A stretch of 64,000 bases of DNA. It comes from Candidatus Omnitrophota bacterium. GTDB lineage: Bacteria > Omnitrophota > Gorgyraeia > Ghiorseimicrobiales > Ghiorseimicrobiaceae. Below are positions 1-64,000 of this stretch, piece after piece (position 1 is the stretch's first letter; each line of letters begins with the position of its first letter). The DNA lies in contig JAUXSB010000003.1 in the NCBI GenBank assembly GCA_030681595.1, forward strand, positions 31,207 to 95,206, in the 5' to 3' direction. The notes under the pieces were generated by a model. The model did not search any database. It was not told where the DNA came from and saw only the letters and a list, made by a program, of their open reading frames with translations. Made by a program: the position numbers and the translations under genes.

Positions 1-531
1 ACGGTAATTTTCAACGCTGGTGGCGGCGATATTCACGTTAATCCTGCGGATATTGCCCTTAGCGGTTTGCACTGCGTAAATCTCATTAATTGTTTGCCTG
101 ACATAATCGATATTGTTGTTTTCCGGGTCTTCTCCGAATTCAATTAACAGCCGCTTATGCCCCATATTGATTAAGGTTTCAACCTGTTCTTTTATTTCGA
201 ACGAAGAAAGTTTCTTGCGCGCCAGCCCTTTATTGCTGGTATGAAAGTTACAGTATCGGCAGTCATTGACGCAAAAATCAGAAATGTATAAGGGGGCAAA
301 AAATACGATCCTCTCGCCGTAAATTTGGTCTTTGACTAGGCTGGCAATCCCAAAAAGCTCCTCTTTAAAGCCGCTATGATTAAGATTTAAGAGGCATCCC
401 ACTTCCTCTAAACTTAACCCTTTTTTATTTTTGGCCTTATCAAGAATAGAGGTAATATCTTCTTGGCTGGTATTCTCTGTTTTTCTTAGAATACTAAAAA
501 TCTTATCTTCGTTGATTATATTTTGCGGCAT
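1..531 (-). CDS. Radical SAM enzyme of the ThiH/HydG (tyrosine-lyase) family, N-terminal part; gene runs off the window start
   Basis: I translated the minus strand from the ATG at 531-529. It reads MPQNIINEDKIFSILRKTENTSQEDITSILDKAKNKKGLSLEEVGCLLNL...RIVFFAPLYISDFCVNDCRYCNFHTSNK...MGHKRLLIEFGEDP...IRRINVNIAATSVENYR. The CxxxCxxC motif sits in the sequence context typical of ThiH/HydG. The ORF is missing from the supplied track because it is truncated. Confidence 0.6.
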   Translation of the reverse strand, partial: MPQNIINEDKIFSILRKTENTSQEDITSILDKAKNKKGLSLEEVGCLLNLNHSGFKEELFGIASLVKDQIYGERIVFFAPLYISDFCVNDCRYCNFHTSNKGLARKKLSSFEIKEQVETLINMGHKRLLIEFGEDPENNNIDYVRQTINEIYAVQTAKGNIRRINVNIAATSVENYR

Positions 532-539
532 ATTTTCCT

Positions 540-1292
540 TTATTTTCTATAATCAGAACAAACCGTACACTCGGGATCATTCTTTACTCTTAGCTTCTTA
601 AAATCCATGGACTTGCCGTCAAAGACAAGCAGCTGGTTATAAAGATTACCCTCCATACCAAGCAGGCATTTTAACACTTCGGTTGCCTGGATACATCCGA
701 TTATGCCGGGAGTTGCACCAACCACCGGGAATACCCCGACAGGCGGAGACTCAGGGAATATACAATGAAGACAGGCCGTGTAAGGAATACGTATAGTGGT
801 AACCCTGCCCTCAAAACCCCAGATGCTTGCGTGCACAAGAGCTATCTTTTTTTCGACACAAAACTTATTCAATACATAACGCGTAGGAAAATTATCCATA
901 CAGTCAACAATAACCGACGAATCGCCGGCCAATTCCGCGATACTCTCTTCGTCAATTTTTTTATCAAAAGCATCCACCTCTACATGAGGGTTTATTCTTC
1001 TTAGGGTCATTTTAGCGCTTAGCGCCTTATATTTACCTATGCGCGTATGAGTATGCAAAATCTGCCTGTTAAGGTTTGAGATTTCAAGCGTATCGTAATC
1101 ACAGATGCGTATCCTGCCGACTCCGGCAGCGGCTAAATATATCGCCGCGGGGCTGCCTAACCCGCCTGCCCCGGCAATAAAAACAGTAGATTTTTTTAAC
1201 CTCTCCTGCCCTTCTCTGCCCCAGCCGTCAAGAAGCATCTGGCGATGATAACGTTTTAATTCCGGGTTAGTCAGTATTTTTTTATCGGCCAT
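540..1292 (-). CDS. ThiF/MoeB/HesA-family E1-like adenylyltransferase
   Basis: 250 aa. It has RYHRQMLL, the Rossmann motif IAGAGGLGSPAAIYLAAAGVGRIRICDYD, NLNRQ, and two CxxC pairs (CLHC, CTVC), all typical of MoeB/ThiF. Confidence 0.8.
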   Translation of the reverse strand: MADKKILTNPELKRYHRQMLLDGWGREGQERLKKSTVFIAGAGGLGSPAAIYLAAAGVGRIRICDYDTLEISNLNRQILHTHTRIGKYKALSAKMTLRRINPHVEVDAFDKKIDEESIAELAGDSSVIVDCMDNFPTRYVLNKFCVEKKIALVHASIWGFEGRVTTIRIPYTACLHCIFPESPPVGVFPVVGATPGIIGCIQATEVLKCLLGMEGNLYNQLLVFDGKSMDFKKLRVKNDPECTVCSDYRK

Positions 1293-1300
1293 CGGCGGGG

Positions 1301-1786
1301 TTACTTTCTTAATTCATTATTAATAAATAAAGCTATCTTCCTTACAATTTCCTTTTTTTTCTTTTTAAGCTCGCGGCTTAAACCTTCACCAAAAGAAACA
1401 TCCTTTATTTGAATACCGGCAAGGTAAATTTTTGTTTTAACGCCTAATCTTTTAGAGAGCTCAAATAAATCTTTGAGGTTTAACTCATGAGAAGATACCG
1501 CCGGTAAATTTAAATCATATTCTATTTTTTCTAAATCAGAAATTATCAATTTACCGCAAGCTTGCCCCGCGTCTATGGCGTCAATTAAAAGGGCTTTATC
1601 GTAATCCATAAGGCGGGAAATAAGGTCGATGCTGGCACTACCGAAATTAAGGTAATCGATACCTTTTGTTTTTTGCAACGCTAAGAGGGAATCAAGGACA
1701 ACTATCCCGATTGCGTCGTCTCTGCGCGAAAGGCTGCCCAAACCAATTACGGCTTTTTTAGACACTTCGACTCTCTTCAGTGTCAA
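1301..1786 (-). CDS. [NiFe] hydrogenase maturation endopeptidase (HycI/FrhD/HoxW family)
   Basis: 161 aa. The N-terminus VIGLGSLSRRDDAIGIVV matches the GxGNxxxxDDGxG family pattern, with DAID further along. It overlaps the large-subunit stop by 4 nt. Confidence 0.75.
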   Translation of the reverse strand: MTLKRVEVSKKAVIGLGSLSRRDDAIGIVVLDSLLALQKTKGIDYLNFGSASIDLISRLMDYDKALLIDAIDAGQACGKLIISDLEKIEYDLNLPAVSSHELNLKDLFELSKRLGVKTKIYLAGIQIKDVSFGEGLSRELKKKKKEIVRKIALFINNELRK

Positions 1787-3156
1787 TGGTGAGCGTTAGG
1801 CAAACCATTGACAAATTTTACATCCAAAAGGTGTGTGGCGCATGATATGCAAGGGTCATATGAACGCGCGAGCATTTCCAAATCCAAAGTAATCTGCGCT
1901 TGGGTCCTTTTACCTAAAAGCTCGGGTACGAGTTTACGCATATCCGCCTCTAAATTACCCATGTTCTGGTTCGTAGGGATAACACAATTAGCGTAAGAAA
2001 TGTTGCCTTTATTATTTATTGTATAATCATGAAATAACGAACCGCGCGGTACCTCGACACAGCCTACGCCTGAATTAGGCTTGTATTTAATTTTGCGCAA
2101 CTCGCTCCTCTTTGGCCATGAAGAGACTACTGTTTTTTTACTTAAGCCGTCGCCGAGAATCTTCTCCATAATTACGATTGACTCTTCCAAGCAATGCACC
2201 CATTCTACCAGTTGTATCGCGGTATTTAGATAAGGGTTATAACACGGCGCCTTTAACCCTAATTCCTGTACCGCTTCTTTGGCCTTTTTATTTAATTTAG
2301 CGCCGTTATTATTAAAACGCGAAATTGCCCCCACGGCATACGGCTTATTATTAATAGTAGAGATCTTTGCCCGCGAGTGCTCCACCACAGTTTCGGTAAA
2401 TAATTTCTTGTAATCCTTTGCCTTTATTTTATTTCTGCCGTTTACGGCCAAATCCCCGTCATACATCGCATACTCCGTATCATTAGCAAGCGACATATAT
2501 TGGGTGGGGCGTTCAAACTTCGGAAATTTAAGTTTTTTAATTACCTTTAGTGTTTCCTCGCCATCTTTGCGCGCCTCCAGCATCATCTTATATAATTTTA
2601 CCAAGCCTTCCCGCGAAGGCAGCTGGGTTAAGCCGCCGATAACATAACTTATAGGATGGATATGGCGGCCGGCAAGGACTTCTCCGGCATAGTCGCTCAT
2701 CCGTTTCATGCGCAGGGCCGTCTCAATTACCGGCCGGTGCGTCTGAATCAGCGGTATTACGCTTTTTACGCCTAAAAGATCCGGTGCCACCAAAAAATAA
2801 ATATGCAGGATATGGCTATCCATCTGCTCGGTGTATAAAAGGAGCTTACGCAGCATCACTGCCTCGTCAGACGGCTCAACTCCTAAAGCGGCCTCTGCCG
2901 CCTTTATGCTGGCCAGGCTATGCCCGCAGGCGCAAATTCCGCAGATACGGCTGGTCAAATGCTGTGCCTCCCAGATAGAGCGGCCTACCAGCATTGACTC
3001 AAAAAAACGCGGCGACTCAATTACCTGAAATTCACATTTAGTGAGTTTTCCGTTTTTTACATCCACGACTATATTGCCGTGGCCTTCGACACGCGTAAGG
3101 TAATGTACGTCGACTTTAACATCCTTAGAATAAACTTTAGGCGAAACTTTGCTCAT
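1783..3156 (-). CDS. [NiFe] hydrogenase large (alpha) subunit, group 3b (sulfhydrogenase/NAD(P)-coupled) type
   Basis: 457 aa. It has the N-terminal RICGICACGHS motif and the C-terminal DPCISCATH motif, which are the two CxxC Ni-Fe ligand pairs. The surrounding order beta-gamma-delta-alpha matches the Pyrococcus hydBGDA arrangement. Confidence 0.9.
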   Translation of the reverse strand: MSKVSPKVYSKDVKVDVHYLTRVEGHGNIVVDVKNGKLTKCEFQVIESPRFFESMLVGRSIWEAQHLTSRICGICACGHSLASIKAAEAALGVEPSDEAVMLRKLLLYTEQMDSHILHIYFLVAPDLLGVKSVIPLIQTHRPVIETALRMKRMSDYAGEVLAGRHIHPISYVIGGLTQLPSREGLVKLYKMMLEARKDGEETLKVIKKLKFPKFERPTQYMSLANDTEYAMYDGDLAVNGRNKIKAKDYKKLFTETVVEHSRAKISTINNKPYAVGAISRFNNNGAKLNKKAKEAVQELGLKAPCYNPYLNTAIQLVEWVHCLEESIVIMEKILGDGLSKKTVVSSWPKRSELRKIKYKPNSGVGCVEVPRGSLFHDYTINNKGNISYANCVIPTNQNMGNLEADMRKLVPELLGKRTQAQITLDLEMLARSYDPCISCATHLLDVKFVNGLPNAHH

Positions 3157-3901
3157 ATTTATCTCCTGAGGAAGCGTTATATAAAGTAAAATGTTTTAAT
3201 ACATCTTCTAATTTTAATCCGTATTTTAATAATATATCTTTCTGGCCGTCGGAAGCCGGATTATCCACTAAGCCGCGGCAGCCATAGCAACGGTTGCCAT
3301 TATTTACACACCAGGAATTACAGCCTGCGCGCGTAACCGGGCCCATACACTCTTCATCTTTTTCATAGCGGCAGACATTTTCGTTCATCTTACATTCCAC
3401 GCAAACAGCGTAATTAGGCACTGTATAAGCTTTTCCTAAAAGCAGGCATTTTATCACCGAGACTATCTCAGGTATATACGGCGGACAGCCATTAATAACA
3501 TAATCAACTTTTACCACTTCTTGTATCGGCATAACCTTAATCGTATTCACTTTATCCGATTTTTCGCCGTAGACCCGCTTCTTAGCCAGCTCAAGCGAAT
3601 GGAGATTTTTGATCCCGTTTACCCCGCCGATTGAAGCACAAGCACCAAACGCTACCACAACCTTTGCCTTTTCCCTAATCTTTTTAATCCGTTTAACATC
3701 ATTATCCGTAGAGATGCTCCCCTCAACAAAGGCGATATCATAGTCATCACTCGCCTCCGACATCGCCTCGCGGAAATTTACAATATCCACCAATTTTACA
3801 AGCTCTAAAAGGCTGTTGCCCATATTAACAATCTGTAATTGACAGCCTTCGCAGTCAGTAAAATCAAAAAAAGCCAGCTTCGGCTTAGCTTGTTTTTTCA
3901 T
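3137..3901 (-). CDS. [NiFe] hydrogenase small (delta) subunit
   Basis: 254 aa. It contains FDFTDCEGCQ, GACASIGG and GCPP, plus a distal Cys cluster. Its ends overlap both neighbouring genes. Confidence 0.85.
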   Translation of the reverse strand: MKKQAKPKLAFFDFTDCEGCQLQIVNMGNSLLELVKLVDIVNFREAMSEASDDYDIAFVEGSISTDNDVKRIKKIREKAKVVVAFGACASIGGVNGIKNLHSLELAKKRVYGEKSDKVNTIKVMPIQEVVKVDYVINGCPPYIPEIVSVIKCLLLGKAYTVPNYAVCVECKMNENVCRYEKDEECMGPVTRAGCNSWCVNNGNRCYGCRGLVDNPASDGQKDILLKYGLKLEDVLKHFTLYNASSGDKYEQSFA

Positions 3902-4751
3902 GGCATTCTCCTTTAAAATCCCTTAGTTCATGATAGGTAAAAACCGGGCCTGACTGACAGACATATTTCCCTTCAATCTGGCAATGCCCGCATTTGCCCA
4001 ACCCGCAACGCATCCTGCGCTCAAGAGAAACTATAATTTGATGATCGGGGATAGTCTTCTTAAGCAGTTCCTTAATTACAAACTTATACATTATCGGCGG
4101 ACCCACTACCACGGCATAAGTCCTTGCCGGATTAATATCCACTCCCGGAATTAAAGTCGTAATTAAACCCACATTTCCCTTCCAGTCGGGATCTGCCATA
4201 TCTACCGTACAGTTAGATTTAATCTCAGCCCGCTTCATCCACTCGTTGGTCTCCTGCCAAAACAAGAAATCTTTCGGCGTCTTACATCCCAATAATATCT
4301 GCACATAGCCAAAATCATTCCTCTGGCTCATAACATACCTAATTAAAGAACGCAGCGGCACAATCCCCAAGCCTCCTGCGACGATAACCAAATCATACCC
4401 AAACATATTATCTATGGGAAACCCCCGGCCAAAAGGCCCCCTTATCCCGATGGTATCGCCCTTATCCAATTTATGCATTGCATTAGTCAAGGTGCCGACA
4501 TTTCTTACGGTTAAATCAAAAAATCCTTTATCCGTAGGAGATGAACAAATAGAAATCGGCGCCTCTGCGTAGCCAAAGATAGAAACCATTACAAACTGCC
4601 CCGGTTCATGGGCAAGGTTAATTTTTCCTTCAAGCTCTATCCGGAAAAACTTTTCCTTATCGGTAAGCATCTTTGTTTCGATAATCTTTCCCCGCATCGG
4701 CTTATAGGGGGATGTCTTCATTTTTTCTAAAAGTATTTCGCGGTCAATCAT
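3885..4751 (-). CDS. Hydrogenase gamma subunit, FAD/NAD(P)-binding ferredoxin-reductase-like with C-terminal 2Fe-2S Cys motif
   Basis: 288 aa. It has GQFVMV, RGPFG, VAGGLGIVPLRS, and the C-terminal motif RMRCGLGKCGHCQ, as in sulfhydrogenase gamma subunits and DsrB-like reductase subunits. Confidence 0.8.
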   Translation of the reverse strand: MIDREILLEKMKTSPYKPMRGKIIETKMLTDKEKFFRIELEGKINLAHEPGQFVMVSIFGYAEAPISICSSPTDKGFFDLTVRNVGTLTNAMHKLDKGDTIGIRGPFGRGFPIDNMFGYDLVIVAGGLGIVPLRSLIRYVMSQRNDFGYVQILLGCKTPKDFLFWQETNEWMKRAEIKSNCTVDMADPDWKGNVGLITTLIPGVDINPARTYAVVVGPPIMYKFVIKELLKKTIPDHQIIVSLERRMRCGLGKCGHCQIEGKYVCQSGPVFTYHELRDFKGECHEKTS

Positions 4752-4799
4752 CTTTTAACTCCTTTAATGAACCCCGCAGATGGCGGGGCAAATTCGGGT

Positions 4800-5858
4800 T
4801 TATAACTTATGCCGCTTCGTTCTATAAGTTATACCCTCATTTAAAAGCGCATTTACAGTATCAACAAGATTAATCTGCGCCATACAGGTACGCGTGCACC
4901 TTCCGCAACCGGTACAGAAATAACGGTTATATTTATCCACGGAATATTTAAACTTACGGTAATATCTGTGCTTTTGCCTGCCGTCGCGCCCATGCCTAAA
5001 ATCTTCGCCTCCGGCAACTTTAGCGAAATCGTCCATCTGGCAATAATTCCAGATACGGTACCTAATGCCTTCATTTAAAGATAGTTCCATTTCATCTACC
5101 ACGTCGAAACAATAACAGGTTGGGCACACCGCGGTGCAATTTCCGCAGGCAACACACCTCTTTCCCACATTCTGCCAAACTTTAGAGTTAAAGCCTCTGT
5201 CAAAGGCGTCATATACTACGGGAAGAGCATCCCCTAATTCCTCCTTGAACACCTTCTTTTTTTCTTCTCTTATTTGCTCAAGCAAAGAAACCTCTGATTC
5301 TTTTGCCTCCCGGATATAGCCTAAACCTGTAACCAAACCTTCGCCTTTTTCTGAATTGATATGAATAATAAAACTTTTGCCTAAGTCTGTCAGCATCAGG
5401 TCATATCCGCCGCGGGGATTATGATTCCCCATCGAAGCACAGTTGGCAAATTTGTCGCAATAGTTGAGGCATTCAATACCAATTATAGTCATCTTATCCT
5501 TACGATTTAAATAATTGGGGTCTTCCGGGCTATCCCTAAATACCACATCCATACACTGTATTCCGGCAATATCGCAAGTATGTACCCCAAAAAGTATATA
5601 TTCCTCAAAAACATCTATTGCCTTTGCGGTCTTAAAAGGCCGAACACTAAACTTCAGCAGTTTCTCTTTCTGGGGAAAATAATATTTCTTGGGAGGAAGT
5701 ATCGTAGGAATATATTCCAAACATACTTCACTGATATCCCTTACCGGCCTAAAAACAAAAGAATTTTCCTTCTTTCTGGGCGCATAAAGCCGGGCCCTAC
5801 TCTTTAAATGTTCGAGCCATTTGCTCAAGCCCTCTTTCTGAATAATTGCGTATTTCAC
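4800..5858 (-). CDS. Hydrogenase beta subunit, 4Fe-4S ferredoxin-domain protein
   Basis: It has two ferredoxin-type motifs, CVACGNCTAVCPTCYC and CTGCGRCTRTCM. I moved the start to the GTG at 5858 (VKYAIIQKEG...). The 13 extra codons in the track run through the conserved hairpin and the ATTGAGGAG ribosome-binding site of the leader element. Confidence 0.75.
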   Translation of the reverse strand: MKYAIIQKEGLSKWLEHLKSRARLYAPRKKENSFVFRPVRDISEVCLEYIPTILPPKKYYFPQKEKLLKFSVRPFKTAKAIDVFEEYILFGVHTCDIAGIQCMDVVFRDSPEDPNYLNRKDKMTIIGIECLNYCDKFANCASMGNHNPRGGYDLMLTDLGKSFIIHINSEKGEGLVTGLGYIREAKESEVSLLEQIREEKKKVFKEELGDALPVVYDAFDRGFNSKVWQNVGKRCVACGNCTAVCPTCYCFDVVDEMELSLNEGIRYRIWNYCQMDDFAKVAGGEDFRHGRDGRQKHRYYRKFKYSVDKYNRYFCTGCGRCTRTCMAQINLVDTVNALLNEGITYRTKRHKL

Positions 5859-5864
5859 AAAATT

Positions 5865-6040
5865 CTCCTCAATGAGCACATAAGTTACAGAACACAATGA
5901 TGTAACTTATAAGTGCGAATTGATCCCGTTGAGTGCCTAAAAATTATAGTATAGAATTTTTAGGCATATTACGAAACGGGATAGATCCGATTAATGAGCC
6001 CCGAAGCTTCGGGGCGAATTGATCCCAACGATATGTCGGG
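5865..6040 (-). promoter_or_regulatory. Conserved structured upstream element, copy A (with a tandem extra half-unit)
   Basis: Read on the minus strand, an outer stem CCCGTT/AACGGG encloses the palindrome TGCCTAAAAATT-CTATACTAT-AATTTTTAGGCA. This is followed by GGGATCAATTC, the hairpin GCACTTATAAGTTACA...TGTAACTTATGTGCTC, ATTGAGGAG and the GTG start. A second GGGATCAATTC plus the hairpin GCCCCGAAGCTTCGGGGC and TCATTAA lies at 5992-6026. Confidence 0.55.
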
Positions 6041-6046
6041 ATGGCT

Positions 6047-6289
6047 TCATTTAAAATTAATCTTGGTTATCTCAAACTCCGGGCCATATTTTACTTTCTT
6101 TATCACAATGGTTAAGCCTGACCATTTTGTGCCAGAAGTAACCTCTTTAAAATGTTCTAAAAAATGTTGTGCCGTAATAGCGCCGAATTCAGAAAGCGTT
6201 ACGTGTATCTTTTTAATCTTACGGCGTGTTTTGCTTTCCTCGTTTTTAAGGTATTTTAGGATATTATCAATAAGGTGCGTTTCATGCAT
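6047..6289 (-). CDS. HypA-like hydrogenase nickel-insertion factor lacking the zinc-finger module
   Basis: 80 aa. MHETHLIDNILKYLKNEE...KIKKIHVTLSEFGAI...FLEHFKEVTSGT follows the HypA N-terminal pattern (MHE..L...I......V.L.IGE...v....l.F.F). There are no Cys residues and no CxxC...CxxC motif. Confidence 0.5.
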   Translation of the reverse strand: MHETHLIDNILKYLKNEESKTRRKIKKIHVTLSEFGAITAQHFLEHFKEVTSGTKWSGLTIVIKKVKYGPEFEITKINFK

Positions 6290-6336
6290 ATAAGTTTTCT
6301 AGATTATGTTAAATTGTGAAATGTTTCACAAAGTAT

Positions 6337-6364
6337 ATATTACTGTAATATTTTTTATTGTCAA
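6337..6364 (-). promoter_or_regulatory. Putative sigma-70-type promoter for the HypA-like gene
   Basis: The minus strand reads TTGACA (6364-6359), a 16-nt spacer, then TAATAT (6342-6337), about 45 nt upstream of the ATG at 6289. Confidence 0.4.
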
Positions 6365-6372
6365 GAAAAATC

Positions 6373-6606
6373 TGCCAATGCCGCCGTTGGCGGCACCCCG
6401 CTATTCGGCGGTGGCTGGCGATTCCCGCCGTAGGCGAATCCGCCTACGGCGGAAGATTTTGCGCGATGCCGCACATACTTGTGCGGCGCAAGAAAATTTT
6501 ACAGACTTGCCGCGCCCGAACCCGCCCGACCAAACATTCGTCCAGTCCGACTTCGGCCTGCCCGAATTAAGTCTGGCGGGTCTGGCGGGTTCGGGCGCGG
6601 CGCAAG
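6373..6606. other. GC-rich island of four consecutive strong hairpins (candidate ncRNA or clustered REP-like hairpins)
   Basis: There is a perfect 18-bp stem, GCCGCGCCCGAACCCGCC (6509-6526) with GGCGGGTTCGGGCGCGGC (6584-6601). A 12-bp hairpin CCGCCGTAGGCG-aat-CGCCTACGGCGG lies at 6426-6453, and another hairpin at 6459-6491. Further GC stems lie at 6381-6420. Confidence 0.5.
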
Positions 6607-6643
6607 ATTTTTTTAAAAAGTTTTACCGGAAAATTAACCGTGC

Positions 6644-7900
6644 TTAATCTACCGAGATTGTTTTACTTGCCGAAGAAACATTCCCTTTGTTGTCGTAGGC
6701 AAATAAATAAACCCGGTAAAGGCCTTTCTTAGAAGGTAATTCTACTTTTGCCGCGCCATCTCTTATCGTCAAGGAAACATCTATGAAATCATTAACGTAA
6801 TATTGTAAGATGCCTTCGTGTGTGGTACTTAGTTTAATTTCATAGCGTAATCTATCCTTCTCCTCATCTTCAGCAAAAAACCTTACATCTATAATCTCGC
6901 CCGGTTTTACGCTGGCCCTATCCAGCGTAAAGAGTTTAATCTGTGGTGGCATATTCAATGGTTTTTTGCCGGTATAAAACTCATAGACAACCCAAAATGG
7001 CAGCCTTTTAAACATGGAATAATTTATATTCCACCATGTCATTGATTCCTGCGTTGTCTCGCCTAAATGAAAAACAAAGCCGCCTAAATTAAAACCCCTA
7101 AATTCCTCTATTTGACTGCAAAGCTCGCGATACCAGATTGCCTTTGCTTTATCATTAAGCTCAATTGCGGCGCCGTTTTCTTCCTTTCTGGATTGTGAAG
7201 CTATCGGCGGGCCAAATTCGCTTAAGGCATACGGCTTATTCATTTTTAAATAAAGATATGTACCGTGACAGGGGCGCAAAGTCGGGTACACATTCATTCC
7301 TATAATATCTACGGAGGGCATATATTCTTTTATATACTTTAGCTCCACATAGTTTGAGCCTGTATACATTACCGGATGTTTTGGGTCTATCTTATGGATT
7401 TTTTCTGCCAAATAATTTATAAATTTTGCCAAGGCAATTTTTTCATCCTCATCCTGCGTAAAAAATATGCACTCATTTCCTACGCCCCATATTAAGATAG
7501 CGTCGTGGCCTTTATATCGCTCGACATAATCCAGCACTTCCTTTTCTTTCTTCCGTTTATACCCGATGTCGAAATAGCTTACCCCCTTCTCCGGCAAGGC
7601 GCTGTTAATCCATATTCCTGCGCATACATAAATGCCGTATTTTCGCGCCTTCTCTAAATATTCTTCTGTCCCTTGATCTATGCCCCAGGTGCGTACAGTA
7701 TTTGCCCCTAATTCCTTAGCTAGCTTAAGATAATCTTCGCCGCCTTTACCCTTATGCAAGCCGCATCCAGCACCATTAATATAAAAAGGCGCTCCGTCAA
7801 CTAATAGCTGCCATGCGCCTTCCTCACCGTCAATTTTTACTTCTGTGCAATGCGCAATAGTGGAAAAAAATAAAAATAGCAAAGCAAAAAAACATCGCAT
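6644..7900 (-). CDS. Secreted glycoside hydrolase, clan GH-A TIM-barrel (GH5/GH2-like) with C-terminal beta-sandwich domain
   Basis: 418 aa. It has an N-terminal signal peptide (MRCFFALLFLFFSTIAHC). GANTVRTWG and WGVGNE (the Asn-Glu acid/base motif) are typical of GH-A enzymes. Confidence 0.55.
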   Translation of the reverse strand: MRCFFALLFLFFSTIAHCTEVKIDGEEGAWQLLVDGAPFYINGAGCGLHKGKGGEDYLKLAKELGANTVRTWGIDQGTEEYLEKARKYGIYVCAGIWINSALPEKGVSYFDIGYKRKKEKEVLDYVERYKGHDAILIWGVGNECIFFTQDEDEKIALAKFINYLAEKIHKIDPKHPVMYTGSNYVELKYIKEYMPSVDIIGMNVYPTLRPCHGTYLYLKMNKPYALSEFGPPIASQSRKEENGAAIELNDKAKAIWYRELCSQIEEFRGFNLGGFVFHLGETTQESMTWWNINYSMFKRLPFWVVYEFYTGKKPLNMPPQIKLFTLDRASVKPGEIIDVRFFAEDEEKDRLRYEIKLSTTHEGILQYYVNDFIDVSLTIRDGAAKVELPSKKGLYRVYLFAYDNKGNVSSASKTISVD

Positions 7901-7904
7901 AGCG

Positions 7905-8543
7905 CTAACCCTTCTTTTTTAACCTTTCCATATCCGAAGGTAATTCCGAATAGATATCTAAGCGTTTACCGGTTACGGGGTGATCAAAAGTAAGGCGGGA
8001 TGAATGAAGGGCAAGGCGCTTAAACTTTACCTCAAAATCCCTGCCGAAAGCAAATTTTCTTTCGCCTAATAGAGGATGGCCGATTTGCTTAAAATGAATG
8101 CGGATTTGGTTGGTCCTACCGGTGCGCGGGAAAACTTTAATCTCACTAAAACCATTAAAAAAATTCGCTACCTCAAAATCAGTAACGGCCAATTTTGGCT
8201 CTTCTCTCTCATCGTGCCTGATATAACTTTTTATGCGCCCCGAAGATTCTTTCAGTTTACCGCGCACAAAGGCGATATACTCCTTATATACTTTTTGCCG
8301 ATGGAAACTTTCCATCATTGCCTGCTGCGCTCTTTTAGTTTTAGCGTATATTATCAACCCGGAGGTCTGGCGGTCTAAGCGATGGCAGGGATAAAGCCGT
8401 AAATTTGGCTCTTTCTTTTCCGCCTCTTCATTAAGGATAGCAGTAAGGGTGCGGAATTCTTTTTTAGGAGTAGGGATTGTCAGAAGGCCGGAAGGCTTAT
8501 CCACGATAAGCAGATAGTCATCTTCATAGATAGTTTTGATCAT
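7905..8543 (-). CDS. RluA-family pseudouridine synthase
   Basis: 212 aa. It has the catalytic motif HRLDRQTSGLIIYAK, plus GRTNQIRIH. Confidence 0.85.
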   Translation of the reverse strand: MIKTIYEDDYLLIVDKPSGLLTIPTPKKEFRTLTAILNEEAEKKEPNLRLYPCHRLDRQTSGLIIYAKTKRAQQAMMESFHRQKVYKEYIAFVRGKLKESSGRIKSYIRHDEREEPKLAVTDFEVANFFNGFSEIKVFPRTGRTNQIRIHFKQIGHPLLGERKFAFGRDFEVKFKRLALHSSRLTFDHPVTGKRLDIYSELPSDMERLKKKG

Positions 8544-8547
8544 GTGT

Positions 8548-8582
8548 CAAGCTGCAAGCTGCAAGCTCCAAGCTGCAAGCTT
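8548..8582. repeat. Five tandem 7-bp units CAAGCTN
   Basis: The sequence reads caagctg caagctg caagctc caagctg caagctt, directly upstream (in the minus sense) of the rluA-like start. Confidence 0.8.
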
Positions 8583-8589
8583 TTAGCCT

Positions 8590-8650
8590 GAAGCCTGTGG
8601 CTTTGGCTATATTGAAAGCCAAACCACTGCCCTCTGGCTGGTGGCTTGTA
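8590..8650. repeat. Single copy of the 44-bp hairpin repeat family (GGCTTTGGCTATATTGAAAGCCAAACC core)
   Basis: gtggctttggctatattgaaagccaaaccactgcc at 8597-8632 has the same core as the tandem array at 35608-35794. Confidence 0.8.
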
Positions 8651-8679
8651 GCATGAAGCATATTTTCTCGCTACTTCTT

Positions 8680-10800
8680 TCATTTAAACAGACTATTCGA
8701 TACAATAAACGAGGCAAAAACGATAGAAATCATAGACATGAGCTTTATAAGAATATTTAAGCTCGGCCCTGAGGTATCTTTAAACGGATCCCCTACAGTA
8801 TCTCCGACAACACCTGCCTTATGCGCTAAAGAGCCCTTTCCGCCGAAATGCCCTTCTTCAATATATTTTTTGGCATTATCCCATGCGCCGCCAGAATTTG
8901 CCATCATTACCGCAAGGACAAAACCGCTGACAGTAGCGCCGGTTAAAAATCCGGCAACAGCGTTAACGCCTGCAATCATTCCTACTAAAATAGGGGCGAT
9001 TATGGCTAAGAGTGAAGGCAAAATCATTTCCTTTTGTGCTGCAGAGGTTGCGATATCTACGCAGCGCGCGTAATCCGGCTTTACCTCTCCAGACATAAGG
9101 CCGGCGATTTCTTTAAACTGACGACGCACCTCTACAACAATCTTGCCTGCGGCGCGGCCAACCGCGCGCATAGTCATAGAACAAAATAAAAACGGAAGCA
9201 TCCCGCCTAAAAATAAACCAACTAAGGTAGCCGGATTCATAATGCTCAGATCTAAAGAAATATTTAAGCCTTTCTCTTTTACGATTAGGCCTATCTGATC
9301 GCGGTAAGCGGCAATTAAGGCAAGAGCGGTAAGTGCTGCCGAACCGATAGCAAAGCCCTTACCGGTGGCAGCAGTAGTATTACCCAATGAATCCAAGGCA
9401 TCGGTCCTCTTTCTTACTTCCGGATCCAGATGCGACATCTCGGCATTGCCTCCGGCATTGTCAGCTACCGGCCCATAGGCATCGGTTGCCAAAGTAATCC
9501 CTAAAGTAGAAAGCATACCTACGGCAGAAATAGCAACGCCGTAAAGACCGATGGCAGGGTTTGCGGCTCCCCCGGATAAAAAATAACTTGCCAATATTGC
9601 TGCTGCAACGATAATTACCGGAAGCGCCGTAGACATCATTCCTACGGCAAGCCCGCCGATAATCACAGTTGCGGGGCCGGTTAAGGATTGCTCGGCAATA
9701 AAACGCGTAGGCTTAAACAAGCTTGAGGTATAATATTCAGTAGAGAGTCCGATTAACACGCCTGCCAATAAACCCGCCAATATCGACCAATAGACTCCGA
9801 TATGCTGCCAGCCTAAACAATTCCAAATAAGAAAAAACGAAATTACCGCCACTAAAAATGAACTGGTAAAAACTCCCTTACGTAAAGCCGCGAGTAATAC
9901 TCCTTGAGATGCCTCTTCGCGGCTTTGTACAAAAAACGTCCCAATTATGGAAGAAATTACCCCGACTGCCGCCATAACCATCGGCACCGTGACACCCGCA
10001 AGCCCCAAACCCGCAGCAACGCCTAAGGCGGAAGTCGCGACAATCGAGCCCACATAGGATTCATAAAGATCAGCGCCCATCCCGGCAACATCGCCTACGT
10101 TATCACCGACGTTATCGGCAATTACCGCCGGATTTCTCGGATCATCTTCAGGGATGCCCGCCTCAATTTTTCCTACTAAATCAGCTCCTACATCCGCGGC
10201 CTTGGTAAATATGCCTCCCCCGACTCTGGCAAAAAGCGCCTGGGAAGAAGCGCCCATGCCAAAACAAAGCATAGTTGAAGTAATCGCGGTAATCTTATCA
10301 ATTCCTATAGGTATCGGATGGCTAGAATAATACCAATTAAGAAAATAATACCAAATACTTAAATCCAAAAGGCCCAAACCGACCACGGTTAAACCCATTA
10401 CTGTCCCGCTGGAAAAAGCCACGCGCAGGCCGGAATTTAGGCTCTTCATTGCTGCGGCTGCCGTACGAGCCGAAGACTGTGTGGCAATAGCCATCCCGAT
10501 AAAACCGGAAAGCCCGGAAAATAAACCACCGGTTAAAAAAGCAAATGGCACAAAAATCACCAGATATTTATTCAGCGCCAAAACCAAAAGAATAAAAAAT
10601 ACTATTGCAAAAAATAAAAATACGCCTAAATATTGCCGCTTAAGGTAGGCCCACGCGCCGATTCTAACTGCCTGGGCGATTTCGCGCATTTGCGCGTTAC
10701 CTTCATCTTTTTTTAAAATTGACAACGCCAAATACAGCGCAAACAAAAGCGCTATGATCGAACTTATGGGCGCTAAATATAATATATCAAAACTAGACAT
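8680..10800 (-). CDS. hppA: Membrane-bound ion-translocating inorganic pyrophosphatase
   Basis: 706 aa and polytopic. It carries the signature motifs [31 protein letters not shown] and [17 protein letters not shown]. Confidence 0.93.
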
Positions 10801-10901
10801 TTATTCTTTTAACCCGAATCGTGCATTAAAAATGGATGAAGATTAGCCATATTCACCATGATCTAATGCACAATTTGGGTTTAACCCTCTTAAAATTTTT
10901 T

Positions 10902-10947
10902 GGGCCAGGCTTAATTCAGGTTCTTCTCTGATTTTAAAGCCTGGCCC
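10902..10947 (-). terminator. GC-rich hairpin downstream of the membrane-protein gene (possible terminator)
   Basis: The stem GGGCCAGGCTT/AAGCCTGGCCC has a 24-nt loop. On the minus strand it is followed by A6T4 rather than a clean U-tract, so the terminator call is weak. Confidence 0.3.
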
Positions 10948-10960
10948 CTTATTTATTATA

Positions 10961-11632
10961 TTATTTCTTTCTTAACTTTTCTACTGCCTCGGAAACCATT
11001 TTACCTACCAGATCCTTGCATCCTAAACCAAACGCCAAAGCAAATCCTATCCCTAAAGACGCCAAAACAATGGTTATTAAAATATTTATAACCGCGGCGC
11101 CTATACTAAGCTGCTCTAACGCAATCACTACCGCAAGGACAGCAATAGCCACTTCAACAACCTTGGCTAAAATCTTTGCTTGTTCAATTCCGGCGTTTAT
11201 TGCCGCGGTACGTACTGTTGCCGCTAAGAACGTTGAAAGGAATATACCTAGCGCCAAAACAATAATCGCGATAATAACATTGGGCACATACAGTACCATC
11301 CTGTTTAACAGGTCTGCGGCTACGGTCAAACCGACAGCATTAACCGCCACCATTATCACGATCAAGACAACCAGCCAATAACATATAGCCCCTATCAATT
11401 CCGCAAGAGTTAATTTTATACCGCCTTTACTCAAGAAAGAATTAGCCCCAATCTGATCTGCGATAGAATCAATCTTGATAAGCTTAAAAAGCCTGGTAAT
11501 TAAATTCTGTACAAGTTTGGCGATAAGCCAACCTATGACTAAAATTACAATTACCAAAAGCAAATTGCTCACTAAAGTACCAATACGGTTGAGCAGGTTA
11601 CTTACCGGCTCAAAAAGAATTGTTTTCCACAT
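10961..11632 (-). CDS. Multi-pass membrane protein of the 'conserved TM helix' / MscS-N-terminal-like type
   Basis: Repeated amphipathic and TM segments (LLLVIVILVIGWLIAKLVQNLITRLFK...). I moved the start to the ATG at 11632 (MWKTILF) because GAAAGGAGG lies 4 nt upstream. The track's extra 8 codons (MSSLKGGS) are a read-through of the conserved leader. Confidence 0.5.
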   Translation of the reverse strand: MWKTILFEPVSNLLNRIGTLVSNLLLVIVILVIGWLIAKLVQNLITRLFKLIKIDSIADQIGANSFLSKGGIKLTLAELIGAICYWLVVLIVIMVAVNAVGLTVAADLLNRMVLYVPNVIIAIIVLALGIFLSTFLAATVRTAAINAGIEQAKILAKVVEVAIAVLAVVIALEQLSIGAAVINILITIVLASLGIGFALAFGLGCKDLVGKMVSEAVEKLRKK

Positions 11633-11636
11633 ACTG

Positions 11637-11755
11637 CCTCCTTTCAATGACGACACAACTTATGGAGTCACGGACGGCATAAGTTGTATGTCGGAATTGA
11701 TGCCGAAAGCTACGAGAAAATTTGTAGCAAATTTTCGAGTGTTTTGCTTTCGGCG
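11637..11755 (-). promoter_or_regulatory. Conserved structured upstream element, copy B
   Basis: Read on the minus strand: CGCCGAAAGC-AAAACA-CTCGAAAATTTG-CTA-CAAATTTTCTCG-TA-GCTTTCGGC, then ATCAATTCC, the hairpin GACATACAACTTATG...CATAAGTTGTGTC, GTCATTGAAAGGAGG and the ATG. Confidence 0.55.
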
Positions 11756-11828
11756 CAATGCATAACTTACAAATTCCAAAACCTCCGGATGAACGAGTTA
11801 TTTACGCGTAGTAAAACCTACCTTTTCA

Positions 11829-13460
<1,632 letters not shown>

Positions 13461-13536
13461 TTATGGCTCTGTCAATATGCAAATTAAGCTATTTGCTTAA
13501 GGGCATCGGGAATACCTATCATTGTGGATCAAAAGA

Positions 13537-15117
13537 TTAGCCGGGCTTCTCGATATCCAAAAGCGCACTGACTATCTTTTTGTCAAAATGGGTCCCCGCC
13601 TCTTTCTTCAATATCGTAAGCGCTTCTTTCCGGGAATACGCCTTCCTATAAGGCCGGTCGGAAGTAAGCGCTTGATAGGCATCGGCTATGGCAACAATGC
13701 GGGCGCTTAAAGGGATTTCCCCGTCCTTTAAGCCCGAAGGATACCCCTGTCCGTCAACCCTCTCATGGTGATGCAGAATTATCGGCGCAACATCCCTTAA
13801 AAAATGCACCGCCCGGATAATCTCAGCGCCTATCTGTGGATGCGTTTTTATTATTTTATATTCTTCGAAACTAAGCTTACCTTTTTTCCGCAGTATTGCG
13901 TCGCTTATGCCTATCTTGCCGATATCATGCAAGACTGCCGCCCGCTCTAAGCTTTCCAGCATATTTTTAGTAAAACCCATTTTTTTGCCGATACTTAAAA
14001 CTATGGAAACCATCCGCTCGGCATGTTCGGCAGTATAATAATCCCTTGCTTCCAAAGATTTGGAAAAAGCATACATCGACTCAAGCACAGTCTGGTCTAC
14101 GCGCTGGCCCAGCTTAACTATCTTTCTTTTTAAAACTTCCACCTCTTTTCTGTGGTCAATCCTTGCTGCCTTCTTTCTTATATTTCTATACATAGAGCTA
14201 AAAAGCATCGCCCTGTTTCCACCGGACTCTTTGGCGCGCTGCAAAGCGTTATCAGCCGCATCAAGGATCTCCTTCGTAGTGGTTAAGCCGCTGTCCAGAG
14301 AAAAATTCGATACGCCCATACTTAGTTTAACCTTAATGGAAATCTTATCTATCTTAAAAATATGGTTATTTAAACGCTCAATTATTCTGCTTGCGATATA
14401 TAAAGCGTTTTTCTTTTCTGTCTGCGGCATTATTGCCACAAATTCTTCTCCGCCGTATCTGGTTAAAATATCGGTCCTGCGCAAGAGATTCCTGACGAAA
14501 TCAGTAAAATCCGACAACAACCTGTTACCTGTTTGATGGCCGTATACATCATTTATGGATTTAAAATAATCTATATCCATAAGCATAACCGAGAGGTTTA
14601 AAGAATGCCGCCTCGCCAACTCAATTTCCGAAGTAAGCCTCTCCATCATGTAGCGGTAATTATAAAGCCCCGTATGCGGGTCTCTCACCGCCAGCTCTCT
14701 GAGCTTTTCCATCTGCCTGCGGTTCTCTTCTTCTAACTTTTTGCGCTCGGTAATATCCCGGGAGATATGGGCAATTGCTTTTATACCACCCTTTTTGCCG
14801 AAGATCGGGTAAGTAATAATTTCTGAATAGTACATTTCCTTATTTTTGCCATGATGTAGATGTTCAGCCTTGGCTACCTTACCGGTCTTTATTGTCTCAA
14901 GCATAGGGCAGGCATCATTCGGCGGAAGGCACTGCGATGTCCTCCTGTGCGTAATCTCGTAACACTTCTTCCCTTTAATGTCTTTTAAGGAAAGGCCCTC
15001 TTTATCCAAATACTGTTTATTTACCGTAACAATTGTGTAATCTTTCGGATTAACAATTAACACTATATCCGAGATAGCGTCAATTATTTCTTTAAAAAGT
15101 TCTCTGGTGATTTTCAT
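13537..15117 (-). CDS. PAS - GGDEF - HD-GYP cyclic-di-GMP signalling protein
   Basis: 526 aa. An N-terminal PAS-like region is followed by the GGDEF active site RYGGEEF. The C-terminus has HDIGK and HHERVDGQGYP, the HD-GYP motifs. Confidence 0.85.
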   Translation of the reverse strand: MKITRELFKEIIDAISDIVLIVNPKDYTIVTVNKQYLDKEGLSLKDIKGKKCYEITHRRTSQCLPPNDACPMLETIKTGKVAKAEHLHHGKNKEMYYSEIITYPIFGKKGGIKAIAHISRDITERKKLEEENRRQMEKLRELAVRDPHTGLYNYRYMMERLTSEIELARRHSLNLSVMLMDIDYFKSINDVYGHQTGNRLLSDFTDFVRNLLRRTDILTRYGGEEFVAIMPQTEKKNALYIASRIIERLNNHIFKIDKISIKVKLSMGVSNFSLDSGLTTTKEILDAADNALQRAKESGGNRAMLFSSMYRNIRKKAARIDHRKEVEVLKRKIVKLGQRVDQTVLESMYAFSKSLEARDYYTAEHAERMVSIVLSIGKKMGFTKNMLESLERAAVLHDIGKIGISDAILRKKGKLSFEEYKIIKTHPQIGAEIIRAVHFLRDVAPIILHHHERVDGQGYPSGLKDGEIPLSARIVAIADAYQALTSDRPYRKAYSRKEALTILKKEAGTHFDKKIVSALLDIEKPG

Positions 15118-15131
15118 AGATTTAGCCCGAT

Positions 15132-15380
15132 TTAATGGTTTATATGCGGATGTTTTAGCTTATACCATTCGCAGAAAAAGCATTTCTCAATGCCGCGTTT
15201 ATCGCTGACTCTGCCGCAATATTGAGCCGCGACATGCCAACACTCTTTATCCGATTTATGGCTTTGGCGATATGGAAAGCCAAACCATTGCCTTGCCGGC
15301 TTATAGGCGGGGCAATTTTCTCTTGATTCTATTTTACATTCAAAATATTCCCAGCATGTTTTGGCATCTTTGTCAGGCAT
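15132..15380 (-). CDS. Small Cys-rich protein with two C-W motifs ('two-CW'-type)
   Basis: I take the start at the ATG at 15380 (MPDKDAKTCWEYFEC...CPAY...ECWHVAAQYCG...CFFCEWYK). The ATG overlaps the upstream kinase stop by 8 nt (ATGCCTGA). It is a paralog of 25662-25904. Confidence 0.55.
   Translation of the reverse strand: MPDKDAKTCWEYFECKIESRENCPAYKPARQWFGFPYRQSHKSDKECWHVAAQYCGRVSDKRGIEKCFFCEWYKLKHPHINH
15257..15304. repeat. Copy of the 44-bp hairpin repeat embedded in-frame in the two-CW gene
   Basis: ttatggctttggcgatatggaaagccaaaccattgccttgccggcttat is about 90% identical to the units at 35608-35794. It encodes KPARQWFGFPYRQSHK, a segment absent from the paralog. Confidence 0.75.
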
Positions 15381-16917
15381 GCTTTTTAGGTATAGTAAAG
15401 ATGAATTTGCTCCCCTCGCCCGGTTCCGACTCAACCCAAATTTTACCTTTATGCGCCTCAACAATTGCCTTTACTATGGATAAACCTAAGCCGGTTCCTC
15501 CCTGTTTACGTGATTCCCTATCGTATATTTGCTTAAATTTATCAAAAATTTTTTCCTGATCCTCTTTGGCTATGCCTTTTCCGGTATCAGAAACCGAACA
15601 CTCTATTGCTCCGGAAACATCTTTAACATCAATATGGATCCGGCCGTTTTCCGGAGTAAACTTAACCGCGTTAGAGATAAGATTAATAAAAACCTGCTCC
15701 AGCTTACTAAAATCTGCTAAAAACTCTACCCCTTCAGAAATAGAATAACCGGCGTTAAGATGCCGCTGCGCTATTAGAGGCTCAAAATCCGCCAGGCATT
15801 GTTGAATAAGCCGTTTTATATCTATCCGCTCTATATTTAGCTCATATTCTCCGGATTCTATTTTAGATAAATCCAACAGGTCTCCGGCCAAACCCAAGAG
15901 GCGGCTCGAAGTATTCCTGATTATTTCCAGGCATTGTTTCTGCTCTTCATTTATCGCGCCGGTTATCCCATCCAATACATTATTTACGCTTGCCTTGATT
16001 ATAGACAAAGGGGCCTTTAATTCATGGGTAACCATAGAAACAAAATCTGCCCGCATCTTCTCTATCGCCCTAATCTTACTGATATCTTTAAAAACCCAAA
16101 CGGCTCCGGTAACCCTGCTGTCGTTATCTTTTAATAATGAAAGACTGCTTAGGACAGGGATCTTCGCGTTGGGGCTGGGGCTTAATATAAATTCTGCCTC
16201 AAGAGTATTGCTGCCTGATGAAAGTAATTTTTCAAAATAGCAAACATTTTCGCATAGCGATCCAGAAAAAACCTGACAACACTCCCTGCCTAATACGTCC
16301 TTAGCCAAAAACCCGCTCATCAGTTCCATCGCGGGGTTAAAAGAGGTGATTTTTTTTTCGGAATCTAGGGTAATCAGGCCCTCGGTAAGGCTTAAAAGTA
16401 TAGCTTCAAGCTTTGTCTTTTCTAATGTCAGGCGATAGAGTTGCTTGTCTAAAAGGATGCTTACCTTAGAAAGGATCTCAACCGGATCCGAAGGAGAAAT
16501 AACCGCATCCGGTATGGCAATATCCCGCTTAGCCTTCCGGTAACCAGCAATAAATTTTTTAACTGTCTTTATGATTATTTCCGGAGTGTTAAAATCCTTA
16601 ACCATGAATTCATCTGCGCCGGTCTCAAGGCTCCAGAATTTTTCACTCTCTCCCTCCCGGCTGGTTAACATTAACACGGGTATACCAGAAATATCTTTAT
16701 CATCTTTAAGCAGGCGGCAAACCTGATAACCGTTCATCCGCGGCATAAATATATCCAAAAGTATTATATCCGGCCGCTCCCGATAAACGCTCCTGATGGC
16801 TTCGATTCCATCCGATGAAGTAACTGTCAAATACCCCTCATTTTTAAAAATGGAACTCAGCATATCCCTAACGGTAGGGCTGTCATCAGCGATTAAAATT
16901 TTCCCTTTATTATTCAT
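15373..16917 (-). CDS. Hybrid sensor: N-terminal receiver - PAS - histidine kinase
   Basis: 514 aa. The receiver region reads ILIADDSPTVRDML...LLDIFMPRMNG. It also has the H-box HELKAPL, the N-box NLISNAVKFT, and GTGLGLSIVK. Confidence 0.88.
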   Translation of the reverse strand: MNNKGKILIADDSPTVRDMLSSIFKNEGYLTVTSSDGIEAIRSVYRERPDIILLDIFMPRMNGYQVCRLLKDDKDISGIPVLMLTSREGESEKFWSLETGADEFMVKDFNTPEIIIKTVKKFIAGYRKAKRDIAIPDAVISPSDPVEILSKVSILLDKQLYRLTLEKTKLEAILLSLTEGLITLDSEKKITSFNPAMELMSGFLAKDVLGRECCQVFSGSLCENVCYFEKLLSSGSNTLEAEFILSPSPNAKIPVLSSLSLLKDNDSRVTGAVWVFKDISKIRAIEKMRADFVSMVTHELKAPLSIIKASVNNVLDGITGAINEEQKQCLEIIRNTSSRLLGLAGDLLDLSKIESGEYELNIERIDIKRLIQQCLADFEPLIAQRHLNAGYSISEGVEFLADFSKLEQVFINLISNAVKFTPENGRIHIDVKDVSGAIECSVSDTGKGIAKEDQEKIFDKFKQIYDRESRKQGGTGLGLSIVKAIVEAHKGKIWVESEPGEGSKFIFTIPKKHA

Positions 16918-18470
16918 TTTGGTTTTACTGTTTCTATGTTTTTTTTGCAGGCGGCAAGCAATACTCCCGTGGTGACATCTTCCGAAAAAACAACCACTTC
17001 GTCTTTAGGCCTCTTAGCTAATATCTCCGAAGCGTTTCTAAATTCCCGCTCTGCTTTTTTAAATCTTTTCTGGCAATAAAAAATATTCCCCAGGTTAAAA
17101 TAGGCTAAGGCCATCGCCGGGTTAATATAGATCACCTTCTGAAAACCCTCTATCGCCTTATCCAAATCGCCCAACCTATTGAAAAGTACCCCCATTAAAT
17201 AATAAGCCTCTATAAAAAGGTTATCCACCTTGATAATCCGCTTTAATTCAGCTACGGCTTTTGCGTATTCGGCTTGATTAGAAAGTATCGTGGCTTTGGC
17301 AAAATATGCCTGGGTAAACTCGCGGTCTTCGGAAATTATCTTGTCAAAAACCGTAAGGGCTCTGTCGTATTTTTTCTCCTTAAACAACCTTACCCCTTCT
17401 TCAAAATCCGCTAAGTGCGCATCAAGAGCGGGCTTCTTCTCCGGTTCTTCCTGCCTTAAGGCAGGTTCTGCTATTTCCGGCAGCTCTTCGGCAACATGTA
17501 ATACCGACTCCAGATCAAGCTCCGGAATATTTATAAAAGGTTTTTCTGTTTCAATGGCTGCGCCGATTTGTTTTCTGTGAATAAAAACGTGGGGGAATTC
17601 AACTGCGCGAAATTTATTGGAAATCTGCCACAGGCTTTCTGCCGGGCCGATAAAAAGATATCCTTCGTCATTTAAGCAATTATAAAAATTATCAATAATC
17701 TTTTTGGTATTGGCTAAATCAAAATAAATAAGCACATTACGGCAGAAAATTATATCCAGATCCTGCATGTCGCCTAAATCAAATTCATCTTTAGACAAAT
17801 TATGGCGGGCGAATTTAACCATCATTCTTAGCGAAGGGCTGACCTCATACTTATCTCCGGCCGGAATAAAATATTTCTCAAGGATTTCCGGGCCTAAATT
17901 TCTTACTGCCTTTTTACTATAAAGGCCGAGCCTTGCTTTTTCAAGGCGCTCTCTGTTCACATCGGTAGTAAATACCGAAACTGCCCCATAGGCTGCCTGC
18001 GGTATCGTTTCCAGGGCATTTATTGCTATGGTGTAAGGCTCCTCACCTGTTGAACATCCCGCAGACCATATCTTAATCACCGGCTCGATATGGCCCGCCT
18101 CATTCTGCTTTGAAAGTTTATTTAAACGAGCAAATTTCCTGCGCGCAATCTCCGGCAGGATAAACTCACGTAAAACATCAAAATGCGCGGGGGTCCTGAA
18201 AAAGTCTGTTTCTCCTACTGTAATCAAATCAAGAAGATTAAAAATCTCCCTTCTACCCTCTAATCCGGAAGTTAAAAAACTATAGTAATCAGCAAAAGAC
18301 CGCTTGCCTGCCTTTTCCATTCTTTCTACAAGGCTAAAAGAAAGCGAATCCTTCTGGTCGATATTAAAATATATGCCGCTTTCTTGTAAAATAATCGGTT
18401 GGAATAAAGCGAACTCTTCTTTGGTCAGGGCATTAGGGTTAACTTTAAGATCCGGCATAGTTAAGATCAA
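16914..18470 (-). CDS. cheR: CheR-type chemotaxis methyltransferase fused to C-terminal TPR repeats
   Basis: 518 aa. ETDFFR, IWSAGCSTGEEPYTIAI and IFCRNVLIYF are CheR motifs. The C-terminal ~170 aa are TPR-like (YFAKATIL...AYYLMGVLF...AYFNLGNIF). Confidence 0.85.
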   Translation of the reverse strand: MILTMPDLKVNPNALTKEEFALFQPIILQESGIYFNIDQKDSLSFSLVERMEKAGKRSFADYYSFLTSGLEGRREIFNLLDLITVGETDFFRTPAHFDVLREFILPEIARRKFARLNKLSKQNEAGHIEPVIKIWSAGCSTGEEPYTIAINALETIPQAAYGAVSVFTTDVNRERLEKARLGLYSKKAVRNLGPEILEKYFIPAGDKYEVSPSLRMMVKFARHNLSKDEFDLGDMQDLDIIFCRNVLIYFDLANTKKIIDNFYNCLNDEGYLFIGPAESLWQISNKFRAVEFPHVFIHRKQIGAAIETEKPFINIPELDLESVLHVAEELPEIAEPALRQEEPEKKPALDAHLADFEEGVRLFKEKKYDRALTVFDKIISEDREFTQAYFAKATILSNQAEYAKAVAELKRIIKVDNLFIEAYYLMGVLFNRLGDLDKAIEGFQKVIYINPAMALAYFNLGNIFYCQKRFKKAEREFRNASEILAKRPKDEVVVFSEDVTTGVLLAACKKNIETVKPK

Positions 18471-18472
18471 CT

Positions 18473-18841
18473 TTAATCAAGAACAAGCATGCTCTTGGCA
18501 GTATTAATTATCTCACGGGGGTCTGTTTCTTTAGTTACGTATTTATCCGCGCCACATTCTAAGCCTAAATTTTTGGAACTGTCGTCTTTTCTTCCGGTCA
18601 GCATCAATACTTTTATTTTTTTAAGTTTCACGTCTTTCTTAACCATCGCACAGACATGAAAACCGTCTAACTGGGGAAGCATTAAATCTAAAATTATCAA
18701 ATCCGGTATTTCCTTGCGAGCTACAGTTAAGGCGTCTACGCCGTTATTCGCGGTTAATATGGTATTTTCGCTATCCTCCAATCCTTTACTCAGCATCTGA
18801 ACTATTGTAGGGCTATCATCGACAATTAAGATCTTAGGCAT
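18473..18841 (-). CDS. cheY: CheY-like single-domain response regulator
   Basis: 122 aa. It has ILIVDDSPTIVQML, DLIILDLMLPQLDG and the conserved K in ADKYVTK. Confidence 0.85.
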   Translation of the reverse strand: MPKILIVDDSPTIVQMLSKGLEDSENTILTANNGVDALTVARKEIPDLIILDLMLPQLDGFHVCAMVKKDVKLKKIKVLMLTGRKDDSSKNLGLECGADKYVTKETDPREIINTAKSMLVLD

Positions 18842-19331
18842 TGCCTTCCCTCCTTCGAATACCCACGAGATGTCTTAATTCTTCCTCATCCAAGACTAAA
18901 TCTAAACTAAGAATAAAAACCATTTTGTCATCTTTTTTAGCTACTGCCTTAATGAAGCTATTTTTTACTTCTAGGTTTACCAGCGGCGGCGCCGCTTCAA
19001 CAGCCTCTTCAGGAATACTCGTTACCTCAAGTACGCTGTCTACAATAAGGCCGACTAAAGCATTTTTTATGCGTACGATCATAATTCGTGTTTCTTTATC
19101 AAATACCTGTTTCTTTAATTCAAAAAGTTTCCTTAAGTCAATAACTCCTATTATGTGGCCCCTTAAATTTATTACCCCTTCAATAAAAGGCGGCATCTTG
19201 GGTAAAGGAGAAATCTCCTGAATTTTTAAAACTTCTCTTATATTTTTAACATCTACCCCGAATCGTTCTTTGCCTAAAGTAAAAATCACCACGTTTAAAT
19301 TTTGCCTTTTTTCCTTAATGAAGTCTCCCAT
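18834..19331 (-). CDS. cheW: CheW coupling protein
   Basis: It has FTLGKERFGVDVKNIREV...INLRGHIIGVIDLRK. I placed the start at the ATG at 19331 (MGDFIKE), which is preceded by GGGGAAAG. The track uses an upstream TTG. Confidence 0.85.
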   Translation of the reverse strand: MGDFIKEKRQNLNVVIFTLGKERFGVDVKNIREVLKIQEISPLPKMPPFIEGVINLRGHIIGVIDLRKLFELKKQVFDKETRIMIVRIKNALVGLIVDSVLEVTSIPEEAVEAAPPLVNLEVKNSFIKAVAKKDDKMVFILSLDLVLDEEELRHLVGIRRREGNA

Positions 19332-19351
19332 AATCTTTCCCCGCAAACAAC

Positions 19352-20395
19352 CTACGAATTATTTATGAGTTCGTTGGCTATTTTATCAATGGGCAGCACC
19401 TTGTCTACCGCGCCCAGATCAATTGCCTCCTTGGGCATACCGAAAACTATGCAAGTTTTTTCATCTTGAGCGATAGTCTTACCGCCTGCTTCTTTAATTG
19501 CCTTAATGCCGCCTGCGCCGTCTCGGCCCATGCCGGTTAATATTACTCCCACGCTTTCATTCTTATAAACATCCGCCACTGACTTAAAAAGGATATCTGC
19601 GGATGGCTTAAAATTACCATAAGGCGCTTCGTCACTAAGTTCAATCGCCCCCGATTTTACTACCTTCATTTGAAAATCATTAGGCGCCACATAAGCTGTA
19701 CCCGCCTCGATACCTTCGTTATTCTCGGCTAATTTTATCTTAAGCGCACAGCAATTCGCCAGCCATTCCACCAATCCCTGGTCAAAACCTTTAGCAATAT
19801 GCTGGACTATCAGTATGCCCCAGGGAAAATTTTTAGGAATTCCGGTCAGAATAGAAGACAGGGCCTGAGGGCCTCCGGTAGAGGCGGCGATAGCCACAAT
19901 CTTTTTAAGCAATGCTTCTTTCGGAGGTGCCTGCCCTGATTTAACAGAGACTATAGGCACTGCTGATTTTTCTAACTTTGCCAAAGGGTGCTTGATTACT
20001 TTTACTTTAGACAAAAGCTTAATTTTATCAATAAGGGCGTCCTTTACTTTCTCTTCGATAAAGTCATTTTCAAAATTAATTTTCTCTACTACATCCAGCG
20101 CACCGAAAGAAATAGCCTTAAAAACCTCATCCATTTTACGCGGATAAGACGAAGTCAAAAGTAAAATAGGGGTAGGTTGGTAAGCCATGATCTGCTTAGT
20201 CGCTTCAACGCCGTTAATATCCGGCATCATAATATCCATCGTAATAATGTCCGGCTTAAGCGAAAAAGCAAGCTTTATCCCTTCTCTGCCGCTTGCGGCA
20301 ATACCAACAACTCTTAATTCCCGGTCAGAATCAAAAAGTTTTGTTAAGACCTTACTCACTAAAGGTGAATCCTCAACGATGAGAATGTTAATCAA
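19352..20395 (-). CDS. cheB: CheB protein-glutamate methylesterase (receiver + esterase)
   Basis: 347 aa. An N-terminal receiver domain is followed by the esterase motifs AIAASTGGPQAL, VQHI and LTGMGRDG. Confidence 0.9.
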   Translation of the reverse strand: MINILIVEDSPLVSKVLTKLFDSDRELRVVGIAASGREGIKLAFSLKPDIITMDIMMPDINGVEATKQIMAYQPTPILLLTSSYPRKMDEVFKAISFGALDVVEKINFENDFIEEKVKDALIDKIKLLSKVKVIKHPLAKLEKSAVPIVSVKSGQAPPKEALLKKIVAIAASTGGPQALSSILTGIPKNFPWGILIVQHIAKGFDQGLVEWLANCCALKIKLAENNEGIEAGTAYVAPNDFQMKVVKSGAIELSDEAPYGNFKPSADILFKSVADVYKNESVGVILTGMGRDGAGGIKAIKEAGGKTIAQDEKTCIVFGMPKEAIDLGAVDKVLPIDKIANELINNS

Positions 20396-20463
20396 ATTAT
20401 AAACCTCCTTTAAAATAAATGGCGCTAAAAAATTTAGCCAAAAACCTGCGCTTTTTTTATTTA

Positions 20464-21738
20464 TTACTCCAATTTAAATTTACTAATAGACGACTTAAAT
20501 GCCTCGGATAATTTATTCAACTGCATAGCGCTATTGGCTATCTGCTTGGCCGCCACAGCAAACTGCTTGGTAACCGTATCAATGTTTTTCATTGCCTCGG
20601 CGACTTGCGAGGAGGCGGTCTTCTGCTGCTGGGTAGCCAGCGAGATTTCCTTGGAAATCTTGGCACTGTCTTCTACCATCTTTAAACCTTCGGAAACTCC
20701 CTGCGTTGAGTCTTCTATGCCCATTACTACATTATTAGTCTCGGATTGTATTTCACCAATCAGCTGCCTAATCTCACCGGTAGACTCTATGGAACGCTCG
20801 GCTAATTTCCTTACCTCGGAAGCGACTACGGCAAAGCCGCGCCCTGCCTCTCCTGCGCGCGCCGCCTCAATAGCGGCATTTAAAGCCAAAAGGTTGGTCT
20901 GGCTTGAGAGGTCGTCAATCATGGAAGTAATCTTGCCGATGGCCTGCGATTTTTCGCCTAGGCATAAGATTTTCTTGGCGGCATCGGAAACTTTGGCGTT
21001 TATCTCTTTCATTTCAAGCAGGGTGCGCTCTGCGGCACGGGTGACGTTAAAGGCATTTTCGGCAATCGCTGTGGCTGTGCGGGAAAGCTCTTCCATCGTA
21101 GAAGTGGTTTCAGTAACAGCGGAAGCCTGCTCAGTTAAAGCTACGCTCTGCTCTTCGGCGGCAGAACGAATCTGCGTAGTTTCAGCGCTCACTTCCAAGC
21201 CAGCCTCACGAATTTGTTTAATCAACTCTTTCAGGCTTTTAATCATATGGTTGAAAGATTCTACCAGAGGCTTAAGCACAGGCAAGATATCTAAGGCCAT
21301 CTCCTGCGCCAGATTGTTTTCTTTCGAAGCATTTATTGTAAATACAGTTAACCTGCTTATGTCTTCCTCTAATTCCCTTCTTGCCCTAACCGCAGACCCC
21401 TCTTCCATCCTTTTATCTATAAGCATCTGATGCAAGATTTCAACGGTCTTATTAAAAGTCTCGGAGAATTTCCCAAACTCATCATTTGTTTTTACATCTA
21501 ATACTAAATCGTAATTACCCATAGCCAGGCCTTTAGAGGTAATCAATATTATGTCTATGGCGGCTACTATCCCGCGGATCTTCCGCCAGCTAAAAAAAAC
21601 ACATACCCCTACTAATACCAATTGTATCAACACCTTTAAAATTATGGGTATATTCAATAATCCCACCGCTAAAATTCCAAGCGAACCGGCAACAGTACAG
21701 CTGCCGCTTACCAAAATCAATTTATGCCTGACTAGCAT
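20464..21738 (-). CDS. Methyl-accepting chemotaxis protein (two TM, HAMP, no large sensor domain)
   Basis: 424 aa. It has the highly conserved signalling-domain core [40 protein letters not shown]. Confidence 0.9.
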
Positions 21739-21891
21739 TTAACACCCCCGTTTAAAAACTTAAAAATAAAAAGTAAAAAATAAAATATTATGACTGTTTG
21801 ATTCTCGCGATTTTTAAGCTTCAGTTGTCATTTTTTATTATTGGCTTTTAGTTTTTTATATTTAATATTTAATTTTTATTTTAGTTTTTAA

Positions 21892-24216
21892 CTATCCTGC
21901 CAGCCTCTCGATAGTCTCCAATAAATTAGTCTGGTCAAAGGCACTTTTAACAATATAAGCCTGGGCTCCTACTTCAATGCCGCGCCTCTTGTCTTCTTCT
22001 TTGGCAAGAGCCGTAACAAATATTAAAGGAATATCTTTATACTGCTCCTTTTGTTTAAAAGTCTTGCAAAATTCAAATCCGTCCATTCTCGGCATCTGCA
22101 CATCACAGACAATCAAATCATATTTTACCTGCGCTAATTTATCCAAAGCATCCAAACCGTCTATAGCGGTATTCACATGGTACCCTTGAGATTCCAAAAT
22201 ACTGCGTTCTAGTTCGCGCGTGGTAAGCGAATCCTCTACCACCAATATCTTCTTCTTTGCTTTCTCTTCTATTGAGAAAGTTTTCTGCTGAGCGAGTGCC
22301 GAATGGTCCATCCGGCTTGAAGCAATTAAATCCGCTACGTCTAAAATTACAATCACCTTGCCTGTCCCTAAAACCGTTGCCCCCGCGATGTTCTTGATTT
22401 TACCTAAATGCGGGCCTAAACTTTTAATGAATACCTCCTGCTCCGCCACAATGGTATCTACGATAAAACCAACCCGTTTTTCTAAAGAGGTAACGATAAT
22501 TACATTCAACTCTTCTTTATTTCTTCGTTCTTCATCTTCCTTAATTATGGCCGGTAAACCCAAAACATCGCTTAAACGCACCAATGCAACAGTACGCTCC
22601 CTTACCCGAATAGCCATTTTGTTCTCGACCGTAGAGATATCGGAGGGCTTAATTTTTAAAATCTCCTCTATTGAAAGCATAGGAAAAGCGTAGCTCTGAG
22701 CGTTAACATTAGCCAAAAGCACATCAATTATGGCGATAGTTAACGGCAATTCTAAAATTATCTTTGTACCCTTACCTTTTTCAAAAGTAATATGAACCTT
22801 ACCTTTTAACTTGTCGATCTGGGTCTTGACAATGTCTAACCCTACCCCTCTTCCGGAAATATCGGTGATAATAGGCGAGGTGGAAAACCCGCTCCTGAAA
22901 ATAAATAACGATACCTCTTCTTCGTTCATTTTATGTAATTCTATTTCTGAAGCCAGCCTCTTTTTAAGGATAATTTCTTTAATTTTATCAATATTTAAGC
23001 CCCGGCCGTCATCGGAAACCTCAATAACAACTTGGCCGCCTTCCTGGGCGGCATAAATGCGTATGGTTCCCTCCTCATTCTTACCGGCGGCCTTCCTTTC
23101 CTCGGGTAATTCTATCCCATGGTCAACGCAATTCCTCAAGATATGTATCAGCGGATCCTTTATTGCCTCCAGTACTTTTTTATCCAATTCCGTTTCATCC
23201 CCTTTTACTATCAGATTAATTTTTTTTGCCTGTTCAAATGCGATATCGCGCACCAGGCGCGGAAAATCGTCAAATATCGTTGAACACGAAAGCATCCTTA
23301 TCTCTTTCATCCGCTGTTGCAGCTCATCAATAATCGGATCCATGTGTATGGCTTCATTGGAAATTTCTTCAAATATAGCCGCCATTTCTTCCTTTATTTT
23401 TTCCGCGTCAACATTACACTGGTGCAAAACATCAAGGGAGCGCTTAAAATCAGCGCTGTTTTTAAAATCATCATTATTTTTAAAATCATCAAAAAAAACG
23501 GATAATCTCTTTTGGTGTTCTTTGGTAGACTTAGTTATTTTTTTAAGGGCGATTATTTTCTGCGATGCCTTAATTTTGTTTATCACCATCTCGCCTAACA
23601 GGTTAAGCAGCTTATTTATGCGGCTTAAAGAAACGCGCACATATTCGTCTATCGGCGCAGGCGAGGCTTGCGGCAGGGTGGAATTATTGACAGTTTCAAG
23701 AAAGCTCTCCTCTTTCTTTTTAATAACCTCCTCCTCGGCGGCAGGAGACTCTTTTTTCCTTTCCTCTTTTTTATCTTTTGCGCGGGATTGGGCCTTTAAT
23801 TCCTTATGCAGAGATTTACTATCCCTGCTTACTAAACATAATTCCAGCTCGCTGCATACCACGCTAACATCTATATCAACATGCTGGCCGCGTATAATCT
23901 TATCTAAAATGATTTTTATGGAATCTAAAGCTTTAAAAGTCTTATTTGCTATTTCCGATGAAAACTTCAAATTCTTTTCGGTTAGGGCGCCAAAAATATC
24001 CTCTATGCGGTGGGCGATCTCTTGTATCTCAAAAAAACCCATCATCCGGGCTACGCCTTTTAAAGTGTGCGCTACCCTAAAGAGCTCCTTTAGAAGCTCG
24101 GCATCATCAGGGTTTTTTTCCAAAACCACTAAACCCTTGCTTAATTTGCCTAAATGCTCCTCGGCTTCTGTCTTAAAAGTGGCGATAAACTCTGCCCTGT
24201 TAAATGCCCCTGACAT
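21892..24216 (-). CDS. cheA: CheA histidine kinase with C-terminal receiver domain (CheA-REC fusion)
   Basis: 774 aa. The domains run Hpt (FRVAHTLKGVARMMG), then HATPase (HILRNCVDHGIE, DDGRGL, GRGVGLD), then a CheW-like domain. The C-terminal REC domain reads ILVVEDSLTTRE...CDVQMPRMDG. Confidence 0.92.
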   Translation of the reverse strand: MSGAFNRAEFIATFKTEAEEHLGKLSKGLVVLEKNPDDAELLKELFRVAHTLKGVARMMGFFEIQEIAHRIEDIFGALTEKNLKFSSEIANKTFKALDSIKIILDKIIRGQHVDIDVSVVCSELELCLVSRDSKSLHKELKAQSRAKDKKEERKKESPAAEEEVIKKKEESFLETVNNSTLPQASPAPIDEYVRVSLSRINKLLNLLGEMVINKIKASQKIIALKKITKSTKEHQKRLSVFFDDFKNNDDFKNSADFKRSLDVLHQCNVDAEKIKEEMAAIFEEISNEAIHMDPIIDELQQRMKEIRMLSCSTIFDDFPRLVRDIAFEQAKKINLIVKGDETELDKKVLEAIKDPLIHILRNCVDHGIELPEERKAAGKNEEGTIRIYAAQEGGQVVIEVSDDGRGLNIDKIKEIILKKRLASEIELHKMNEEEVSLFIFRSGFSTSPIITDISGRGVGLDIVKTQIDKLKGKVHITFEKGKGTKIILELPLTIAIIDVLLANVNAQSYAFPMLSIEEILKIKPSDISTVENKMAIRVRERTVALVRLSDVLGLPAIIKEDEERRNKEELNVIIVTSLEKRVGFIVDTIVAEQEVFIKSLGPHLGKIKNIAGATVLGTGKVIVILDVADLIASSRMDHSALAQQKTFSIEEKAKKKILVVEDSLTTRELERSILESQGYHVNTAIDGLDALDKLAQVKYDLIVCDVQMPRMDGFEFCKTFKQKEQYKDIPLIFVTALAKEEDKRRGIEVGAQAYIVKSAFDQTNLLETIERLAG

Positions 24217-24219
24217 AGC

Positions 24220-25374
24220 TTAAGTTTCCCTATCTGCTATTTCTTCCCTGAATTTGACTACATGTTTTTTAAGATTATCCGCGAGATCATTCAGCTTGGT
24301 GGAACTAGCAACTGACTGCTTGGCCGCCACGGCAAACTGCTTGGTAACCGTATCGATGTTTTTCATTGCCTCGGCGACTTGCGAGGAGGCGGTCTTCTGC
24401 TGCTGGGTAGCCAGCGAGATTTCTTTGGAAATCTTAGCACTGTCTTCTACCATCTTTAAACCTTCGGAAACACCGCGTGTTGAATCTTCTATGCCCATTA
24501 CTACGCTGTTAGTTTCCGCCTGTATTTCATTAATCAGCTGCCTAATCTCCTCGGTGGACTCGACTGAACGCTCGGCTAATTTCCTTACCTCGGAAGCGAC
24601 TACGGCAAAGCCGCGCCCTGCCTCTCCTGCGCGCGCCGCCTCAATAGCGGCATTTAAAGCCAGGAGGTTGGTCTGGCTTGAGAGGTCGTCAATCATGGAA
24701 GTAATCTTGCCGATGGTCTGCGATTTTTCGCCAAGTGCCAATATTTTCTTGGCGGCATCGGAAACTTTGACGCTTATCTCTTTCATTTCAAGCAGGGTGC
24801 GCTCTGCGGCACGGGTGACGTTATACGCGTTTTCAGCGATAGATGAAGCGGTACGGGAGAGCTCTTCCATTGTGCTGGTAGTTTCAGTGACGGCGGAAGA
24901 CTGTTCAGAGGCACCCGAGGCCTGTTCTTCGGTCGAGGCCATTATTTGGGCAGCGCAGGAAGTTACTTCCAGGCTTGCCTGCTGGATCTGATACATTAAA
25001 TTTCTTATACTTGCTATCCTCTTTACTGCCGCTCCTTCTTCCATCCGTTTATCAATAAGCATCTCATGAAGGATATCTATGGTGCGGTTAAAACTTTCGG
25101 CGAATTTACCAAATTCATCCTTGGTTTTTATATCCAACACTAAATCATAGTTGCCATAATTAAGCCCTTTGGATACATCCACAATCAACTCTAAAGGCGC
25201 AAGAAGCCTAAAAATGCCATATATGATAAGAATTACGCTAACCGCTATTAAGATAAACTTTGAACCGAGGTTTAAAGAAGGGGTTAATTGCAGGGTGTCT
25301 ATCCAGAATAAGCCGATAAAAAGCAAAATAATAGCTGCGCCGGTGATTAATAATAATTTATACTTTACACGCAT
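24220..25374 (-). CDS. Methyl-accepting chemotaxis protein, paralog of 20464-21738
   Basis: 384 aa. It has the same signalling core. The 3' ~600 nt are nearly identical at DNA level to the other MCP. Confidence 0.9.
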
Positions 25375-25550
25375 AACTACCTCCTATCCCGCGTAAAAAA
25401 TTTTACTAAAAAATAAGTAAACTTTCATCGTCACGGCAGCCACAAAAATACCTGCTAAATAAATCAACTTTTCTGCCGGCCTGAAAGATTCTTTAAATAA
25501 ATGGGATCCGGTAGCCTTATTTAGCCTCTAAAAAACCTAGCGCGGGATTT

Positions 25551-25661
25551 ACCCCGTTAGAGAAACCGTCTTATTTTAGTCAGCGGTCATTACTAAATCC
25601 AACGATGGTCAAAACTCAGCGTCAGCGCAAACCATTAGAGAATTTCGTTCTCTAACGGGGT
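25551..25661. repeat. 111-bp element bounded by 14-bp terminal inverted repeats ACCCCGTTAGAGAA / TTCTCTAACGGGGT (copy 1)
   Basis: The left repeat is at 25551-25564 and the right repeat at 25648-25661. The element abuts the TAA stop (25664-25662) of the two-CW gene. A third TTAGAGAA at 25634 can pair locally with the right arm. Confidence 0.75.
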
Positions 25662-25904
25662 TTACTGACTAACCTTAATTTCATCCCCTTTACCGTGATC
25701 CTTATAGACCTTACAAATCTTACAAACGCTGACATCTATGCCGGATTCGCCTTTACAGATAGTACCTTTTATTATCCAGCAAGGATATTCCTGTTTTTTG
25801 TATGCCGCGCAACTTGGCGCCCCACCGGGCTTAATCTCACAACCTCTTACTTCCCAACAAGCTGTTTTTCCGGACCAGAATCCTGTTCCTTTTGGTAAAG
25901 CCAT
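25662..25904 (-). CDS. Small Cys-rich protein with two C-W motifs ('two-CW'-type)
   Basis: 80 aa: ...TACWEVRGC...SCAAYKKQEYPCWIIKGTICKG...VCKICKVYK. A strong RBS (GGGGAGG) lies 5 nt upstream of the ATG. Confidence 0.6.
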   Translation of the reverse strand: MALPKGTGFWSGKTACWEVRGCEIKPGGAPSCAAYKKQEYPCWIIKGTICKGESGIDVSVCKICKVYKDHGKGDEIKVSQ

Positions 25905-25908
25905 CTTT

Positions 25909-26028
25909 TCCTCCCCTCAATGACGGCATAACTTATGGAGCCAGAGACGACATAAGTTATCAGCCGGAATTGATCCCGATAGTTACAAGAAAATTTAGTA
26001 TAAATTTTCGCAGTGTTTTACTATCGGG
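25909..26028 (-). promoter_or_regulatory. Conserved structured upstream element, copy C
   Basis: Read on the minus strand: CCCGATAGT-AAAACA-CTGCGAAAATTT-ATA-CTAAATTTTCTTG-TA-ACTATCGGG, then ATCAATTCC, the hairpin GGCTGATAACTTATG...CATAAGTTATGCC, GTCATTGAGGGGAGG and the ATG. Confidence 0.55.
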
Positions 26029-26147
26029 ACAATGATCCCCGTCGGTTATCTTATCCTCTGCAATTCGAAGAATTACGAGGACTTAGTCCCTGAAATTGCT
26101 TCGCAATTTCTAGGGGCGAGACGGGACAAACCGACCTTTCTATTTTC

Positions 26148-26669
26148 TTACCTCTTTAAAGCAAAAATCTTTTCTACGTTTAAAATCGCGAAAAAAACAT
26201 CGCCGGATTTGCATTCTCCGACAATATATTCCGCCCGCTCCGGATCCAGCGTCTCCAGCGGCGGGTCGATATTATTTAATTCCACGTCTGCAACTTTAGA
26301 TATCTCATCTACGACTATGCCGGTTTCAAACTCGTTTGCGCGGATAACCAAGATCCGGCTTTCCCTGCCAATAGGCAGAGGTGTAAGACCGAATATCTTT
26401 TTTAAATCAGTAATAGATAAAATATTGCCTCTTAGGTTAACTATACCGGCAATATGTGCCGGCGCGCAAGGAAGATAGGTAAGTTCAAATATTTTTGCCA
26501 CATCTTTTACCTTAGAAATTTCAACCCCGTACCACTCCTTACCGAGCCTAAAATTAATAAAGCGGAGTTTCCGCGCTTCCGGCCGCCTCTCTTCATCATA
26601 AAAATCCTTATCAAGGCCAACCCCTGCTTCCAATGCAGCATCCTTATTTTGCGCTAATTGATTATCCAT
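26148..26669 (-). CDS. cheW: CheW coupling protein (second copy)
   Basis: 173 aa. It has FRLGKEWYGVEISKVKDV...VNLRGNILSITDLKK. Confidence 0.85.
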   Translation of the reverse strand: MDNQLAQNKDAALEAGVGLDKDFYDEERRPEARKLRFINFRLGKEWYGVEISKVKDVAKIFELTYLPCAPAHIAGIVNLRGNILSITDLKKIFGLTPLPIGRESRILVIRANEFETGIVVDEISKVADVELNNIDPPLETLDPERAEYIVGECKSGDVFFAILNVEKIFALKR

Positions 26670-26726
26670 AATTATGTTACAATAACATAAATAACGCTTT
26701 AAGGCAATTATTTTTACAGAGATATT

Positions 26727-27617
26727 TTAGTTCTTATACCTTCCTGAGACATTCGGCTTCGGCTCCATATGTATAATAACATCCGAAACACCTGAGATTT
26801 TATCTTTTATTTCTGTTTCTATTCTGTAACTTAATTTATGGGCGATATCCATACGCATATCATTCATTACTAAAACATGTAGGTCAACATGTATGTCATC
26901 ACATCTGCCGCGCGTACGGATCTTATGGACGCTCAAAACTCCTTCTATGGACATGGCTATTTCCTCTATCTTTTTTGTATCTACCACCGCTGAATCGCAA
27001 AGCACTAACGCGCTGTCCCTTAAAATCTCTACAGCGGCATGGGCGATAAATACCGAAATAAAGATAGCGATAAGCGGGTCCAGGAAATACCACCCTGACT
27101 TTACCGCGAATAATGCCGCAATTACAGAAAACGAAGTAAGTATATCCGCCTTAGTATGCGCGGAATCTGCTATTAATATATCGCTCTTTAGGCGCCTGCC
27201 TGCATTATATTCATAGAACACAACCATAAAATTAATAATTAAAGTGGCAAACATCACCGCAAAACTTAAAAAGTTCGCATCGGGGACAACCGGTTTGCGA
27301 AAACGCTCTATGCTTTCATGGATTATCCCGATACAGACAAAGAACAATAAAAATGCAATCCCTATAGAGGCGAACGTTTCGTACTTTTTGTGGCCGTATG
27401 GATGAGATTCGTCTTTCGGGCGCGAGGCAAGCCAGATACCCAGAAAGCCGATGATGTTTGATGCTCCATCAGACAAAGAATGATAACCGTCGGCGACCAT
27501 AGAACTGCTTTTAATAATATAGCCCATGATAAGTTTGGCCAAAGCGACCACCCAGTTTAAGGCTAATACATAAATAAGCAGCCTCTTTATTTCTAACGCC
27601 CTATTTTTGGCACCCAT
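26727..27617 (-). CDS. Cation diffusion facilitator (CDF) family metal efflux transporter
   Basis: 296 aa with six TM segments. It has the HSLSDGASN and HTKADILTS motifs and the C-terminal cytoplasmic domain (VHKIRTRG...HVDLHV). Confidence 0.85.
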   Translation of the reverse strand: MGAKNRALEIKRLLIYVLALNWVVALAKLIMGYIIKSSSMVADGYHSLSDGASNIIGFLGIWLASRPKDESHPYGHKKYETFASIGIAFLLFFVCIGIIHESIERFRKPVVPDANFLSFAVMFATLIINFMVVFYEYNAGRRLKSDILIADSAHTKADILTSFSVIAALFAVKSGWYFLDPLIAIFISVFIAHAAVEILRDSALVLCDSAVVDTKKIEEIAMSIEGVLSVHKIRTRGRCDDIHVDLHVLVMNDMRMDIAHKLSYRIETEIKDKISGVSDVIIHMEPKPNVSGRYKN

Positions 27618-27963
27618 ATTTATCCAATATCCCGTCTAACTGTTTGAGCATAAAAGGTTTTCTTAGAAATTCATCCACGCCGGCGACTTTCGCGAAAACT
27701 TCGCCTATATCCTTATACCCGGAAATCATAACCAACTTTGCCTGAGGATTTTCTTTTTTTATCGTCTTGATCAAATCTACGCCTGATAAATACGGCATAT
27801 CGCAATCAATAAATACAATATCATAGGTATCGCTTTCCACGCAACGCTTGGCTTCCCGTCCGTCAAAGGCAAGGCTTATTTCGTAATCATTATTTTTCTT
27901 CTTGAGGTATCTCTTCAGCGATAAACAATACTCTCTATCGTCGTCAGCAATAAGAATTTTCAT
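27601..27963 (-). CDS. Single-domain response regulator
   Basis: 120 aa. It has ILIADDDRE, DIVFIDCDMPYLSG and DEFLRKP. Confidence 0.8.
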   Translation of the reverse strand: MKILIADDDREYCLSLKRYLKKKNNDYEISLAFDGREAKRCVESDTYDIVFIDCDMPYLSGVDLIKTIKKENPQAKLVMISGYKDIGEVFAKVAGVDEFLRKPFMLKQLDGILDKYGCQK

Positions 27964-27975
27964 TTTTTATTTTTT

Positions 27976-28095
27976 ACCCCGTTAGAGATACCCTATCTAC
28001 TGCTTAAGACCAACTACTTATTTATAGAAGCTCTATTCTGTTTTTGCCTATCCCGTAATAGACGGCCATCTATGATGGCCTATCTCTAACGGGGT
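27976..28095. repeat. 120-bp element bounded by terminal inverted repeats ACCCCGTTAGAGATA / TATCTCTAACGGGGT (copy 2)
   Basis: The left repeat is at 27976-27990 and the right repeat at 28081-28095. The aldolase TAG stop (28088-28086) lies inside the right arm. The interior is unrelated to that of copy 1. Confidence 0.75.
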
Positions 28096-28877
28096 TTATG
28101 CTTTATCTCTTCATACAGCTCAAATGCCTGTTTTACCTTCGCCTTCTTATGTACGATTTCCCTCACTGCCATAATCATTCCAACAGGACAGTCAGATTGA
28201 AAAATATTCCTGCCCATATCCACCCCTATCGCTCCGTCGGACACTGCATTAAACGCCAGCTCCAGGGCAGCTTTTTCCTCAATTTTTTTTCCTCCGGCAA
28301 TAACCACCGGAACCGGGCATTCCTTAACTACCTGCGTAAAATTCTCGCAATAATAAGTTTTTACAAAATGCGCACCCAATTCCGCGGCAATCCTGCAACA
28401 CAGGCTCAAATAACGCGCGTCGCGGTTCATTTCTTTGCCTACGGCAGTAACTGCTAATACCGGAATGCCGTACTTTTGGCCTTCATCTACAAGATGAGCA
28501 AGGCTCAACAGCGTCTCTTTCTCGTATTCGCTACCCACAAATATCGAAAGAGCAACCGCGGAAACATTTAACCGTAAAGCATCCTCCATTGAAACAGTGA
28601 GCCCTTCGTTAGCTAAGGATTTTCCGATAACGCTTGTGCCTCCGGAAACGCGCAAAACAACCGGGACGTCATCTTGGGCATTAACGGACGCACGCAAGAT
28701 ACCCCGAGTAAGCATAAGAGAATCCGCGTACGGCAGAAGCGGCTTAATAGTTTCTTTCGGCTCTTCTAAACCTGAAGTAGGCCCTAAAAAATAACCATGG
28801 TCTATAGCCAGCATTACAGTACGTCCTGTCTCCGGTTTTATTATACGAGATAACCTGTTTTTTAATCCCCAATCCAT
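28086..28877 (-). CDS. Class I aldolase of the DhnA/FbaB/LsrF family
   Basis: It has MLAIDHG, VLRVSGG, the Schiff-base Lys context FVKTYY, and AGG. I placed the start at the ATG at 28877 (MDWGLKN), which is preceded by GAGGAGGAGG. The track's MSSLRRKS extension reads through the leader. Confidence 0.7.
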   Translation of the reverse strand: MDWGLKNRLSRIIKPETGRTVMLAIDHGYFLGPTSGLEEPKETIKPLLPYADSLMLTRGILRASVNAQDDVPVVLRVSGGTSVIGKSLANEGLTVSMEDALRLNVSAVALSIFVGSEYEKETLLSLAHLVDEGQKYGIPVLAVTAVGKEMNRDARYLSLCCRIAAELGAHFVKTYYCENFTQVVKECPVPVVIAGGKKIEEKAALELAFNAVSDGAIGVDMGRNIFQSDCPVGMIMAVREIVHKKAKVKQAFELYEEIKHKPR

Positions 28878-28883
28878 GGATTT

Positions 28884-29002
28884 CCTCCTCAATGACGACA
28901 TAATTTACGGAAACGAAGTTGACGTAAATTATATGTCGGAATTGATCCCGCCGAATGTACCAAAATTATAGAATATAATTTTGGTACATTTTATGAGGCG
29001 GG
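28884..29002 (-). promoter_or_regulatory. Conserved structured upstream element, copy D
   Basis: Read on the minus strand: CCGCC-TCATAA-AATGTACCAAAATTATA-TTC-TATAATTTTGGTACATT-CGGCGG, then GATCAATTCC, the hairpin GACATATAATTTACG...CGTAAATTATGTC, GTCATTGAGGAGGAGG and the ATG. Confidence 0.55.
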
Positions 29003-29013
29003 ATAAACATTAA

Positions 29014-30042
29014 TCATTTCTGCGGATAAATAATTACTTTCACCGATTCTTTTGCCTCACTGACTAATTTAAAACCCAAAGCCGTATCTTTAAGCGGAAG
29101 CCGGTGCGTAATCATTTTCTCTAAACTAAGGCGCCCGGATTTTATCCAATCTAGCGCCTCGATGTGGTCGCAAGGGCTGCCTGCGTATGAAGAAATAATT
29201 TTACGCTCTGTACGCCAAAAGAGCTTATTTACCGGTAAATTTACGGCCGCGTCTTTATCGGTAGGCGCAAAAAATATTATTGTCCCTGCCAAATCCACTG
29301 ATTCAAACGCCTGATTTATAGCACTTGTTGCTCCCGTGCATAAGATAACTACATCAGCAAACCTTCCTTTATTGAGCTGGTAAAACCCTTGAGGCGTAAA
29401 TTCTTTTGCGTTTACGGCAAAGTCTGCGCCTAACTCTTTAGCTTTACTAAGCCGATGCTCATTGATATCTACCGCTACAATTAAACCAGCACCGCTTGCC
29501 CGCGCAAGATGGATATGTAAAAGCCCGGCTATTCCGCTTCCAATAACTAAAATTGATTGGTTCTTAGATAGATCGGCAATTCTTTGAGCTCGCAAGACAC
29601 AGGCAAGCGGCTCAATAAATGTAGCCAAATCAAAAGAAATATTTTCCGGCAGGCGATATACGCCGTCACGCACATTTATCGCCGGCAGGCGCACATATTC
29701 TGAAAATCCCCCGGGATAAAAATTAGTTTTACGCAGCGTCTCGCAGACCGTCTGGTAGCCATTTTTACAATAATAACACTCGTTGCAAGGGACATGGTGC
29801 GAAGCAGAAACCCTATCGCCCGTATCATATCCTTTAACGCCTTCTCCAACCTCAGCAACAGTCGCGGCTATTTCATGGCCCAATACTAAAGGAACCTTAT
29901 CTTTCCTGTACCACTCCATCACATCAGAACCGCATATCCCTGATGCCTCAACGCGTAACAAAAGCTCGCCCCTGCCTATTTTAGGCTTATCCGTTTCTTC
30001 GATACGCACATCAGAATTGCTGTAATATTTTGCTATACGCAT
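29014..30042 (-). CDS. Zinc-dependent alcohol/polyol dehydrogenase (MDR family, threonine/sorbitol dehydrogenase-like)
   Basis: It has GICGSDV, GHE and the structural-Zn motif CNECYYCKNGYQTVC, plus the Rossmann motif VIGSGIAG. The start is probably the third in-frame ATG (MRIAKYY); the track begins at 30063. Confidence 0.8.
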   Translation of the reverse strand: MRIAKYYSNSDVRIEETDKPKIGRGELLLRVEASGICGSDVMEWYRKDKVPLVLGHEIAATVAEVGEGVKGYDTGDRVSASHHVPCNECYYCKNGYQTVCETLRKTNFYPGGFSEYVRLPAINVRDGVYRLPENISFDLATFIEPLACVLRAQRIADLSKNQSILVIGSGIAGLLHIHLARASGAGLIVAVDINEHRLSKAKELGADFAVNAKEFTPQGFYQLNKGRFADVVILCTGATSAINQAFESVDLAGTIIFFAPTDKDAAVNLPVNKLFWRTERKIISSYAGSPCDHIEALDWIKSGRLSLEKMITHRLPLKDTALGFKLVSEAKESVKVIIYPQK

Positions 30043-30202
30043 ATTCGTCATTCTTCCGAGCATGTTTAAATCTACTCGTCATTAAAATAAAAATGCTTCT
30101 GAAACTTTATAAAAAAGCGATAGATGTTTCTTTTGTCGCCCGATGTTTTTCACTTCGCTGGGCACATTTTAGGCGCAGGGATTTGCTTAAAAAACCACTC
30201 CT

Positions 30203-30778
30203 TCATCTTAAACAAAAGGTTTTGCCATCCATCATTTTTTCCAGCCAAAAAACCTTCGTTATTTCATGCACTTCAGTGCTTCCGACAAACAAAAAATCTA
30301 ATTTCGGCCCCATTTGTTTTAAATATTCCTCTAACAAAATAAACTCATCTTTTTGATCATCATAACGTGTTAAAATTAAACGGCCGCCGGATTCGAGCAT
30401 GTCGAGATATCTCTTTAAGTATTTTTCTTGGCCTCTTTTCCCCCTCAAATCAAAAGATGTACAGATAAAAGTAAATTTTCTCTTTGGTTTAAATTTATAT
30501 TTGTCAGCGACCATGAAATTCATTTTAAATCCGGGAATCTTTTCTTTGCACTCTCCTACAAGCTCTTTACTAATATCAATTCCGAAAGGTATGAGGGTAA
30601 TGCCTTTCTCCTGCGCCCAAATACATAAATCTCTGAGTAAAATACCATTTGCACACCCAACGTCAAGAAAAGTTCCGTCTTTATGAACGCCTTCTAAAAT
30701 TACTTCTCTTGCTTTTCGCCACATTTCTTTCGAATTCAGCCAGGAAGATCGCGTTAGTTCAACATCGCAATTATCCAT
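30203..30778 (-). CDS. Class I SAM-dependent methyltransferase
   Basis: 191 aa. FLDVGCANG is motif I, and there is an acidic loop at FGIDIS. Confidence 0.6.
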   Translation of the reverse strand: MDNCDVELTRSSWLNSKEMWRKAREVILEGVHKDGTFLDVGCANGILLRDLCIWAQEKGITLIPFGIDISKELVGECKEKIPGFKMNFMVADKYKFKPKRKFTFICTSFDLRGKRGQEKYLKRYLDMLESGGRLILTRYDDQKDEFILLEEYLKQMGPKLDFLFVGSTEVHEITKVFWLEKMMDGKTFCLR

Positions 30779-30838
30779 AAATTTTTTCCAGCGGCGCTTC
30801 GCTCACCGCAATCTTTCTCTATTCCAAGTCTAAATTTA

Positions 30839-30926
30839 CGGAGGCGGAAGGATTCGAACCTTCGATCCACTTGCGCAGACTCCGGTTTTCGAAACCGGTG
30901 CACTCAACCAACTATGCGACGCCTCC
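30839..30926 (-). tRNA. tRNA-Ser (anticodon CGA), class II with long variable arm, no encoded CCA
   Basis: The minus strand reads GGAGGCG-TC-GCA-TAGTTGGTTGAG-TGC-A-CCGGT-TTCGAAA-ACCGG-AGTCTGCGCAAGTGGATC-GAAGG-TTCGAAT-CCTTC-CGCCTCC-G. This folds into a full cloverleaf with a 3-bp D stem. Confidence 0.92.
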
Positions 30927-30935
30927 AAAATATTT

Positions 30936-31013
30936 CCGCCGAAGGCGAAACCTCGCCAAACTAAAAGTTTGGCGGGCGAGAACGGCCCGTTATGACCACT
31001 TCGGTACCTCTCC
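30936..31013 (-). other. tRNA-like 5' fragment followed by hairpins (not a complete tRNA)
   Basis: The minus strand starts GGAGAGGTACCGAAGTGGTCATAACGG, which looks like a class II acceptor plus D arm. It continues with CGGGC-CGTTCTC-GCCCG, CCAAAC-TTTTA-GTTTGG and GGCGA-GGTT-TCGCC. There is no T-arm and no CCTCTCC 3' acceptor strand. Confidence 0.35.
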
Positions 31014-31057
31014 AAAGTAAAAACAATAAATACAAAAACTAAAAATTAAGGAATCTT

Positions 31058-33265
31058 CTAGTAACTCTGCGAGCCCTCCTTGGGAGCATGGTAACCATTG
31101 CTAAACTCTACGCCATTTTCCGGAAACGCCTTTATCCTAAAAACCAAAAATATCTCTTCTCCGTATCCACGCCTTACATTATAATTAATCTCAACCTGCC
31201 AACAATGTAAATTTTTATATATTATATAGTTTTGCTCGCGGACACCGCCTGTCTCTCTTTCCCATCTTTCATAAACCCTAAACTTCCAATCCTCGTTTAA
31301 CCTATAAACAAGCTGGCCGGTAAATTGATTACGGTTATTTCTCTGATAGCGATAACCTGCGCCAAAAAAGTATTTGTAATCATCGCCTTCTGTTTTATGA
31401 TTTTCCTTATCGCCCATTAGCACCAAATCAAAGTTCGCGGCCTTAAAGGCACGGTCATCTTTGTCGTATTCTGAATCTGCCTCAAAACGCATCCATTCGT
31501 AAGGCGTAGCCTCAAAGTCAAAATTAATATTGCCAAATCTTGAACCTTGCGGCTTTAAGTGAAAATCATATCTGGTGTCCATGATAAACCTGACTAAATC
31601 TACGCTTTTTCCGCTGCGCTTGGTCTGCAATTTATTCTCTAGCCCCAAAGAGGCAGAATTAGACTTGGCTATGGAATCAATTCCATCAAAAGCAAAAAAT
31701 TTGGAAGAAGGCACTGTCGGCTCATGGATATACCCATAGCTTACCGAAGGCGTAATAACGTGGCGTAATTTATTAATGTCCAGTTTTAAAAAATCAGTCT
31801 TTGCGTCAAAAATACGGTAAAACTTAGTACTCATATCTATACCGGTATAAAAAGTACTGCGTAAAGCATCATCGCTTTCAGAATCCCTGTCCCTATCATA
31901 ATAGGTCTCTCTTAAAGCGACATAAGGGCTAGTCTCCACAAAACCGATTTTTTTAGGGTAGGAAAGCTGACTGTAGCTATCAATCCTGCTTACGTGATTG
32001 GTAGTATCGGACGGAGCGGCGGCCTTACTGTTTAAATTAACGACAGAGGCGACTCCGCTATAATAGAGCTTCGTTTCCCCTATTTCAGTGCTTGAAATAT
32101 CCCACTTTACTTCAGGCAGCTTTTCAGTTTCCGCCATAAATCTGTTTGTCCTCTTTTGGGCAAGAATGCTAAAAGTAGAAAAAGGCATGAGGCGTGTAAA
32201 TAAAAGATAAGAAGTATTGGTTACATCTTTTTCTTGTTCACGCAAAAAATAGTCATTCATAAAATTCGCATCGCTTAAACGGCTATACTCCAGTTTAAGG
32301 CTAGTGTCTTCATCCATATCCCACTTATGCCGCAGGCTGATCCTATACCTCTCCCGTTCAACTGTATTGCGGTTTTTTTCATCTACGTCTTCTTTCTTAA
32401 GTATTTCTTCGTTGATATTTTCCGAGAGGGAATTTATCCAAGGCTTCTTTAATTCCACATTTCTTTCATTCATATAATAAGTACGCAAGAACCCTTCGCC
32501 GAATAAATGCGTTTCGTATTTAGTGTCAAAACCGGAGGCGAAGTCCTTTCTTTCGCGGTAATCCAAATGGATCCTTCCGCGTAAATCCTCATTAAGATAA
32601 TACCTCCACGCGCTCAAAACATAATAACCCCAATCCTTAGACATCCCCGGAGTAACCGTAACCCTCGGGCGGTTGTCGTTTAAAGGGTGGACATAATTAG
32701 GCAGATAGGCAAGGGAAGAATTATAAAGCATGAAGTCGATACCGCGGGCGGTAACTTTTTCTCCTAAAGCAAAATCTATTTCTTTTGCCTTAAGCCTGTA
32801 ATGTGGCTTATCCCGGTCGCAGGTAGTAAAATACCCTTTATACATCCTTACCTCTTTATCTGATATTTTTTCCATGAGGTCCGCGGAAGCATAAAAAGGC
32901 AAAGATGTTAAGCGGGCGTTATCCATCGTCCCTTTTTGGGTATCTAAATTATAATTTGCTTCATCCGCTAATATTACGCTTCCTTCGCTCTCTATCCTGA
33001 CATTGCCAAAAGCGTGCGCGTCTTTAGTCTGTGTATTTACTGTCACTTTATCGCAGGTCAGCTTCGAGCCCTTATGGACAATAACGATATTTCCTTCAGC
33101 CAGAATTTTATTTTCTCCGCTGATAACTTCTACCTTATCACCGTCTACAATTATCGGCTCTATCTCTTCTGCGCAAAAACCAGAGGCGCTACCATAAGAT
33201 ATCAAAAACACCTGGATTAACGCAGCTATAACCCTGTTGTTTAAAAAATTTGAATTTAACCTCAA
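31058..33265 (-). CDS. lptD: LPS-assembly outer-membrane protein LptD (OstA family)
   Basis: 735 aa with a signal peptide. The N-terminal OstA-like beta-jellyroll reads AEGNIVIVHKGSKLTCDKVTVNTQTKDAHAFGNVRIE. A long aromatic-rich beta-barrel region follows, ending in an aromatic residue. Confidence 0.8.
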   Translation of the reverse strand: MRLNSNFLNNRVIAALIQVFLISYGSASGFCAEEIEPIIVDGDKVEVISGENKILAEGNIVIVHKGSKLTCDKVTVNTQTKDAHAFGNVRIESEGSVILADEANYNLDTQKGTMDNARLTSLPFYASADLMEKISDKEVRMYKGYFTTCDRDKPHYRLKAKEIDFALGEKVTARGIDFMLYNSSLAYLPNYVHPLNDNRPRVTVTPGMSKDWGYYVLSAWRYYLNEDLRGRIHLDYRERKDFASGFDTKYETHLFGEGFLRTYYMNERNVELKKPWINSLSENINEEILKKEDVDEKNRNTVERERYRISLRHKWDMDEDTSLKLEYSRLSDANFMNDYFLREQEKDVTNTSYLLFTRLMPFSTFSILAQKRTNRFMAETEKLPEVKWDISSTEIGETKLYYSGVASVVNLNSKAAAPSDTTNHVSRIDSYSQLSYPKKIGFVETSPYVALRETYYDRDRDSESDDALRSTFYTGIDMSTKFYRIFDAKTDFLKLDINKLRHVITPSVSYGYIHEPTVPSSKFFAFDGIDSIAKSNSASLGLENKLQTKRSGKSVDLVRFIMDTRYDFHLKPQGSRFGNINFDFEATPYEWMRFEADSEYDKDDRAFKAANFDLVLMGDKENHKTEGDDYKYFFGAGYRYQRNNRNQFTGQLVYRLNEDWKFRVYERWERETGGVREQNYIIYKNLHCWQVEINYNVRRGYGEEIFLVFRIKAFPENGVEFSNGYHAPKEGSQSY

Positions 33266-33289
33266 AGCTATTACGCCCTTTCTTTAATC

Positions 33290-34201
33290 TTACTCAATGA
33301 ATAATAATGCCGCGCCAATTATCCCCGCGTCCTGGCCTAATTTTGCCCTAACAATTTTTACGATATTTTTTGCCGGAGCCATCGCCCGCCCTATGACAAC
33401 TTTTTCTACGGCGTCAAAAAGAATACTCCCTGCGCCGGCAACCCCTCCGCCAATCACAATACAATCCGGATTAAAAAAGTTAACTATGCCGGATAAGCAT
33501 AAGCCTAAATAGCTGCCCACCTCCTGCCATAGTTTTCTCGCTTCTCTATTGCCATGCCTTGCTTTTTGAGTTAATTCTTCCAGCTTGATAGCGCCGAATA
33601 AAGCCTTTGCCTTCTTTAAAATGCGGCTGTTACCGATATAGCTTTCCAGGCATCCTTTTGCGCCGCAGCCGCACTTAGGCCCATCCGCGGCAACAGGAAT
33701 ATGCCCTATCTCTCCCGCAGAAAGGCTTGAACCGCGATAAAGCTTGCCCTCTACTATTATCCCTCCTCCTACGCCTGTACCTAAAGTCAAACAAACCATG
33801 TTACGGGATTTTTTCCCCGCCCCAAGTTTAAATTCAGCAAGCGTGATAAGATTTACGTCGTTATCAATTAATACAGGAAGGTGGATTTTCTGCCGGATAA
33901 TTCTGGCAAGAGAAACCTCCTTCCATCCGGCGATATTAGGGAAATAATGCACGATGCCTTTTTGGCTGTCTATCGGCCCGGGCAAACCTATACCTACACC
34001 CCGGACTTTTTCTTTACGTATCTTATGCTTATTTAATAAGTTTTGAATATAAAAAAGGAGTGCGTTAATGAGGCACTCTTTTCCGCGGAATTTCTGGGTA
34101 GAAAAAATAATCTTATCTTTAATTTTAAGCCTATTGTCTAGAAGCCCGATTTTAGTATTAGTCCCGCCTAAGTCTATACCAATGATAAAATCCTGGCTCA
34201 T
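33290..34201 (-). CDS. ROK-family sugar kinase (glucokinase-like)
   Basis: 303 aa. It has IGIDLGGTNTK, DNDVN, GTGVGGG and the Zn motif GHIPV...CGCGAKGCLE. Confidence 0.85.
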   Translation of the reverse strand: MSQDFIIGIDLGGTNTKIGLLDNRLKIKDKIIFSTQKFRGKECLINALLFYIQNLLNKHKIRKEKVRGVGIGLPGPIDSQKGIVHYFPNIAGWKEVSLARIIRQKIHLPVLIDNDVNLITLAEFKLGAGKKSRNMVCLTLGTGVGGGIIVEGKLYRGSSLSAGEIGHIPVAADGPKCGCGAKGCLESYIGNSRILKKAKALFGAIKLEELTQKARHGNREARKLWQEVGSYLGLCLSGIVNFFNPDCIVIGGGVAGAGSILFDAVEKVVIGRAMAPAKNIVKIVRAKLGQDAGIIGAALLFIE

Positions 34202-34314
34202 ATATAAGAGTATTTAAATTTATTAAGGTATAAAAATAAAAAACTTATTAAAAAATTATACCATTGAAAAATTTGAGAGGCAAGTTTTATTATTAAACAG
34301 TTAAACAAGTATTT

Positions 34315-35364
34315 TTAGGCAGGATTCACAAAGAAAAGCGAAGGGAATACATTCATCAGGATTATAAATATGGCAACTACTATTATCCAACCCGCCAACG
34401 CAGATAATATACTTAAAGCCGCTTCTTTCTTCAAAACTCTCCTGATATCGCAGGTAAGGCCGATGGCCGCCAGGGCCGCGCCGAAAATAATCTTATACCA
34501 TGGCTTAATCAGGGGCGAATATTGCTCTAGGGGCGTATAAGTAAAAAGCAGGGCCGCGCCAAAGAACAAATAAGCGATAGTTAAGCTGTATTTAATTACC
34601 GAAAGGCGTATCTCTGCGGTAGCTTTTTTTGACTTTAACTGATTCAAGAAAAGCACGATAAAACTAAACGGAAGGATGAGCGTGGTGCGGATATATTTAA
34701 CATTCAAGGCGAGCTTATCCAGGCCCTTTTCCATAAAAGTTCCTGCCGTCTGGACTAAGCCATCCTGATTAAAGGTCAACCCGCAGAATATGGCAAACTT
34801 TTCGCCATAAACATCGGCCGCGAAAAACAATTTATTCAGGAAAAATACACTGGCAAAAAATGACACCACGCCTACGAGAAGTATGCTGATAAGCGCTTTA
34901 GTCACATCTTCTTCCTCGGCATCAACCATGGGAGAACTTACCGCGATGGCGGCCACCCCGCATATAGCCGAGCCCACAGATGTAAGAAGGTTAGTCTTGT
35001 ACGTTACCTTGAGTAACTTATTAAGAAAATAAACTATTAAAAAAGTAAGCGCTGAATAAATTACGCATTGGAAGAGGATATCGCTGCCGATAACGCAGCA
35101 TAAAGCGATCTTTTTAAAATTAATCTCGGTGCCGTACAAAAACAAACCTACGGGCAAAAGAATATCTTTGCATAATGCCGTACCTATCCAAAGCGAATTT
35201 TTACGCGGAAAACAAGAACCGATAATAACGCCGATAATTACCGCGACAGCGAACGCGTTAATAAACTTATACAAACCGGATAACCAATAACTAAAAATAG
35301 ATATGCCCAAGGCAAGCAAAAAACCGGGTAACGCTAAAGCAAACAATCCCTTTTCTTTACCCAT
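34315..35364 (-). CDS. Polytopic membrane protein, possibly YeiH/UPF0324-type transporter
   Basis: 349 aa with about 10 predicted TM segments. The family assignment rests only on general resemblance. Confidence 0.35.
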   Translation of the reverse strand: MGKEKGLFALALPGFLLALGISIFSYWLSGLYKFINAFAVAVIIGVIIGSCFPRKNSLWIGTALCKDILLPVGLFLYGTEINFKKIALCCVIGSDILFQCVIYSALTFLIVYFLNKLLKVTYKTNLLTSVGSAICGVAAIAVSSPMVDAEEEDVTKALISILLVGVVSFFASVFFLNKLFFAADVYGEKFAIFCGLTFNQDGLVQTAGTFMEKGLDKLALNVKYIRTTLILPFSFIVLFLNQLKSKKATAEIRLSVIKYSLTIAYLFFGAALLFTYTPLEQYSPLIKPWYKIIFGAALAAIGLTCDIRRVLKKEAALSILSALAGWIIVVAIFIILMNVFPSLFFVNPA

Positions 35365-35593
35365 GGCTCTTTTCCCCTTCTTGGCTTAAACCAGATATAG
35401 TCAAACTATCGGTTTTAAGTATTTTTTTTGCTTCTTCGACAAGCTTTGTTTCCAGCTGCACGTCATCAGGCGTATCTTCGGAAAAACTCTCCACATCCTG
35501 GCCAAGCTTGAAACTCAACATCGCCACAGCCAGATTCTTAAAAACAGACCTCGCCTTTACTACATCAACTATCGCCTTAAGTTTTCCCGCCAT
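35357..35593 (-). CDS. Hypothetical small acidic protein
   Basis: 78-aa ORF that overlaps the downstream gene by 8 nt. I recognise no motif. Confidence 0.35.
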   Translation of the reverse strand: MAGKLKAIVDVVKARSVFKNLAVAMLSFKLGQDVESFSEDTPDDVQLETKLVEEAKKILKTDSLTISGLSQEGEKSHG

Positions 35594-35607
35594 AAATTAC
35601 CTTTGCA

Positions 35608-35794
35608 CTTATGGCTTTGGCTAAATTGAAAGCCAAACCATTGCCTTGTGGCTTATGGCTTTGGCTATATTGAAAGCCAAACCATTGCCTTGTGGCTTAT
35701 GCCTTTGGCTATATTGAAAGCCAAACCATTGCCTTGTGGCTTATGCCTTTGGCTATATTGAAAGCCAAACCATTGCCTTACCGGCTTATGCCTT
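35608..35794. repeat. Tandem array, 4.2 copies of a 44-bp hairpin unit
   Basis: The unit is CTTATGSCTTTGGCTATATTGAAAGCCAAACCATTGCCTTGTGG. Copies lie at 35608, 35652, 35696 and 35740, with a partial copy at 35785. Each unit contains the hairpin TGGCTTTGGCT-atattgaa-AGCCAAACCA. Confidence 0.9.
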
Positions 35795-36032
35795 ATTCAA
35801 ATTTACTATTTTAATTATATCAACTTTCTTCAAATATTGCAACCCAATAAATTACCGCGAGCCTTATTATAGTTATAGCACATAAATTAACTACTGGCGC
35901 AGAAAATAACGCCTTATACATAAGCGCATTAAGGTTACAAGACATTCTGCTATGCAGGCAACACTTCAACTTATCTTTCCGCATTAATGCTCATTTAAAT
36001 ATAATGCTGCTTATGAAAATATTAATGCAGTA

Positions 36033-36956
36033 TCACAAAAACCAGGTTATAAGCGCTCCGGAAAACATCCAAAAGGCAAAGGGCGTAGTTTTCTGAATAG
36101 TTCTTTCGGAATAAAAATCAATTATTTTCTTAAGCATAGGGAACAGCAGCATAATCAATACGGTCGATATGAATGTATTTTTTATTTCAAAAATAAATCT
36201 TTTATCCGTATACACAAAGTATAGTATCAAAAAAACAAAAGTAATCATTATAAATTTGGTATTTTTTTTAAACATTTTGGAAAGCTTTTTAAAAAGCAAT
36301 AGGGCGATCAACATCAAAATATTCTGATCGGGTAAAATCCTACCGATTAAATTTTGTAATGCTTGTCGTAAAACCTTAAAAGCTAGAAAAAGAGTAAGAA
36401 AGCCAAAAAAGACTTTGCTTAATTCAATTTTATTAAATTTACTCTTCTCTTTAATTAATTCTGCGGTTTGCTTCTTTAATTTCCCAAAATTAAATTTTTT
36501 AATAAAGTAGGCGCATGACCGCAAAAAAAGATAAGCTGTCGCCGGTATAAAAATACTTAACAACAATGAAAAGGAAGCAAAGTAATAATTAAAATAAACC
36601 CGAGAATACTGCCCCATTGGAATAAGGGCAGAATAGCAGATAAAAAGCTTCGCATCCCCTGCTCCCCACATCTTAAAATACCATAGCGAATATGCCACAA
36701 TTATACTCGTTATTAAATTAACGCACCATTTGTCAAAATTATGGACTAAACCAGAAGATATTTCTGCTAAAACATTATTCGTAATTCCGCTTAAGGACAG
36801 ATAATAAATAATCCAGGAGGATAAATATAAAACACATGCGTAGATTAATCCTATTAAAATCCACTTATTTCTGATTTTAGAATACCTTAAGTCTTCGTAA
36901 GACGTAACAAGCCCGATAAAGAAAATTATCGGCAAAAAAATAATATTATTAATCAT
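36033..36956 (-). CDS. A24-family (prepilin-peptidase/CpaA-TadV-like) aspartic membrane peptidase with an extended C-terminal TM region
   Basis: 307 aa and polytopic. The first Asp motif is YEDLRYSKIRNKW (D-x5-I-x-N) and the second is MWGAGDAKLF (GxGDxKL). Confidence 0.6.
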   Translation of the reverse strand: MINNIIFLPIIFFIGLVTSYEDLRYSKIRNKWILIGLIYACVLYLSSWIIYYLSLSGITNNVLAEISSGLVHNFDKWCVNLITSIIVAYSLWYFKMWGAGDAKLFICYSALIPMGQYSRVYFNYYFASFSLLLSIFIPATAYLFLRSCAYFIKKFNFGKLKKQTAELIKEKSKFNKIELSKVFFGFLTLFLAFKVLRQALQNLIGRILPDQNILMLIALLLFKKLSKMFKKNTKFIMITFVFLILYFVYTDKRFIFEIKNTFISTVLIMLLFPMLKKIIDFYSERTIQKTTPFAFWMFSGALITWFL

Positions 36957-37214
36957 ATAACTAATAAGCTTTGTTAAAATTTATTTTATTTATTCTTGTT
37001 TCTAAATTATTACTATTACAACACATTGGCAACAAACAAGTTATGTATTTTTTAAAGCATCGTTAATAAATAAGGTTATATCTTTGCAACGCATAACCAT
37101 AACGTAACGCATTGCATTACAATAAGTTGTGAAAGAAGATTTCGCAAGATGCCCCTATTTTTAATAAAGCCCTGTAATAAATATTCCTCACGTAATTTTT
37201 TCTGTATTAAAGAT

Positions 37215-37700
37215 TCAAATATTATTGGATAATATCTTTTCCGAAATTTCTAACACCAAGCTTTTCAACTTAGAAAAATTGTTAGCATTTAATTTTAGAT
37301 ATTTATAGTAATATATAACGTAATCATGGTTAAAAAGTATGCCGTTACTCAGTTTATATTCGCCAAGATGCCGTAAAGCGAAAGCTAAATCTATCCAGTT
37401 ATCAAGATTGTCGGGGTTACGAGAAATGGATTTTAAAAAATATTTCTTCGCCTGAGAAAAGTCTTCGGCGATATAATAAATATATCCTGCAAGCGAAAAG
37501 ATTGTTTCTATCTGTTCTTCTTTTAACCAATTTTTAATTTTCCCTTGCAACATTCTTAATTTCTCGGGAGAAGAAAAATAAAGAATGGATAACCGGTAGA
37601 AAAGCGAATCTATCCGTTCAATATAGCCAGAAATATAATTTGTCTGACGAGGCGAGAGATCAAAACCAGCAATATTTTTAAATTCGTTACATATATCCAT
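37215..37700 (-). CDS. TPR-repeat protein
   Basis: 161 aa. AGYIYYIAEDFSQAKKYFLKSISRNPDNLDNWIDLAFALRHLGEY fits the TPR consensus. Confidence 0.55.
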   Translation of the reverse strand: MDICNEFKNIAGFDLSPRQTNYISGYIERIDSLFYRLSILYFSSPEKLRMLQGKIKNWLKEEQIETIFSLAGYIYYIAEDFSQAKKYFLKSISRNPDNLDNWIDLAFALRHLGEYKLSNGILFNHDYVIYYYKYLKLNANNFSKLKSLVLEISEKILSNNI

Positions 37701-38770
37701 TAATTAAACTGAACAATAAAAGGTATCTCCGGGGCAAAATTTCTCCTCTGCCATCTGATCCTTCTTATCAACTTGCCATTATTCAAAATCACAACATCTC
37801 TATCCTCTAAAAATACACAGTTTCCTCTTTTTAAGTCACTTTCATAAAGGTTATTTTCAGACATTTGACCAATGAAGTAGACATCTTTATAATGTAACTT
37901 ACCATTTTTAATCTCGCCATCAAAGGCATAAAATTTTATTTCATAAAAGATTAATAGGGGTAGTTTTAAATGCCTATCAATCTTTTCTACAAATTCCGGC
38001 TCTTCCGCATAAATCGCTTTTTTTATTTTTCTGGCCAATTCTATCGTAGCCTTACAATTATAAGCACAAGGCATATGATAGATATAGGAATAGGTAATAT
38101 CCCTAGTACAAGGATTAGATAAATAATGGTATCTATTTTTCTTGGTATTCTTAAATGCTTCATAAAGATAACTATACTTATACCAGTTATTAAACTGTCG
38201 AAAAAAACCGACACAACATTTTGGATATCCAAGGTTATATCCAAATTTAAAAATATCTATACCAGGCCTATCAATTACTCTATGTTTGATTATTAAAGGA
38301 TACCATCCATCTCTAAAACAATTTTCTAAGTTACCTTTTGATTTAGCAATAAATACATGAACAAGGCCATCTTTGCTTGACCCATTAAACGGTAAGCCAA
38401 ATGCATAAGTCGTAGTTAGGCGTTTACCACCTATAACATTTTTTAAAATATTTTTCTTTTTTGACATCCTAAAAACAGTATCGGTCCTTACAATAAGACC
38501 ATAGCGTTTGCATATTCTACGGTATTCATCATATCTATCCACCCTTACCCAGTCGTCCATCGCTGGCTTTATCTCTTTCACTGTAGCCATTATATTCACT
38601 AACTGCCCACTGCCCTTAATCTGGACAAATTCTCTACAGAATTTTTTTGGATAATAGGATTCAAACATTATAGATATAATGAAACTCCATGGCTTTACAG
38701 ACGCAGCACCCAAGAACCGCCTGCGCTTCGTTTTAGCTATGCCTGAAAGCAGGCATAGCTGCGACATCAC
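37700..38770 (-). CDS. Hypothetical protein (unknown family) in radical SAM cluster
   Basis: 356-aa ORF tightly packed with its neighbours (shared ATGA-type junction at 37700). It contains GYPKCCVGFF and MPCAYNCKAT. The start is uncertain, with alternative Met codons downstream. Confidence 0.5.
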   Translation of the reverse strand: MMSQLCLLSGIAKTKRRRFLGAASVKPWSFIISIMFESYYPKKFCREFVQIKGSGQLVNIMATVKEIKPAMDDWVRVDRYDEYRRICKRYGLIVRTDTVFRMSKKKNILKNVIGGKRLTTTYAFGLPFNGSSKDGLVHVFIAKSKGNLENCFRDGWYPLIIKHRVIDRPGIDIFKFGYNLGYPKCCVGFFRQFNNWYKYSYLYEAFKNTKKNRYHYLSNPCTRDITYSYIYHMPCAYNCKATIELARKIKKAIYAEEPEFVEKIDRHLKLPLLIFYEIKFYAFDGEIKNGKLHYKDVYFIGQMSENNLYESDLKRGNCVFLEDRDVVILNNGKLIRRIRWQRRNFAPEIPFIVQFN

Positions 38771-38794
38771 GCCACAACGCTTTTTGCGGATAAC

Positions 38795-39766
38795 TTAAGC
38801 GCCTTTTATCGGCCTGAATTCTTCAGAGCCATATGCCTTTAAATAATGGACATATGGCCCAAGACAAAGGCTATTGAATACGCACCCACTACAAGAAACC
38901 ACCTTCCTTCTAGAGGTATATTTAAATGAATCATCTTTATTCTTTACACTCACCAAATAACCTCTGGAAATTTTTAATATTACGCATCTGAACATCTCCT
39001 TGTCAATCTTATTAATTATGCAAAATGGCATAGAGAGAAAATATCTTGCAAAATATATAAATAAATCAGAATGATAACGATATCTTTTTGTATACAACTC
39101 TACGGCTTTTTTAAAATACCTTATGACCTTTGTATATCTGGGCATTAGAAAATGGTAAAAAATAAGGGAAGCGGCATGCGGCCTATAATGATCTATCATA
39201 AAACGCATTCCAGGAAACTGTTCAATTTTAAGCCTTACCAAAGATGGAATATCCGCATAATTTTGCGTTAAAAAAATACCGTTTAATGTTACGGGTAAAT
39301 CAAACCGAGATAAATTGTTCAATGCCTCCATCAAATCAACAAATGAACCTGGAGAATTAGTTATCGCATCGTTTATCTTTGCAGTAGATCCGTAAATAGG
39401 AACATGAAATCCATTAGCTCCTGCCGTTACGACTTTCTTTAGAAAAACAAAATTCTTTAATTTTCTTCCCGTGGTTTGAACGGTGATATTTGTAAAAGAT
39501 AATTTACGCGCAAAAACTAATAAATCAATAATGGATGAACGGTTCAGTATTTCGTTACCCGTAAAGCATATCTTGCGAAAACCAAGCGACTTCGCAAGGC
39601 GTATCCTACATTTAATTGTATTTATATCATCCGGCTCATCATGGGTAAGTTGTTGCGTATTTTTTCCATGTACTAATCGGCTGTTCTGACAAAACACGCA
39701 AGAGTTATCGCATTGCGAATCTAATACTAAAATTATTTCATCGTTGTTTTGGAGAATAGGCATCAC
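38795..39766 (-). CDS. Small radical SAM protein, paralog S13 (divergent)
   Basis: It has CDNSCVFC (CxxxCxxC), with FTGNEIL in place of GGEP. The C-terminal signature is CSGCVFNSLCLGPYVHYLKAYGSEEFRPIK. Confidence 0.7.
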   Translation of the reverse strand: MMPILQNNDEIILVLDSQCDNSCVFCQNSRLVHGKNTQQLTHDEPDDINTIKCRIRLAKSLGFRKICFTGNEILNRSSIIDLLVFARKLSFTNITVQTTGRKLKNFVFLKKVVTAGANGFHVPIYGSTAKINDAITNSPGSFVDLMEALNNLSRFDLPVTLNGIFLTQNYADIPSLVRLKIEQFPGMRFMIDHYRPHAASLIFYHFLMPRYTKVIRYFKKAVELYTKRYRYHSDLFIYFARYFLSMPFCIINKIDKEMFRCVILKISRGYLVSVKNKDDSFKYTSRRKVVSCSGCVFNSLCLGPYVHYLKAYGSEEFRPIKGA

Positions 39767-40650
39767 TTAACAGGTTTAAACTCTTGCCACCCAAAAAACT
39801 CAGGATATTCACGCCAGGGTCCCTCGCAAATTTTGAAATATTTGCATTCTTCACACTTCGGCCCTTTAAGTTTTCCATGTTCTCTGCGCCACTGGTTAAA
39901 ATTGGTTATCGGTTTAATATCAAATACCTTGGTTTCAGGAATAATCGCTTCACTAGCACAATTGGCATATTCGCTTAAAAAACAATACGGTATGGCTTCA
40001 GTTTTTGGCATTTTTTTCTTCCTAATGCCAATTTCCAGGCCGCGTTTTAAATAAAGAATAATATCTTTTTTCTGCGGTATTAGCCAACTATGATTCGCTA
40101 ATGCGTTTCCTAAAATATGAGGAAAGGAAAAACGATATTCAACCACCCCTAAGCCAACTAACATCAAAGCAATCTTAGGTAAAAAGCGGTAATTCAATGC
40201 AGTAATAACTGTATTAGTAAATACTACGCGACCAGAAGAAAGGAGATGCTTAATACCACAAATCGTCTGAGCGAAACTTCCCCTCGCTCCCGTATGGCTA
40301 TCATGCAACTCAGCATTATGTCCATGTACCGATATAGTAAAAAGACTTGCACCTGCCTCTATCATTTTTTTACAAAAATCTTTATACCTAAACATTCTTC
40401 CGTTGCTTTGAATATGAACAATATATCCTAACTTTTTAGAATATCTTACCAAGTCTATGATATCAAAACGTATTGTAGGTTCTCCACCTGTAAAAATTAC
40501 CTCTTTATAACTATCTTTCGAATCAGCTAAAATAGTTTCTATCTGTGAGCGCGCCATATCGTTGTAGATTTTGCGCTTGTTACCTTGGACACAAAAACTA
40601 CAGTGGTTATTACATCTAAAACTAATTTTTATATCCAGCCTCTTATGCAT
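39763..40650 (-). CDS. Small radical SAM protein, paralog S12
   Basis: It has RCNNHCSFCVQG, FTGGEPT, SVHGHNAELHD and IPYCFL. The C-terminus is CEECKYFKICEGPWREYPEFFGWQEFKPVK. Its closest paralog is 55967-56872. Confidence 0.85.
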   Translation of the reverse strand: MHKRLDIKISFRCNNHCSFCVQGNKRKIYNDMARSQIETILADSKDSYKEVIFTGGEPTIRFDIIDLVRYSKKLGYIVHIQSNGRMFRYKDFCKKMIEAGASLFTISVHGHNAELHDSHTGARGSFAQTICGIKHLLSSGRVVFTNTVITALNYRFLPKIALMLVGLGVVEYRFSFPHILGNALANHSWLIPQKKDIILYLKRGLEIGIRKKKMPKTEAIPYCFLSEYANCASEAIIPETKVFDIKPITNFNQWRREHGKLKGPKCEECKYFKICEGPWREYPEFFGWQEFKPVK

Positions 40651-40681
40651 ACATCTATCCTAACCTTAATTATCCGTTGTC

Positions 40682-41614
40682 TTACGGCTCGCTTTTAACA
40701 TGTTTTATTGTCTCTTCTTTGGAAACAAAAACAGCGTATAGTTCTTGCGAAGAAAAATATTTATCCATCGCATAAAGGCCGGGACATATTTCATTCAAAA
40801 AACAAACACTACAACACTCAACCTTGCCATATGACCATCCTCTTTGGACTTTAAGGCCCTTTTCATCTAAGAAATAAATCGCGCGCTTCTCTCTCTTTAT
40901 TATTTTTCTGGCTTCCGTAGAACAATGTGCAAAATCAGCCATGTAACATAAGGGTACGCGTTCCGCCCTAAAAGTTCTCTTTTGCTCGGCTAAAAAATGC
41001 ATTGCCCTATTGAGCTCTAATTCAAAATCTATCAGTCGGGGAATCGTATCGGGATTTTCTGATGCGCGGTTCATCGAAGGGTCAATATTATTCCAGATAA
41101 AATGGCGAATAAACGGATATCTATTCACAAGCCACGCCGTAATTCTGCTTAAATGATCGGCATTATATTTATTAATCACGGTAATAACATCAACCTGCAA
41201 ATTTAACTTTTTGGCATTGTTAAGCGTTTTTTTAATGTTACATAAAGAATCCTTGTTCTCAGTAAGAAAACCCTGAATATCAGCACTATCAGAGTAGATG
41301 GATAAATTGATATGGTTTAATCCTGCCTCTGCCAATGAGTTAATATATTTAAAGTCGGCTGTTTTTTGGCCATTCGTTATTATTCTGACTGGAAAATTTT
41401 TGTTTGTTGCATACGCGATCAATTCAATGAGATCTGGATATAGGGTCGGCTCTCCTCCGCTTAAAATAACCCCATCGCAACCTATCTTGACATAATAATC
41501 AATTAACTCCTTAGCTTTCTTAAGAGATATGGTTTTATCAAACGACGGATTAGAACAAAATCTGCATTTTTGATTACAAATACGCGTAACCTGTATATAA
41601 GCTAATTCGGCCAT
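40682..41614 (-). CDS. Small radical SAM protein, paralog S11
   Basis: It has ICNQKCRFCSNP, LSGGEPTLYP and VPLCYM. The C-terminus is CCSVCFLNEICPGLYAMDKYF. Confidence 0.85.
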   Translation of the reverse strand: MAELAYIQVTRICNQKCRFCSNPSFDKTISLKKAKELIDYYVKIGCDGVILSGGEPTLYPDLIELIAYATNKNFPVRIITNGQKTADFKYINSLAEAGLNHINLSIYSDSADIQGFLTENKDSLCNIKKTLNNAKKLNLQVDVITVINKYNADHLSRITAWLVNRYPFIRHFIWNNIDPSMNRASENPDTIPRLIDFELELNRAMHFLAEQKRTFRAERVPLCYMADFAHCSTEARKIIKREKRAIYFLDEKGLKVQRGWSYGKVECCSVCFLNEICPGLYAMDKYFSSQELYAVFVSKEETIKHVKSEP

Positions 41615-41618
41615 GTTT

Positions 41619-42644
41619 TCAGTAATTGCATTTATGTTTATGCTTGTTTTTTATTTCTGAATCAAATATGCTAATCCGCTCTAAAGTATGCAATATTTCT
41701 TTCGGATTTTTATCTGAAAGCGTTAGATTAAAATTAGGATAAACTTTTAGATAATCTCTTCTTACCCCCGGGCATATTTCACACAAAGAACAGCCTCTGC
41801 ATTCTCTGTATTTATAAAAATCTTCTTTGGCGATATCATTTTGAGTCCTGAGATTATTTATCCCGCGCGAATCAAGATATAAGTTATTATGATATAAATT
41901 TTCTTTTAATTCAACACTGGACCATTCATAAGAAGAGAGGATACATAACGGAAAACCGCAAGCAGAAATTTTATCCGTAGGGTTATCCCCTCCTAACGCC
42001 TTTAACGCTTTTAAAAGATAAGGCTGAATCTTATTTAGCGGAGGAAGTATCTTTTTGTAAAAAGTACTGTCATTGCCGCCTAAATCCATAAATTTAAATT
42101 TTACCCTGAATGGCGTATGCCTTAATATTTTTTTAAGATGAGTCGCCATGCCCTCTAATTCTTTATAATTCAAGCTATTAATTACCGTGTTGAAATTAAT
42201 CGCTAGCCTTTCTCTTATCTTTTTATTATCCTTATTAAATGATTCGATATTTAGTAAAGCCTTTTCCTGTAAAGAATGGCAAAACTTATTTCTTGATATG
42301 GCATTTGCAACCTTTGGGATATGCGAGTGAAAAGAAAAATTTATCTGCACGACTCCGCCTTTAATAACCTTAACTAAAAAATCATAGTAACTAAGCATTG
42401 AACCGTTAGTTGTAACCTTAAGTTTTAAATTACATTTTTTGGCTTCTTCCAATATTTTTAAAAAATCTGGCCTAATGAATGATTCCCCGGTCATTAACAT
42501 AACTGTATCTTCCTTGTAACTCTTAACTTTTTGAAACAATTGCCTAATTTCTCCAAAAGAAAGATCTTTTTTATGCTTATGCTGCCTATCCAGACAAAAT
42601 AAACAGTTGAAATTACATTTTTGGGTAATGCCTGTAATAATCAT
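41619..42644 (-). CDS. Small radical SAM protein, paralog S10
   Basis: It has KCNFNCLFCLD, LMTGESF and FPLCIL. The C-terminus is CRGCSLCEICPGVRRDYLKVY. Confidence 0.8.
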   Translation of the reverse strand: MIITGITQKCNFNCLFCLDRQHKHKKDLSFGEIRQLFQKVKSYKEDTVMLMTGESFIRPDFLKILEEAKKCNLKLKVTTNGSMLSYYDFLVKVIKGGVVQINFSFHSHIPKVANAISRNKFCHSLQEKALLNIESFNKDNKKIRERLAINFNTVINSLNYKELEGMATHLKKILRHTPFRVKFKFMDLGGNDSTFYKKILPPLNKIQPYLLKALKALGGDNPTDKISACGFPLCILSSYEWSSVELKENLYHNNLYLDSRGINNLRTQNDIAKEDFYKYRECRGCSLCEICPGVRRDYLKVYPNFNLTLSDKNPKEILHTLERISIFDSEIKNKHKHKCNY

Positions 42645-44734
42645 TAATTTTCTATCGGCTTTAAATCAGAAAACGAATAAATTAATGCGTATTCTCGCCA
42701 TACGCCATTACAAAAATTATATAAATTACATTTAACACAATTTGGCCCCTTAATTTTGCCTAAATTTAAATTATTTTCCCGCGAATTAAATCTTAAAGTA
42801 TTTTCGGTATATTCCACACATTGGCTAAGGTACTTATGCCATCCTCCTATACATAACGGGACACCGCAATATGGATTAAATATCATTAAATCACATTTTT
42901 TAGCCAGCTCGACTGCCTTTTTGATATAGGGAGAGATTATTCCATATGACGGTATAAGATACTTATTTATTAATGCCCGCTCCCGCGGCTGGATAACCGA
43001 AAGCGAGATATTTTTAATTTGGGGAAATTTATTATGAACAAATTTTATGTATTCGGGTAACTCTTTGTAATTTTGGGTAGTTATAACCGGATTTAAGGTA
43101 ACATCAATATTTAATTCTAATGAATTCCTAATCCCTGCGATAGCCATATCGAAGGCACCCTCCAACCCTACCAGCTTATCATGAATTCCAGGTACTGAAG
43201 AATGCAGGCTAATAAATAGCTTATTCAGCCCGGCATATTTCAATTTTTTTAAATAATCGTTATCGGATAGCCTTATCGCGTTAGTTTGAACCTGAACTAT
43301 TTTTACTCCTTTTCTATGGGCATATTTTATCAACTCCGAAAGGTCTTTTCTCAGGGTAGGCTCACCGCCGGTAATATCCAACTCCAACCTTAATTCCTTA
43401 TCAAGTGCGGTCAAGCGGCCTATTTCAAGTTTAGCCTGTTTAGTCGAAAGCTCTTTTAGAGCATACGATTCCGGAGGAACATTACAAAATAAACATCCGG
43501 CATTACACGCTGAGCCTAATCGTAAAAGCTTATATGGGGAGTTTTTCTTGACATCACCAATACTAATTTTCTTTAACCCGGCTTTAATCGGTGATAAAAC
43601 CTCAAATCCGTGCTTACGGATATAATTACACTGCATTCCAGCACAGCCTGCCATATGTTTGCACTCCTTGCATCTTTTACTTTTCAAAAAATATCTGTGT
43701 TGAATATAAAAATCAAGAAACTTTAAAATATCTTTATTTTTTTGGTCATTTTGCACATATACTGCCGGCCTGCCCGAATATCCCGGTTCATTTATTTCCC
43801 CTAAACAAAAAGGGGAGGCATGCGAAAGTATTTTATTTTTTTTCTTTAATTCTATTAAATCCTTACAAAAATTTTCTAAAAAACAAAACCGGCACCTCAA
43901 GCCTTTACAATCCATCACTTTGCCTTTAAAAAGAAAATTATTAAACATATCCTTGCGGCCGCCTACTTCATCGTATAATTTAGCCGGGTGCTGGATTAAA
44001 TATTCAAATCCTTCAAGATACTGCGGGGGGAAACGATTTGTCCATATATGTAGCCGCGGATCTTTGGATAGCATAAAAGCTTTGCGCAAAAATTTAATTG
44101 ATTTTTGAATATCATAAAAGAGAATATCCCTCTTAGCCCATGCTTGCCCAAATGGGATAACTTGCAAAAGATCAAACTCATATACGCCCAAATTAATAAA
44201 GAATTCTAAAATACTTGCTAAATACATTACATTAATTTTGTTTATCACAATATCAACACTAACAATCAAATCTTTTTCTTTTAAAGCATTAACTAAGGCT
44301 ACTAACGACTGCTGAAATGATCCCGGTACTTTAGTTTGTTGATCATGAAGCCTGCTATTATGCCCATGCAGCGAAAAGGTTATTTCTGATACACCGCTTT
44401 CTATTGCCTGCTTTAAGAAGCTCTGGTAGGCAAACATCCGGCCATTGGTAATAACTTGAATATGGCTGTATCCTAATGTCCTCGCCATATTAACAATATT
44501 AAAAAAATCCGGATGGATTGTTGGTTCTCCCCCGCTTAAAACAACTCGTCTTATCCCTAAACCTCTGCCTTTTTGTAAATCGGCTTTGATCTTCTCTAAA
44601 GGGATTACGCTCCCATCATGGGCTTCTTTATCTAAACAAAAGAGGCAGCGGTTATTACAACCCCGGGTTAGCCGTACCCAGTGTCTTTTTACCTGTGGTA
44701 TAATTTCTCGTTGCATAGAATAGCCTTTTATCAT
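42644..44734 (-). CDS. Fused di-domain radical SAM protein (paralogs S8 + S9 in one 696-aa polypeptide)
   Basis: There are two complete units. Unit 1 has GCNNRCLFCLDK...LSGGEPT...CKECKHMAGCAGMQCNYIRKHGFEVLSPIK. Unit 2 has ACNAGCLFCNVP...ITGGEPT...VPLCIGG...CVKCNLYNFCNGVWREYALIYSFSDLKPIEN. Confidence 0.85.
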   Translation of the reverse strand: MIKGYSMQREIIPQVKRHWVRLTRGCNNRCLFCLDKEAHDGSVIPLEKIKADLQKGRGLGIRRVVLSGGEPTIHPDFFNIVNMARTLGYSHIQVITNGRMFAYQSFLKQAIESGVSEITFSLHGHNSRLHDQQTKVPGSFQQSLVALVNALKEKDLIVSVDIVINKINVMYLASILEFFINLGVYEFDLLQVIPFGQAWAKRDILFYDIQKSIKFLRKAFMLSKDPRLHIWTNRFPPQYLEGFEYLIQHPAKLYDEVGGRKDMFNNFLFKGKVMDCKGLRCRFCFLENFCKDLIELKKKNKILSHASPFCLGEINEPGYSGRPAVYVQNDQKNKDILKFLDFYIQHRYFLKSKRCKECKHMAGCAGMQCNYIRKHGFEVLSPIKAGLKKISIGDVKKNSPYKLLRLGSACNAGCLFCNVPPESYALKELSTKQAKLEIGRLTALDKELRLELDITGGEPTLRKDLSELIKYAHRKGVKIVQVQTNAIRLSDNDYLKKLKYAGLNKLFISLHSSVPGIHDKLVGLEGAFDMAIAGIRNSLELNIDVTLNPVITTQNYKELPEYIKFVHNKFPQIKNISLSVIQPRERALINKYLIPSYGIISPYIKKAVELAKKCDLMIFNPYCGVPLCIGGWHKYLSQCVEYTENTLRFNSRENNLNLGKIKGPNCVKCNLYNFCNGVWREYALIYSFSDLKPIEN

Positions 44735-45693
44735 TTAATTGCCCTGAATTCGCCCCAGCCAACCTTTTCGGCATAAAGATTATCTATACCGCTGCATTTA
44801 TAATAATATTTGCATGGTTTACAGCTTTTATTTTTTATATTCCTTGATTCACGAGGTAATATTTCTACTCTTTTATTTTTAACCTGAAGTGGGATTTCGG
44901 ATTCCCCGACGTAATTTTCATAACCTACCATCAAACAAAGCGGCACAGGAGATATCTGTATAACGCCGGATAATCTAAACAGCTTATCTACTTTTAACCT
45001 ATCAATTACATTCCTAACTTCTTTAGCTACATCCAAATAAGTAACAAATAACTGACTGAAGAATCTTTCTGCGTTGCCGGAATACATTGGCATATTTAAC
45101 ACAATGCTATCTACTTTATTAAACGGTAAGATTTTTCTTAAGAAATTTTCAATATCTCTGTAGTTAATTTTTGTCATGGTAAAATTAACATTAAGCCGAA
45201 ATCTATATTTTTCCTTTAAAGAGACCATGTTGCATAACCCTTGCCATGTTTGTTCAAATGCACCGCTGCTACGAGTTAAGGCATCATGGATTTTTTTATT
45301 ACTCCCGTGAAGAGAAATATTAATCTCATTTAGCCCGCTATCTAATAATTCAATGCAAAAGTTTTTATATCTTAATAAACGCCCGTTTGTCTGTAGGCAA
45401 ATATCTTTATATCCCCACTTCTTAGATAATCTTATGAAATAAAGTAAGCCCTTATTCAGCGTTGACTCTCCCCCCGTAAATGATATGGAATCGACTTCTT
45501 TTGTTTTTCTTCCATCTCTTTTAAACATATCCAGATTTAAAAATGGTTCTCCGTTGACACTGCAATAATATTTTGACAACATATTCTGGCCATTAATACA
45601 ATCGCGATCACAGCAAAAAATACAATTATTGTTACAACACCCGCTGGTTTTAATATGAATTCTACTATCAGGGCTTATAATTACGTTATCCAT
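44731..45693 (-). CDS. Small radical SAM protein, paralog S7
   Basis: It has CCNNNCIFCCD, FTGGEST, SLHGSNKKIHD and VPLCLM. The C-terminus is CKPCKYYYKCSGIDNLYAEKVGWGEFRAIK. Confidence 0.85.
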   Translation of the reverse strand: MDNVIISPDSRIHIKTSGCCNNNCIFCCDRDCINGQNMLSKYYCSVNGEPFLNLDMFKRDGRKTKEVDSISFTGGESTLNKGLLYFIRLSKKWGYKDICLQTNGRLLRYKNFCIELLDSGLNEINISLHGSNKKIHDALTRSSGAFEQTWQGLCNMVSLKEKYRFRLNVNFTMTKINYRDIENFLRKILPFNKVDSIVLNMPMYSGNAERFFSQLFVTYLDVAKEVRNVIDRLKVDKLFRLSGVIQISPVPLCLMVGYENYVGESEIPLQVKNKRVEILPRESRNIKNKSCKPCKYYYKCSGIDNLYAEKVGWGEFRAIK

Positions 45694-45696
45694 TCT

Positions 45697-47055
45697 CTAA
45701 CGGTAAAAAAATAATGCGTAGATATATTTTTCTTCCGGCTTATCAAAATAAAAACAAATGTAATCATCAAAAATCTTTATTTTTCCAAGCCGCTTTAAAG
45801 CGTAAATAGCATAAGGAAAGGCAACAAAAATACTTGTACCAAACACAGCCTCAAATATTTTTTGAGGAACCTTGGATTCTAAGGCTAAATGATTTATTAT
45901 AAATTTTATCATCGCCTCTTTTTTCCTTAATATTCTACCCTCATATATTTTACTATCAAACTCAAAATGCCTCGGTTGCTTAACTTGACGATACTCCAGC
46001 ATACCATGTATATACGACCTGGAAAATGTTCCCAGGCCAAAGGTACACCCTGCGTATTCACCGGAATAATCTTGGGAAAAACTAGAGTCAAGATGTTCCT
46101 TATGGCGAAAGCCCCAATGGAACCTGGCAGGGTCAAAAGAGTCCGCTACATAGCCGAATTTCCGGCTTAATACACGCATAATTTTTAATGCCCGTGAAAT
46201 CATGGATGGATAATGCTTTTGAAAATAATCTGCGCGGCTCATCTTGAAATATTTACGCAGATATCCGTCATTAGGCGGCATTAAACCATAGACAACGATA
46301 TTATAAGGCCTTAATTTAGCAATTTCAGAAAAACTTTTTGTAAAGCCATTTGGGCTATCCCCTGCGAGACCGGCTATTAAATCGACACTAATATCCCTAA
46401 AACCATTTTCTTTTACCAGCCCAATTGCTTTTTTAATGCTCGCGTAATCCTGATAGTCCCTTTTATGAATTTTTAAAACCTTAGCATTTAAAGTTTGCAC
46501 GCCAAAACTAACTCTATTAAATCCAAAATGCTTAAGTAAGCTCAATCTTGAATTTCTTGTACTGCCTGGATTACATTCGGCTGTTTTTTGGCTATCGCCA
46601 CAAAATGAAAAATACCGGAAAAGATTTGTGAGAACCTTATCAAGTTGTTTGCTGTTTAAAATACTTGGTGTACCGCCTCCGACATAAAGATTACGGAATT
46701 TAATTTGGCTGAATGTATCGGAAAAAAAACACATATTCTCAATCAAATAATCCACATACCGGTCTATCTCTCTCCTGTCTCTTGCTGTCTGCGAAGGATA
46801 CGAACAATAAACACATTTTGACTGACAAAATGGGATATGGATGTAGAAATCGATATCGCACGGGTTGTTTTTATTTTTAGCATACTGGATAAATTTAGCC
46901 CAATAATCTTTAATTAGGCGGGGGCTAATCTGCCGGTTATAATCGGAATATGTATGCAGTTGATTAATATCATAAAAATAATCCCTCCGCCTAAGAATAT
47001 TTTCAAAATACGACACCTCATTCCTTAATATTTTTAAAATGTTGTTATCGCTCAT
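45697..47055 (-). CDS. HemN-like (oxygen-independent coproporphyrinogen oxidase family) radical SAM enzyme, copy 2
   Basis: 452 aa. It has YIHIPFCQSKCVYCSY, LYVGGGTPS and NRVSFGVQT, the classic HemN/HemZ-family motifs. Confidence 0.8.
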   Translation of the reverse strand: MSDNNILKILRNEVSYFENILRRRDYFYDINQLHTYSDYNRQISPRLIKDYWAKFIQYAKNKNNPCDIDFYIHIPFCQSKCVYCSYPSQTARDRREIDRYVDYLIENMCFFSDTFSQIKFRNLYVGGGTPSILNSKQLDKVLTNLFRYFSFCGDSQKTAECNPGSTRNSRLSLLKHFGFNRVSFGVQTLNAKVLKIHKRDYQDYASIKKAIGLVKENGFRDISVDLIAGLAGDSPNGFTKSFSEIAKLRPYNIVVYGLMPPNDGYLRKYFKMSRADYFQKHYPSMISRALKIMRVLSRKFGYVADSFDPARFHWGFRHKEHLDSSFSQDYSGEYAGCTFGLGTFSRSYIHGMLEYRQVKQPRHFEFDSKIYEGRILRKKEAMIKFIINHLALESKVPQKIFEAVFGTSIFVAFPYAIYALKRLGKIKIFDDYICFYFDKPEEKYIYALFFYR

Positions 47056-47063
47056 ATGAATAA

Positions 47064-47990
47064 CTAAATAGGGCTTAATTCTTTATCGCCAAATTCTTTA
47101 TAATAACGCTTAAATATTCCCCCGCAGATATTCTTCTTTGCGCAACGCTGGCATACAACTGTATAGATCCTCCCCCTAACCGGCCTGTACGAATGCGTAA
47201 CCTTAAGAAATCTTTGGCTACTTCTATGCATCTTTTCGATTGTCGTCCGGGGAGACCACCAAAGATCATTAGAACAGCCCTGATAATTATTCAATATACA
47301 AAGCGGTATCCCAAAAAATCTAACAACCAAAGAATTCCTATCGGCTTCGGATATAATTGTTCTAATGTTTTCTTTAATTAACTTAAGGGGCACGGATAGC
47401 TCGCAAAAATTATCCAAAGCATTGCCTTCAGGAGCAATATTAGAAATGAGTATCTGCTTTATTTTTTTGAAATTAGAGATAAATTTGATTATGCGATCTA
47501 GCGATCCAAAATTATACCGCGTCAATACGATATTAACAATGCCGAATATGTCTTTCGGATGCCTATCTATATTTTTTAACGCACGAAGCAAATTATCAAA
47601 ACTATGTTCGTTATTTGTATGAAAATTATGGAGTTTAGCGCTGTGGCCATGCAAAGAGAAGCAGAACTCATCAACATAATTTAAGGCCTCCCGAGTGAAA
47701 TCTTTTAAATAAAATAATCCTCCGTTACTCGTAGTATAAGTTTTATAGCCTTTAGTTTTTGCTAATTTAACTATTTCCACAAAATCGGGATGAAAAGTCG
47801 GTTCTCCTCCGGTAAAAGTAACATGATTAATTCTTCCCTTGTGATATTTTTCCAAAACGTTATTTACAACCGATTTCGGCAAAAAATACCCTTTAAACTT
47901 TATTAGCTGCTTATGCTCACTGCAAAAAATACAGTTATTTACGCAATCATAGGATATATGCAATTCTAATCGTTGTATATTATTTTCCAT
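47064..47990 (-). CDS. Small radical SAM protein, paralog S6
   Basis: It has DCVNNCIFCSEH, FTGGEPTFHP, SLHGHSAKLHN and IPLCIL. The C-terminus is CQRCAKKNICGGIFKRYYKEFGDKELSPI. Confidence 0.85.
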   Translation of the reverse strand: MENNIQRLELHISYDCVNNCIFCSEHKQLIKFKGYFLPKSVVNNVLEKYHKGRINHVTFTGGEPTFHPDFVEIVKLAKTKGYKTYTTSNGGLFYLKDFTREALNYVDEFCFSLHGHSAKLHNFHTNNEHSFDNLLRALKNIDRHPKDIFGIVNIVLTRYNFGSLDRIIKFISNFKKIKQILISNIAPEGNALDNFCELSVPLKLIKENIRTIISEADRNSLVVRFFGIPLCILNNYQGCSNDLWWSPRTTIEKMHRSSQRFLKVTHSYRPVRGRIYTVVCQRCAKKNICGGIFKRYYKEFGDKELSPI

Positions 47991-47994
47991 ATCA

Positions 47995-48912
47995 TTATTT
48001 AATCGGCTTTATTTCGCGATCACCATAATATTTTAGGTATATATCCCAAACACCTTTACACTTATCAGCAATCTTACAAAATAAACATTTTCTAATTTTT
48101 ATTCGATTAATTATTTTTTTTGACTCGATATTTTCGTACTGTTCAATTTTATTTTTAGATATCAACCGAGGCGTACTTTCAAACGAATATTCATTTTCCT
48201 CGATAGTACCGGATATCTGCTTAAGATAGTCCCCAAAATAGCATAAGCAGGGAACATTTAAAGCCGCATAGCTAACCTCATCATCTAACCGCCCAATATC
48301 TAAAAATTTGCGAATATAATACGCGGCTGTAGAAATACGCGGCGTATATTTATAAAAATCACGCGGGGAACTAACATAAATGAGGCATGCCGTTTTTATC
48401 CCAACACGATAGATTAACTTACCTATATCATATAAATATTTATAATTCTGCTTAACAATTACCGTGTTTGTACCTATATTATCAAACCCGAATTTCCTAA
48501 GGTTGGCAATCCCTTCCTTAAGATGTTTAAAGCTCCCCTCTACCTGCGATAGATAATCGTGTAATTTTGCATTATGCCCGTTGATCGTAAAGATTATACG
48601 AGAAATTCCTGCCTCAATAGCCCTACGAGTAAAATCTTCATAAGAGAAAAACCTGCCATTTGTAGTCAAAGTGATATTTTGAAAACCTATATTTTTGGCA
48701 AATTTTAGCAAATAAAAAAAGTCCGGCCTAATCGTAACCTCCCCCCCGGCAAAAAAAGCATCAACAGCCCCAGCTTTTTTCGCTTCTTTAATCTCCCGCA
48801 TTATTTCCTGTGTCGTTTTAACAGGAATACCCCTATATGCCCTATCGCCGCAAAAACGGCAATAATTATTACAGGAATAACCGGTAAGAAATTTTGCTGT
48901 TTTATCTTGCAT
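47995..48912 (-). CDS. Small radical SAM protein, paralog S5
   Basis: It has SCNNYCRFCGD, FAGGEVT, TINGHNAKLHD and VPCLCY. The C-terminus is CLFCKIADKCKGVWDIYLKYYGDREIKPIK. Confidence 0.85.
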   Translation of the reverse strand: MQDKTAKFLTGYSCNNYCRFCGDRAYRGIPVKTTQEIMREIKEAKKAGAVDAFFAGGEVTIRPDFFYLLKFAKNIGFQNITLTTNGRFFSYEDFTRRAIEAGISRIIFTINGHNAKLHDYLSQVEGSFKHLKEGIANLRKFGFDNIGTNTVIVKQNYKYLYDIGKLIYRVGIKTACLIYVSSPRDFYKYTPRISTAAYYIRKFLDIGRLDDEVSYAALNVPCLCYFGDYLKQISGTIEENEYSFESTPRLISKNKIEQYENIESKKIINRIKIRKCLFCKIADKCKGVWDIYLKYYGDREIKPIK

Positions 48913-48922
48913 TGATAATAGT

Positions 48923-50455
48923 TTATTGCTTGGAGTTAGAGTTGAAGCACCGATTGTACTGCCCGCATTCTCGGCAAAATCCCCGCCATAAGTTTAAATT
49001 GAGATTATCCACCATAAGGCGACTTTGTGTTAACGCCGCAAGATATTTCGATTTCTTATAAATACAATAGATCTCGGAATGATACAACTTCAAAATTTCG
49101 CTGATATCGGCTTCGGAAAAAAATTCTGTGCAATATGGGATGACGGATAAATTAGATTTGGAGAAATTATAAAAATCCTTTAAGGAATTTACTTTACTTA
49201 ATACTCCGTATTTTTCTGGATAAAGGAATAGTGGAGAAGCAGGGTCAATCGCAGTTGAGTCCTGGCGTATTTCAACATTCGCTAATCTATTCCGTATGGA
49301 ATTAATGAATTTTAATGTTTCATATATATTTTTTTTTGTTTCAAAAGGCAAACCCGCGGAAAACGATAAGCATAATTTAAGATTTTTTTTATTGGCATAC
49401 AATAAAATCTCTAATATTTCATTATTTGAATAGCCCGCCTCTTTATTCATTTTCCTGATTTTTCGCGATCCGCTTTCTAAAAAAATTGAAATAATTGACC
49501 CCCTTTGAAATGTTTTCGCGAATTCGTCAATAAATACCTTTGTTGATAATCTGCAATCACCAAAATTTATAGTTAGGTCGATTTTATTTTTCCGTATTTC
49601 TTTAAACAAATCCATAAAATATGCATCATTCTGGCTCACCGCATACATATGCAGTTTATTGATATTATATTTTTTCAGTCTTTTTAAATCCTTAATCACA
49701 TATTTCACATCGGCAAAAACAATTTTACTTCTCTTGTTAATATTTTTTTGGGCCGAACACCCTCCCCCACAAAAAGAACAGCTCCTGACGCATCCCCGGC
49801 TAGCAGTATAATAAAATATTGGTTCGCTATCCTTATTGTTTAAATCCATAGAGAAGAATCTTATATATTTATCGTGGTTACGAATAAGTTTAAAGTTCGC
49901 ATATGATAATCTGTTAATTATGGCTTTGCCGGCAACATAAGTATGGGGGTTTTCAACTATGCCTTCACCGTCTCTCCATACCAAGTTCGGGATAAGGCGC
50001 AACCCCTCCGGAGATTTACTTCGGATACTATTTAAAAGCGCTAATAAAGGGATTTCCGCATCACCCTTGATGACAAAATCTATTTCTTTATATGTACGCA
50101 TAATTTCAGTGGCGAAAAGTGAAGCCGTCATCCCGCCTACTATCACCGTAATCTTTTTAATCCCGCGTTTTAAATATTTAATCGCCTCCAATACTTCGTA
50201 TGTATGCTGATACCAATGAAGATCAAATAATACTGCCCAATAACCTCTACTTATAACAAAATTTTTCAAGTCAAAACTGGGATTTAAGCTTTTTTCCAGG
50301 CCCAGATGAATAATAGACGGTTTAAAGCTATTTTTTGATAAATAGTCTGCGATGCCTATCATGCCGCGAGGCATCAATTTTATGCTAGGATTTTTCCCCT
50401 CTCTGGATACATGGACAAAACAAACTTTATTATTAAGCTTAAGGTTAGCAGCCAT
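48923..50455 (-). CDS. B12-binding-domain radical SAM enzyme (class B)
   Basis: 510 aa. The N-terminal Rossmann-like cobalamin-binding region reads VIVGGMTASLFATEIM...DFVIKGDAEIPLLALL. This is followed by ASRGCVRSCSFCGG and a C-terminal CRECGQYNRC. Confidence 0.75.
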   Translation of the reverse strand: MAANLKLNNKVCFVHVSREGKNPSIKLMPRGMIGIADYLSKNSFKPSIIHLGLEKSLNPSFDLKNFVISRGYWAVLFDLHWYQHTYEVLEAIKYLKRGIKKITVIVGGMTASLFATEIMRTYKEIDFVIKGDAEIPLLALLNSIRSKSPEGLRLIPNLVWRDGEGIVENPHTYVAGKAIINRLSYANFKLIRNHDKYIRFFSMDLNNKDSEPIFYYTASRGCVRSCSFCGGGCSAQKNINKRSKIVFADVKYVIKDLKRLKKYNINKLHMYAVSQNDAYFMDLFKEIRKNKIDLTINFGDCRLSTKVFIDEFAKTFQRGSIISIFLESGSRKIRKMNKEAGYSNNEILEILLYANKKNLKLCLSFSAGLPFETKKNIYETLKFINSIRNRLANVEIRQDSTAIDPASPLFLYPEKYGVLSKVNSLKDFYNFSKSNLSVIPYCTEFFSEADISEILKLYHSEIYCIYKKSKYLAALTQSRLMVDNLNLNLWRGFCRECGQYNRCFNSNSKQ

Positions 50456-50536
50456 TTAAAAGCGTGAAAATGTGTTTTCTTTCGAATAAATACGCAAATT
50501 ACTGTGAATCATTTTTTTAAATTTACGGTTATCCCC

Positions 50537-50775
50537 CTAGGTGTTTAAAAGTATATCCCGTATAGACGAAGAGGTTTTTCCGATATCATCCAAACTTTTT
50601 ATATCATTCACTGTGCCAAAATAAAATTCTCTTTTTAGCTTTTTAAATTTAGTCTCAAGCAATGGCCCCCCACAAAATATATCCCCCCGTCGCAATCAAC
50701 AGCCGGTTCAGAAGATATGATCCGCTCACCTTCCCGAATTTTGAAATTCGCTATAAAATTAATAATCTATTGATA
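50537..50775 (-). pseudogene. Possible decayed or frameshifted small ORF in the only large intergenic gap of the cluster
   Basis: Two overlapping minus-strand frames read ...EGERIISSEPAVDCDGGIYFVGG and GGPLLETKFKKLKREFYFGTVNDIKSLDDIGKTSSSIRDILLNT*. Adding one G in the G6 tract (50666-50671 on plus) would fuse them. No canonical start codon is present. Confidence 0.25.
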
Positions 50776-50800
50776 CTGGGTAAAACTTGCGTATCCATAA

Positions 50801-51742
50801 TCATTTTATCGGCTTTAATTCTGAATCGCCGTATAGCTTATAATAAGGCCGAAAAATTCCTTTGCAAAAATTATTTTTTTTACATACCCTGCATAATCTG
50901 GTTTTAGCGGCCATTGGGGTAGAGCGATTAATTTTTCGCAGGCGCAAAGAACCTTTCTTGTACTCCATTCTATCGTATTGCTCGTTAGCCTCTGCACTAC
51001 AATCATCTATATTGCCTGAAAAATCAGGCAGTACACAAGAAGGAACCCCAAAAATCCTGATATTCATCTTCAGGATTTGAGCTAAATTAAAAATGAGATG
51101 CGCTTTTTTTTCCCATTTACTTAACCTTACCGTATATTCCATGATAAATTTTTTATTTGCCGTTACGGGGACCATATTTGAAAATAACACCCTCTTTACT
51201 CCCAAATTATGCAACCCTATAATTATATCTTTTAAATATGGAAAATTATATTTTGTGACTACGGAGTTAGTTAATAAGTTAATTCGCGGATTTATGTCCA
51301 GGATATTCCGTAAGGCGCCGATTACTTTTTTGAAACTTCCGGGATTATTGGTATGACTATCATGAAGCCCAGCATTATGGCCATGCATAGAAATAACTAT
51401 CTCATCAATAAATGGGACTACCTTAGCCGCGAAAGAATACGAACTAAGCATAACGCCATTAGTGTTAAGATGCACCTCAAAACCATGGCTTTTTGCGGCA
51501 TAAAGAACATCGAAAAAATACGGATACAGCGTCGGTTCTCCCCCGGTAATAAATAGTGAACTATATTTCCCGGAATTTTTTTTAAAGAATGCGGTAATCC
51601 TATTCAAAGCAAAAGGTTGTAGGCTAAGATTCTCCTGTGCTCTGTTATCGGCTTCCAAACAAAAATCGCAATTGTTGGTACAGGCATAAGAAAGCATTAT
51701 TTCTAAGCGCTTTATTTGCTTACTCTTCTTCAATGTATGCAT
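50801..51742 (-). CDS. Small radical SAM protein, paralog S4
   Basis: It has ACTNNCDFCLE, ITGGEPTLYP, SMHGHNAGLHD and VPSCVL. The C-terminus is CRVCKKNNFCKGIFRPYYKLYGDSELKPIK. Confidence 0.85.
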   Translation of the reverse strand: MHTLKKSKQIKRLEIMLSYACTNNCDFCLEADNRAQENLSLQPFALNRITAFFKKNSGKYSSLFITGGEPTLYPYFFDVLYAAKSHGFEVHLNTNGVMLSSYSFAAKVVPFIDEIVISMHGHNAGLHDSHTNNPGSFKKVIGALRNILDINPRINLLTNSVVTKYNFPYLKDIIIGLHNLGVKRVLFSNMVPVTANKKFIMEYTVRLSKWEKKAHLIFNLAQILKMNIRIFGVPSCVLPDFSGNIDDCSAEANEQYDRMEYKKGSLRLRKINRSTPMAAKTRLCRVCKKNNFCKGIFRPYYKLYGDSELKPIK

Positions 51743-53114
51743 CTAAGTCTTGATGTTCTATATCATTAATTCTACTTTTAGCAACAGAATACTTACTTTT
51801 AAAAATATTCATAACTTTTTTGCTGTAAAAAATTTTGGATAAGATAAAATACTGTTTTTTATCCTTAAAATTTGGCCGAAAAATTAAACTGCTGTCTAAA
51901 CAATTTAAATTTCGCTTTAAAAAACTAATTTCTTTTTTAAAGGCCGGATTAAAATCAACGCCAAACAGCTTAAAAAACTTTCTTTTGTTTATCCCTTGAT
52001 AAAGAAACTTAATAATATAATATCTGCTTTCTTCATCCCTGTTCATTTTATAGCCATTATATAACTGGGCTGATTTAAAATAATTATTAATACCGGTTGA
52101 TAAACGGTAACATCTGTTTGCAAACGCATAAGATATCGCGCCGTATCCTAAGCCCAAAATAGATACCTTAAAATCTGGGGACTCAAATAAATTAATCTGC
52201 GGGTTTATTGCTTCCTTTGATAAAGCCGACCCTGCGCGGCCGATGCTTTTATAGCCAGAAAATTTCTCTAAAATATTTCTCTTGATATCAACCATCATCT
52301 TCCTTCTTCTTATGTCGCGTTGCGTAAATTTAAAATTTTTCCTTGAAAATAAGGTATTTTTATCTGGCAAAAAAGGATTAACATGAATAATATCGGGGTG
52401 CAATTTAACAACCATCAATAATGATTTAACGAATGACTGTATTGTCTGCCCCGGTAAGCCAGCCATTAAATCAATATTCAAATACGGAATGCCTATTTCT
52501 CTTGCCTGAGTAAACGCTCGGTAAACTGAATCTCGGGTTTGTTTTCTCGCCATCTTTACCAATACTTTTTTATCCAGTGTTTCTACGCCGATAGTCAGGC
52601 GCTTTAATCCTAGATCCTTAAGTAATCTTAACTTACCGCTATCAAGAGAATTCGGATGCGCATCAATGGCGAATAAAAAATAATCCTCAAAGCAGAACTT
52701 TCCTTTTATGTATTGAATCAAATCTGCAATCTGCTGGTTTCTCAATACAGTCGGCGTGCCTCCTCCTATATATAAAGAACTAAATTTAATGCCCCTGAAT
52801 AGGCTATGAAAAGAATCGATTTCTTTCTTTAAAGCTCCCAGGTAAGTATCAAGCTGAGAGAAACTCGATAGCGGGAAAGAAACACAATTACAATAAACGC
52901 ATTTTGTCTGGCAAAAAGGAATATGTATATAAAGGCATATTTTATTAAGACGGGGGTCTCGCTTTAAATTACGGGCAACGTTTTTCCATGATTTAATAAT
53001 CTCATCCTTGCTAACATTAGACCAAATCAAAGGCGGAGGATATAATACGGGATAACCATCTTCCAAAGAATGCAATGTGATATTTGTAAAAAGCGCATTA
53101 TCCATAATATCCAT
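51720..53114 (-). CDS. HemN-like radical SAM enzyme, copy 1
   Basis: 464 aa. It has LYIHIPFCQTKCVYCNC, LYIGGGTPT and KRLTIGVET. It is a paralog of 45697-47055. Confidence 0.8.
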   Translation of the reverse strand: MDIMDNALFTNITLHSLEDGYPVLYPPPLIWSNVSKDEIIKSWKNVARNLKRDPRLNKICLYIHIPFCQTKCVYCNCVSFPLSSFSQLDTYLGALKKEIDSFHSLFRGIKFSSLYIGGGTPTVLRNQQIADLIQYIKGKFCFEDYFLFAIDAHPNSLDSGKLRLLKDLGLKRLTIGVETLDKKVLVKMARKQTRDSVYRAFTQAREIGIPYLNIDLMAGLPGQTIQSFVKSLLMVVKLHPDIIHVNPFLPDKNTLFSRKNFKFTQRDIRRRKMMVDIKRNILEKFSGYKSIGRAGSALSKEAINPQINLFESPDFKVSILGLGYGAISYAFANRCYRLSTGINNYFKSAQLYNGYKMNRDEESRYYIIKFLYQGINKRKFFKLFGVDFNPAFKKEISFLKRNLNCLDSSLIFRPNFKDKKQYFILSKIFYSKKVMNIFKSKYSVAKSRINDIEHQDLDAYIEEE

Positions 53115-54082
53115 TAATTAATAGACGTGAAATCGTCAACGCCAAAATTATCGATATAATCTTTATATGGCCCGATACAGCTGTTCCTTCTCTTGCAATC
53201 CAGGCATTTATCAATCGGGGGATTTTGAATAATTACCTCCTTAGCATATAAATTGGGGTAAGAATCTAAATTTAAAACTTTTTTATCAAACGCAATACAA
53301 AATGGAAGTTCGGAAGAAGCGTCGTTTAGTTTACCGAATCTCTCCAAAACACAAACCGGAAAACCACGGAGAAATTCTTTTGACTTTTTTAGCTTGAAGA
53401 ATAAATTACGATACGGAACCATTAAATCCTTATAGTTAATGTCCTTGGGAAATGGATGAAATTTAACATGGATGAACCCATCAAAAAAAAATCTTGGGAA
53501 GGCATAATTACAAAACCCGAGAATATCATCTAAAAAACAATAATTTTGCTTTAATACAATGGAATGAAGATTGATATTCAACTCCCTAATCTTATTTAAT
53601 GCGCGTAAAACGCTGACAAGCGCTTCAAATGAACCTTTTTTCCGGACAACTCTGTCATGCACTCTAGCATCGGCGCCATAAATCGGTATATAGAAATTAA
53701 ATTTTAAAGGCAGACGCAAGATATTATCTAATGTATCTTTTTGTCCTAATTTTAACCCGGAAGTATGCAGATTGACTTCTTCATAGCCAAGCTTATGGCT
53801 AAAATTTAAAATTTGCGCTATAAATGGATGTGCCAGAGGCTCATCACCGCTTAAAAATATCTTTTTTAACTTTAGCCGCCTTCCAATGGCTAAAAGCCCT
53901 TTTATCCTAAACAATTCGCTATTAAGGCTATTATTTTTAATTTTACCCGGCTTACCGGGATAATTGGAAGTGCAAAAAATACAGTCATAGTCGCATTTAC
54001 TTGAAATTGGCAGAAGCGCATATTCAATTTTATTTAAAAGGGGCAAATTCTTTGTCACCATAGATTTTAAGGTATTCTTCAA
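53114..54082 (-). CDS. Small radical SAM protein, paralog S3
   Basis: It has KCDYDCIFCTS, LSGDEPLAHP, IYGADARVHD and FPVCVL. The C-terminus is CLDCKRRNSCIGPYKDYIDNFGVDDFTSIN. It overlaps the upstream gene by 32-53 nt, depending on which start is used. Confidence 0.8.
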   Translation of the reverse strand: MKNTLKSMVTKNLPLLNKIEYALLPISSKCDYDCIFCTSNYPGKPGKIKNNSLNSELFRIKGLLAIGRRLKLKKIFLSGDEPLAHPFIAQILNFSHKLGYEEVNLHTSGLKLGQKDTLDNILRLPLKFNFYIPIYGADARVHDRVVRKKGSFEALVSVLRALNKIRELNINLHSIVLKQNYCFLDDILGFCNYAFPRFFFDGFIHVKFHPFPKDINYKDLMVPYRNLFFKLKKSKEFLRGFPVCVLERFGKLNDASSELPFCIAFDKKVLNLDSYPNLYAKEVIIQNPPIDKCLDCKRRNSCIGPYKDYIDNFGVDDFTSIN

Positions 54083-54977
54083 AGATTCCTCCGCATACAG
54101 AAAATAGCCGGCATTTTATACATTTAGCGATTTTTATTCTCGACATATCAATTATATTGCTGGAAAAATTTGATATTGATTTTCGCGTGCTTATTTCCCT
54201 ATTCCAAAGGCACATTTCTGAGTCATTCTTAAACCTTTTACCTATCCTCATCTCTGGCTCATAAACTTCAAAAGCATACATAAAATTATCCTTGCCTAAA
54301 ATACATAACGGCACGCCCCCGAATCTTAACGGTATCCCGGATTCTTTTGAATATTCTGCCAATTTAAGGATATATTGCTTAAGCTTACTAAAATTTACTA
54401 CTAAATTTTTATAATCGTTTTTCGCATTTCCGCTAGGGACCAAATTTAAGTACCTTACGCAGCGGGGGCTATATTTAGACACGACTTTAAATATATCCAG
54501 CAATGACGCGGCATTATGTTTTGTTATGGTTACATTTACAAGAAATGCTTTTTTATAATATTTCCTAACATTTTTAAAAGCTTTTATCAATATCTTAAAA
54601 CTATTCTTATTGCCGGTATGTAAATTATGCACATATTCATCCGGGCCTTGTATTGAAAGGCACAAATCGTCGATATATTCAAAAGCCCTATTGCAAAAAA
54701 CTTTATCGGTAAACATAACACCATTCGATATAACATAAATTTGATAATTTAGATTTTTTGCGGCATGTAAAATTTCAAGAAACTTAGAATGCAAAGTTGG
54801 TTCTCCTCCCATAAAATGGACTAAACGCGCTCCCCGCTTTTTCTCTTTTTTCAGAACTTTTATTATAAATCCAAACGGGAGTTCACTATTATCAAACCTT
54901 GAATTCTCGCTGCAAAAAATACAGTTATTTGAACATTTATTCGCGATAAATAATTCTATCCTGTTTATTTTAAACAT
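54030..54977 (-). CDS. Small radical SAM protein, paralog S2
   Basis: It has KCSNNCIFCSEN, FMGGEPTLHS, SIQGPDEYVHN and VPLCIL. The C-terminus is CIKCRLFSVCGGIFEEYLKIYGDKEFAPFK. Confidence 0.85.
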   Translation of the reverse strand: MFKINRIELFIANKCSNNCIFCSENSRFDNSELPFGFIIKVLKKEKKRGARLVHFMGGEPTLHSKFLEILHAAKNLNYQIYVISNGVMFTDKVFCNRAFEYIDDLCLSIQGPDEYVHNLHTGNKNSFKILIKAFKNVRKYYKKAFLVNVTITKHNAASLLDIFKVVSKYSPRCVRYLNLVPSGNAKNDYKNLVVNFSKLKQYILKLAEYSKESGIPLRFGGVPLCILGKDNFMYAFEVYEPEMRIGKRFKNDSEMCLWNREISTRKSISNFSSNIIDMSRIKIAKCIKCRLFSVCGGIFEEYLKIYGDKEFAPFK

Positions 54978-55977
54978 ATGATTTATGTTTTATGGAAAAA
55001 TGCAGGTCTGCCTTATAATTCATGCCCTGATTTCGTTTCCTGTCCGTACTGATAATGCATGGATACATAACAAAATCATTTTTATCGCAAATTTTAATAA
55101 GATCTTCAATCGCGTTAAGATGAGATCTTAAATTCCAGCATTTCAAAAAATTAAAAATCTCTTTGTACGAGCTACTGAAATCGGAAATATTGTTTTCGTA
55201 AATTTTTAATATTTTTAACGGAATAAGGTGGCCGCCCTTATCAAAACGGTATGCGATTTGGTAAAAAGCGGACTTTTCTTTTGTGAATTTTTCAAAGAAA
55301 TTTTCAAAATAAGCATACTGCCGCCAAGTAAGCAGGTCTCTATACCTGCCTAAACTCAAATGCTTTGAATAATTGTATATTTTAATGCTGTATGTTGAAT
55401 CGCAAAAAAAATCTATCCCAATAACACTTATTAAATAATCTTTTAAGGCAGTAATAATATCTTCGCCATTAAAATTTATAATTTTACTAATAGTTGAAAT
55501 TTTGTTAAGCCTGCTCTTTTGAGAATCAGAAATGAGTAATTCTTCTAAGTATATTTTTAATCTTGGGTATGAGCCTATAGGCCAATCCATGCCGAATGTG
55601 GTCTGATGTTTATCCCTAACTTTTATCGCATTGAAAATCTCTTTAAGCTTGAGTGTGTTGTAGCGTGTTTTATAATTATAATTCAATACGTTAAAAGCAT
55701 TAATTATTTTTTTATCAAATGATTGTTTTTCATTATAATTGTTGTAGGTAAACCTAAAATTTGAAATATGGTCATACCCTTTGATTAAAGAAAAGGAAAA
55801 GTCAAATTTAAAATGCGCCGGGACATCTCTATGGTTGGAATGTTTTATTATCGAATCTTTTACTGCGCTTACAACTTTTTTATTAATGCTACCGCCTATC
55901 TCGCCTAACAGATAGCCTATAATATTCGAGATGGATAAAAAAAATAAACGATTTCTATTTATTGCGCTATCGCCCAT
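54970..55977 (-). CDS. Hypothetical protein (unknown family) embedded between radical SAM genes
   Basis: 335-aa ORF that overlaps both neighbours (8 and 11 nt). It has no Cys motif and no feature I recognise. Confidence 0.5.
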   Translation of the reverse strand: MGDSAINRNRLFFLSISNIIGYLLGEIGGSINKKVVSAVKDSIIKHSNHRDVPAHFKFDFSFSLIKGYDHISNFRFTYNNYNEKQSFDKKIINAFNVLNYNYKTRYNTLKLKEIFNAIKVRDKHQTTFGMDWPIGSYPRLKIYLEELLISDSQKSRLNKISTISKIINFNGEDIITALKDYLISVIGIDFFCDSTYSIKIYNYSKHLSLGRYRDLLTWRQYAYFENFFEKFTKEKSAFYQIAYRFDKGGHLIPLKILKIYENNISDFSSSYKEIFNFLKCWNLRSHLNAIEDLIKICDKNDFVMYPCIISTDRKRNQGMNYKADLHFSIKHKSYV

Positions 55978-56872
55978 ATTTTTTTAGGACAGGGACAAAT
56001 TCTGACCAGCCAAATTTTTCAGGATACTCTTTCCACGGCCCTTCACAAATTTTATAATGATAGCAATGCCTGCAAGACAAATTCTTCGCTTTTCCTTCTT
56101 TTTTACGTACTTTCGTAAAATCATCGATAACCTTTCCAAGGTCATAAATTATTGTTTCGGGTATAATCTTTTCAGCGATATAATCTTCATAGCCTTGCAT
56201 GAAACAATAAGGTATTGCTTCTGTCATGACTTTTTTATTAGCCTTGATACCTATACCCAAACCTTCCTTAACATAGGGCATAACCATTGAAATTCTCGGC
56301 ACAACAGAATAAAAATTATCGCCTGCCGAACCGGCAGCATGGACAAATGCAAATTGAAATTGGTCAACGCCAAGTTTTACCAAAAGCTCAGCGATTTGCG
56401 CTAGATGCCTATAATTAGGTTTAGTAATAACCGTGTTAGTGATTACAGTTTGATTTCGTTGTTTTAAATTTATTATTCCCGCGACAGTCTCGTTAAAGCT
56501 GCCGGCAGAAGAAGTCAAATAATCATGGACTTGGGCGATATGCCCATGGAGTGCCGGAGAAAATTCATTCGCCCCTGCGGCAATAATTTCATCGCAAAAC
56601 TTTTTATAATAGAATATCCTGCCGTTAGTTTGTATTTGGATAATTTTAAATTTCAATCTTTTGGCATGGCCAACCAAATCTAAAATATCGCTTCGTATTG
56701 TAGGCTCGCCTCCGGTAAAAACAACCCCATCGCAGTCTCGCCTGGCATCCTCTAAAATCTTCTTTATAGCAAGAGTATCTTTATCGCTTTGCAGGTGTCT
56801 CTTCTTGCCCTGGACGCAAAACCGGCAATGGTTATTGCAAGCAAATCCGATTTTAATATCAACTCTTTTCAT
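55967..56872 (-). CDS. Small radical SAM protein, paralog S1
   Basis: It has ACNNHCRFCVQG, FTGGEPT, ALHGHIAQVHD and IPYCFM. The C-terminus is CRHCYHYKICEGPWKEYPEKFGWSEFVPV. Confidence 0.85.
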   Translation of the reverse strand: MKRVDIKIGFACNNHCRFCVQGKKRHLQSDKDTLAIKKILEDARRDCDGVVFTGGEPTIRSDILDLVGHAKRLKFKIIQIQTNGRIFYYKKFCDEIIAAGANEFSPALHGHIAQVHDYLTSSAGSFNETVAGIINLKQRNQTVITNTVITKPNYRHLAQIAELLVKLGVDQFQFAFVHAAGSAGDNFYSVVPRISMVMPYVKEGLGIGIKANKKVMTEAIPYCFMQGYEDYIAEKIIPETIIYDLGKVIDDFTKVRKKEGKAKNLSCRHCYHYKICEGPWKEYPEKFGWSEFVPVLKKYGR

Positions 56873-57842
56873 TTTTAAGGTAGCGCACGAAAGATGTTAA
56901 AACTTTATCTACTGCCATTGTAGAATCAAAAATCGGCTTAGAGACGCCCTCTTTAATTATTTGCCTAATATTTGCCAAACCGGGAAAATGAGTTTTTATA
57001 AAAGGAAGGCTTCTAACGGACCCGATCTTAAGTTGTTTTCTAAAAGGGGCGAAATATTTAGCCAAAAATAAATTATTTGTGAAAATGTCGCCATTACAGT
57101 CAACGACTAAACCGGCGTTAAATAAAGGAACGGTATTCGTAAAGTCTAAATTCCTAATATAGATATCCATTTTATTTCTGTTCCCTAGTATAAATCTTGC
57201 GATTTTATAAAAATTATTTTTCAACAATTTTATTTTATTTTTATCCCAATAAATAAAATAAGCCGGCAAAAAGTTAAAACGATTAAAACCCAGCTTCAGG
57301 ACATAGATAAAATTATTATAAAATACCTCTGCGGTATTGGGCGCAATAACCATATTTATAGTTACGCGGCCCGGATAAGAAGAAAAGAGTTTGTGTCTAT
57401 TTAAAATTATTGTATCAAACGATTCTTTTTTATTCTTTGTAATCCTATTGCGTAATTGGGTATCTCGATCGCCATCTAAACTTATAATTAATTCTATATC
57501 CCTGTTTGTCTTTAAAAAATCTATGATTTTATTGTTTAATAACGACCCGTTGGTCGTCAGTTGAAATTGAATTTTTTTATGCAAAATTTCCGCTTTTTTT
57601 CTTGCGAATATTATAATATCCCTTAGCAAAGCAAAATTCATTAATGGCTCGCCGCCGGAAAATTTGATTAAACAATTATCGGGCGCGATTTTCAAAAAAA
57701 AATCTACGGATATTATGGCGATATCATAATTTATCTTTGAAAAATCACGTATGGTTGGACAATACCGGCACTGGAAATTACAGCGATGGTTTATTATAAT
57801 TATTAGTTGCGGGGGGAGCGAATTAATATTACCATTGGCCAT
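56859..57842 (-). CDS. Radical SAM enzyme, HxsC-like (no full SPASM Cys set)
   Basis: It has HRCNFQCRYCPT, FSGGEPLMNF and VDCNGDIF. I placed the start at the ATG at 57842 (MANGNINS). This overlaps the precursor stop by 14 nt. The track's longer N-terminus (MAPMAPMAP...) is the HGS-repeat DNA read in another frame. Confidence 0.65.
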   Translation of the reverse strand: MANGNINSLPPQLIIIINHRCNFQCRYCPTIRDFSKINYDIAIISVDFFLKIAPDNCLIKFSGGEPLMNFALLRDIIIFARKKAEILHKKIQFQLTTNGSLLNNKIIDFLKTNRDIELIISLDGDRDTQLRNRITKNKKESFDTIILNRHKLFSSYPGRVTINMVIAPNTAEVFYNNFIYVLKLGFNRFNFLPAYFIYWDKNKIKLLKNNFYKIARFILGNRNKMDIYIRNLDFTNTVPLFNAGLVVDCNGDIFTNNLFLAKYFAPFRKQLKIGSVRSLPFIKTHFPGLANIRQIIKEGVSKPIFDSTMAVDKVLTSFVRYLKNEKS

Positions 57843-58125
57843 GAGAACCATGGGAACTATGGGAGCCATGGGAGCCATGGGAGCCATGCGGAGTGCCCGA
57901 ATTATGCCCTCCTCTGCCGGCTGTAACAAGAGCATTAGCATGGTTATTATGCGAAGCATGGCTGGCAGCCTGGGCAGAATCAGGCTTAAACATCGCGGAT
58001 AAAACAGCTAAAGATATCCCTATCTTAGCGATATCCTTTTTGCTAATTTTACCTTCTTCTCTTAAAAGGAAATCTTTTATTTGCTTCTTGATCCGCGGTA
58101 ACCTACTTTCGTTTTTTTCTTTCAT
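57829..58125 (-). CDS. His-Xaa-Ser repeat peptide (HxsA-like), candidate RiPP precursor
   Basis: 98 aa. The N-terminus is charged (MKEKNESRLPRIKKQIKDFLLREEGKISKKD) and is followed by the hydrophobic segment IAKIGISLAVLSAMF. The C-terminus is ASHASHNNHAN...HNSGTPHGSHGSHGSHSSHGSHGQW. The DNA has 9-bp tandem CATGGCTCC repeats. A G8 tract lies 4 nt upstream of the ATG. Confidence 0.65.
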   Translation of the reverse strand: MKEKNESRLPRIKKQIKDFLLREEGKISKKDIAKIGISLAVLSAMFKPDSAQAASHASHNNHANALVTAGRGGHNSGTPHGSHGSHGSHSSHGSHGQW

Positions 58126-58154
58126 CGTACCCCCCCCTTGCTTATAGCTAGAAA

Positions 58155-58895
58155 CTACTCTACCGGCTGTCTATCGGCTTCTTTAGAAAAACTATCTTTT
58201 GAAGCTGGATAATACTGTTCAAAGAAATTTCTAAAACTTTTGCATTTCTTGCAAACACTCTCATCCCGTGATACGCTGCCTTTACATAACATGCTAAGGT
58301 ATTCATCGCTTATCTCATTACACTTATTAACATCATTAGTTTCCAACGCCTGTATATAATAAACCCTACCGGTGCACTTCTTATCCCCTTTACTGCAATA
58401 CTTAGGGTCTCTAAGCCTAAGCGCCATACAGTCATTTTTCTGGTCCTTACTTATTGAATTATCACACGCAGCAACATCTTGAGCAAAAAAACTGTCCGCT
58501 ACTTTACGGCAATCTACGGCAGTTGGTTTACCTTCCTGTTTCTGGCAGGCCTCCATAAACTTCTGGGTAACAGAACCCATCACAACCAGTTCGCTAAAAA
58601 ATCTGTGGAAACCATAGAAATTACGCCTACATAAATTAGCTTCATCTTTCGATAAATTATTGCATACACTTACGTTATCTCTAGCGGCTGCTAAACACGT
58701 CAGATATGTATCTAAAAAACCCTGCCTTTTCGAATAACCTTCAAATATAACTTTACTTAAATTGTCTATATTAAAATCATTGATTGCTTGTTCCTTGGCA
58801 TTATCTTCGGCCAAAGCATTACAATTATTAAACCCAACTAAAAAGCATCCACCCAACAAAGCTATTACTAAAAACCTGAATATGAAAGTTTTCAT
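58155..58895 (-). CDS. Secreted or lipoprotein-like Cys-rich protein (about 15 Cys)
   Basis: I placed the start at the ATG at 58895 (MKTFIFRFLVIALLGGCF), which forms an ATGA overlap with the upstream stop. It has a signal peptide with a lipobox-like LLGGC. Cys residues are spread throughout, including CKKC. Confidence 0.55.
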   Translation of the reverse strand: MKTFIFRFLVIALLGGCFLVGFNNCNALAEDNAKEQAINDFNIDNLSKVIFEGYSKRQGFLDTYLTCLAAARDNVSVCNNLSKDEANLCRRNFYGFHRFFSELVVMGSVTQKFMEACQKQEGKPTAVDCRKVADSFFAQDVAACDNSISKDQKNDCMALRLRDPKYCSKGDKKCTGRVYYIQALETNDVNKCNEISDEYLSMLCKGSVSRDESVCKKCKSFRNFFEQYYPASKDSFSKEADRQPVE

Positions 58896-60361
58896 AGCGC
58901 CGCCTTTCCTTTCGTGCAATCTTTTACCCAGCGTTCAAATATATTCTTATATTGACTATTCTGTAATTTTTCAAAGAGATAGTCCAAAATCGCGCCGTTA
59001 ATCTTACATCTTCCATTAAAAGGCTGAAATATATTTTTGCTTTCCGTATAATTTAATAAAGGGCACACACCGCAATATGGTTTATAGACACATTGGCTGC
59101 ACTCAGGGATATTATCTAAACAGGAGCTTATACACATCGCCTTAACAGTTGGATGCTCAATTATATTTTTATATGTGTCGGTTTTTACGTTTCCGACCTT
59201 AAATGATTCATCTCCTAGCCTGCTAAGCATCCTGCCTTCGTCGCATGTGTAGATATCACCGTTATAATTATAAGCTACTTGGCCGATACCGGCGCCGCAA
59301 GGAGAGCGCATATCCATATAGCCGGGGTCATAATCAGTAAGTATTTTATATAGGAATATGAACGCCGTCCTCTCGTAAAAATTGCTTCCTTTTAAATTTA
59401 ACTCTAAGATATAATCCAGGGATTCTTTATAAAACTCAATAAATTCTCCCCACGAATACGCGAGGCTATCCGCCTTGGGCGCCAATGCAAATGTGGACAA
59501 GGGACGTAAATGGATACAATCTAATCCACCCTTTATATACTCATCAATAATCTCTTTGGAATGGCCGAAACAACGATTGGTCACCGTCAATAATGCATTT
59601 GGGCGGTGCTTAAAACCCGTTTTTTCAAATTCTATTTTTATCTTCCTAAGCCACTTTACGGTATTGCGGTAGCTATTGATATTCTTATTAAGGCTTACGC
59701 GATTTCTATTATGTATATGTTCCGGGCCATCAAGCGATGTACAAATACTTACGTCATTTTTTATTAAAAATTTTAATATCTCATCTGTTAAACAACTCAA
59801 ATTAGAAACAAGAGAAAGCGTTAATTTTTTTTCTTTATTCTTATTTTTTTTCTTGGCATATTCAATTATAAATTTTACTGTATTAAAATTAAGTAACGGC
59901 TCTCCTCCTTGAAATTCGATAGTAATTTCGGGGGCCGGAAATTCAAAAATTTTATCAACAACAGACTTGGCTGTCGGGATATCCATATCTAAACCGGCCG
60001 TCTTAATGCCTCCGGAGTTAGCTTGACAATAGGCGCATTTGTGGTCGCATCTTAATGTTACCACTATTATATGCAAGCTAGTCCCTCGAGATAAAAAATC
60101 GTGCTTGTTTGCATATTTGGCAATTAACTTATCAAAATCTAATTTATTACGCACAAAACTTTTGTTTATAAGCTCATCGTATTTAACCTCATCCTGCTTC
60201 ATAATCTCGTTAATCTCTCCCTTTATGAAGCTATTAAACCAGCCCGGTTTTAAAAAACAGTATTCTCCTACATCATTAGTGACAAGATAGCTGCCGTTAA
60301 ACCTCTTGAAACGAAAGTATGAAACCGCTTTCTTGTCAATCAAATTTACATCTATAGCCAT
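58892..60361 (-). CDS. Radical SAM/SPASM-domain peptide maturase, HxsB-like
   Basis: 489 aa. An N-terminal ~95-aa extension precedes RCDHKCAYCQA and FQGGEPLLNF. The C-terminal SPASM-type motifs are CGAGIGQ...YTCDEG...CSQCVYKPYCGVCP. Confidence 0.7.
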   Translation of the reverse strand: MAIDVNLIDKKAVSYFRFKRFNGSYLVTNDVGEYCFLKPGWFNSFIKGEINEIMKQDEVKYDELINKSFVRNKLDFDKLIAKYANKHDFLSRGTSLHIIVVTLRCDHKCAYCQANSGGIKTAGLDMDIPTAKSVVDKIFEFPAPEITIEFQGGEPLLNFNTVKFIIEYAKKKNKNKEKKLTLSLVSNLSCLTDEILKFLIKNDVSICTSLDGPEHIHNRNRVSLNKNINSYRNTVKWLRKIKIEFEKTGFKHRPNALLTVTNRCFGHSKEIIDEYIKGGLDCIHLRPLSTFALAPKADSLAYSWGEFIEFYKESLDYILELNLKGSNFYERTAFIFLYKILTDYDPGYMDMRSPCGAGIGQVAYNYNGDIYTCDEGRMLSRLGDESFKVGNVKTDTYKNIIEHPTVKAMCISSCLDNIPECSQCVYKPYCGVCPLLNYTESKNIFQPFNGRCKINGAILDYLFEKLQNSQYKNIFERWVKDCTKGKAAL

Positions 60362-60561
60362 TCTTTATTACTCCATAAGGCATAATTGGCAAACTCGTCA
60401 ACAAATACTTTTTTAAAATCTTGATCAATATCATTTATTTCTACCTGCGTATAGTTTTTAGTATTTTTAATTATAAATTTCGCCAAATGGGCATAAGCCG
60501 AAACTGCCGCTTTAACCGCCCTCCTATTATATAATTTATTATTAAACTTTAGATTCCACAT
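60352..60561 (-). CDS. Small HxsD-like protein (short paralog)
   Basis: 69 aa. ...AVKAAVSAYAHLAKFII...VEINDI...FVDEFANYALW resembles the HxsD pattern, in which a strand-rich N-terminus is followed by an F-x-N-E/D-x-x-D/N-Y-x-L-R-like motif. Confidence 0.4.
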   Translation of the reverse strand: MWNLKFNNKLYNRRAVKAAVSAYAHLAKFIIKNTKNYTQVEINDIDQDFKKVFVDEFANYALWSNKEWL

Positions 60562-60967
60562 TATCTTTTTTTACTTTTTTATTTTTACCGTATTTATCTT
60601 CCCAGGGCACAGCTATCCCAAGCGGATCATCGCGATAATCCAGCTTTTCATCAGAAGAAAACAAATCAAAATTTGAATCCGGCGGAGTAGAGTATAGGGC
60701 ACGGGCAACAACATATTCGCGTATCTTCTTATTATTTTTACTTACTATACACCTTAAAGCAGAATATAATAGTTCATTCATAAAGCTATCTTTCAGTAAC
60801 TCTATTTGCCTATCGGAAAGTTTCTTTTTGGGCTTAAGCGAAACTACCACCTTCTCGTCTTTACCGGCATCTAAATCCAGAAAAAAATAAATAGAATCAA
60901 TAAAAAGATAACACGTGCTTAAAATGGCTTCTAACGGATATATTTTGGTTCTTAGTTCTATTTTCAT
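60542..60967 (-). CDS. HxsD-like protein
   Basis: 141 aa. IYPLEAILSTCYLFIDSIYFFLD...VVVSLKPK...LKDSFMNELLYSALRCIVSKNNKKIREYVVARAL matches my recollection of the HxsD family (LLNDYxLRE-type motif). Confidence 0.55.
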   Translation of the reverse strand: MKIELRTKIYPLEAILSTCYLFIDSIYFFLDLDAGKDEKVVVSLKPKKKLSDRQIELLKDSFMNELLYSALRCIVSKNNKKIREYVVARALYSTPPDSNFDLFSSDEKLDYRDDPLGIAVPWEDKYGKNKKVKKDNVESKV

Positions 60968-61010
60968 GCCTCACCTTTTTTAAAAAGCTAATCTGGATAT
61001 CACTACAATA

Positions 61011-61601
61011 CTATGTTTCACAACACATCATCGATCCGGCTTTAGGCAAAACCATATCCGTACAGCTTGTGCTAGCTGCTGAAGTAGTGCAAGTCCCGCC
61101 TTGCGTAAAAGGTATATAAGACAAGCGTGAAGTGCAACTCTCCCCCGCATCAGTACAGACACCATTATTATTCCAATCGCCGCATTGCATCAACGAAGGA
61201 ACATCATTAGCAGTAAAAGTCATCAGACGACAACCGAGTCCTGCGGCTTGAATTCGCGCAAGCTGAGCAGTCCGAATATTCCAGAAAGTTACAGTATTTG
61301 AGAATGTCGCTCCATCACTAATTCTTATCTCTAAATCATTAGCTCCGGCATCACCGCCGATACCGATTACATCTCCATAACCTGTCCTAACTATGGCGAA
61401 ATTCGGCCACCAAGTAACATCACCAACAGGAAAACCAACCCTAGCTCGTTGCGCTTCAAGGTCTCCGTAAACCCCAAAAGGCGAAGGGTAATAATTAGTG
61501 ATGGTGATATCTTCAGCTTGAGATAAAACAGGGGATGCGGAAAATAAAAGGCAGGAAAAAGAAAAAAGAAAAACAGCAACAATTAATTTTACCTTTTGCA
61601 T
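61011..61601 (-). CDS. Secreted hypothetical protein with Cys-rich C-terminus
   Basis: 196 aa. It has a Sec signal peptide with an LSQA|ED cleavage site and a Thr/Ser/Cys-rich tail ending MMCCET. GC content looks higher than in the neighbouring cluster. Confidence 0.5.
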   Translation of the reverse strand: MQKVKLIVAVFLFSFSCLLFSASPVLSQAEDITITNYYPSPFGVYGDLEAQRARVGFPVGDVTWWPNFAIVRTGYGDVIGIGGDAGANDLEIRISDGATFSNTVTFWNIRTAQLARIQAAGLGCRLMTFTANDVPSLMQCGDWNNNGVCTDAGESCTSRLSYIPFTQGGTCTTSAASTSCTDMVLPKAGSMMCCET

Positions 61602-61674
61602 AAAAGATAATTAGTGATACTTTATGATATAATTTTAATTTACAACTTAAATATACCTCAATTACCCACGGCTG

Positions 61675-62997
61675 TCAACTTATTTTTGCCTTGCTTTTAA
61701 GCTTTCCAATCATTACGCCTGAAGCACATTCCACTAAGAGCGCTTTTATTAACCTGTTTTTTAAATCAGCGCGGCTTTTAATCAAAACTTTAATATAGTT
61801 ATCTGTATGGCCCTGCCAAAAATACGGCTCTTCTTTAGAACGGTTTTCAATAAGCACAAAAGGTTCCTTACCTAGAAACCTCTTTCGATAAACCAAAGAA
61901 CAATCGTTGGCGACACCTTTAAGATATGCCGCTCTGCGTTTAACTGTTTGCGGCGCGATATTACTTTTAAATTTTTTTGCCGCGGCCGTAGGCTCTCTTC
62001 TGGAATAACAAAAGATATGTGTCCTTAGGGGGTTAATCTCCCTGATTAAATTAACGGTGTTTTGAAAATTTTCTTCGCTCTCACAAGGAAAACCTACTAA
62101 GACATCAGTAGTAATAGCAATACCTTCAATCAACCCTTTTATCTCATTAATCAGCCGTAAGTACGTGGCGCTATCATAATTACGATTCATCATTTTTAAA
62201 ATACTGTCGTCGCCTGACTGCAGCGGAATATGCAAATGCCGGCATAATTTTTTCGAACTGCGTAATTTTCTAATTAAGGCGGCATTAACATCCATTGGCT
62301 CAATAGAGCTTAAGCGGATGCGTAAAAGGCCGCCGATATTTTCCAGGCTTTCTATTACTTCAACTAAATTTGCCTCCTGAAGGCCATCCTTACCGTAGGA
62401 ACCTAAGCATATGCCGCATAAGACGATCTCTTTAACCCCGGTTTTTACCAAACGCTCTGCCTCAAGCGTAACCTCTGAAAGCGTACGGCTGCGGGACCGC
62501 CCACGCACATAAGGGACTTTACAGAAACTGCAAAAGTTGTTGCAGCCATCTTGTATTTTTAAAAAAGCGCGGGTATTACCTTTAAAAACGCCTATACCAT
62601 CAGGAAAAAAGCTTTTAGAGATGATGAAATCTACATCGGGCACACCGGAAAGAGACGGGGCATCTTTTTGCGCTAAACACCCTGTTACAATAATTTTAGC
62701 ATCGGGATTTTCTCTTTTTATGCGCCGGATAAGCTCACGGCTCTTTGCATCGGCAACAGCAGTAACTGTACAGGTATTAATCAGGCAGAAACGCGAAGGA
62801 CAACCGTTATCAAGCTCTTCAAAACCGGCGCGCATAAAGCGTGCCCTGATGCTCTGTGTATCGTATTGATTGACTTTACAACCAAGAGTATAAAATTTAA
62901 TGGTTCGACTACGTGCTTCGACAGGCTCAGCATCCTGAGCGGAGTCGAAGGACTCACCATTAATCCTGAGCGAAGTCGAATGGTTAATTGTTTTCAT
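61675..62997 (-). CDS. mtaB: MiaB-family methylthiotransferase, MtaB-like
   Basis: It has FYTLGCKVNQYD (UPF0004 domain), the radical SAM motif DGCNNFCSFCKVP, and a TRAM-like C-terminus. An unusual ~32-aa N-terminal extension is encoded by repeat-like DNA. Confidence 0.8.
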   Translation of the reverse strand: MKTINHSTSLRINGESFDSAQDAEPVEARSRTIKFYTLGCKVNQYDTQSIRARFMRAGFEELDNGCPSRFCLINTCTVTAVADAKSRELIRRIKRENPDAKIIVTGCLAQKDAPSLSGVPDVDFIISKSFFPDGIGVFKGNTRAFLKIQDGCNNFCSFCKVPYVRGRSRSRTLSEVTLEAERLVKTGVKEIVLCGICLGSYGKDGLQEANLVEVIESLENIGGLLRIRLSSIEPMDVNAALIRKLRSSKKLCRHLHIPLQSGDDSILKMMNRNYDSATYLRLINEIKGLIEGIAITTDVLVGFPCESEENFQNTVNLIREINPLRTHIFCYSRREPTAAAKKFKSNIAPQTVKRRAAYLKGVANDCSLVYRKRFLGKEPFVLIENRSKEEPYFWQGHTDNYIKVLIKSRADLKNRLIKALLVECASGVMIGKLKSKAKIS

Positions 62998-63032
62998 CCC
63001 TTAGAAATTATATCCCGCAGAAATATCAATTT

Positions 63033-63770
63033 CTAACGGGACAGGTACAACTTTATAAAACTCACAACTGCTATCGCGGCAGTTTCCACACGCATTACCA
63101 AATCCCCTAATGAAACCGGGATAAATCCTTTTTGCACCGCTAGCTCAACTTCCTGAACGCTGAAATCGCCTTCTGGCCCAATAAGGATCAGTATTTCTTT
63201 ATAATCAGAACGTATAAAAACATCTTTTAGGGGCTTGTGGCTTCCGCCTAAAGTAGGTATCAATTTCAAATCAAAATCACCTGCCTTGGAGAAAACTTCC
63301 CCTATTCCTCTAACCGGCTCAACAATGGGCAAGCCGCTTCTCTGGCTCTGTTTGCTTGCGCTTAAAGCAATTTTTTGCCAACGCTGATGATGTTTTTCTT
63401 TCTGCTCATTGTTCCACCTGACAACAGTATGTTCTGTCAGAAGAGGGATTATTCTATTTGCTCCCAATTGGGTAAGCTTATCTATAATATCATCCATCTT
63501 GCTACTCTTAGGCACAGCGCAGGCGATGGCGATATTTATCTTGTTATCTCTTGTAGCAGCTGTCTTAATTTTTTGTATCTTTACAGCGACAAAATCCGGA
63601 TTTATTTTATGAATCGCACCTTCATATTCATAACCTTTATCATTAAACACAACAACCTTATCATTTACCTTCATACGTAAGACATTTTTGATATGATGCA
63701 GCTCTTTTGTATCTTTAATATAGATATAGCTGCCTGTTATATCAGCATTTCCACAATAAAATCTCTTCAT
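63033..63770 (-). CDS. rsmE: 16S rRNA (uracil1498-N3)-methyltransferase RsmE
   Basis: 245 aa. It has the PUA-like N-terminus (HHIKNVLRMK) and the C-terminal SPOUT motifs IGPEGDFS and RVETAAI. Confidence 0.85.
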   Translation of the reverse strand: MKRFYCGNADITGSYIYIKDTKELHHIKNVLRMKVNDKVVVFNDKGYEYEGAIHKINPDFVAVKIQKIKTAATRDNKINIAIACAVPKSSKMDDIIDKLTQLGANRIIPLLTEHTVVRWNNEQKEKHHQRWQKIALSASKQSQRSGLPIVEPVRGIGEVFSKAGDFDLKLIPTLGGSHKPLKDVFIRSDYKEILILIGPEGDFSVQEVELAVQKGFIPVSLGDLVMRVETAAIAVVSFIKLYLSR

Positions 63771-64000
63771 TATTCGGAGAATACTTCTGCGGTGAAGGTA
63801 TAGAGCTCAGTATCCTTATCTTTCCAGGCATCTGGGGGCAATCCGGCCTTATGGGAGCAAAGATTAGAAAGGAATTCTTCGCGGCTCCAGCCGGTTTCAG
63901 CAGCAACTTGCGGAAGGAATACCCCGGAATAAAAACCTTTTTTTACGATTACGCCGTGTTTACCCATAATAATATTAGCGGGGTTAAATTCACGCGCAGG
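63770..64000 (-). CDS. AMMECR1-domain protein, C-terminal part; gene runs off the window end
   Basis: GVFLPQVAAETGWSREEFLSNLCSHKAGLPPDAW is the conserved AMMECR1 C-terminal region. The frame stays open to position 64000. Confidence 0.75.
   Translation of the reverse strand, partial: PAREFNPANIIMGKHGVIVKKGFYSGVFLPQVAAETGWSREEFLSNLCSHKAGLPPDAWKDKDTELYTFTAEVFSE

What the first reader, a model, noticed from the sequence alone, without database searches (positions are those of the whole stretch)
38795..56872. Thirteen paralogous ~300-aa radical SAM domains sharing a distinctive extreme-C-terminal signature
All 13 domains share the same layout:
- an N-terminal C-x3-C-x2-C, often C-N-N-x-C-x-F-C
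- GGEPT
- an (S/T)-(L/I/V)-H-G-H-x-A-x-(L/V)-H-(D/N) block
- a G-(I/V)-P-x-C-(I/V/F/Y)-(L/M) Cys
- a tail, C-x2-C-x5-C-x-G-x5-Y-x3-(Y/F)-G-x2-E-(F/L)-x-P-(I/V)-K

Examples of the tail are CLFCKIADKCKGVWDIYLKYYGDREIKPIK, CRVCKKNNFCKGIFRPYYKLYGDSELKPIK and CEECKYFKICEGPWREYPEFFGWQEFKPVK.

Four conserved auxiliary Cys residues (the PxC Cys plus CxxCx5C) suggest one auxiliary 4Fe-4S cluster. That makes it twitch-like, or a partial SPASM lacking the usual CxxxC ending.

Pairwise identity looks low to moderate, with S1/S12 closest and S2/S4/S6 forming a subgroup. This points to an old, diversified expansion rather than recent amplification. Diversification of that kind argues for 13 distinct specificities or steps.
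Basis: seen in the sequence. Interest (0 to 1): 0.8.

Follow-up and report, generated by a model that had tools for sequence, protein, structure and literature searches.

The report
Giant radical-SAM His-Xaa-Ser peptide-maturation operon
The 13 look-alike iron-sulfur enzymes are real, ancient copies of the maturase HxsC, and they sit in one operon with a small His-Gly-Ser repeat peptide, so this is a greatly enlarged, uncharacterised relative of the recently described HXS anti-phage system.

Summary
Twelve minus-strand ORFs (38795-56872) encode 13 radical SAM domains. All 13 have CX3CX2C and a C-terminal CxxCx5CxG triad. Pairwise identity is 18-35%, except C1/C12 at 50%.

They are not an orphan family. 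Their best curated matches are HxsC4 and HxsC, all below cutoff, and a profile of the 13 aligns to the catalytic core of canonical HxsC, Cys motifs included. They lack HxsC's ~105-residue N-terminal domain and add their own Y..G..E..P(I/V)K tail.

Just upstream lie HxsD, an HxsD-like protein, HxsB and a 98-aa precursor that passes NCBIfam's HxsA4 cutoff and ends HGSHGSHGSHSSHGSHGQW. Two HemN-like, one B12-binding and one further radical SAM enzyme bring the total to 18 radical SAM domains. A prepilin-type (A24) peptidase closes the operon.

The same architecture recurs in Omnitrophota, Patescibacteria, DPANN archaea, Myxococcota and Elusimicrobiota. Three paralog types (C1, C8, C11) are conserved across loci; others are lineage-specific.

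Most likely the array carries out multi-step radical maturation of the HxsA4 peptide before cleavage and export. The chemistry and the biological role are unknown. I class it as a new variant of a known kind.

The parts
60542..60967 (-). HxsD (141 aa)
   Evidence: NCBIfam TIGR03976 scores 55.4 bits against a cutoff of 50. Orthologs in related loci carry PF27806.
60352..60561 (-). HxsD-like small protein (69 aa)
   Evidence: NCBIfam NF038315 HxsD_rel scores 64.8 bits against a cutoff of 41. A 58-75 aa ORF occupies the same position in L001-L005.
58892..60361 (-). HxsB, a radical SAM/SPASM maturase (489 aa)
   Evidence: TIGR03978 scores 490.4 bits against a cutoff of 370. Pfam SPASM PF13186 scores 22.3 against 21.5. 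It is 36-38% identical to annotated hxsB genes on plasmids.
58155..58919 (-). Cys-rich protein with a lipoprotein-like signal peptide (254 aa), function unknown
   Evidence: No Pfam or NCBIfam hit. Homologs lie between HxsB and HxsA4 in the loci L001, L009 and L046, and one more lies in the Saccharibacteria-labelled L008.
57829..58125 (-). HxsA4-type precursor (98 aa). Leader motif IKDFLLREEGKISKK, a hydrophobic segment, then a core with 7 H-x-S repeats ending ...HGSHGSHGSHSSHGSHGQW
   Evidence: ORF found. NCBIfam NF038313 HxsA4 scores 60.7 bits against a cutoff of 55. An alignment of 21 homologous precursors shows the conserved leader and, in most, a Trp at or next to the C-terminus.
56859..57842 (-). 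Radical SAM enzyme related to the N-terminal cores of HxsB and PapB, with no SPASM cysteines. Its real start is probably M40 of the 366-aa ORF, because the longer ORF overlaps the precursor gene
   Evidence: NCBIfam PapB 130 bits and HxsB 82 bits, both below cutoff. ORF overlap seen. Conserved directly upstream of C1 in related loci.
55967..56872 (-). C1, an HxsC-like radical SAM enzyme and the most conserved type
   Evidence: HxsC4 166 bits and HxsC 104 bits. More than 3000 homologs at 55-90% identity. Orthologs found in 526 or more species genomes. AF2 model pLDDT 95.3.
54970..55977 (-). Unknown 335-aa protein
   Evidence: No Pfam or NCBIfam hit. Weak homologs in L008, L012 and L020.
54030..54977 (-). 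C2, HxsC-like radical SAM
53114..54082 (-). C3, HxsC-like radical SAM with the GGE variant GDEPL
51720..53114 (-). HemN-like radical SAM 1 (464 aa)
   Evidence: NCBIfam hits to STM4012, HemZ, HemN and HemW at 150-183 bits, all below cutoff.
50801..51742 (-). C4, HxsC-like radical SAM
48923..50455 (-). Radical SAM enzyme with a B12-binding domain (510 aa)
   Evidence: Pfam B12-binding plus Radical_SAM. TIGR04190 scores 175 bits, below cutoff.
47995..48912 (-). C5, HxsC-like radical SAM
47064..47990 (-). C6, HxsC-like radical SAM
45697..47055 (-). HemN-like radical SAM 2 (452 aa)
44731..45693 (-). C7, HxsC-like radical SAM
43577..44734 (-). C8, the N-terminal domain of the 696-aa fusion. This is a core type with two CxxCx5C triads and no PxC Cys
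   Evidence: 50 of 56 strong phmmer matches to C8 in other loci (C8-type orthologs plus a few other paralogs) carry at least two triads.
42644..43576 (-). C9, the C-terminal domain of the fusion
41619..42644 (-). C10, HxsC-like radical SAM with a divergent, extended tail
40682..41614 (-). C11, HxsC-like radical SAM. This is a core type with the tail ...CPGLYAMDKYFSSQELYAVFV
   Evidence: Orthologs in 42 loci at a median of 51% identity, usually the last radical SAM gene before the A24 peptidase gene.
39763..40650 (-). C12, a second copy of the C1 type (50% identical to C1)
38795..39766 (-). C13, the most divergent paralog, with GNEIL in place of GGEPT
   Evidence: Its only match among 5.8 billion proteins is itself.
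37700..38770 (-). DUF483-like protein (356 aa, with a GYPKCC motif)
   Evidence: Pfam PF04467 scores 22.3 bits, below the cutoff of 25. Weak homologs in L027, L033, L053 and L084.
37215..37700 (-). TPR protein (161 aa)
   Evidence: Sub-threshold matches to several Pfam TPR families; only TPR_17 reaches its cutoff (24.9 vs 24.4).
36033..36956 (-). A24-family (prepilin / Flp CpaA-type) GxGD aspartyl peptidase, a membrane protein of 307 aa
   Evidence: Pfam PF01478 scores 24.3 bits, just under the cutoff of 26.5. Homologs are named prepilin peptidase or CpaA by their sources. D22 and G100-D101 are invariant in 54 homologs. It co-occurs with HxsC-like arrays in many loci. A terminator-like site lies at 35927-35909.

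Best explanation
The 13 domains are diverged paralogs of the HxsC maturase core. They belong to one ~25-kb operon (36033-60967) that is an enlarged 'type 4' His-Xaa-Ser system.

Proposed mechanism:
1. The ribosome makes the 98-aa HxsA4 precursor. It consists of a leader, a hydrophobic segment, and a core of about 45 residues with seven H-x-S repeats (five of them HGS) and a C-terminal Trp.
2. In the cytoplasm, HxsB and the HxsD and HxsD-like proteins engage the precursor. This is by analogy with the canonical system, where HxsC binds HxsD.
3. The HxsC-like enzymes then install several chemically distinct modifications on His, Ser or Gly residues of the core. Each enzyme has a SAM-cleaving [4Fe-4S] cluster and, very probably, one auxiliary cluster held by the PxC Cys plus the CxxCx5C triad. 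The C8 type may hold two.
4. The two HemN-like enzymes and the B12-dependent radical SAM enzyme add methyl or methylene-type chemistry.
5. The A24/CpaA-like GxGD peptidase at the end of the operon removes the leader at the membrane, and the product is exported.

Shown here:
- homology of the 13 domains to HxsC
- membership of HxsB, HxsD, HxsD-like and HxsA4 in their curated families
- the conserved cysteines
- the operon structure
- recurrence of the architecture across phyla

Inferred:
- that all 13 act on HxsA4
- the auxiliary cluster
- the order of steps and the chemistry
- the peptidase's substrate and the export route
- the biological role, which may be a cell-envelope barrier like canonical HXS or something else
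For: Family assignment:
- The best curated hits of every domain are HxsC4 and/or HxsC.
- The profile of the 13 aligns to Aeromonas HxsC residues 108-374 at 99% probability. The alignment includes IPHC and CDDCASKAVCCG.
- Among plasmid-borne genes with a specific annotation, hxsC is the nearest relative; one unannotated C. perfringens radical SAM gene scores higher.

System components above curated cutoffs:
- HxsB 490 against 370, and HxsD 55.4 against 50.
- HxsA4 60.7 against 55, and HxsD-like 64.8 against 41.

Operon structure:
- Genes overlap or lie 0-31 nt apart, with two larger gaps (345 nt before the B12 gene, 258 nt before the A24 peptidase gene).

Recurrence elsewhere:
- The order HxsD, HxsD-like, HxsB, HxsA4, radical SAM, C1 and then an array recurs in the related loci, whose record titles include Omnitrophota, Parcubacteria, Saccharibacteria, Schekmanbacteria, Myxococcales and DPANN archaea.
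- Fusions of 2-5 HxsC-like domains in one polypeptide are common, which argues that the paralogs work together.
- A single-copy, tail-bearing homolog sits in an NHLP-type RiPP cluster on a C. perfringens plasmid. This shows a member of the family in a peptide-maturation gene context.

Precedent:
- In canonical HXS, HxsB and HxsC are required for HxsA processing and for a +8 Da change in an HxS repeat, and HxsC binds HxsD (PMC13128918).

Peptidase:
- Both catalytic Asp residues are invariant.
Against: - C1 orthologs also occur alone (L010, L011), with only a C8-type partner (L030), or as a four-gene set plus A24 peptidase with no HxsA, HxsB or HxsD within 10 kb. About 22 loci show the last pattern, mostly Myxococcota and Elusimicrobiota. 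The core enzymes therefore do not strictly need an adjacent HxsA4 gene.
- The number of paralogs does not track the number of HxS repeats.
- Nothing was tested biochemically. Even the chemistry of canonical HxsC is unresolved.
- The HGS repeats lack the Arg residues that underlie the DNA-binding model for canonical HxsA.
- Pfam does not recognise the leader as an Flp or class III signal, so the link to the A24 peptidase is circumstantial.
Confidence: 0.55

Rival explanations
1. Some or all of the HxsC-like enzymes, especially the conserved C1, C8 and C11 set, act on a non-HxsA substrate. That substrate could be a small molecule, a lipid, a nucleotide or a distantly encoded protein. On this view the HxsA4/HxsB/HxsD module is only one of several partners that has become linked to them.
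For: - C1 orthologs stay 55-70% identical across bacteria and archaea. That is unusually high for a RiPP tailoring enzyme.
- C1 occurs alone or in four-gene sets with an A24-like membrane protein and no precursor gene within 10 kb.
- Structural and sequence neighbours include the small-molecule enzymes BlsE and viperin and the lipid enzyme GDGT-MAS.
Against: - At least 26 of 80 species loci have HxsB, and most of those also have HxsA4, directly upstream of C1.
- The nearest curated family, HxsC, is a protein maturase.
- The conserved partner is a prepilin-type peptidase, which implies a protein substrate.
- The similarity to viperin and BlsE covers only the generic radical SAM core.
Confidence: 0.22
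2. The array is mostly redundant or fast-evolving. A few core enzymes do the chemistry, and the lineage-specific copies (C2, C3, C4, C10, C13) are alternative-specificity, regulatory or decaying duplicates. They would be kept by an arms race, as expected for a defence-type locus, rather than forming 13 obligatory steps.
For: - Only C1, C8 and C11 have clear orthologs in many loci.
- C13 has no homolog other than itself among 5.8 billion proteins, and C2, C3, C4 and C10 match other loci only weakly.
- C3, C10 and C13 have degenerate GGE motifs.
- Array content differs greatly even between Omnitrophota loci.
- The island has about 35% GC against about 42% in the flanks.
Against: - All 13 keep CX3CX2C and the Cys triad, and all are intact ORFs in a translationally coupled operon.
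- Related loci were visible only to +/-10 kb, so orthologs of the distal paralogs may simply lie out of view.
Confidence: 0.18
3. Each paralog serves one specific H-x-S repeat: the same chemistry, with positional specificity.
For: The precursor has 7 repeats and several His residues, which is the same order of magnitude as the number of enzymes.
Against: - Across 13 loci where both the precursor and the A24 gene are visible, repeat number (4-27) and the number of HxsC-like domains between them (0-14) are uncorrelated. Spearman rho is -0.13, p = 0.66.
- Canonical HXS modifies only one of its five repeats, using one HxsC.
Confidence: 0.05

Closest known systems
Canonical HXS anti-phage system, HxsD-HxsB-HxsC-HxsA (Li et al., Nat Commun 2026, PMC13128918)
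   Same: - HxsB and HxsD equivalogs are present.
- The precursor has a signal-like N-terminus and tandem H-x-S repeats.
- The 13 domains share the HxsC catalytic core, including the HD block, the PxC Cys and the CxxCx5CxG triad.
   Different: - There are 13 HxsC-like domains instead of one, and none reaches the HxsC cutoff.
- All 13 lack HxsC's ~105-residue N-terminal domain and carry an extra Y..G..E..P(I/V)K tail.
- The precursor is 98 aa with HGS repeats at its extreme C-terminus. It has no Arg-rich repeats and no peptidoglycan-binding domain.
- Extra components are present: an HxsD-like protein, two HemN-like enzymes, a B12 radical SAM enzyme, one further radical SAM enzyme and an A24 peptidase.
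- The hosts are Omnitrophota, CPR bacteria, DPANN archaea and Myxococcota. The canonical system is 99.7% Pseudomonadota and more than 99.8% four-gene.
NCBIfam 'type 4' models: HxsA4 (NF038313), HxsC4 (NF038332) and HxsD-like (NF038315)
   Same: - The precursor and the HxsD-like protein pass their cutoffs.
- HxsC4 is the top hit of most of the 13 domains, and for several it aligns to the very end of the profile, tail included.
   Different: - No window domain reaches the HxsC4 cutoff of 500. The best single domain scores 166.
- The closest HxsC4-like protein I saw is the first radical SAM enzyme of the Oligoflexales four-gene set, at 340 bits.
- I found no paper that describes this variant or its paralog arrays.
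Twitch/SPASM radical SAM enzymes with solved structures: SkfB 6efn, BlsE 7vob, SuiB 5v1t
   Same: They are the best fold matches to the C1 model, with TM about 0.64-0.68. The model also has a beta-hairpin plus helix between the core and the C-terminal Cys motif.
   Different: - Identity is below 20%.
- Pfam finds no SPASM domain in any of the 13 domains.
- The motif stops at CxxCx5C, without the CX3C and the final Cys of SPASM.
- The fourth candidate ligand lies upstream of the hairpin.
Flp/Tad prepilin processing by the CpaA/TadV A24 peptidases
   Same: - The operon ends with a peptidase that its sources call CpaA or prepilin peptidase, and both catalytic Asp residues are conserved.
- The conserved leader FL-x-S-EEG-K followed by a hydrophobic segment resembles, from my memory, the Flp leader ending ...DE-x-G just before the cleavage site.
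   Different: - Pfam finds no Flp or class III signal in the precursor.
- A charged KISKK stretch follows the Gly, rather than an immediately hydrophobic N-terminus.
- No pilus assembly genes lie in the operon.
- The resemblance is a lead only and was not tested.

Membership tests
His-Xaa-Ser (HXS) system | An HxsB radical SAM/SPASM maturase is present | tested here: met
   TIGR03978 scores 490.4 bits against a cutoff of 370, and a SPASM domain is detected.
His-Xaa-Ser (HXS) system | HxsD is present | tested here: met
   TIGR03976 scores 55.4 against 50. An HxsD-like protein is also present: NF038315 scores 64.8 against 41.
His-Xaa-Ser (HXS) system | A precursor or effector with tandem His-Xaa-Ser repeats | tested here: met
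   The 98-aa ORF at 57829-58125 has 7 H-x-S repeats. It passes the HxsA4 model at 60.7 against 55. The canonical HxsA model was not among its hits.
His-Xaa-Ser (HXS) system | An HxsC equivalog (TIGR03977 at or above 267.9 bits) with an N-terminal domain of about 105 residues | tested here: not met
   The best single domain scores 104 bits, and the two-domain fusion sums to 187. In all 13 domains CX3CX2C lies within about 10-30 residues of the domain start, against about 117 in Aeromonas HxsC.
His-Xaa-Ser (HXS) system | A four-gene D-B-C-A cassette, with a peptidoglycan-binding domain in HxsA | tested here: not met
   The operon has about 25 genes. The precursor is 98 aa and contains no such domain. 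The canonical layout is described.
His-Xaa-Ser (HXS) system | Anti-phage activity by blocking phage DNA entry | not testable with these tools
   PADLOC 2023 has no HXS models and gave only generic pVip hits.
HxsC4 (NF038332) | A score at or above the curated cutoff of 500 bits | tested here: not met
   The 12 proteins score 56-217 bits (best single domain 166; 217 is the two-domain fusion). The alignments reach the C-terminal end of the profile for C1, C2, C4, C5 and C6.
SPASM domain radical SAM enzymes | The seven-Cys motif CX9-15GX4C ... CX2CX5CX3C ... C, which binds two auxiliary clusters | tested here: not met
   Pfam finds no SPASM domain in any of the 13. Only CX2CX5C plus one upstream Cys is conserved. 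The C8 type has two CX2CX5C triads.
Twitch-type radical SAM enzymes | A single auxiliary Fe-S cluster on a truncated SPASM-like C-terminal domain (beta-hairpin plus helix) | tested here: inconclusive
   The model has a hairpin at 240-249 and a helix at 252-260 between C223 and C267/C270/C276. Its top PDB matches are SkfB and BlsE. I could not measure Cys-Cys distances or metal content.
Peptidase A24 (prepilin / CpaA type) | Two catalytic Asp residues in a polytopic membrane protein, the second within a GxGD motif | tested here: met
   D22 and G100-D101 (GAGDAKL) are invariant in 54 homologs. PF01478 scores 24.3, just under the cutoff of 26.5, but is recorded for many homologs. Sources name them prepilin peptidase or CpaA.

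The most novel reading that the evidence does not exclude
The enlarged HxsA4 systems could make a previously unseen class of heavily remodelled (His-Gly-Ser)n peptide. It would be built by an assembly line of a dozen or more specialised HxsC-like radical SAM enzymes, some fused into polypeptides of 2-5 domains. It would then be released by a prepilin-type peptidase onto the cell surface.

The system has spread horizontally between bacteria and archaea. Many of the hosts are ultra-small episymbionts (CPR, DPANN, Omnitrophota) or predators (Myxococcota, Bdellovibrionota). The product might therefore be a surface structure used in host or prey contact, in metal binding, or in blocking viruses. 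That would be chemically and functionally distinct from the canonical single-modification HXS effector.
Probability: 0.3. Interest if true: 0.85.

Novelty: new variant of a known kind. Interest (0 to 1): 0.6.

Why it matters
- Canonical HXS was shown only in 2026 to be an anti-phage system, and its radical chemistry is still unsolved.
- This locus shows that the HxsC fold has radiated into a family of more than 5000 sequence clusters, often arranged in arrays or fusions. Here 18 radical SAM domains surround one 98-aa peptide, a very high density.
- The system is shared at 55-70% identity between bacteria and DPANN archaea. It takes up about 20-25 kb in organisms whose genomes can be around 1 Mb, which implies strong selection.
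- It offers a set of naturally separated enzymes for working out what HxsC-type enzymes do to His/Ser repeats.
- It could also reveal new peptide chemistry or a new envelope function in uncultivated lineages.

Tried and rejected
- Recent amplification or an assembly artefact: rejected, because pairwise identity is 18-35%.
I used an alignment of C1 orthologs instead.
- A phage-borne system: there is no relative on 2.9 million viral contigs.
- A riboswitch or other RNA in the 345-nt gap or elsewhere in 34-64 kb: no Rfam hit.
- A known defence family in PADLOC: only generic viperin-model hits to the radical SAM core.
- Flp, class III signal or any other Pfam domain in the precursor: none. Two of the three homologous precursors tested gave only a weak compositional hit to the collagen Gly-X-Y repeat.
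- One paralog per repeat: no correlation.
- Measuring the geometry of the four Cys in the AF2 model: not possible, because the tools do not expose coordinates. Sequence hits in the PDB align only the core, not the tail.
- Literature on the enlarged variant: three full-text searches found only the canonical-system paper and passing mentions.
- A precursor gene inside the Oligoflexales four-gene operon (L022): none found.

Full report
**1. Observation**

The region 38795-56872 carries 12 minus-strand ORFs that encode 13 radical SAM domains. One 696-aa protein is a two-domain fusion.
- Every domain has CX3CX2C near its start and a CxxCx5CxG triad near its end.
- In a MAFFT alignment these fall in single columns. 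The invariant positions are C12, C16, C19, E56, N153, P221, C267, C270, C276 and G278 in C1 numbering.
- The P-x-C cysteine is present in 12 of 13 domains; C8 lacks it.
C10 and C11 diverge after the Gly.
- Pairwise identity is 18-35%.
- An HMM built from the 13 recovers exactly these domains in the window.

**2. What the domains are**

- Pfam sees only the generic Radical_SAM domain.
- In NCBIfam the top hits of every domain are HxsC4 (NF038332) and/or HxsC (TIGR03977). All are below cutoff: 56-217 bits against 500, and up to 187 bits (104 for the best single domain) against 268.
- I fetched canonical hxsC genes from an Aeromonas plasmid and a Leptospira plasmid.
- The profile of the 13 domains aligns to Aeromonas HxsC residues 108-374 with 99% probability. 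The alignment covers the HD block, the IPHC cysteine and CDDCASKAVCCG.
- So the four 'auxiliary' cysteines are a feature of the whole HxsC clade.
- What distinguishes the window's domains is the loss of HxsC's ~105-residue N-terminal domain and the added Y..G..E..P(I/V)K extension.
- Among plasmid-borne genes with a specific annotation, hxsC is again the closest relative.

**3. The surrounding operon**

Immediately upstream in transcription order lie:
- HxsD, 60542-60967, at 55.4 bits against a cutoff of 50.
- An HxsD-like protein, 60352-60561, at 64.8 against 41.
- HxsB, 58892-60361, at 490 against 370, with a SPASM domain.
- A Cys-rich lipoprotein-like protein.
- A 98-aa ORF, 57829-58125, that ends ...GGHNSGTPHGSHGSHGSHSSHGSHGQW. 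It passes the NCBIfam HxsA4 cutoff at 60.7 against 55.

A further radical SAM enzyme related to HxsB and PapB follows the precursor. Its 366-aa ORF overlaps the precursor gene, so its real start is probably M40 at 57842.

Interleaved with the 13 domains are two HemN-like enzymes, one B12-binding radical SAM enzyme and an unknown 335-aa protein. Downstream are a DUF483-like protein, a TPR protein and an A24-family peptidase.

The peptidase's two catalytic Asp residues, D22 and the Asp of GAGDAKL, are invariant in 54 homologs. Sources name those homologs prepilin peptidase or CpaA.

Genes overlap or are separated by 31 nt or less, apart from a 345-nt gap before the B12 gene and a 258-nt gap before the A24 peptidase gene. 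The island has about 35% GC against about 42% in the flanks. In all, the operon holds 18 radical SAM domains.

**4. What is known**

The four-gene HXS system (HxsD-HxsB-HxsC-HxsA) was reported in 2026 as an anti-phage defence that blocks phage DNA entry (PMC13128918).
- HxsC binds HxsD.
- The radical chemistry is unresolved.
- The system is 99.7% Pseudomonadota, and more than 99.8% of systems have four genes.

I found no paper on an enlarged variant. NCBIfam nevertheless has curated HxsA3, HxsA4, HxsC4 and HxsD-like models.

**5. Comparative genomics**

Distribution:
- C1 has more than 3000 homologs at 55-90% identity.
- A pattern scan of one genome per species found at least 526 encoding loci.
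- The hosts include Omnitrophota, many Patescibacteria, Myxococcota, Bdellovibrionota, Elusimicrobiota, Spirochaetota, Desulfobacterota and DPANN archaea. The archaea include Woesearchaeota, Nanoarchaeota, Aenigmatarchaeota and Micrarchaeota.
- No relative was found on viral contigs.
- The window itself comes from a Candidatus Omnitrophota MAG.

Contexts:
- At least 26 of 80 loci have HxsB, and most of those also have HxsD and an HxsA4-type precursor, upstream of C1, with arrays of up to about 10 HxsC-like domains visible within 10 kb.
- About 22 loci, mostly Myxococcota and Elusimicrobiota, show a compact set of four HxsC-like genes plus the A24-like gene, with no HxsA, HxsB or HxsD within 10 kb.
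- A few loci have C1 alone or C1 with a C8-type partner.

Precursors:
- They share a leader (K-I-K-K-x-I-K-x-F-L-x-S-E-E-G-K-I-x-K-K), a hydrophobic segment, often KPD...A, then 4-27 H-x-S repeats. Most have a Trp at or next to the C-terminus.

Paralog conservation:
- Best-hit analysis and clustering show three core orthogroups: C1 (80 loci, median 57% identity), the C8 type (49 loci, 47%) and the C11 type (42 loci, 51%).
- C5, C6, C7 and C9 have orthologs in some loci, and C12 is a second copy of the C1 type.
- C2, C3, C4 and C10 match other loci only weakly.
- C13 has no homolog but itself among 5.8 billion proteins.
- The C8 type consistently carries two CxxCx5C triads and no PxC Cys.

Conservation across 330 domains:
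- CX3CX2C is present in 324/324 ungapped sequences.
- The triad is present in 294/294.
- The PxC Cys is present in 245/300.

Family size and fusions:
- A profile search of 1.84 billion representatives gives 5234 clusters at E <= 1e-30.
- Many are fusions with 2-5 matched stretches to the profile in one polypeptide.

Other observations:
- Repeat number and paralog number are uncorrelated (rho -0.13, n = 13).
- A single tail-bearing homolog lies in an NHLP-type RiPP cluster on a C. perfringens plasmid.

**6. Structure**

- An AF2 model of C1, built from 78 sequences, has mean pLDDT 95.3.
- It shows a partial TIM-barrel core, then C223, a beta-hairpin (240-249), a helix (252-260) and the C267/C270/C276 triad.
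- Foldseek's best PDB matches are SkfB, BlsE, SuiB and GDGT-MAS, with TM 0.59-0.68 and identity at or below 20%.
- Sequence hits to the PDB cover only the core.
- The topology fits a twitch-like single auxiliary cluster. I could not read coordinates, so the geometry is untested.

**7. Interpretation**

Best explanation (confidence 0.55): the array is a multi-enzyme maturation line for the HxsA4 peptide, an enlarged 'type 4' HXS system, followed by cleavage by the A24 peptidase and export.

Homology, family membership, operon structure and recurrence are shown. The substrate of each paralog, the chemistry, the auxiliary cluster, the cleavage site and the biological role are inferred.

Rivals:
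- The conserved core enzymes act on a non-HxsA substrate (0.22). This rests on the loci with C1 alone or with only the four-gene set.
- Many of the copies are redundant or arms-race duplicates (0.18).
- One paralog serves each repeat (0.05). The lack of correlation argues against it.

**8. Novelty**

This is a new variant of a known kind. The kind (His-Xaa-Ser radical SAM maturation) is known, and NCBIfam has models for the precursor and HxsD-like components. The following are not described in the literature I could search:
- the many-fold radiation of the HxsC core and its multi-domain fusions
- the conserved C1/C8/C11 plus A24-peptidase module
- the cross-domain distribution

Noticed in passing
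window 43577-44734 (C8) and orthologs, e.g. L022:5761-7155 and L043:10936-12330: The C8-type subfamily has two CxxCx5C triads. The first is C-x-[YFH]-C-F-[LM]-x-x-F-C-x-D, and the usual CxxCx5CxG follows 70-230 residues later. This subfamily lacks the PxC cysteine. It may bind its auxiliary cluster or clusters differently from the other paralogs.
   Followed up: partly
P0121-P0270: Many database proteins contain 2, 3, 4 or even 5 matched stretches to the HxsC-like profile in one polypeptide of up to about 1400 aa. The window's C8-C9 fusion is therefore one instance of a common trend.
   Followed up: no
L010:9953-11351 and L011:6927-8298: In two loci of about 41-44% GC, labelled Myxococcota and Bdellovibrio, the C1 ortholog is the only HxsC-like gene. 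A 152-aa protein that starts MAIFVVHEHHA follows it directly. No HxsA, HxsB or HxsD lies within 10 kb.
   Followed up: partly
L022:3746-11295, and about 20 similar Myxococcota/Elusimicrobiota loci (L040, L043, L086 and others): A compact operon holds four HxsC-like radical SAM genes plus the A24-like membrane protein, in L022 followed by a 614-aa radical SAM enzyme. No H-x-S peptide gene lies within 10 kb. In L022 housekeeping genes flank it. The first gene is the best match I saw to NCBIfam HxsC4, at 340 bits.
   Followed up: partly
window 58155-58919 and 61011-61601: Two secreted or lipoprotein-like Cys-rich proteins of 254 and 196 aa have no family hit. The first sits between HxsB and HxsA4 and has homologs in the loci L001, L009 and L046. 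The second has only faint matches upstream of HxsD in those loci.
   Followed up: partly
HxsA4 homologs in L004 and L035: The (Gly-Ser-His)n core is formally a Gly-X-Y repeat. In two homologous precursors it gives weak, sub-threshold hits to the Pfam collagen triple-helix repeat. This is probably compositional.
   Followed up: no
L088 (C. perfringens plasmid NZ_CP075938.1), 5082-12745: A single-copy radical SAM enzyme has the same PPC cysteine and the tail CVGCDRNQKCGGIYNEYIQFYGWEEF. It lies in a cluster with an Os1348-family NHLP leader peptide, two DUF6365 proteins, a nucleotidyltransferase, a second radical SAM enzyme, mtnK and metK.
   Followed up: partly
window 50456-50800: This is the largest intergenic gap in the operon (345 nt), just upstream of the B12-binding radical SAM gene. 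It has no Rfam match. It may hold an internal promoter.
   Followed up: partly
window 56859-57959: The longest ORF of the radical SAM gene downstream of the precursor has an N-terminus (MLRIITMLMLLLQ...MAPMAPMAP) that is the out-of-frame reading of the HGS-repeat DNA of the precursor gene. The true start is probably M40, at 57842.
   Followed up: yes
window 36000-61600 against the flanks: GC content is 30-37% across the operon and 39-46% in the flanking housekeeping genes (LptD, a ROK kinase, a MiaB-like enzyme and RsmE). This fits horizontal acquisition.
   Followed up: no
window 37700-38770: A 356-aa protein has a sub-threshold DUF483 match and a GYPKCC motif. It lies at the distal end of the array. 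Faint homologs occur in four other loci, including archaeal ones.
   Followed up: no

Follow-up and report, generated by a model that had tools for sequence, protein, structure and literature searches.

Fusion of two divergent HxsC-like radical-SAM modules in an expanded His-Xaa-Ser gene cluster of Candidatus Omnitrophota

A single gene encoding two complete radical-SAM modules resembling HxsC was found in a 64,000-nucleotide stretch of a Candidatus Omnitrophota genome (the window; GCA_030681595.1, contig JAUXSB010000003.1, positions 31,207 to 95,206). The gene lies within a long array of radical-SAM paralogs, and it is a genuine fusion of adjacent, anciently diverged HxsC-like genes of an HxsA4-type operon, probably maintained by selection and probably encoding a bifunctional maturase. 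The coordinates of the gene, its modules and the surrounding cluster are collected in Table 1.

Table 1. Features of the fused gene and the surrounding Hxs cluster (window coordinates)
Feature	Coordinates	Strand	Basis
Fused di-radical-SAM gene	42644..44734	-	ORF listing; PF04055 in two stretches; 100% identical P0001
N-module, aa 1-384	43583..44734	-	Invariant columns; stand-alone orthologs (382-397 aa) stop here
Linker AGLKKISIGDVKK, aa 385-397	43544..43582	-	Alignment columns 393-412; pLDDT dip; codon scan
C-module, aa 398-696 + stop	42644..43543	-	Alignment; stand-alone orthologs P0121-P0161 (305-337 aa)
Paralog a406	40682..41614	-	Orthologs in P0047, 49, 55, 61, 67; L025, L033, L035
Paralog a470	47064..47990	-	Gene-order and fusion comparison
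HxsD	60542-60967	-	TIGR03976, 55.4 >= 50
HxsD-like protein	60352-60561	-	NF038315, 64.8 >= 41
HxsB, radical SAM/SPASM maturase	58892..60361	-	TIGR03978, 490.4 >= 370; SPASM
HxsA4 precursor peptide, 98 aa	57829..58125	-	NF038313, 60.7 bits >= cut-off 55
Radical-SAM array downstream of HxsA4	38795..57959	-	16 genes, 17 domains
HemN-like genes (two) of array	45697-47055, 51720-53114	-	
B12-dependent radical-SAM gene of array	48923-50455	-	
PapB-like gene of array	56859-~57830	-	
Conserved cluster tail	36033..38770	-	Three genes
DUF483-like protein	37700-38770	-	
TPR protein	37215-37700	-	
GxGD-type membrane protein, weak Peptidase_A24 similarity	36033-36956	-	

The gene is one open reading frame of 696 codons with no internal stop, and its ATG start and the stop codon of the upstream gene share the tetranucleotide ATGA. 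The same protein, 100% identical, is present at NCBI in a Candidatus Omnitrophota MAG (P0001), where it starts at M7 and comprises 690 aa. The Radical_SAM model (PF04055) matches two separate stretches at 145.7 bits (cut-off 29.5; E = 1.8e-42), far above chance, and this score, the CxxxCxxC motif and the GGEP-type SAM-binding motif place the protein in the Radical SAM superfamily. Each module carries its own CxxxCxxC, its own GGEP and its own C-terminal Cys-rich motif. The N-module displays C26-x3-C30-x2-C33 (nt 44636-44659) within RGCNNRCLFC, LSGGEPT at aa 66-72 (SGGEP at 67-71) and eight further conserved Cys, spaced C276-x4-C281-x2-C284-x5-C290, C310 and C355-x2-C358-x5-C364 in the alignment of fused orthologs, which would suffice for two auxiliary Fe-S clusters. 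The C-module displays C410-x3-C414-x2-C417 (nt 43484-43507) within SACNAGCLFC, ITGGEPT at aa 454-460 (GGEPT at 456-460), CGVPLCIGG, the C-terminus CVKCNLYNFCNGVWREYALIYSFSDLKPIEN and auxiliary Cys spaced C623-x4-C628 and C666-x2-C669-x5-C675. Pfam SPASM (PF13186) does not match the fused protein; the conserved Cys sets are nonetheless present. A sequence-only reading had assigned a full set of family motifs to both halves, and every string it quoted is found in the reading frame. It had also described an N half that keeps its ...SPIK tail internally; indeed, the quoted motif CKECKHMAGCAGMQCNYIRKHGFEVLSPIK ends at aa 384 with ...GFEVLSPIK, where the stand-alone N orthologs end.

The linker between the modules is hydrophilic, forms the least conserved stretch of the protein, varies in length among orthologs and aligns with the tail found at the N-terminus of C-module proteins that stand alone. 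Its existence had been correctly recognized, but the proposed length of roughly 20 aa was an overestimate: the true linker spans about 13 aa, and the SPYKLLRLG that follows it belongs to the second module as its conserved first strand. The reading frame offers no ATG, GTG or TTG from aa 379 to aa 412, and translation of the C half therefore cannot start independently. A promoter/terminator scan of 36-55.9 kb returned counts at or below chance (78 vs 88.8 ± 9.8; 13 vs 13.6 ± 3.6), with none at the N-C junction. The two-domain arrangement was modeled with AlphaFold2, which predicted two well-folded modules (pLDDT 93.4 overall, both cores above 90) and a dip to 69-84 at the linker; the pTM of 0.68 is too low to fix the inter-module interface.

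Could the fusion have been created by a missed stop codon or a frameshift around 43570-43600 that merged two genes during sequencing or assembly? The window derives from a metagenome-assembled genome, and the split state exists in close relatives. However, at least 16 fused orthologs (P0002-P0017; 52-63% identity, 658-712 aa) from independent samples and assemblers, drawn from Logan, JGI, ENA and NCBI collections, show the same unbroken N→C architecture, with 48-65% identity in both halves. The linker length is identical in six of them (P0002, 3, 4, 6, 7, 9), protein similarity runs across the junction in one frame (...GFxxLxP...KKNxPYxLLRL...), and loci L012, L013 and L015 keep a continuous frame at the DNA level as well. 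Because 16 independently assembled orthologs maintain one frame over the junction, we rejected an artefact, which the sequence-only reading had named as a possible outcome at orthologous loci, as extremely improbable. The fusion is a lineage trait, not a peculiarity of a single genome. An even more improbable origin, with a chance we regard as vanishingly small, is a recent internal tandem duplication of one unit in place of a fusion of two distinct genes. Both halves do belong to one paralog family with the same overall layout, but they are merely 24.6% identical (284 aa, E = 2e-17), each is matched in several phyla by stand-alone orthologs of its own (50-64% identity), and the N half possesses about 85 more residues and four more conserved Cys. 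The array's 12 remaining small radical-SAM paralogs share 22-36% identity with either half and are thus no more distant from the halves than these are from each other. Recent duplication was accordingly discarded on the low identity and the separate orthologs, and the halves are best described as old, divergent paralogs, each with an ortholog group that extends across phyla.

An alignment of 16 sequences of the fused form (A2) was used to define invariant columns. In the N half these comprise SGG 67-69 and all eight additional Cys; in the C half, C410, C414, GGEPT 456-460 and all five auxiliary Cys. Residues C26, C30 and C33 are conserved in 14 of the 14 rows that cover the N-terminus, and C417 in at least 90% of rows. 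The degree of conservation is alike in both halves (e.g., 64/64% with P0002), and both therefore appear to be under purifying selection.

Comparison of related genomes retrieved split as well as fused versions. In three loci, an N gene is directly followed by a C gene, as in the fusion, and the end of the first gene with its stop codon overlaps the start of the second: L009 (GCA_041643235.1; 7-nt overlap, ATGTTAATAA; N 55% and C 56% identity), L008 (29 nt; 61% and 62%) and L091 (44 nt; 53% and 52%). These separate, adjacent and co-oriented orthologs of both halves are what Rosetta-stone logic would call for and, with the linker matching the tail of the free C-module, they bear out the earlier interpretation as a fusion of adjacent paralogs. 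Three gene orders are observed, namely a470→N→a406 with no C-module (L003, L020, L021, L036, L042), a470→N→C→a406 with split genes (L009; in L091, a HemN-like gene separates a470 and N) and [N-C]→a416/a406 with the fused gene (the window, L012, L013, L015). They appear to form an evolutionary series of absent, split and fused C-module. Bootstrapped neighbor-joining trees built on about 700 columns group fused P0008 with split L009 (100%) and fused P0016 with split L091 (90%); because fused and split forms mix within clades, the state has changed more than once. Among the split forms, some of those overlapping by 29-44 nt may instead represent a fused gene disrupted by a frameshift.

The adjacency of N and C surfaced once the C half served as the search query. 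A general rule that the C-module always follows the N-module was rejected, as L001 and L003 display N→a416 or N→a406 without a C-module, L005 displays N→a406→C and L010 carries C upstream of N. Across 80 representative loci, the C-module is fused to N in 3 and separate or differently fused in a handful more; it was not detected within the stretch fetched for the remainder. The C-module is an accessory member.

The N-module, by comparison, is the most conserved and most often fused member, and in other genomes it is joined to six or more further array families; its partners elsewhere include a406, a470, HemN-like, DUF483-like, a559-like and other proteins. Orthologs of a406 are its commonest downstream neighbor and occur fused as [a406][N], and orthologs of a470 usually lie just upstream, with a triple fusion [a470][N][C] in P0008. 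Fusions to a DUF483-like protein are found in P0071 and P0092, and proteins of about 1000 aa with three domains also occur. The reverse-order fusion [C][N] is present in P0018-21 and in L092, the latter inside another Hxs cluster. An N-module relative is also encoded by the cultured Polyangium fumosum DSM 14668 (L086).

The array is part of an expanded His-Xaa-Ser (Hxs) system, in which HxsA4, HxsB, HxsD and an HxsD-like protein all score above their NCBIfam cut-offs. The Hxs families TIGR03976-03979 reportedly go back to work by Haft and Basu in 2011. The gene order is HxsD, HxsD-like, HxsB, a 254-aa Cys-rich protein, HxsA4, the 16 radical-SAM genes and four others; including HxsB, the cluster encodes 17 radical-SAM genes with 18 domains. 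Array members are mostly HxsC-like paralogs of about 300 aa, with junctions of -53 to +31 nt apart from one 345-nt gap. HxsA4 has a leader (...PRIKKQIKDFLLREEGKI...), a hydrophobic stretch and a core of His-Xaa-Ser repeats that ends in HGSHGSHGSHSSHGSHGQW, and an (HGS)n precursor of the same type was found in 28 related loci. Its reading frame was detected by a small-ORF scan alone, and the longest-ORF start of the neighboring gene (56859-57959) overlaps it. Pfam searches of the 98-aa peptide (E <= 0.01) returned no domain and hence no detectable peptidoglycan-binding domain. Given its co-location, HxsA4 is the probable substrate of the fused enzyme.

HxsC and HxsC4 are the best family matches of the fused protein. 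The N and C halves score 91.0 and 105.3 bits against HxsC (TIGR03977; cut-off 267.9), with 186.7 for the whole protein summed over two stretches, and 119.2 and 103.5 against HxsC4 (NF038332; cut-off 500). Since both halves fall under these cut-offs, "HxsC-like" denotes resemblance, not membership. HxsC4 is also the model that the N half and several array paralogs match best, but single paralogs reach just 87-166 bits at a permissive threshold (best 166.3), far under 500, so the array members are related to HxsC4 but lie outside the family. No array gene attains the HxsC or HxsC4 cut-off. Of the two models for the rare Hxs variant, the locus thus matches HxsA4 and not HxsC4.

Canonical HXS is a four-gene anti-phage system, HxsD-HxsB-HxsC-HxsA, in which HxsA, bearing a peptidoglycan-binding domain, is matured by HxsB and by HxsC with its two Fe-S motifs (Li et al. 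2026, Nat Commun, PMC13128918). The system blocks phage DNA entry, the sole modification known is a change of +8 Da, in vitro reconstitution failed, and more than 99.8% of systems consist of four proteins, with fusions unmentioned (PMC13128918). Like that system, the present locus contains HxsD, HxsB and a His-Xaa-Ser repeat precursor and begins in the order D-(D-like)-B, and each half of the fused protein, as HxsC, has an N-terminal CxxxCxxC and a C-terminal CxxC-type second Fe-S motif. It differs in having 16 further radical-SAM genes after HxsA where the canonical system has one HxsC, in its short HxsA4-type precursor with (HGS)n ending in W, and in its hosts, which are Omnitrophota, Patescibacteria, Elusimicrobia and Myxococcota, not enterobacteria. 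With neither a single HxsC nor an HxsA bearing a detectable peptidoglycan-binding domain, the locus is not a canonical four-gene HXS system. PADLOC v2.0.0, which lacks an HXS model, reported just generic radical-SAM similarity at the viperin/pVip level, which is uninformative.

An architectural precedent is F0 synthase FbiC, a CofG + CofH fusion whose two domains each form a separate 5'-deoxyadenosyl radical and carry out consecutive steps toward a single product (PMC11917521). Both proteins unite two different radical-SAM domains that are separate genes in other lineages. FbiC, however, acts on small molecules, whereas the substrate here would be a peptide, and its fusion is stable over large clades, whereas the present one varies in its partners and alternates with the split state between close relatives. 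No CofG, CofH or FbiC model is among the 25 best NCBIfam matches of the fused protein, and all models ranked below those 25 score under 87 bits; the likeness is one of architecture alone, with no specific sequence relationship. The radical-SAM cores of BlsE (7vob), SkfB (6efn), GDGT-MAS (7tol), PqqE (6c8v), MoaA and viperin superpose on each half (Foldseek, E = 1e-11 to 1e-8 over about 230 residues; phmmer agrees), but solved SPASM/twitch structures share 14-25% identity with query-normalized TM-scores of at most 0.31. Against the PDB, Foldseek and phmmer returned single-core matches alone, with no structure spanning both halves and no tandem analogue. Literature searches on Omnitrophota/CPR radical-SAM clusters, HxsA-D and tandem radical-SAM proteins turned up no account of the expanded Hxs variant or its fusions.

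We propose that both halves are catalytically active and that the protein, at 78 kDa, may hold as many as five [4Fe-4S] clusters, of which two would cleave SAM and about three would be auxiliary. Two active sites on a short flexible tether could install two different, probably consecutive modifications on the (HGS)n core of HxsA4, whose gene lies 13 kb upstream. Fusion would fix 1:1 stoichiometry and proximity, as for CofG and CofH in FbiC, and a 1-nt indel or a lost stop codon would suffice to interconvert the split and fused states. Pseudo-radical-SAM domains are known, and NCBIfam "pseudo-SAM" families are present in the match list, so one half could instead be a catalytically dead scaffold for substrate recognition or Fe-S electron relay while the other performs the radical chemistry. 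We judge this very unlikely: both CxxxCxxC motifs are conserved in the fused orthologs that cover them and in stand-alone orthologs, the same alignments show no variation in either GGEP motif or in any auxiliary Cys, and both cores are confidently modeled.

A more serious, if still rather unlikely, rival to a selected partnership is a near-neutral process in which indels and lost stops weld operon neighbors at random and the N-C fusion is tolerated since both enzymes share a pathway, with no special partnership, channeling or complex. The tight array junctions, the fusion of the N-module to whichever gene adjoins it, the flips of state between close relatives and the scarcity of C-modules, which most N-module loci lack in the stretch fetched, are all in keeping with such a process, and L091 is a single 1-nt indel, in its GAAAAAGGGG run, away from joining both genes. 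The N-C pairing may indeed be opportunistic, because N has many partners and usually no C-module nearby. Against this, the fusion is kept down to about 52% identity with equally conserved halves, the C-module is restricted to clusters that also have an N-module in the sample examined, and the independent joining in reverse order (P0018-21, L092) is more than adjacency alone would predict unless the two were repeatedly kept as neighbors. Selective maintenance of a bifunctional enzyme thus remains the preferred explanation. The earlier suggestion that neighboring enzymes of the array act together gains indirect support from the Rosetta-stone pattern, the reverse-order fusion and the six or more other partners of N.

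HxsA4-type clusters occur at no fewer than 559 loci in species-representative genomes of Omnitrophota, Patescibacteria, Elusimicrobia, Spirochaetes and Myxococcota. More speculatively, and with a rather low probability, these clusters may specify a radical-SAM "assembly line" of several subunits that acts processively to remodel (His-Gly-Ser)n, with the fusions (N-C, C-N, a406-N, a470-N-C, HemN-N, N-DUF483 and triple-domain proteins) mapping which subunits touch and the N-module as hub. If so, the result would be an envelope peptide, rich in His and heavily cross-linked, that might exit via a prepilin-peptidase-like step and serve as an anti-phage barrier or in metal binding, in hosts that include ultra-small episymbionts.

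The fusion is real and informative on enzyme partnerships, yet a variation on known themes. For annotation, it should not be "corrected" as a frameshift. Fused enzymes may ease expression at fixed stoichiometry for reconstitution, and P. fumosum DSM 14668 would offer a genetic entry point if its cluster is complete. Natural fusions and fissions predict partnerships of N with C, with a406 and with a470, and the locus points to a much larger undescribed branch of the Hxs family, whose clusters hold as many as 17 radical-SAM genes and a simple, putative (HGS)n substrate.

The two-radical-SAM protein of the window is translated from a single ORF that opens with ATG and runs without interruption through both halves. 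Every motif string quoted for it in the sequence-only reading was found in the translation, and Pfam Radical_SAM matched two distinct stretches (145.7 bits, E = 1.8e-42). The N-module ends with ...GFEVLSPIK at aa 384, while the C-module carries its radical-SAM motif as C410-x3-C414-x2-C417. A codon check across the junction (aa 379-412) located no in-frame ATG, GTG, or TTG, so the C half can be produced solely within the fusion. The halves share 24.6% identity (E = 2e-17) and are no closer to one another than each is to the array's other 12 small radical-SAM paralogs (22-36%). The halves are therefore old paralogs, and their low mutual similarity rules out recent copying as their origin.

A search of 5.8 billion proteins retrieved an identical protein (P0001) from a Candidatus Omnitrophota MAG on a 307-kb contig, together with proteins of 658-712 aa (93-100% query coverage, 51-64% identity) drawn from independent Logan, JGI, ENA, and NCBI assemblies. 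Domain parsing assigned the [N][C] architecture, written N-terminal module first, to P0002-P0017 and P0022, with each half 48-65% identical to that of the window. A continuous fused ORF is also seen in the DNA of three species-representative genomes (L012, L013, and L015). A missing stop or frameshift at the junction had been flagged as a concern; the unbroken frame in these independently assembled orthologs and genomes excludes an assembly artefact. A 16-sequence alignment shows no variation at any auxiliary Cys, at SGG or GGEPT, or at C410 and C414; C26, C30, and C33 are kept in 14/14 rows reaching the N-terminus, and C417 is kept in ≥90% of rows. The junction is the sole length-variable, weakly conserved stretch. 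An AlphaFold2 model built from a 92-sequence alignment (pLDDT 93.4, pTM 0.68) displays two well-ordered modules and a drop in confidence at residues 381-400. Foldseek and phmmer matched each half to single radical-SAM cores in the PDB (BlsE, SkfB, GDGT-MAS, PqqE, viperin, and MoaA) and found no solved protein spanning both halves (TMq ≤0.31). The fusion is thus real, and the first interpretation is supported.

Features of the window and of related loci
Feature	Sequence	Coordinates	Strand	Description
Fused two-radical-SAM gene	window	42644-44734	-	696 aa
Minus-strand gene block	window	~36.0 to 61 kb	-	contains the fused gene; densely packed
Hxs cluster	window	~36000-61600		GC 0.30-0.37 (flanks 0.41-0.46)
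Tandem repeat	window	35608-35794		44-bp unit, 4.2 copies, 96% matches
Membrane protein	window	36033-36956	-	polytopic
Gap in array	window	50456-50800		345 nt
x549	window	54970-55977	-	335 aa; no Pfam or NCBIfam match
Radical-SAM gene, longest ORF	window	56859-57959	-	radical-SAM motif starts about aa 60
HxsA4 ORF	window	57829-58125	-	98-aa peptide; C-terminal end HGSHGSHGSHSSHGSHGQW
Cys-rich protein	window	58155-58919	-	between HxsB and HxsA4
Cys-rich protein	window	61011-61601	-	directly upstream of HxsD
Split N/C junction	L091	5930-6080		44-nt overlap beside GAAAAAGGGG homopolymer run
Larger fusion	L001	693-4151
Larger fusion	L010	425-2671

The sequence-only reading had proposed a fusion of adjacent paralogs, and both split and fused versions were found in related genomes. 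In three split relatives, the N and C genes are neighboring, similarly oriented, and overlapping, by 7 nt in L009 (ATGTTAATAA), 29 nt in L008, and 44 nt in L091. The L009 pair occupies 8844-10007 and 10001-10927. A one-base indel in the GAAAAAGGGG run of L091 would join the two frames, and this split could be either a genuine fission or a sequencing frameshift. Stand-alone N-modules (382-397 aa) terminate a few residues past ...GFxxLxP. Stand-alone C-modules (305-337 aa, at most 63% identical to the window's) start with Met, 9-25 residues, and LPYxLLRLG, so the linker of the fused protein, AGLKKISIGDVKK, corresponds to the one-time N-terminal tail of the C-module. Elsewhere, the commonest arrangement is N followed by a406 (another radical-SAM paralog of the array) with the C-module absent; L005 (Parcubacteria) has the order N→a406→C, and in L010, C lies upstream of N. 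When the N and C modules were concatenated for bootstrapped NJ trees, the window's protein clustered with fused P0002-P0004 (80%), fused P0008 with split L009 (100%), and fused P0016 with split L091 (90%). Outside the window's own clade, then, switches between fused and split forms have occurred at least twice.

Of all array members, the N-module shows the strongest conservation. A scan of species-representative genomes identified at least 559 loci encoding a relative, the best 80 of which fall in Omnitrophota, Patescibacteria, Elusimicrobia, Spirochaetes, and Myxococcota and include cultured Polyangium fumosum DSM 14668 (L086, Myxococcota). Variants in P0100, P0102, P0112, P0114, and L075-L090 (Myxococcota, including L086) have an extra ~50-120 aa inserted where the additional Cys motifs lie, roughly from aa 297 to aa 335.

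Besides [N][C], the N-module occurs as [C][N] (P0018-21 and L092, the latter within another Hxs cluster), [a406][N] (P0047, P0049, P0055, P0061, and P0067), [a470][N][C] (P0008; a470 is a further array paralog), [HemN-like][N] (P0037), and [N][DUF483-like] (P0071 and P0092), and it is fused to several further paralogs in various proteins. Such partners, varying among genomes within an operon of overlapping genes, would also arise if fusion were near-neutral and N simply welded to any adjoining gene, but we regard this as unlikely given that N and C have been joined independently in both orders, which argues for a specific N-C link. Rosetta-stone logic suggests that the fused enzymes share one process. 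The earlier proposal that neighboring enzymes act together, physically or sequentially, thereby gains indirect support. Still larger fusions exist in related clusters, namely triple radical-SAM proteins, some with PF19238, and radical-SAM plus glycosyltransferase-2 proteins (P0039, P0058, and P0072, about 1000-1040 aa; P0041 and P0073; L001 and L010); Peptidase_U32 genes adjoin some of them.

The block around the fused gene contains 17 radical-SAM genes with 18 domains, and its gene junctions are mostly overlapping or <31 nt. The one sizeable gap within the radical-SAM array divides it into two blocks; promoter and terminator scans gave no more than chance-level results. HxsA4 (NF038313, 60.7 against a cut-off of 55), HxsB (TIGR03978, 490.4 against 370), HxsD (TIGR03976, 55.4 against 50), and an HxsD-like protein (NF038315, 64.8 against 41) exceed their NCBIfam cut-offs, which identifies the array as a much enlarged His-Xaa-Ser (Hxs) system. 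HxsC4 and HxsC are the top family matches of the fused protein, with both halves below the cut-offs of 500 and 267.9, respectively (N half, 119.2 and 91.0; C half, 103.5 and 105.3), which no other array member passes either. The low GC relative to the flanks, which encode housekeeping proteins (LptD, ROK kinase, a MiaB/RimO-like protein, and RsmE), and the 50-60% identity of module orthologs in distant phyla suggest a horizontally transferred island. Both Cys-rich proteins have signal-peptide-like N-termini and lack a family match, x549 is kept in related clusters L003, L008, L009, and L092, and the tandem repeat, whose unit holds the hairpin GGCTTTCAATATAGCC, is intergenic, just downstream of the Hxs cluster.

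HxsA4-type precursors, present in 28 of the fetched loci, share the leader IKKxIKxFLxSEEGKI as well as a hydrophobic segment and a (His-Gly-Ser)n core, and they end in W or WC. The longest ORF of the neighboring radical-SAM gene runs 131 nt into the HxsA4 ORF, and the start it implies is therefore over-called. Orthologs of the polytopic membrane protein stand last in most related clusters (L001, L012, L017, and others). It scores weakly for Peptidase_A24 (24.3, below 26.5), and its D22 and GAGD motif (aa 98-101) are placed as in GxGD aspartyl proteases. Since the precursors display K-[ILTA]-[GAS] immediately ahead of the hydrophobic stretch, like a class III (prepilin-type) signal, this candidate may be the HxsA4 leader peptidase.

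In canonical HXS systems, HxsB, HxsD, and HxsC (a protein with two Fe-S motifs) together mature HxsA, and the outcome is blocked phage DNA entry (PMC13128918). By analogy, both halves of the fused protein would be active maturases, each adding one modification to the HxsA4 repeats, and the short linker would keep the two active halves in 1:1 proximity. This would be comparable to FbiC, which combines CofG and CofH in one protein (PMC11917521). A literature search found no publication on the expanded Hxs variant or its fusions, and the NCBIfam "rare" HxsA4 and HxsC4 models are the sole hints of it. The Hxs system and two-radical-SAM-domain fusions are already known; what is new is a variant of both. 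The fusion alone is an ordinary evolutionary event, and it is the combinatorial fusion pattern that stands out, along with how large and widespread the system is.

Follow-up and report, generated by a model that had tools for sequence, protein, structure and literature searches.

The in silico prediction of His-Xaa-Ser systems dates back more than ten years, and their chemistry is still unsolved. To our knowledge, the only experimental study of these systems is one from 2026, which reports an unexplained +8 Da on a protein of 214 amino acids. In this canonical HXS antiphage system, HxsD-HxsB-HxsC-HxsA, the +8 Da modification of Escherichia coli HxsA lies on an SHRSS motif, maturation precedes export to the periplasm, and antiphage defence requires every HxS repeat (Li et al., Nat Commun 2026; PMC13128918). 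Canonical systems comprise four genes without an A24 protease and are often plasmid-borne; their HxsA proteins have 192-214 amino acids, a plain signal peptide of 22-26 amino acids, basic HRS repeats and a peptidoglycan-binding domain. The example used for comparison here is located on Aeromonas salmonicida plasmid 4 (locus L096).

Two other types of system are relevant for the locus described below. Substrates with class III signals, which are processed by A24 peptidases such as FlaK, PilD and TadV/CpaA, have a charged leader up to a Gly or Ala at -1, directly before the hydrophobic segment. Usually about 20 hydrophobic residues follow the Gly, and bacterial pilins have a Glu at position +5. 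A simple cyclophane, in turn, changes the mass of a peptide by -2 Da per ring. Triceptides contain three-residue cyclophanes formed by radical SAM/SPASM enzymes on aromatic-X-X motifs, with a bond between His-C2 and the C-beta of the third residue on HAA, HNR and HTK (PMC11499958).

The HxsA4-type precursor gene and its relatives

The window, i.e. the whole stretch of 64,000 nucleotides analysed here (Candidatus Omnitrophota bacterium, contig JAUXSB010000003.1), encodes a peptide of 98 amino acids, MKEKNESRLPRIKKQIKDFLLREEGKISKKDIAKIGISLAVLSAMFKPDSAQAASHASHNNHANALVTAGRGGHNSGTPHGSHGSHGSHSSHGSHGQW, with a charged leader, a short hydrophobic segment, a 45-residue core and a terminal Trp:

57829..58125, minus strand: HxsA4 precursor gene, ATG start, 98 amino acids and stop (open reading frame call and NCBIfam NF038313)
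58018..58125, minus strand: leader, residues 1-36, Lys-rich, up to the invariant Gly/Ala (G36)
57967..58017, minus strand: residues 37-53, hydrophobic ISLAVLSAMF and then K-P-D-S-A-Q-A, with an AxA-type signal peptidase I site
57832..57966, minus strand: core, residues 54-98, with 10 His spaced as H-x-S/H-x-x, the motif GRGGH and HGQW at the C-terminus
57838..57893, no strand: 9-bp tandem repeat encoding HGS (Tandem Repeats Finder: 6.1 copies, 87% matches, score 75)

The original prediction had described this open reading frame, its three-part build, the His triplets (HAS, HNN, HAN, HNS, three times HGS, HSS, HGS and HGQ, followed by W) and the 9-bp tandem repeat, all of which were recovered. 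The C-terminal 45 residues include 10 His, 9 Ser and 9 Gly, with a single Arg and no Lys. The repeat consensus on the plus strand, GCCATGGGA, is the rotated reverse complement of the unit reported before, CATGGCTCC, and the repeat contains the palindrome CCATGG. A strong Shine-Dalgarno-like run, AAGGGGGGGG, is located 4 nt upstream of the peptide ATG. No terminator was found around the gene, promoter-like sites around it were not clearly enriched (11 versus 6.4 +/- 2.8), and an Rfam search of positions 35000-62000 returned no RNA family.

The peptide belongs to the curated family HxsA4 (NF038313; 60.7 bits versus a cut-off of 55, E = 2e-16), with its residues 9-98 aligned to positions 2-93 of the 93-position model. 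The related HxsA3 model (NF038309) was matched below its cut-off (51.8 versus 65 bits), and the canonical HxsA model (TIGR03979) was not matched even at E <= 1. The earlier designation "HxsA-like" is thus appropriate with respect to family relationship, but the peptide is an HxsA4 and not a canonical HxsA, with which its likeness is confined to the HxS repeat. An identical protein from a Candidatus Omnitrophota metagenome-assembled genome is already named HxsA4 in GenBank/nr, and the identity of the peptide is therefore not new. In our literature search we found no paper describing the HxsA4 family, which is represented by a curated model and a name. A Pfam search with the peptide gave no match at E <= 1; it therefore has no pilin, Flp or peptidoglycan-binding domain.

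At least 232 relatives of the peptide were found, and their leaders share the nearly invariant stretch LPxIKKxIKDFLLSEEGKISKK (full leader motif LPxIKKxIKDFLLxEEGKISKKxIxKxG). Among 119 aligned homologues the leader columns are conserved as P (110), KK (103 and 107), F (118), L (114) and EEGK (114, 103, 114 and 102). Since at least 232 homologues keep the frame and the non-repetitive leader hardly varies, sequence conservation confirms that 57829-58125 is a genuine peptide gene and not a chance open reading frame. The core follows a regular period, the distance between successive His residues being 3 in 882 of about 1140 intervals of the family. Trp is the last residue in 51 of 120 family members and lies within the final three in 80, and HGQW is found in 20; the aromatic end and the three-residue His spacing are thus conserved in homologues. 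One locus (L065) carries two tandem copies of the precursor. A conserved leader, a variable repeat core and adjoining radical SAM genes fit the layout of RiPP precursors.

An enlarged cluster of radical SAM genes

The peptide gene is part of a cluster with the following neighbours:

61011..61601, minus strand: secreted protein of 196 amino acids with a ITITNYYPSPFGVY motif, the conserved first gene of the cluster (homologues in related loci)
60542..60967, minus strand: HxsD, 141 amino acids (TIGR03976, 55.4 bits versus cut-off 50)
60352..60561, minus strand: HxsD-like small protein, 69 amino acids (NF038315, 64.8 bits versus cut-off 41)
58892..60361, minus strand: HxsB radical SAM/SPASM maturase (TIGR03978, 490 bits versus cut-off 370)
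58155..58895, minus strand: protein X, secreted, Cys-rich and all-alpha, always directly upstream of the peptide
56859..57842, minus strand: short radical SAM protein, 327 amino acids, with CNFQCRYC and no SPASM domain (Pfam Radical_SAM)
38795..56872, minus strand: radical SAM array of 15 open reading frames (16 domains) and one non-radical-SAM open reading frame (54970-55977)
37700..38770, minus strand: DUF483-like protein, 356 amino acids, conserved distal module (Pfam DUF483, 22.3, under threshold)
37215..37700, minus strand: TPR protein, 161 amino acids, conserved distal module (Pfam TPR matches)
36033..36956, minus strand: A24/GxGD-type membrane aspartyl protease, 307 amino acids (GenBank annotation: prepilin peptidase)

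The family scores of the peptide, HxsB and HxsD bear out the prediction of an HxsA-like precursor beside HxsB/C-like genes. HxsB shows 38% identity over 478 amino acids to canonical Aeromonas HxsB, and HxsD is 30% identical to its canonical counterpart. As in canonical systems, homologues of both adjoin a substrate with H-x-S repeats and an N-terminal export signal, and radical SAM-dependent maturation would be expected before export. In contrast to canonical systems, the substrate has 98 amino acids, a conserved leader of 36 residues, neutral HGS/HSS repeats and a C-terminal Trp, and it is accompanied by 17 radical SAM open reading frames, protein X and an A24-type protease.

The cluster extends over 25 kb, and its 17 radical SAM open reading frames contain 18 radical SAM domains, all with intact CX3CX2C motifs. 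Within the array, 12 are HxsC/HxsC4-like paralogues (including one double-domain protein of 696 amino acids), two are HemN-like and one is of the B12-binding type. Most of the 12 paralogues have HxsC4 or HxsC as their top NCBIfam match, with scores of 56-217 bits, far under the cut-offs (500); the best scores were 186.7 versus 267.9 bits for HxsC (TIGR03977) and 216.8 versus 500 bits for HxsC4. Thus, of the companion models of HxsA4 in NCBIfam, that for the HxsD-like protein (NF038315) is passed by a neighbour of the peptide, that for HxsC4 (NF038332) by no paralogue here. The product of 56859..57842 has PapB as its top NCBIfam match (130 bits, under the cut-off of 340), and its orthologues, with 43-45% identity, are located directly 3' of the peptide gene in L002 and L006.

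Protein X and its homologues, of which an exhaustive HMMER search found 119 (a word-indexed search returned one near-identical protein), have Sec signal peptides and about 14 Cys. A lipoprotein reading of X was rejected because a lipobox-like motif is present in only 7 of 53 members. Homologues of the 196-amino-acid secreted protein are encoded upstream of HxsD in seven loci (L001, L002, L005, L006, L009, L011 and L015); the protein itself is without a Pfam or NCBIfam match. X, this secreted protein, the DUF483-like protein and the A24-like protease are not represented by a model in NCBIfam.

A genome scan with an alignment of 28 peptide sequences recovered at least seven loci. An operon-like order of secreted protein, HxsD, HxsD-like protein, HxsB, X, peptide, many radical SAM genes (16 further domains here), DUF483-like protein, TPR protein and A24-type protease is kept in L001, L002, L005, L006, L009 and L011, and the order in the archaeal locus L007 is related. 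The DUF483-like and TPR proteins are 66% and 61% identical to their counterparts in L009, in the same order. Small homologous open reading frames by HxsB/HxsD are present in every related Omnitrophota locus examined; in a distant relative (L003/L004), only X and the peptide were found, with no Hxs enzymes within 10 kb. Overall, HxsA4 systems are found in Omnitrophota as well as in CPR bacteria and DPANN archaea. In a divergent Omnitrophota genome (L005) the cluster lies between the same housekeeping genes (AMMECR1, RsmE and MtaB). A reading of the cluster as purely vertical core genes was dropped, since its GC content (34.7%) is 7 points below that of its flanks (42.1%).

The predicted export signal and the A24-type protease

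The original prediction noted a loose resemblance of KIG|ISLAV to a class III signal and speculated about a link to the A24 peptidase of the cluster. The latter turned out to be the best-supported addition to the earlier reading. An A24-like gene is present within 8 of 11 clusters, while the other three run off the fetched sequence; in one of these (L002), it follows 19 genes downstream by locus tag. Reciprocally, all 35 A24-seeded metagenome loci of at least 8 kb carry Hxs-type genes (31 of 35 under a stricter rule). The protease itself scores just under the gathering threshold of Pfam PF01478 (24.3 versus 26.5 bits), and several of its homologues carry a precomputed PF01478 match. A profile of four A24-like proteins matched no PDB sequence, and we therefore used fold comparison, which indicated a FlaK-like fold with both catalytic Asp motifs, the second of the GxGD type, and about 170 extra C-terminal residues.

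The peptide resembles class III substrates at the junction between leader and hydrophobic segment. The junction residue is Gly in 107 and Ala in 12 of the 119 homologues, i.e. without exception, and is followed by I/M/L, then S/G and then Leu, the latter at +3 in 102 of 119. However, the hydrophobic region has a median length of only 11 amino acids (interquartile range 10-12), position +5 is V, A or I instead of Glu, and the conserved Lys is located at -3 and not at -2. In contrast to class III systems, the leader is long (36 amino acids) and conserved in sequence as in RiPP leaders, the protease falls just under the Pfam threshold, and pilus assembly genes are absent here. The resemblance noted originally thus holds for the invariant Gly/Ala and the A24 partner, but not for the short stretch, which lacks a Glu at +5 and leads to an AxA site.

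With a positive n-region (KKDIAK), an h-region of 11 amino acids, inside the expected range of 7-15, and small residues at -3 and -1 in AQA|A, the same segment also conforms to the (-3,-1) rule for Sec export and signal peptidase I, although the n-region would be unusually long (35 amino acids). This n/h/c organisation and the AxA site are conserved in homologues; a (-3,-1)-rule site is located 1-3 residues ahead of the first His in 97 of 119, with Ala at -3 in 79. Given a stretch this short, about 11 residues, with a conserved AxA-type site behind it, Sec export and signal peptidase I account for the hydrophobic segment no less well than a class III signal does.

Taken to its end, this would mean that residues 1-53 are a long Sec signal peptide with a single signal peptidase I cleavage, at AQA|A, and that the A24-like protein clears the leftover fragment, as a signal peptide peptidase does, or acts on another substrate. 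GxGD proteases indeed include signal peptide peptidases. In addition, canonical HxsA uses a plain signal peptide (PMC13128918), the length of the h-region is typical of Sec and too short for a pilin-type anchor, and Pro accompanies the AxA-type site just ahead of the first His in the 97 homologues mentioned above. We nevertheless regard Sec export alone as a rather unlikely account, as it leaves unexplained both the invariant junction with its Leu at +3 and the presence of a dedicated A24-type gene in HxsA4 clusters, whose substrates bear the leader, as opposed to its absence from canonical clusters. The prepilin-peptidase-like protease of the cluster probably trims the HxsA4 peptide. More tentatively, it might be a leader peptidase dedicated to a peptide that radical SAM enzymes modify: the leader would serve both for recognition by the maturases and as a class III-like signal, and cleavage at the invariant Gly, after the action of up to 17 radical SAM enzymes, would release the heavily crosslinked His-rich peptide or anchor it on the envelope. 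We found no description of an A24 protease paired with RiPP-type maturation in the literature searched.

A proposed maturation pathway, alternative functions and the gene junction

With moderate confidence we propose that 57829-58125 encodes the HxsA4-type ribosomal substrate that is matured by an enlarged radical SAM system of the His-Xaa-Ser kind. The 36-residue leader would be what the cytoplasmic maturases recognise, namely HxsB together with HxsD or the HxsD-like protein. Before export, HxsB and the 16 further radical SAM domains would then act on the H-x-S core and alter its His and/or Ser residues, as suggested by the +8 Da on SHRSS of E. coli HxsA and by the His-X-X cyclophanes of triceptides. 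The short hydrophobic segment would carry the core across the membrane, and the leader may then be cut by the A24/GxGD protease at G36|I37 and/or the core freed by signal peptidase I at AQA53|A54. This would yield a His-rich, modified product of about 45-62 residues that encounters the co-encoded secreted protein X outside the cytoplasm.

Family scores, conservation of leader and junction, the repeat period, gene order, intact cysteine motifs, the export features of the peptide and of the tightly linked X, and the linkage to a protease that is missing from canonical HXS all argue for this pathway. Moreover, the window encodes no second precursor, and none of its other open reading frames has a pilin-like or G|hydrophobic N-terminus. 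Against it we count the stretch of about 11 residues without Glu, the Lys at -3, the Hxs enzyme-free surroundings of the distant relative L003/L004, and the paralogues, which are HxsC-like but fail to reach the curated HxsC/HxsC4 cut-offs. A further point is the chemistry itself. H-x-S corresponds to a repeated aromatic-X-X register, and HxsB, a radical SAM/SPASM protein as well, shows weak matches to the cyclophane synthases YhhB, XyeB and GrrM/OscB, although far under their cut-offs (58.8/445, 52.4/450 and 45.5/310 bits, respectively). In contrast, the sole mass shift measured for an Hxs protein is +8 Da and not -2 Da per ring (PMC13128918). The earlier statement that no chemistry has been established for HxS repeats is correct in that this chemistry is still unsolved, but it has to be amended by the modification reported for E. 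coli HxsA (PMC13128918).

The HxsA4 substrate is short and has a clear split between leader and core, which should make it easier to analyse by mass spectrometry and NMR. The scale of the system is considerable, with 18 radical SAM domains for one core of 45 residues, and the two-way linkage with an A24/GxGD protease and the invariant junction Gly hint at a route of peptide maturation that has not been described. Its distribution among Omnitrophota, CPR bacteria and DPANN archaea suggests a function in the envelope of small, uncultured anaerobes, possibly distinct from phage defence, the role of canonical HXS on plasmids.

Alternatively, the matured peptide might do the same job as in canonical HXS, namely to act against phages in the periplasm by binding their DNA on entry. 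The homology of HxsB and HxsD to the canonical pair, the dependence of canonical antiphage defence on each HxS repeat (PMC13128918) and the higher AT content of the cluster relative to its flanks are consistent with such a role. We consider it improbable, since the peptide has no peptidoglycan-binding domain, its core has one Arg and no Lys compared to the basic HRS-type canonical repeats, the cluster extends over 25 kb with 17 radical SAM open reading frames, and in L005 it is located amid AMMECR1, RsmE and MtaB and not on a plasmid. Besides, PADLOC gave no specific match but only generic hits at the level of viperin-type radical SAM proteins.

Cleavage at G36 would leave a hydrophobic N-terminus on the peptide, and it is also conceivable that it stays anchored in the membrane or builds a Flp-like fibre displaying the modified His-rich tail on very small cells. 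The G|(I/M/L)(S/G)L junction, the dedicated A24 protease, the mature size of about 62 amino acids, which is similar to that of Flp pilins, and the spread of the system over Omnitrophota, CPR bacteria and DPANN archaea would agree with this. We regard such a mini-pilin as quite improbable, since the hydrophobic stretch has about 11 residues without a Glu at +5, while the conserved AxA site points to release; pilus ATPase or platform genes were found in none of the clusters examined, and the peptide matches no Pfam pilin or Flp family.

The proposed HxsA4 substrate ends in ...CAT GGC CAA TGG TAA, read in the other frame as ATG GCC AAT GGT AA, so that its 3' end overlaps the ATG of the radical SAM gene at 57842 by 14 nt. 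That the region is translated only in this other frame, as a MAPMAPMAP extension of the radical SAM protein, or that the repeat is non-coding has a negligible probability, for although the mechanical list of open reading frames runs the radical SAM gene to 57959 and a similar extension is called in L006, the HxsA4 frame is kept in at least 232 proteins including their non-repetitive leader and is preceded by a strong Shine-Dalgarno sequence, the extension is not conserved (MAPMAP here, MVRMVIMARM in L006), and the L002 orthologue of 318 amino acids starts past the peptide stop. A start at 57959 was rejected as a by-product of the CATGGC repeats, which hold an ATG in the other frame; the L002 orthologue begins near the equivalent of 57842.

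Translational coupling of the peptide gene and 56859-57842 was part of the original prediction and is plausible. As there is no Shine-Dalgarno sequence upstream of 57842, it would be a deduction. RNA structure at the junction was no better than in shuffled sequences (z = +1.24). The overlap is present as predicted but its length is not conserved, with a gap of 9 nt in L002 and of 125 nt in L001.

The precursor peptide and its family

The 98-residue ORF at 57829-58125 on the minus strand scores 60.7 bits against the NCBIfam model NF038313 ("His-Xaa-Ser repeat protein HxsA4", curated cut-off 55), in agreement with the original prediction of an HxsA-like precursor; with the HxsA3 model it reaches 51.8 bits, under the cut-off of 65, and the canonical HxsA model gave no match in the NCBIfam search. 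A sequence identical to this peptide, already named, is present in nr on a 307-kb contig. The identification as HxsA4 is therefore correct but not first: the finding is real and its first interpretation essentially right, while the identity is catalogued and annotated already. Translation confirmed the three parts described for the ORF, an N-terminus rich in Lys and Glu, the middle stretch IAKIGISLAVLSAMF and a 45-residue tail with ten His (HAS, HNN, HAN, HNS, three HGS, HSS, HGS and HGQ) and Trp as its last residue.

The run AAGGGGGGGG is located 4 nt 5' of the peptide ATG, and the final codons (CAT GGC CAA TGG TAA) overlap the next radical SAM gene, starting with ATG at 57842, by the predicted 14 nt. 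The 9-bp tandem array was recovered at 57838-57893 (6.1 copies, 87% matches; Tandem Repeats Finder), its unit being the opposite-strand form of the repeat noted at first, CATGGCTCC. Because the CATGGC repeats hold an ATG in another frame, a longer radical SAM ORF can be read from 57959; this start was rejected, as the alignment with the 318-aa orthologue in the related locus L002 begins at residue 52 of the long form. The rival reading, in which the region is coding only as an extension in the MAPMAP frame, does not hold either, since the extension varies by locus (MAPMAP in the window, MVRMVIMARM in L006). On the plus strand (57807-57926), HGSHGSHGSH can also be read in one antisense frame of the repeat, owing to the palindrome CCATGG within the 9-bp unit; the resulting ORF of 39 aa is leaderless, gives a weak HMM match only (24.6 bits) and looks like a by-product.

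A database search retrieved at least 232 relatives (E <= 0.01), mostly from Omnitrophota MAGs or metagenomes, together with archaeal ones (L007, whose locus carries TBP and MCM, and L008, labelled Nanobdellota) and one from the CPR (Nealsonbacteria, L012). Among the best 120 of these, the three-residue His spacing is conserved (882 of about 1140 His-His intervals), Ser occupies the second position after His in 938 cases, and the peptides have between 2 and 25 HxS units. The C-terminal Trp is likewise kept, as last residue in 51 and within the final three in 80 of the 120; an aromatic residue is found among the final three in 103, and GGWC (22) and HGQW (20) are frequent C-termini. Conservation of the leader is striking: in 119 sequences, the counts are P 110, KK 103/107, F 118, L 114 and EEGK 114/103/114/102.

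Tandem precursor genes are common for RiPP precursors, and L065 encodes such a pair of HxsA4 type (2361-3174). The same type of leader also heads long proteins:

L012 (Nealsonbacteria), 9989-11554: 521-aa ORF, dozens of HSQ/SCH repeats and a domain of ~300 aa
L088, 7644-8447: 267-aa ORF, His/Cys region followed by a Hint-like segment (CFPENT...)

The gene cluster and its radical SAM array

The genes from 61601 to 36033 all share the minus strand and follow one another as listed:

61011-61601 (-): secreted protein, 196 aa
next (-): HxsD (TIGR03976, 55.4 bits, cut-off 50), HxsD-like protein (NF038315, 64.8 bits, cut-off 41), HxsB (TIGR03978, 490 bits, cut-off 370)
58155-58895 (-): protein X, secreted and Cys-rich, then the peptide
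next (-): short radical SAM protein
next (-): 12 paralogues resembling HxsC/HxsC4, of which one has a double domain; a pair of HemN-like proteins; a B12-binding radical SAM protein; a 335-aa protein (54970-55977), to which no family was assigned
end (-): DUF483-like protein (37700-38770, 356 aa, nothing beyond a sub-threshold DUF483 match), TPR protein, A24-like membrane protein (36033-36956, 307 aa)

HxsB, HxsD and the HxsD-like protein all exceed their cut-offs, and the neighbours thus fit the HxsA4 identity, while every HxsC-like paralogue stays far under the curated HxsC and HxsC4 cut-offs. Across 17 ORFs we counted 18 intact CX3CX2C motifs, and 14 come with a C-terminal CxxCx5C; the sheer size of this radical SAM array has not been reported before. 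The order from the secreted protein through HxsD, HxsD-like protein, HxsB, X and peptide to many radical SAM genes is repeated in six Omnitrophota loci; an archaeal locus shows a related arrangement. The paralogue at 42644-44734 (-) is a tandem fusion of 696 aa with two CX3CX2C motifs; fused products in L002, L006 and L001 range from 678 to at least 1309 aa, and one in L002 additionally bears a glycosyltransferase domain.

The 196-aa protein carries the motif ITITNYYPSPFGVY directly after its signal peptide, matched no Pfam or NCBIfam family and has homologues as first cluster gene in L001, L002, L005, L006, L009, L011 and L015; it could be a second substrate or a partner. Protein X always adjoins the peptide. 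Members of its family (119 representatives) have Sec signal peptides and ~14 Cys, and the confidently predicted fold (pLDDT 93) is an all-alpha repeat with no relative in the PDB. That X is secreted and disulfide-rich supports an extracytoplasmic destination of the peptide. In L003/L004 (9208-10330), a distant peptide relative, P0073, is found beside an upstream ORF of the size of X, while HxsB, HxsD and a radical SAM array are all missing within 10 kb. Its maturases may lie at another site in the genome, or the pair may function without any.

The A24-like protease and the leader junction

The A24-like protein, annotated as prepilin peptidase in GenBank, scores 24.3 against Pfam, marginally below the threshold of 26.5, yet D22 and D101 (in AGDAKLF) are invariant across 55 homologues. 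Its link to the peptide, at first called speculative, is now well founded: an A24-like gene is found within 8 of 11 HxsB-containing clusters, with variable position and strand. The remaining three clusters extend beyond the fetched DNA, and in one of them (L002) locus tags place the gene 19 genes downstream. Reciprocally, a metagenome scan seeded with the A24-like protein gave 348 relatives, from which 80 loci were kept; all 35 loci of at least 8 kb contain HxsC-like radical SAM genes, HxsB, HxsD or the peptide, and 31 of the 35 pass a stricter rule. The trio of DUF483-like, TPR and A24-like genes recurs in L009 and in many of these A24-seeded loci. In contrast, a canonical HXS locus combines a plain signal peptide with the absence of an A24-like protease; more than 99.8% of canonical systems consist of four genes (PMC13128918). 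The two-way linkage and this absence therefore mark the A24-like protease as a hallmark of the HxsA4 type with its leader. This association of an A24/GxGD protease with the HxsA4 variant is robust and is unreported in the literature searched.

Within the window, no ORF other than the peptide has a Gly-hydrophobic or pilin-like N-terminus. Of the 119 leaders, 107 have Gly and 12 have Ala as the residue that directly precedes the hydrophobic stretch, and Leu follows at +3 in 102. This invariant junction would be the obvious candidate for cleavage by the A24-like protease; it, too, has not been reported before and represents a processing step open to testing. The resemblance to a class III signal is partial: the Gly-hydrophobic junction is conserved, but the hydrophobic stretch has half the expected length (median 11 residues for the uncharged stretch after the junction), and no Glu occupies position +5. 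Alongside the junction, a Pro and AxA arrangement is conserved, which has the classical form of a signal peptidase I site; in 97/119 sequences the -3 and -1 positions of a site 1-3 residues ahead of the first His are taken by small residues (AQA/A in the window peptide, the slash marking the site). Judged from these motifs, either or both sites might be used.

Chemistry, function and history

The original statement that no chemistry is established for HxS repeats no longer strictly holds, as a +8 Da change maps to an SHRSS motif of E. coli HxsA (PMC13128918). In the same work, N-terminal processing of E. coli HxsA requires HxsB, HxsC and HxsD, all three, and HxsA after maturation resides in the periplasm and prevents the entry of phage DNA. 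A precedent for radical SAM chemistry at H-x-x units is provided by triceptide synthases, which form His-C2 to X3-C-beta rings on HAA, HNR and HTK motifs (PMC11499958); however, HxsB is outside those families, and +8 Da differs from simple ring closure. Modification, cleavage, export and role of the window peptide are all matters on which we infer.

The canonical antiphage and DNA-binding role transfers poorly to this peptide, because its core has one Arg and no Lys whereas canonical HxsA has basic HRS repeats, because Pfam detects no peptidoglycan-binding domain in it, and because the same housekeeping genes as in the window (AMMECR1, RsmE, MtaB) flank the cluster in L005, a divergent Omnitrophota locus. 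The GC content of the cluster (36033-61601) is 34.7%, compared with 42.1% in the flanks, which counts against a simple vertical history; nine related loci shift in the same direction by 1-8 points, and either transfer or amino-acid bias might be the cause. A 44-bp tandem repeat at 35608-35794 (4.2 copies, 96% matches), which gave no Rfam match, is located in the 670-nt gap that separates the A24-like gene from a gene for a Cons_hypoth698 membrane protein.
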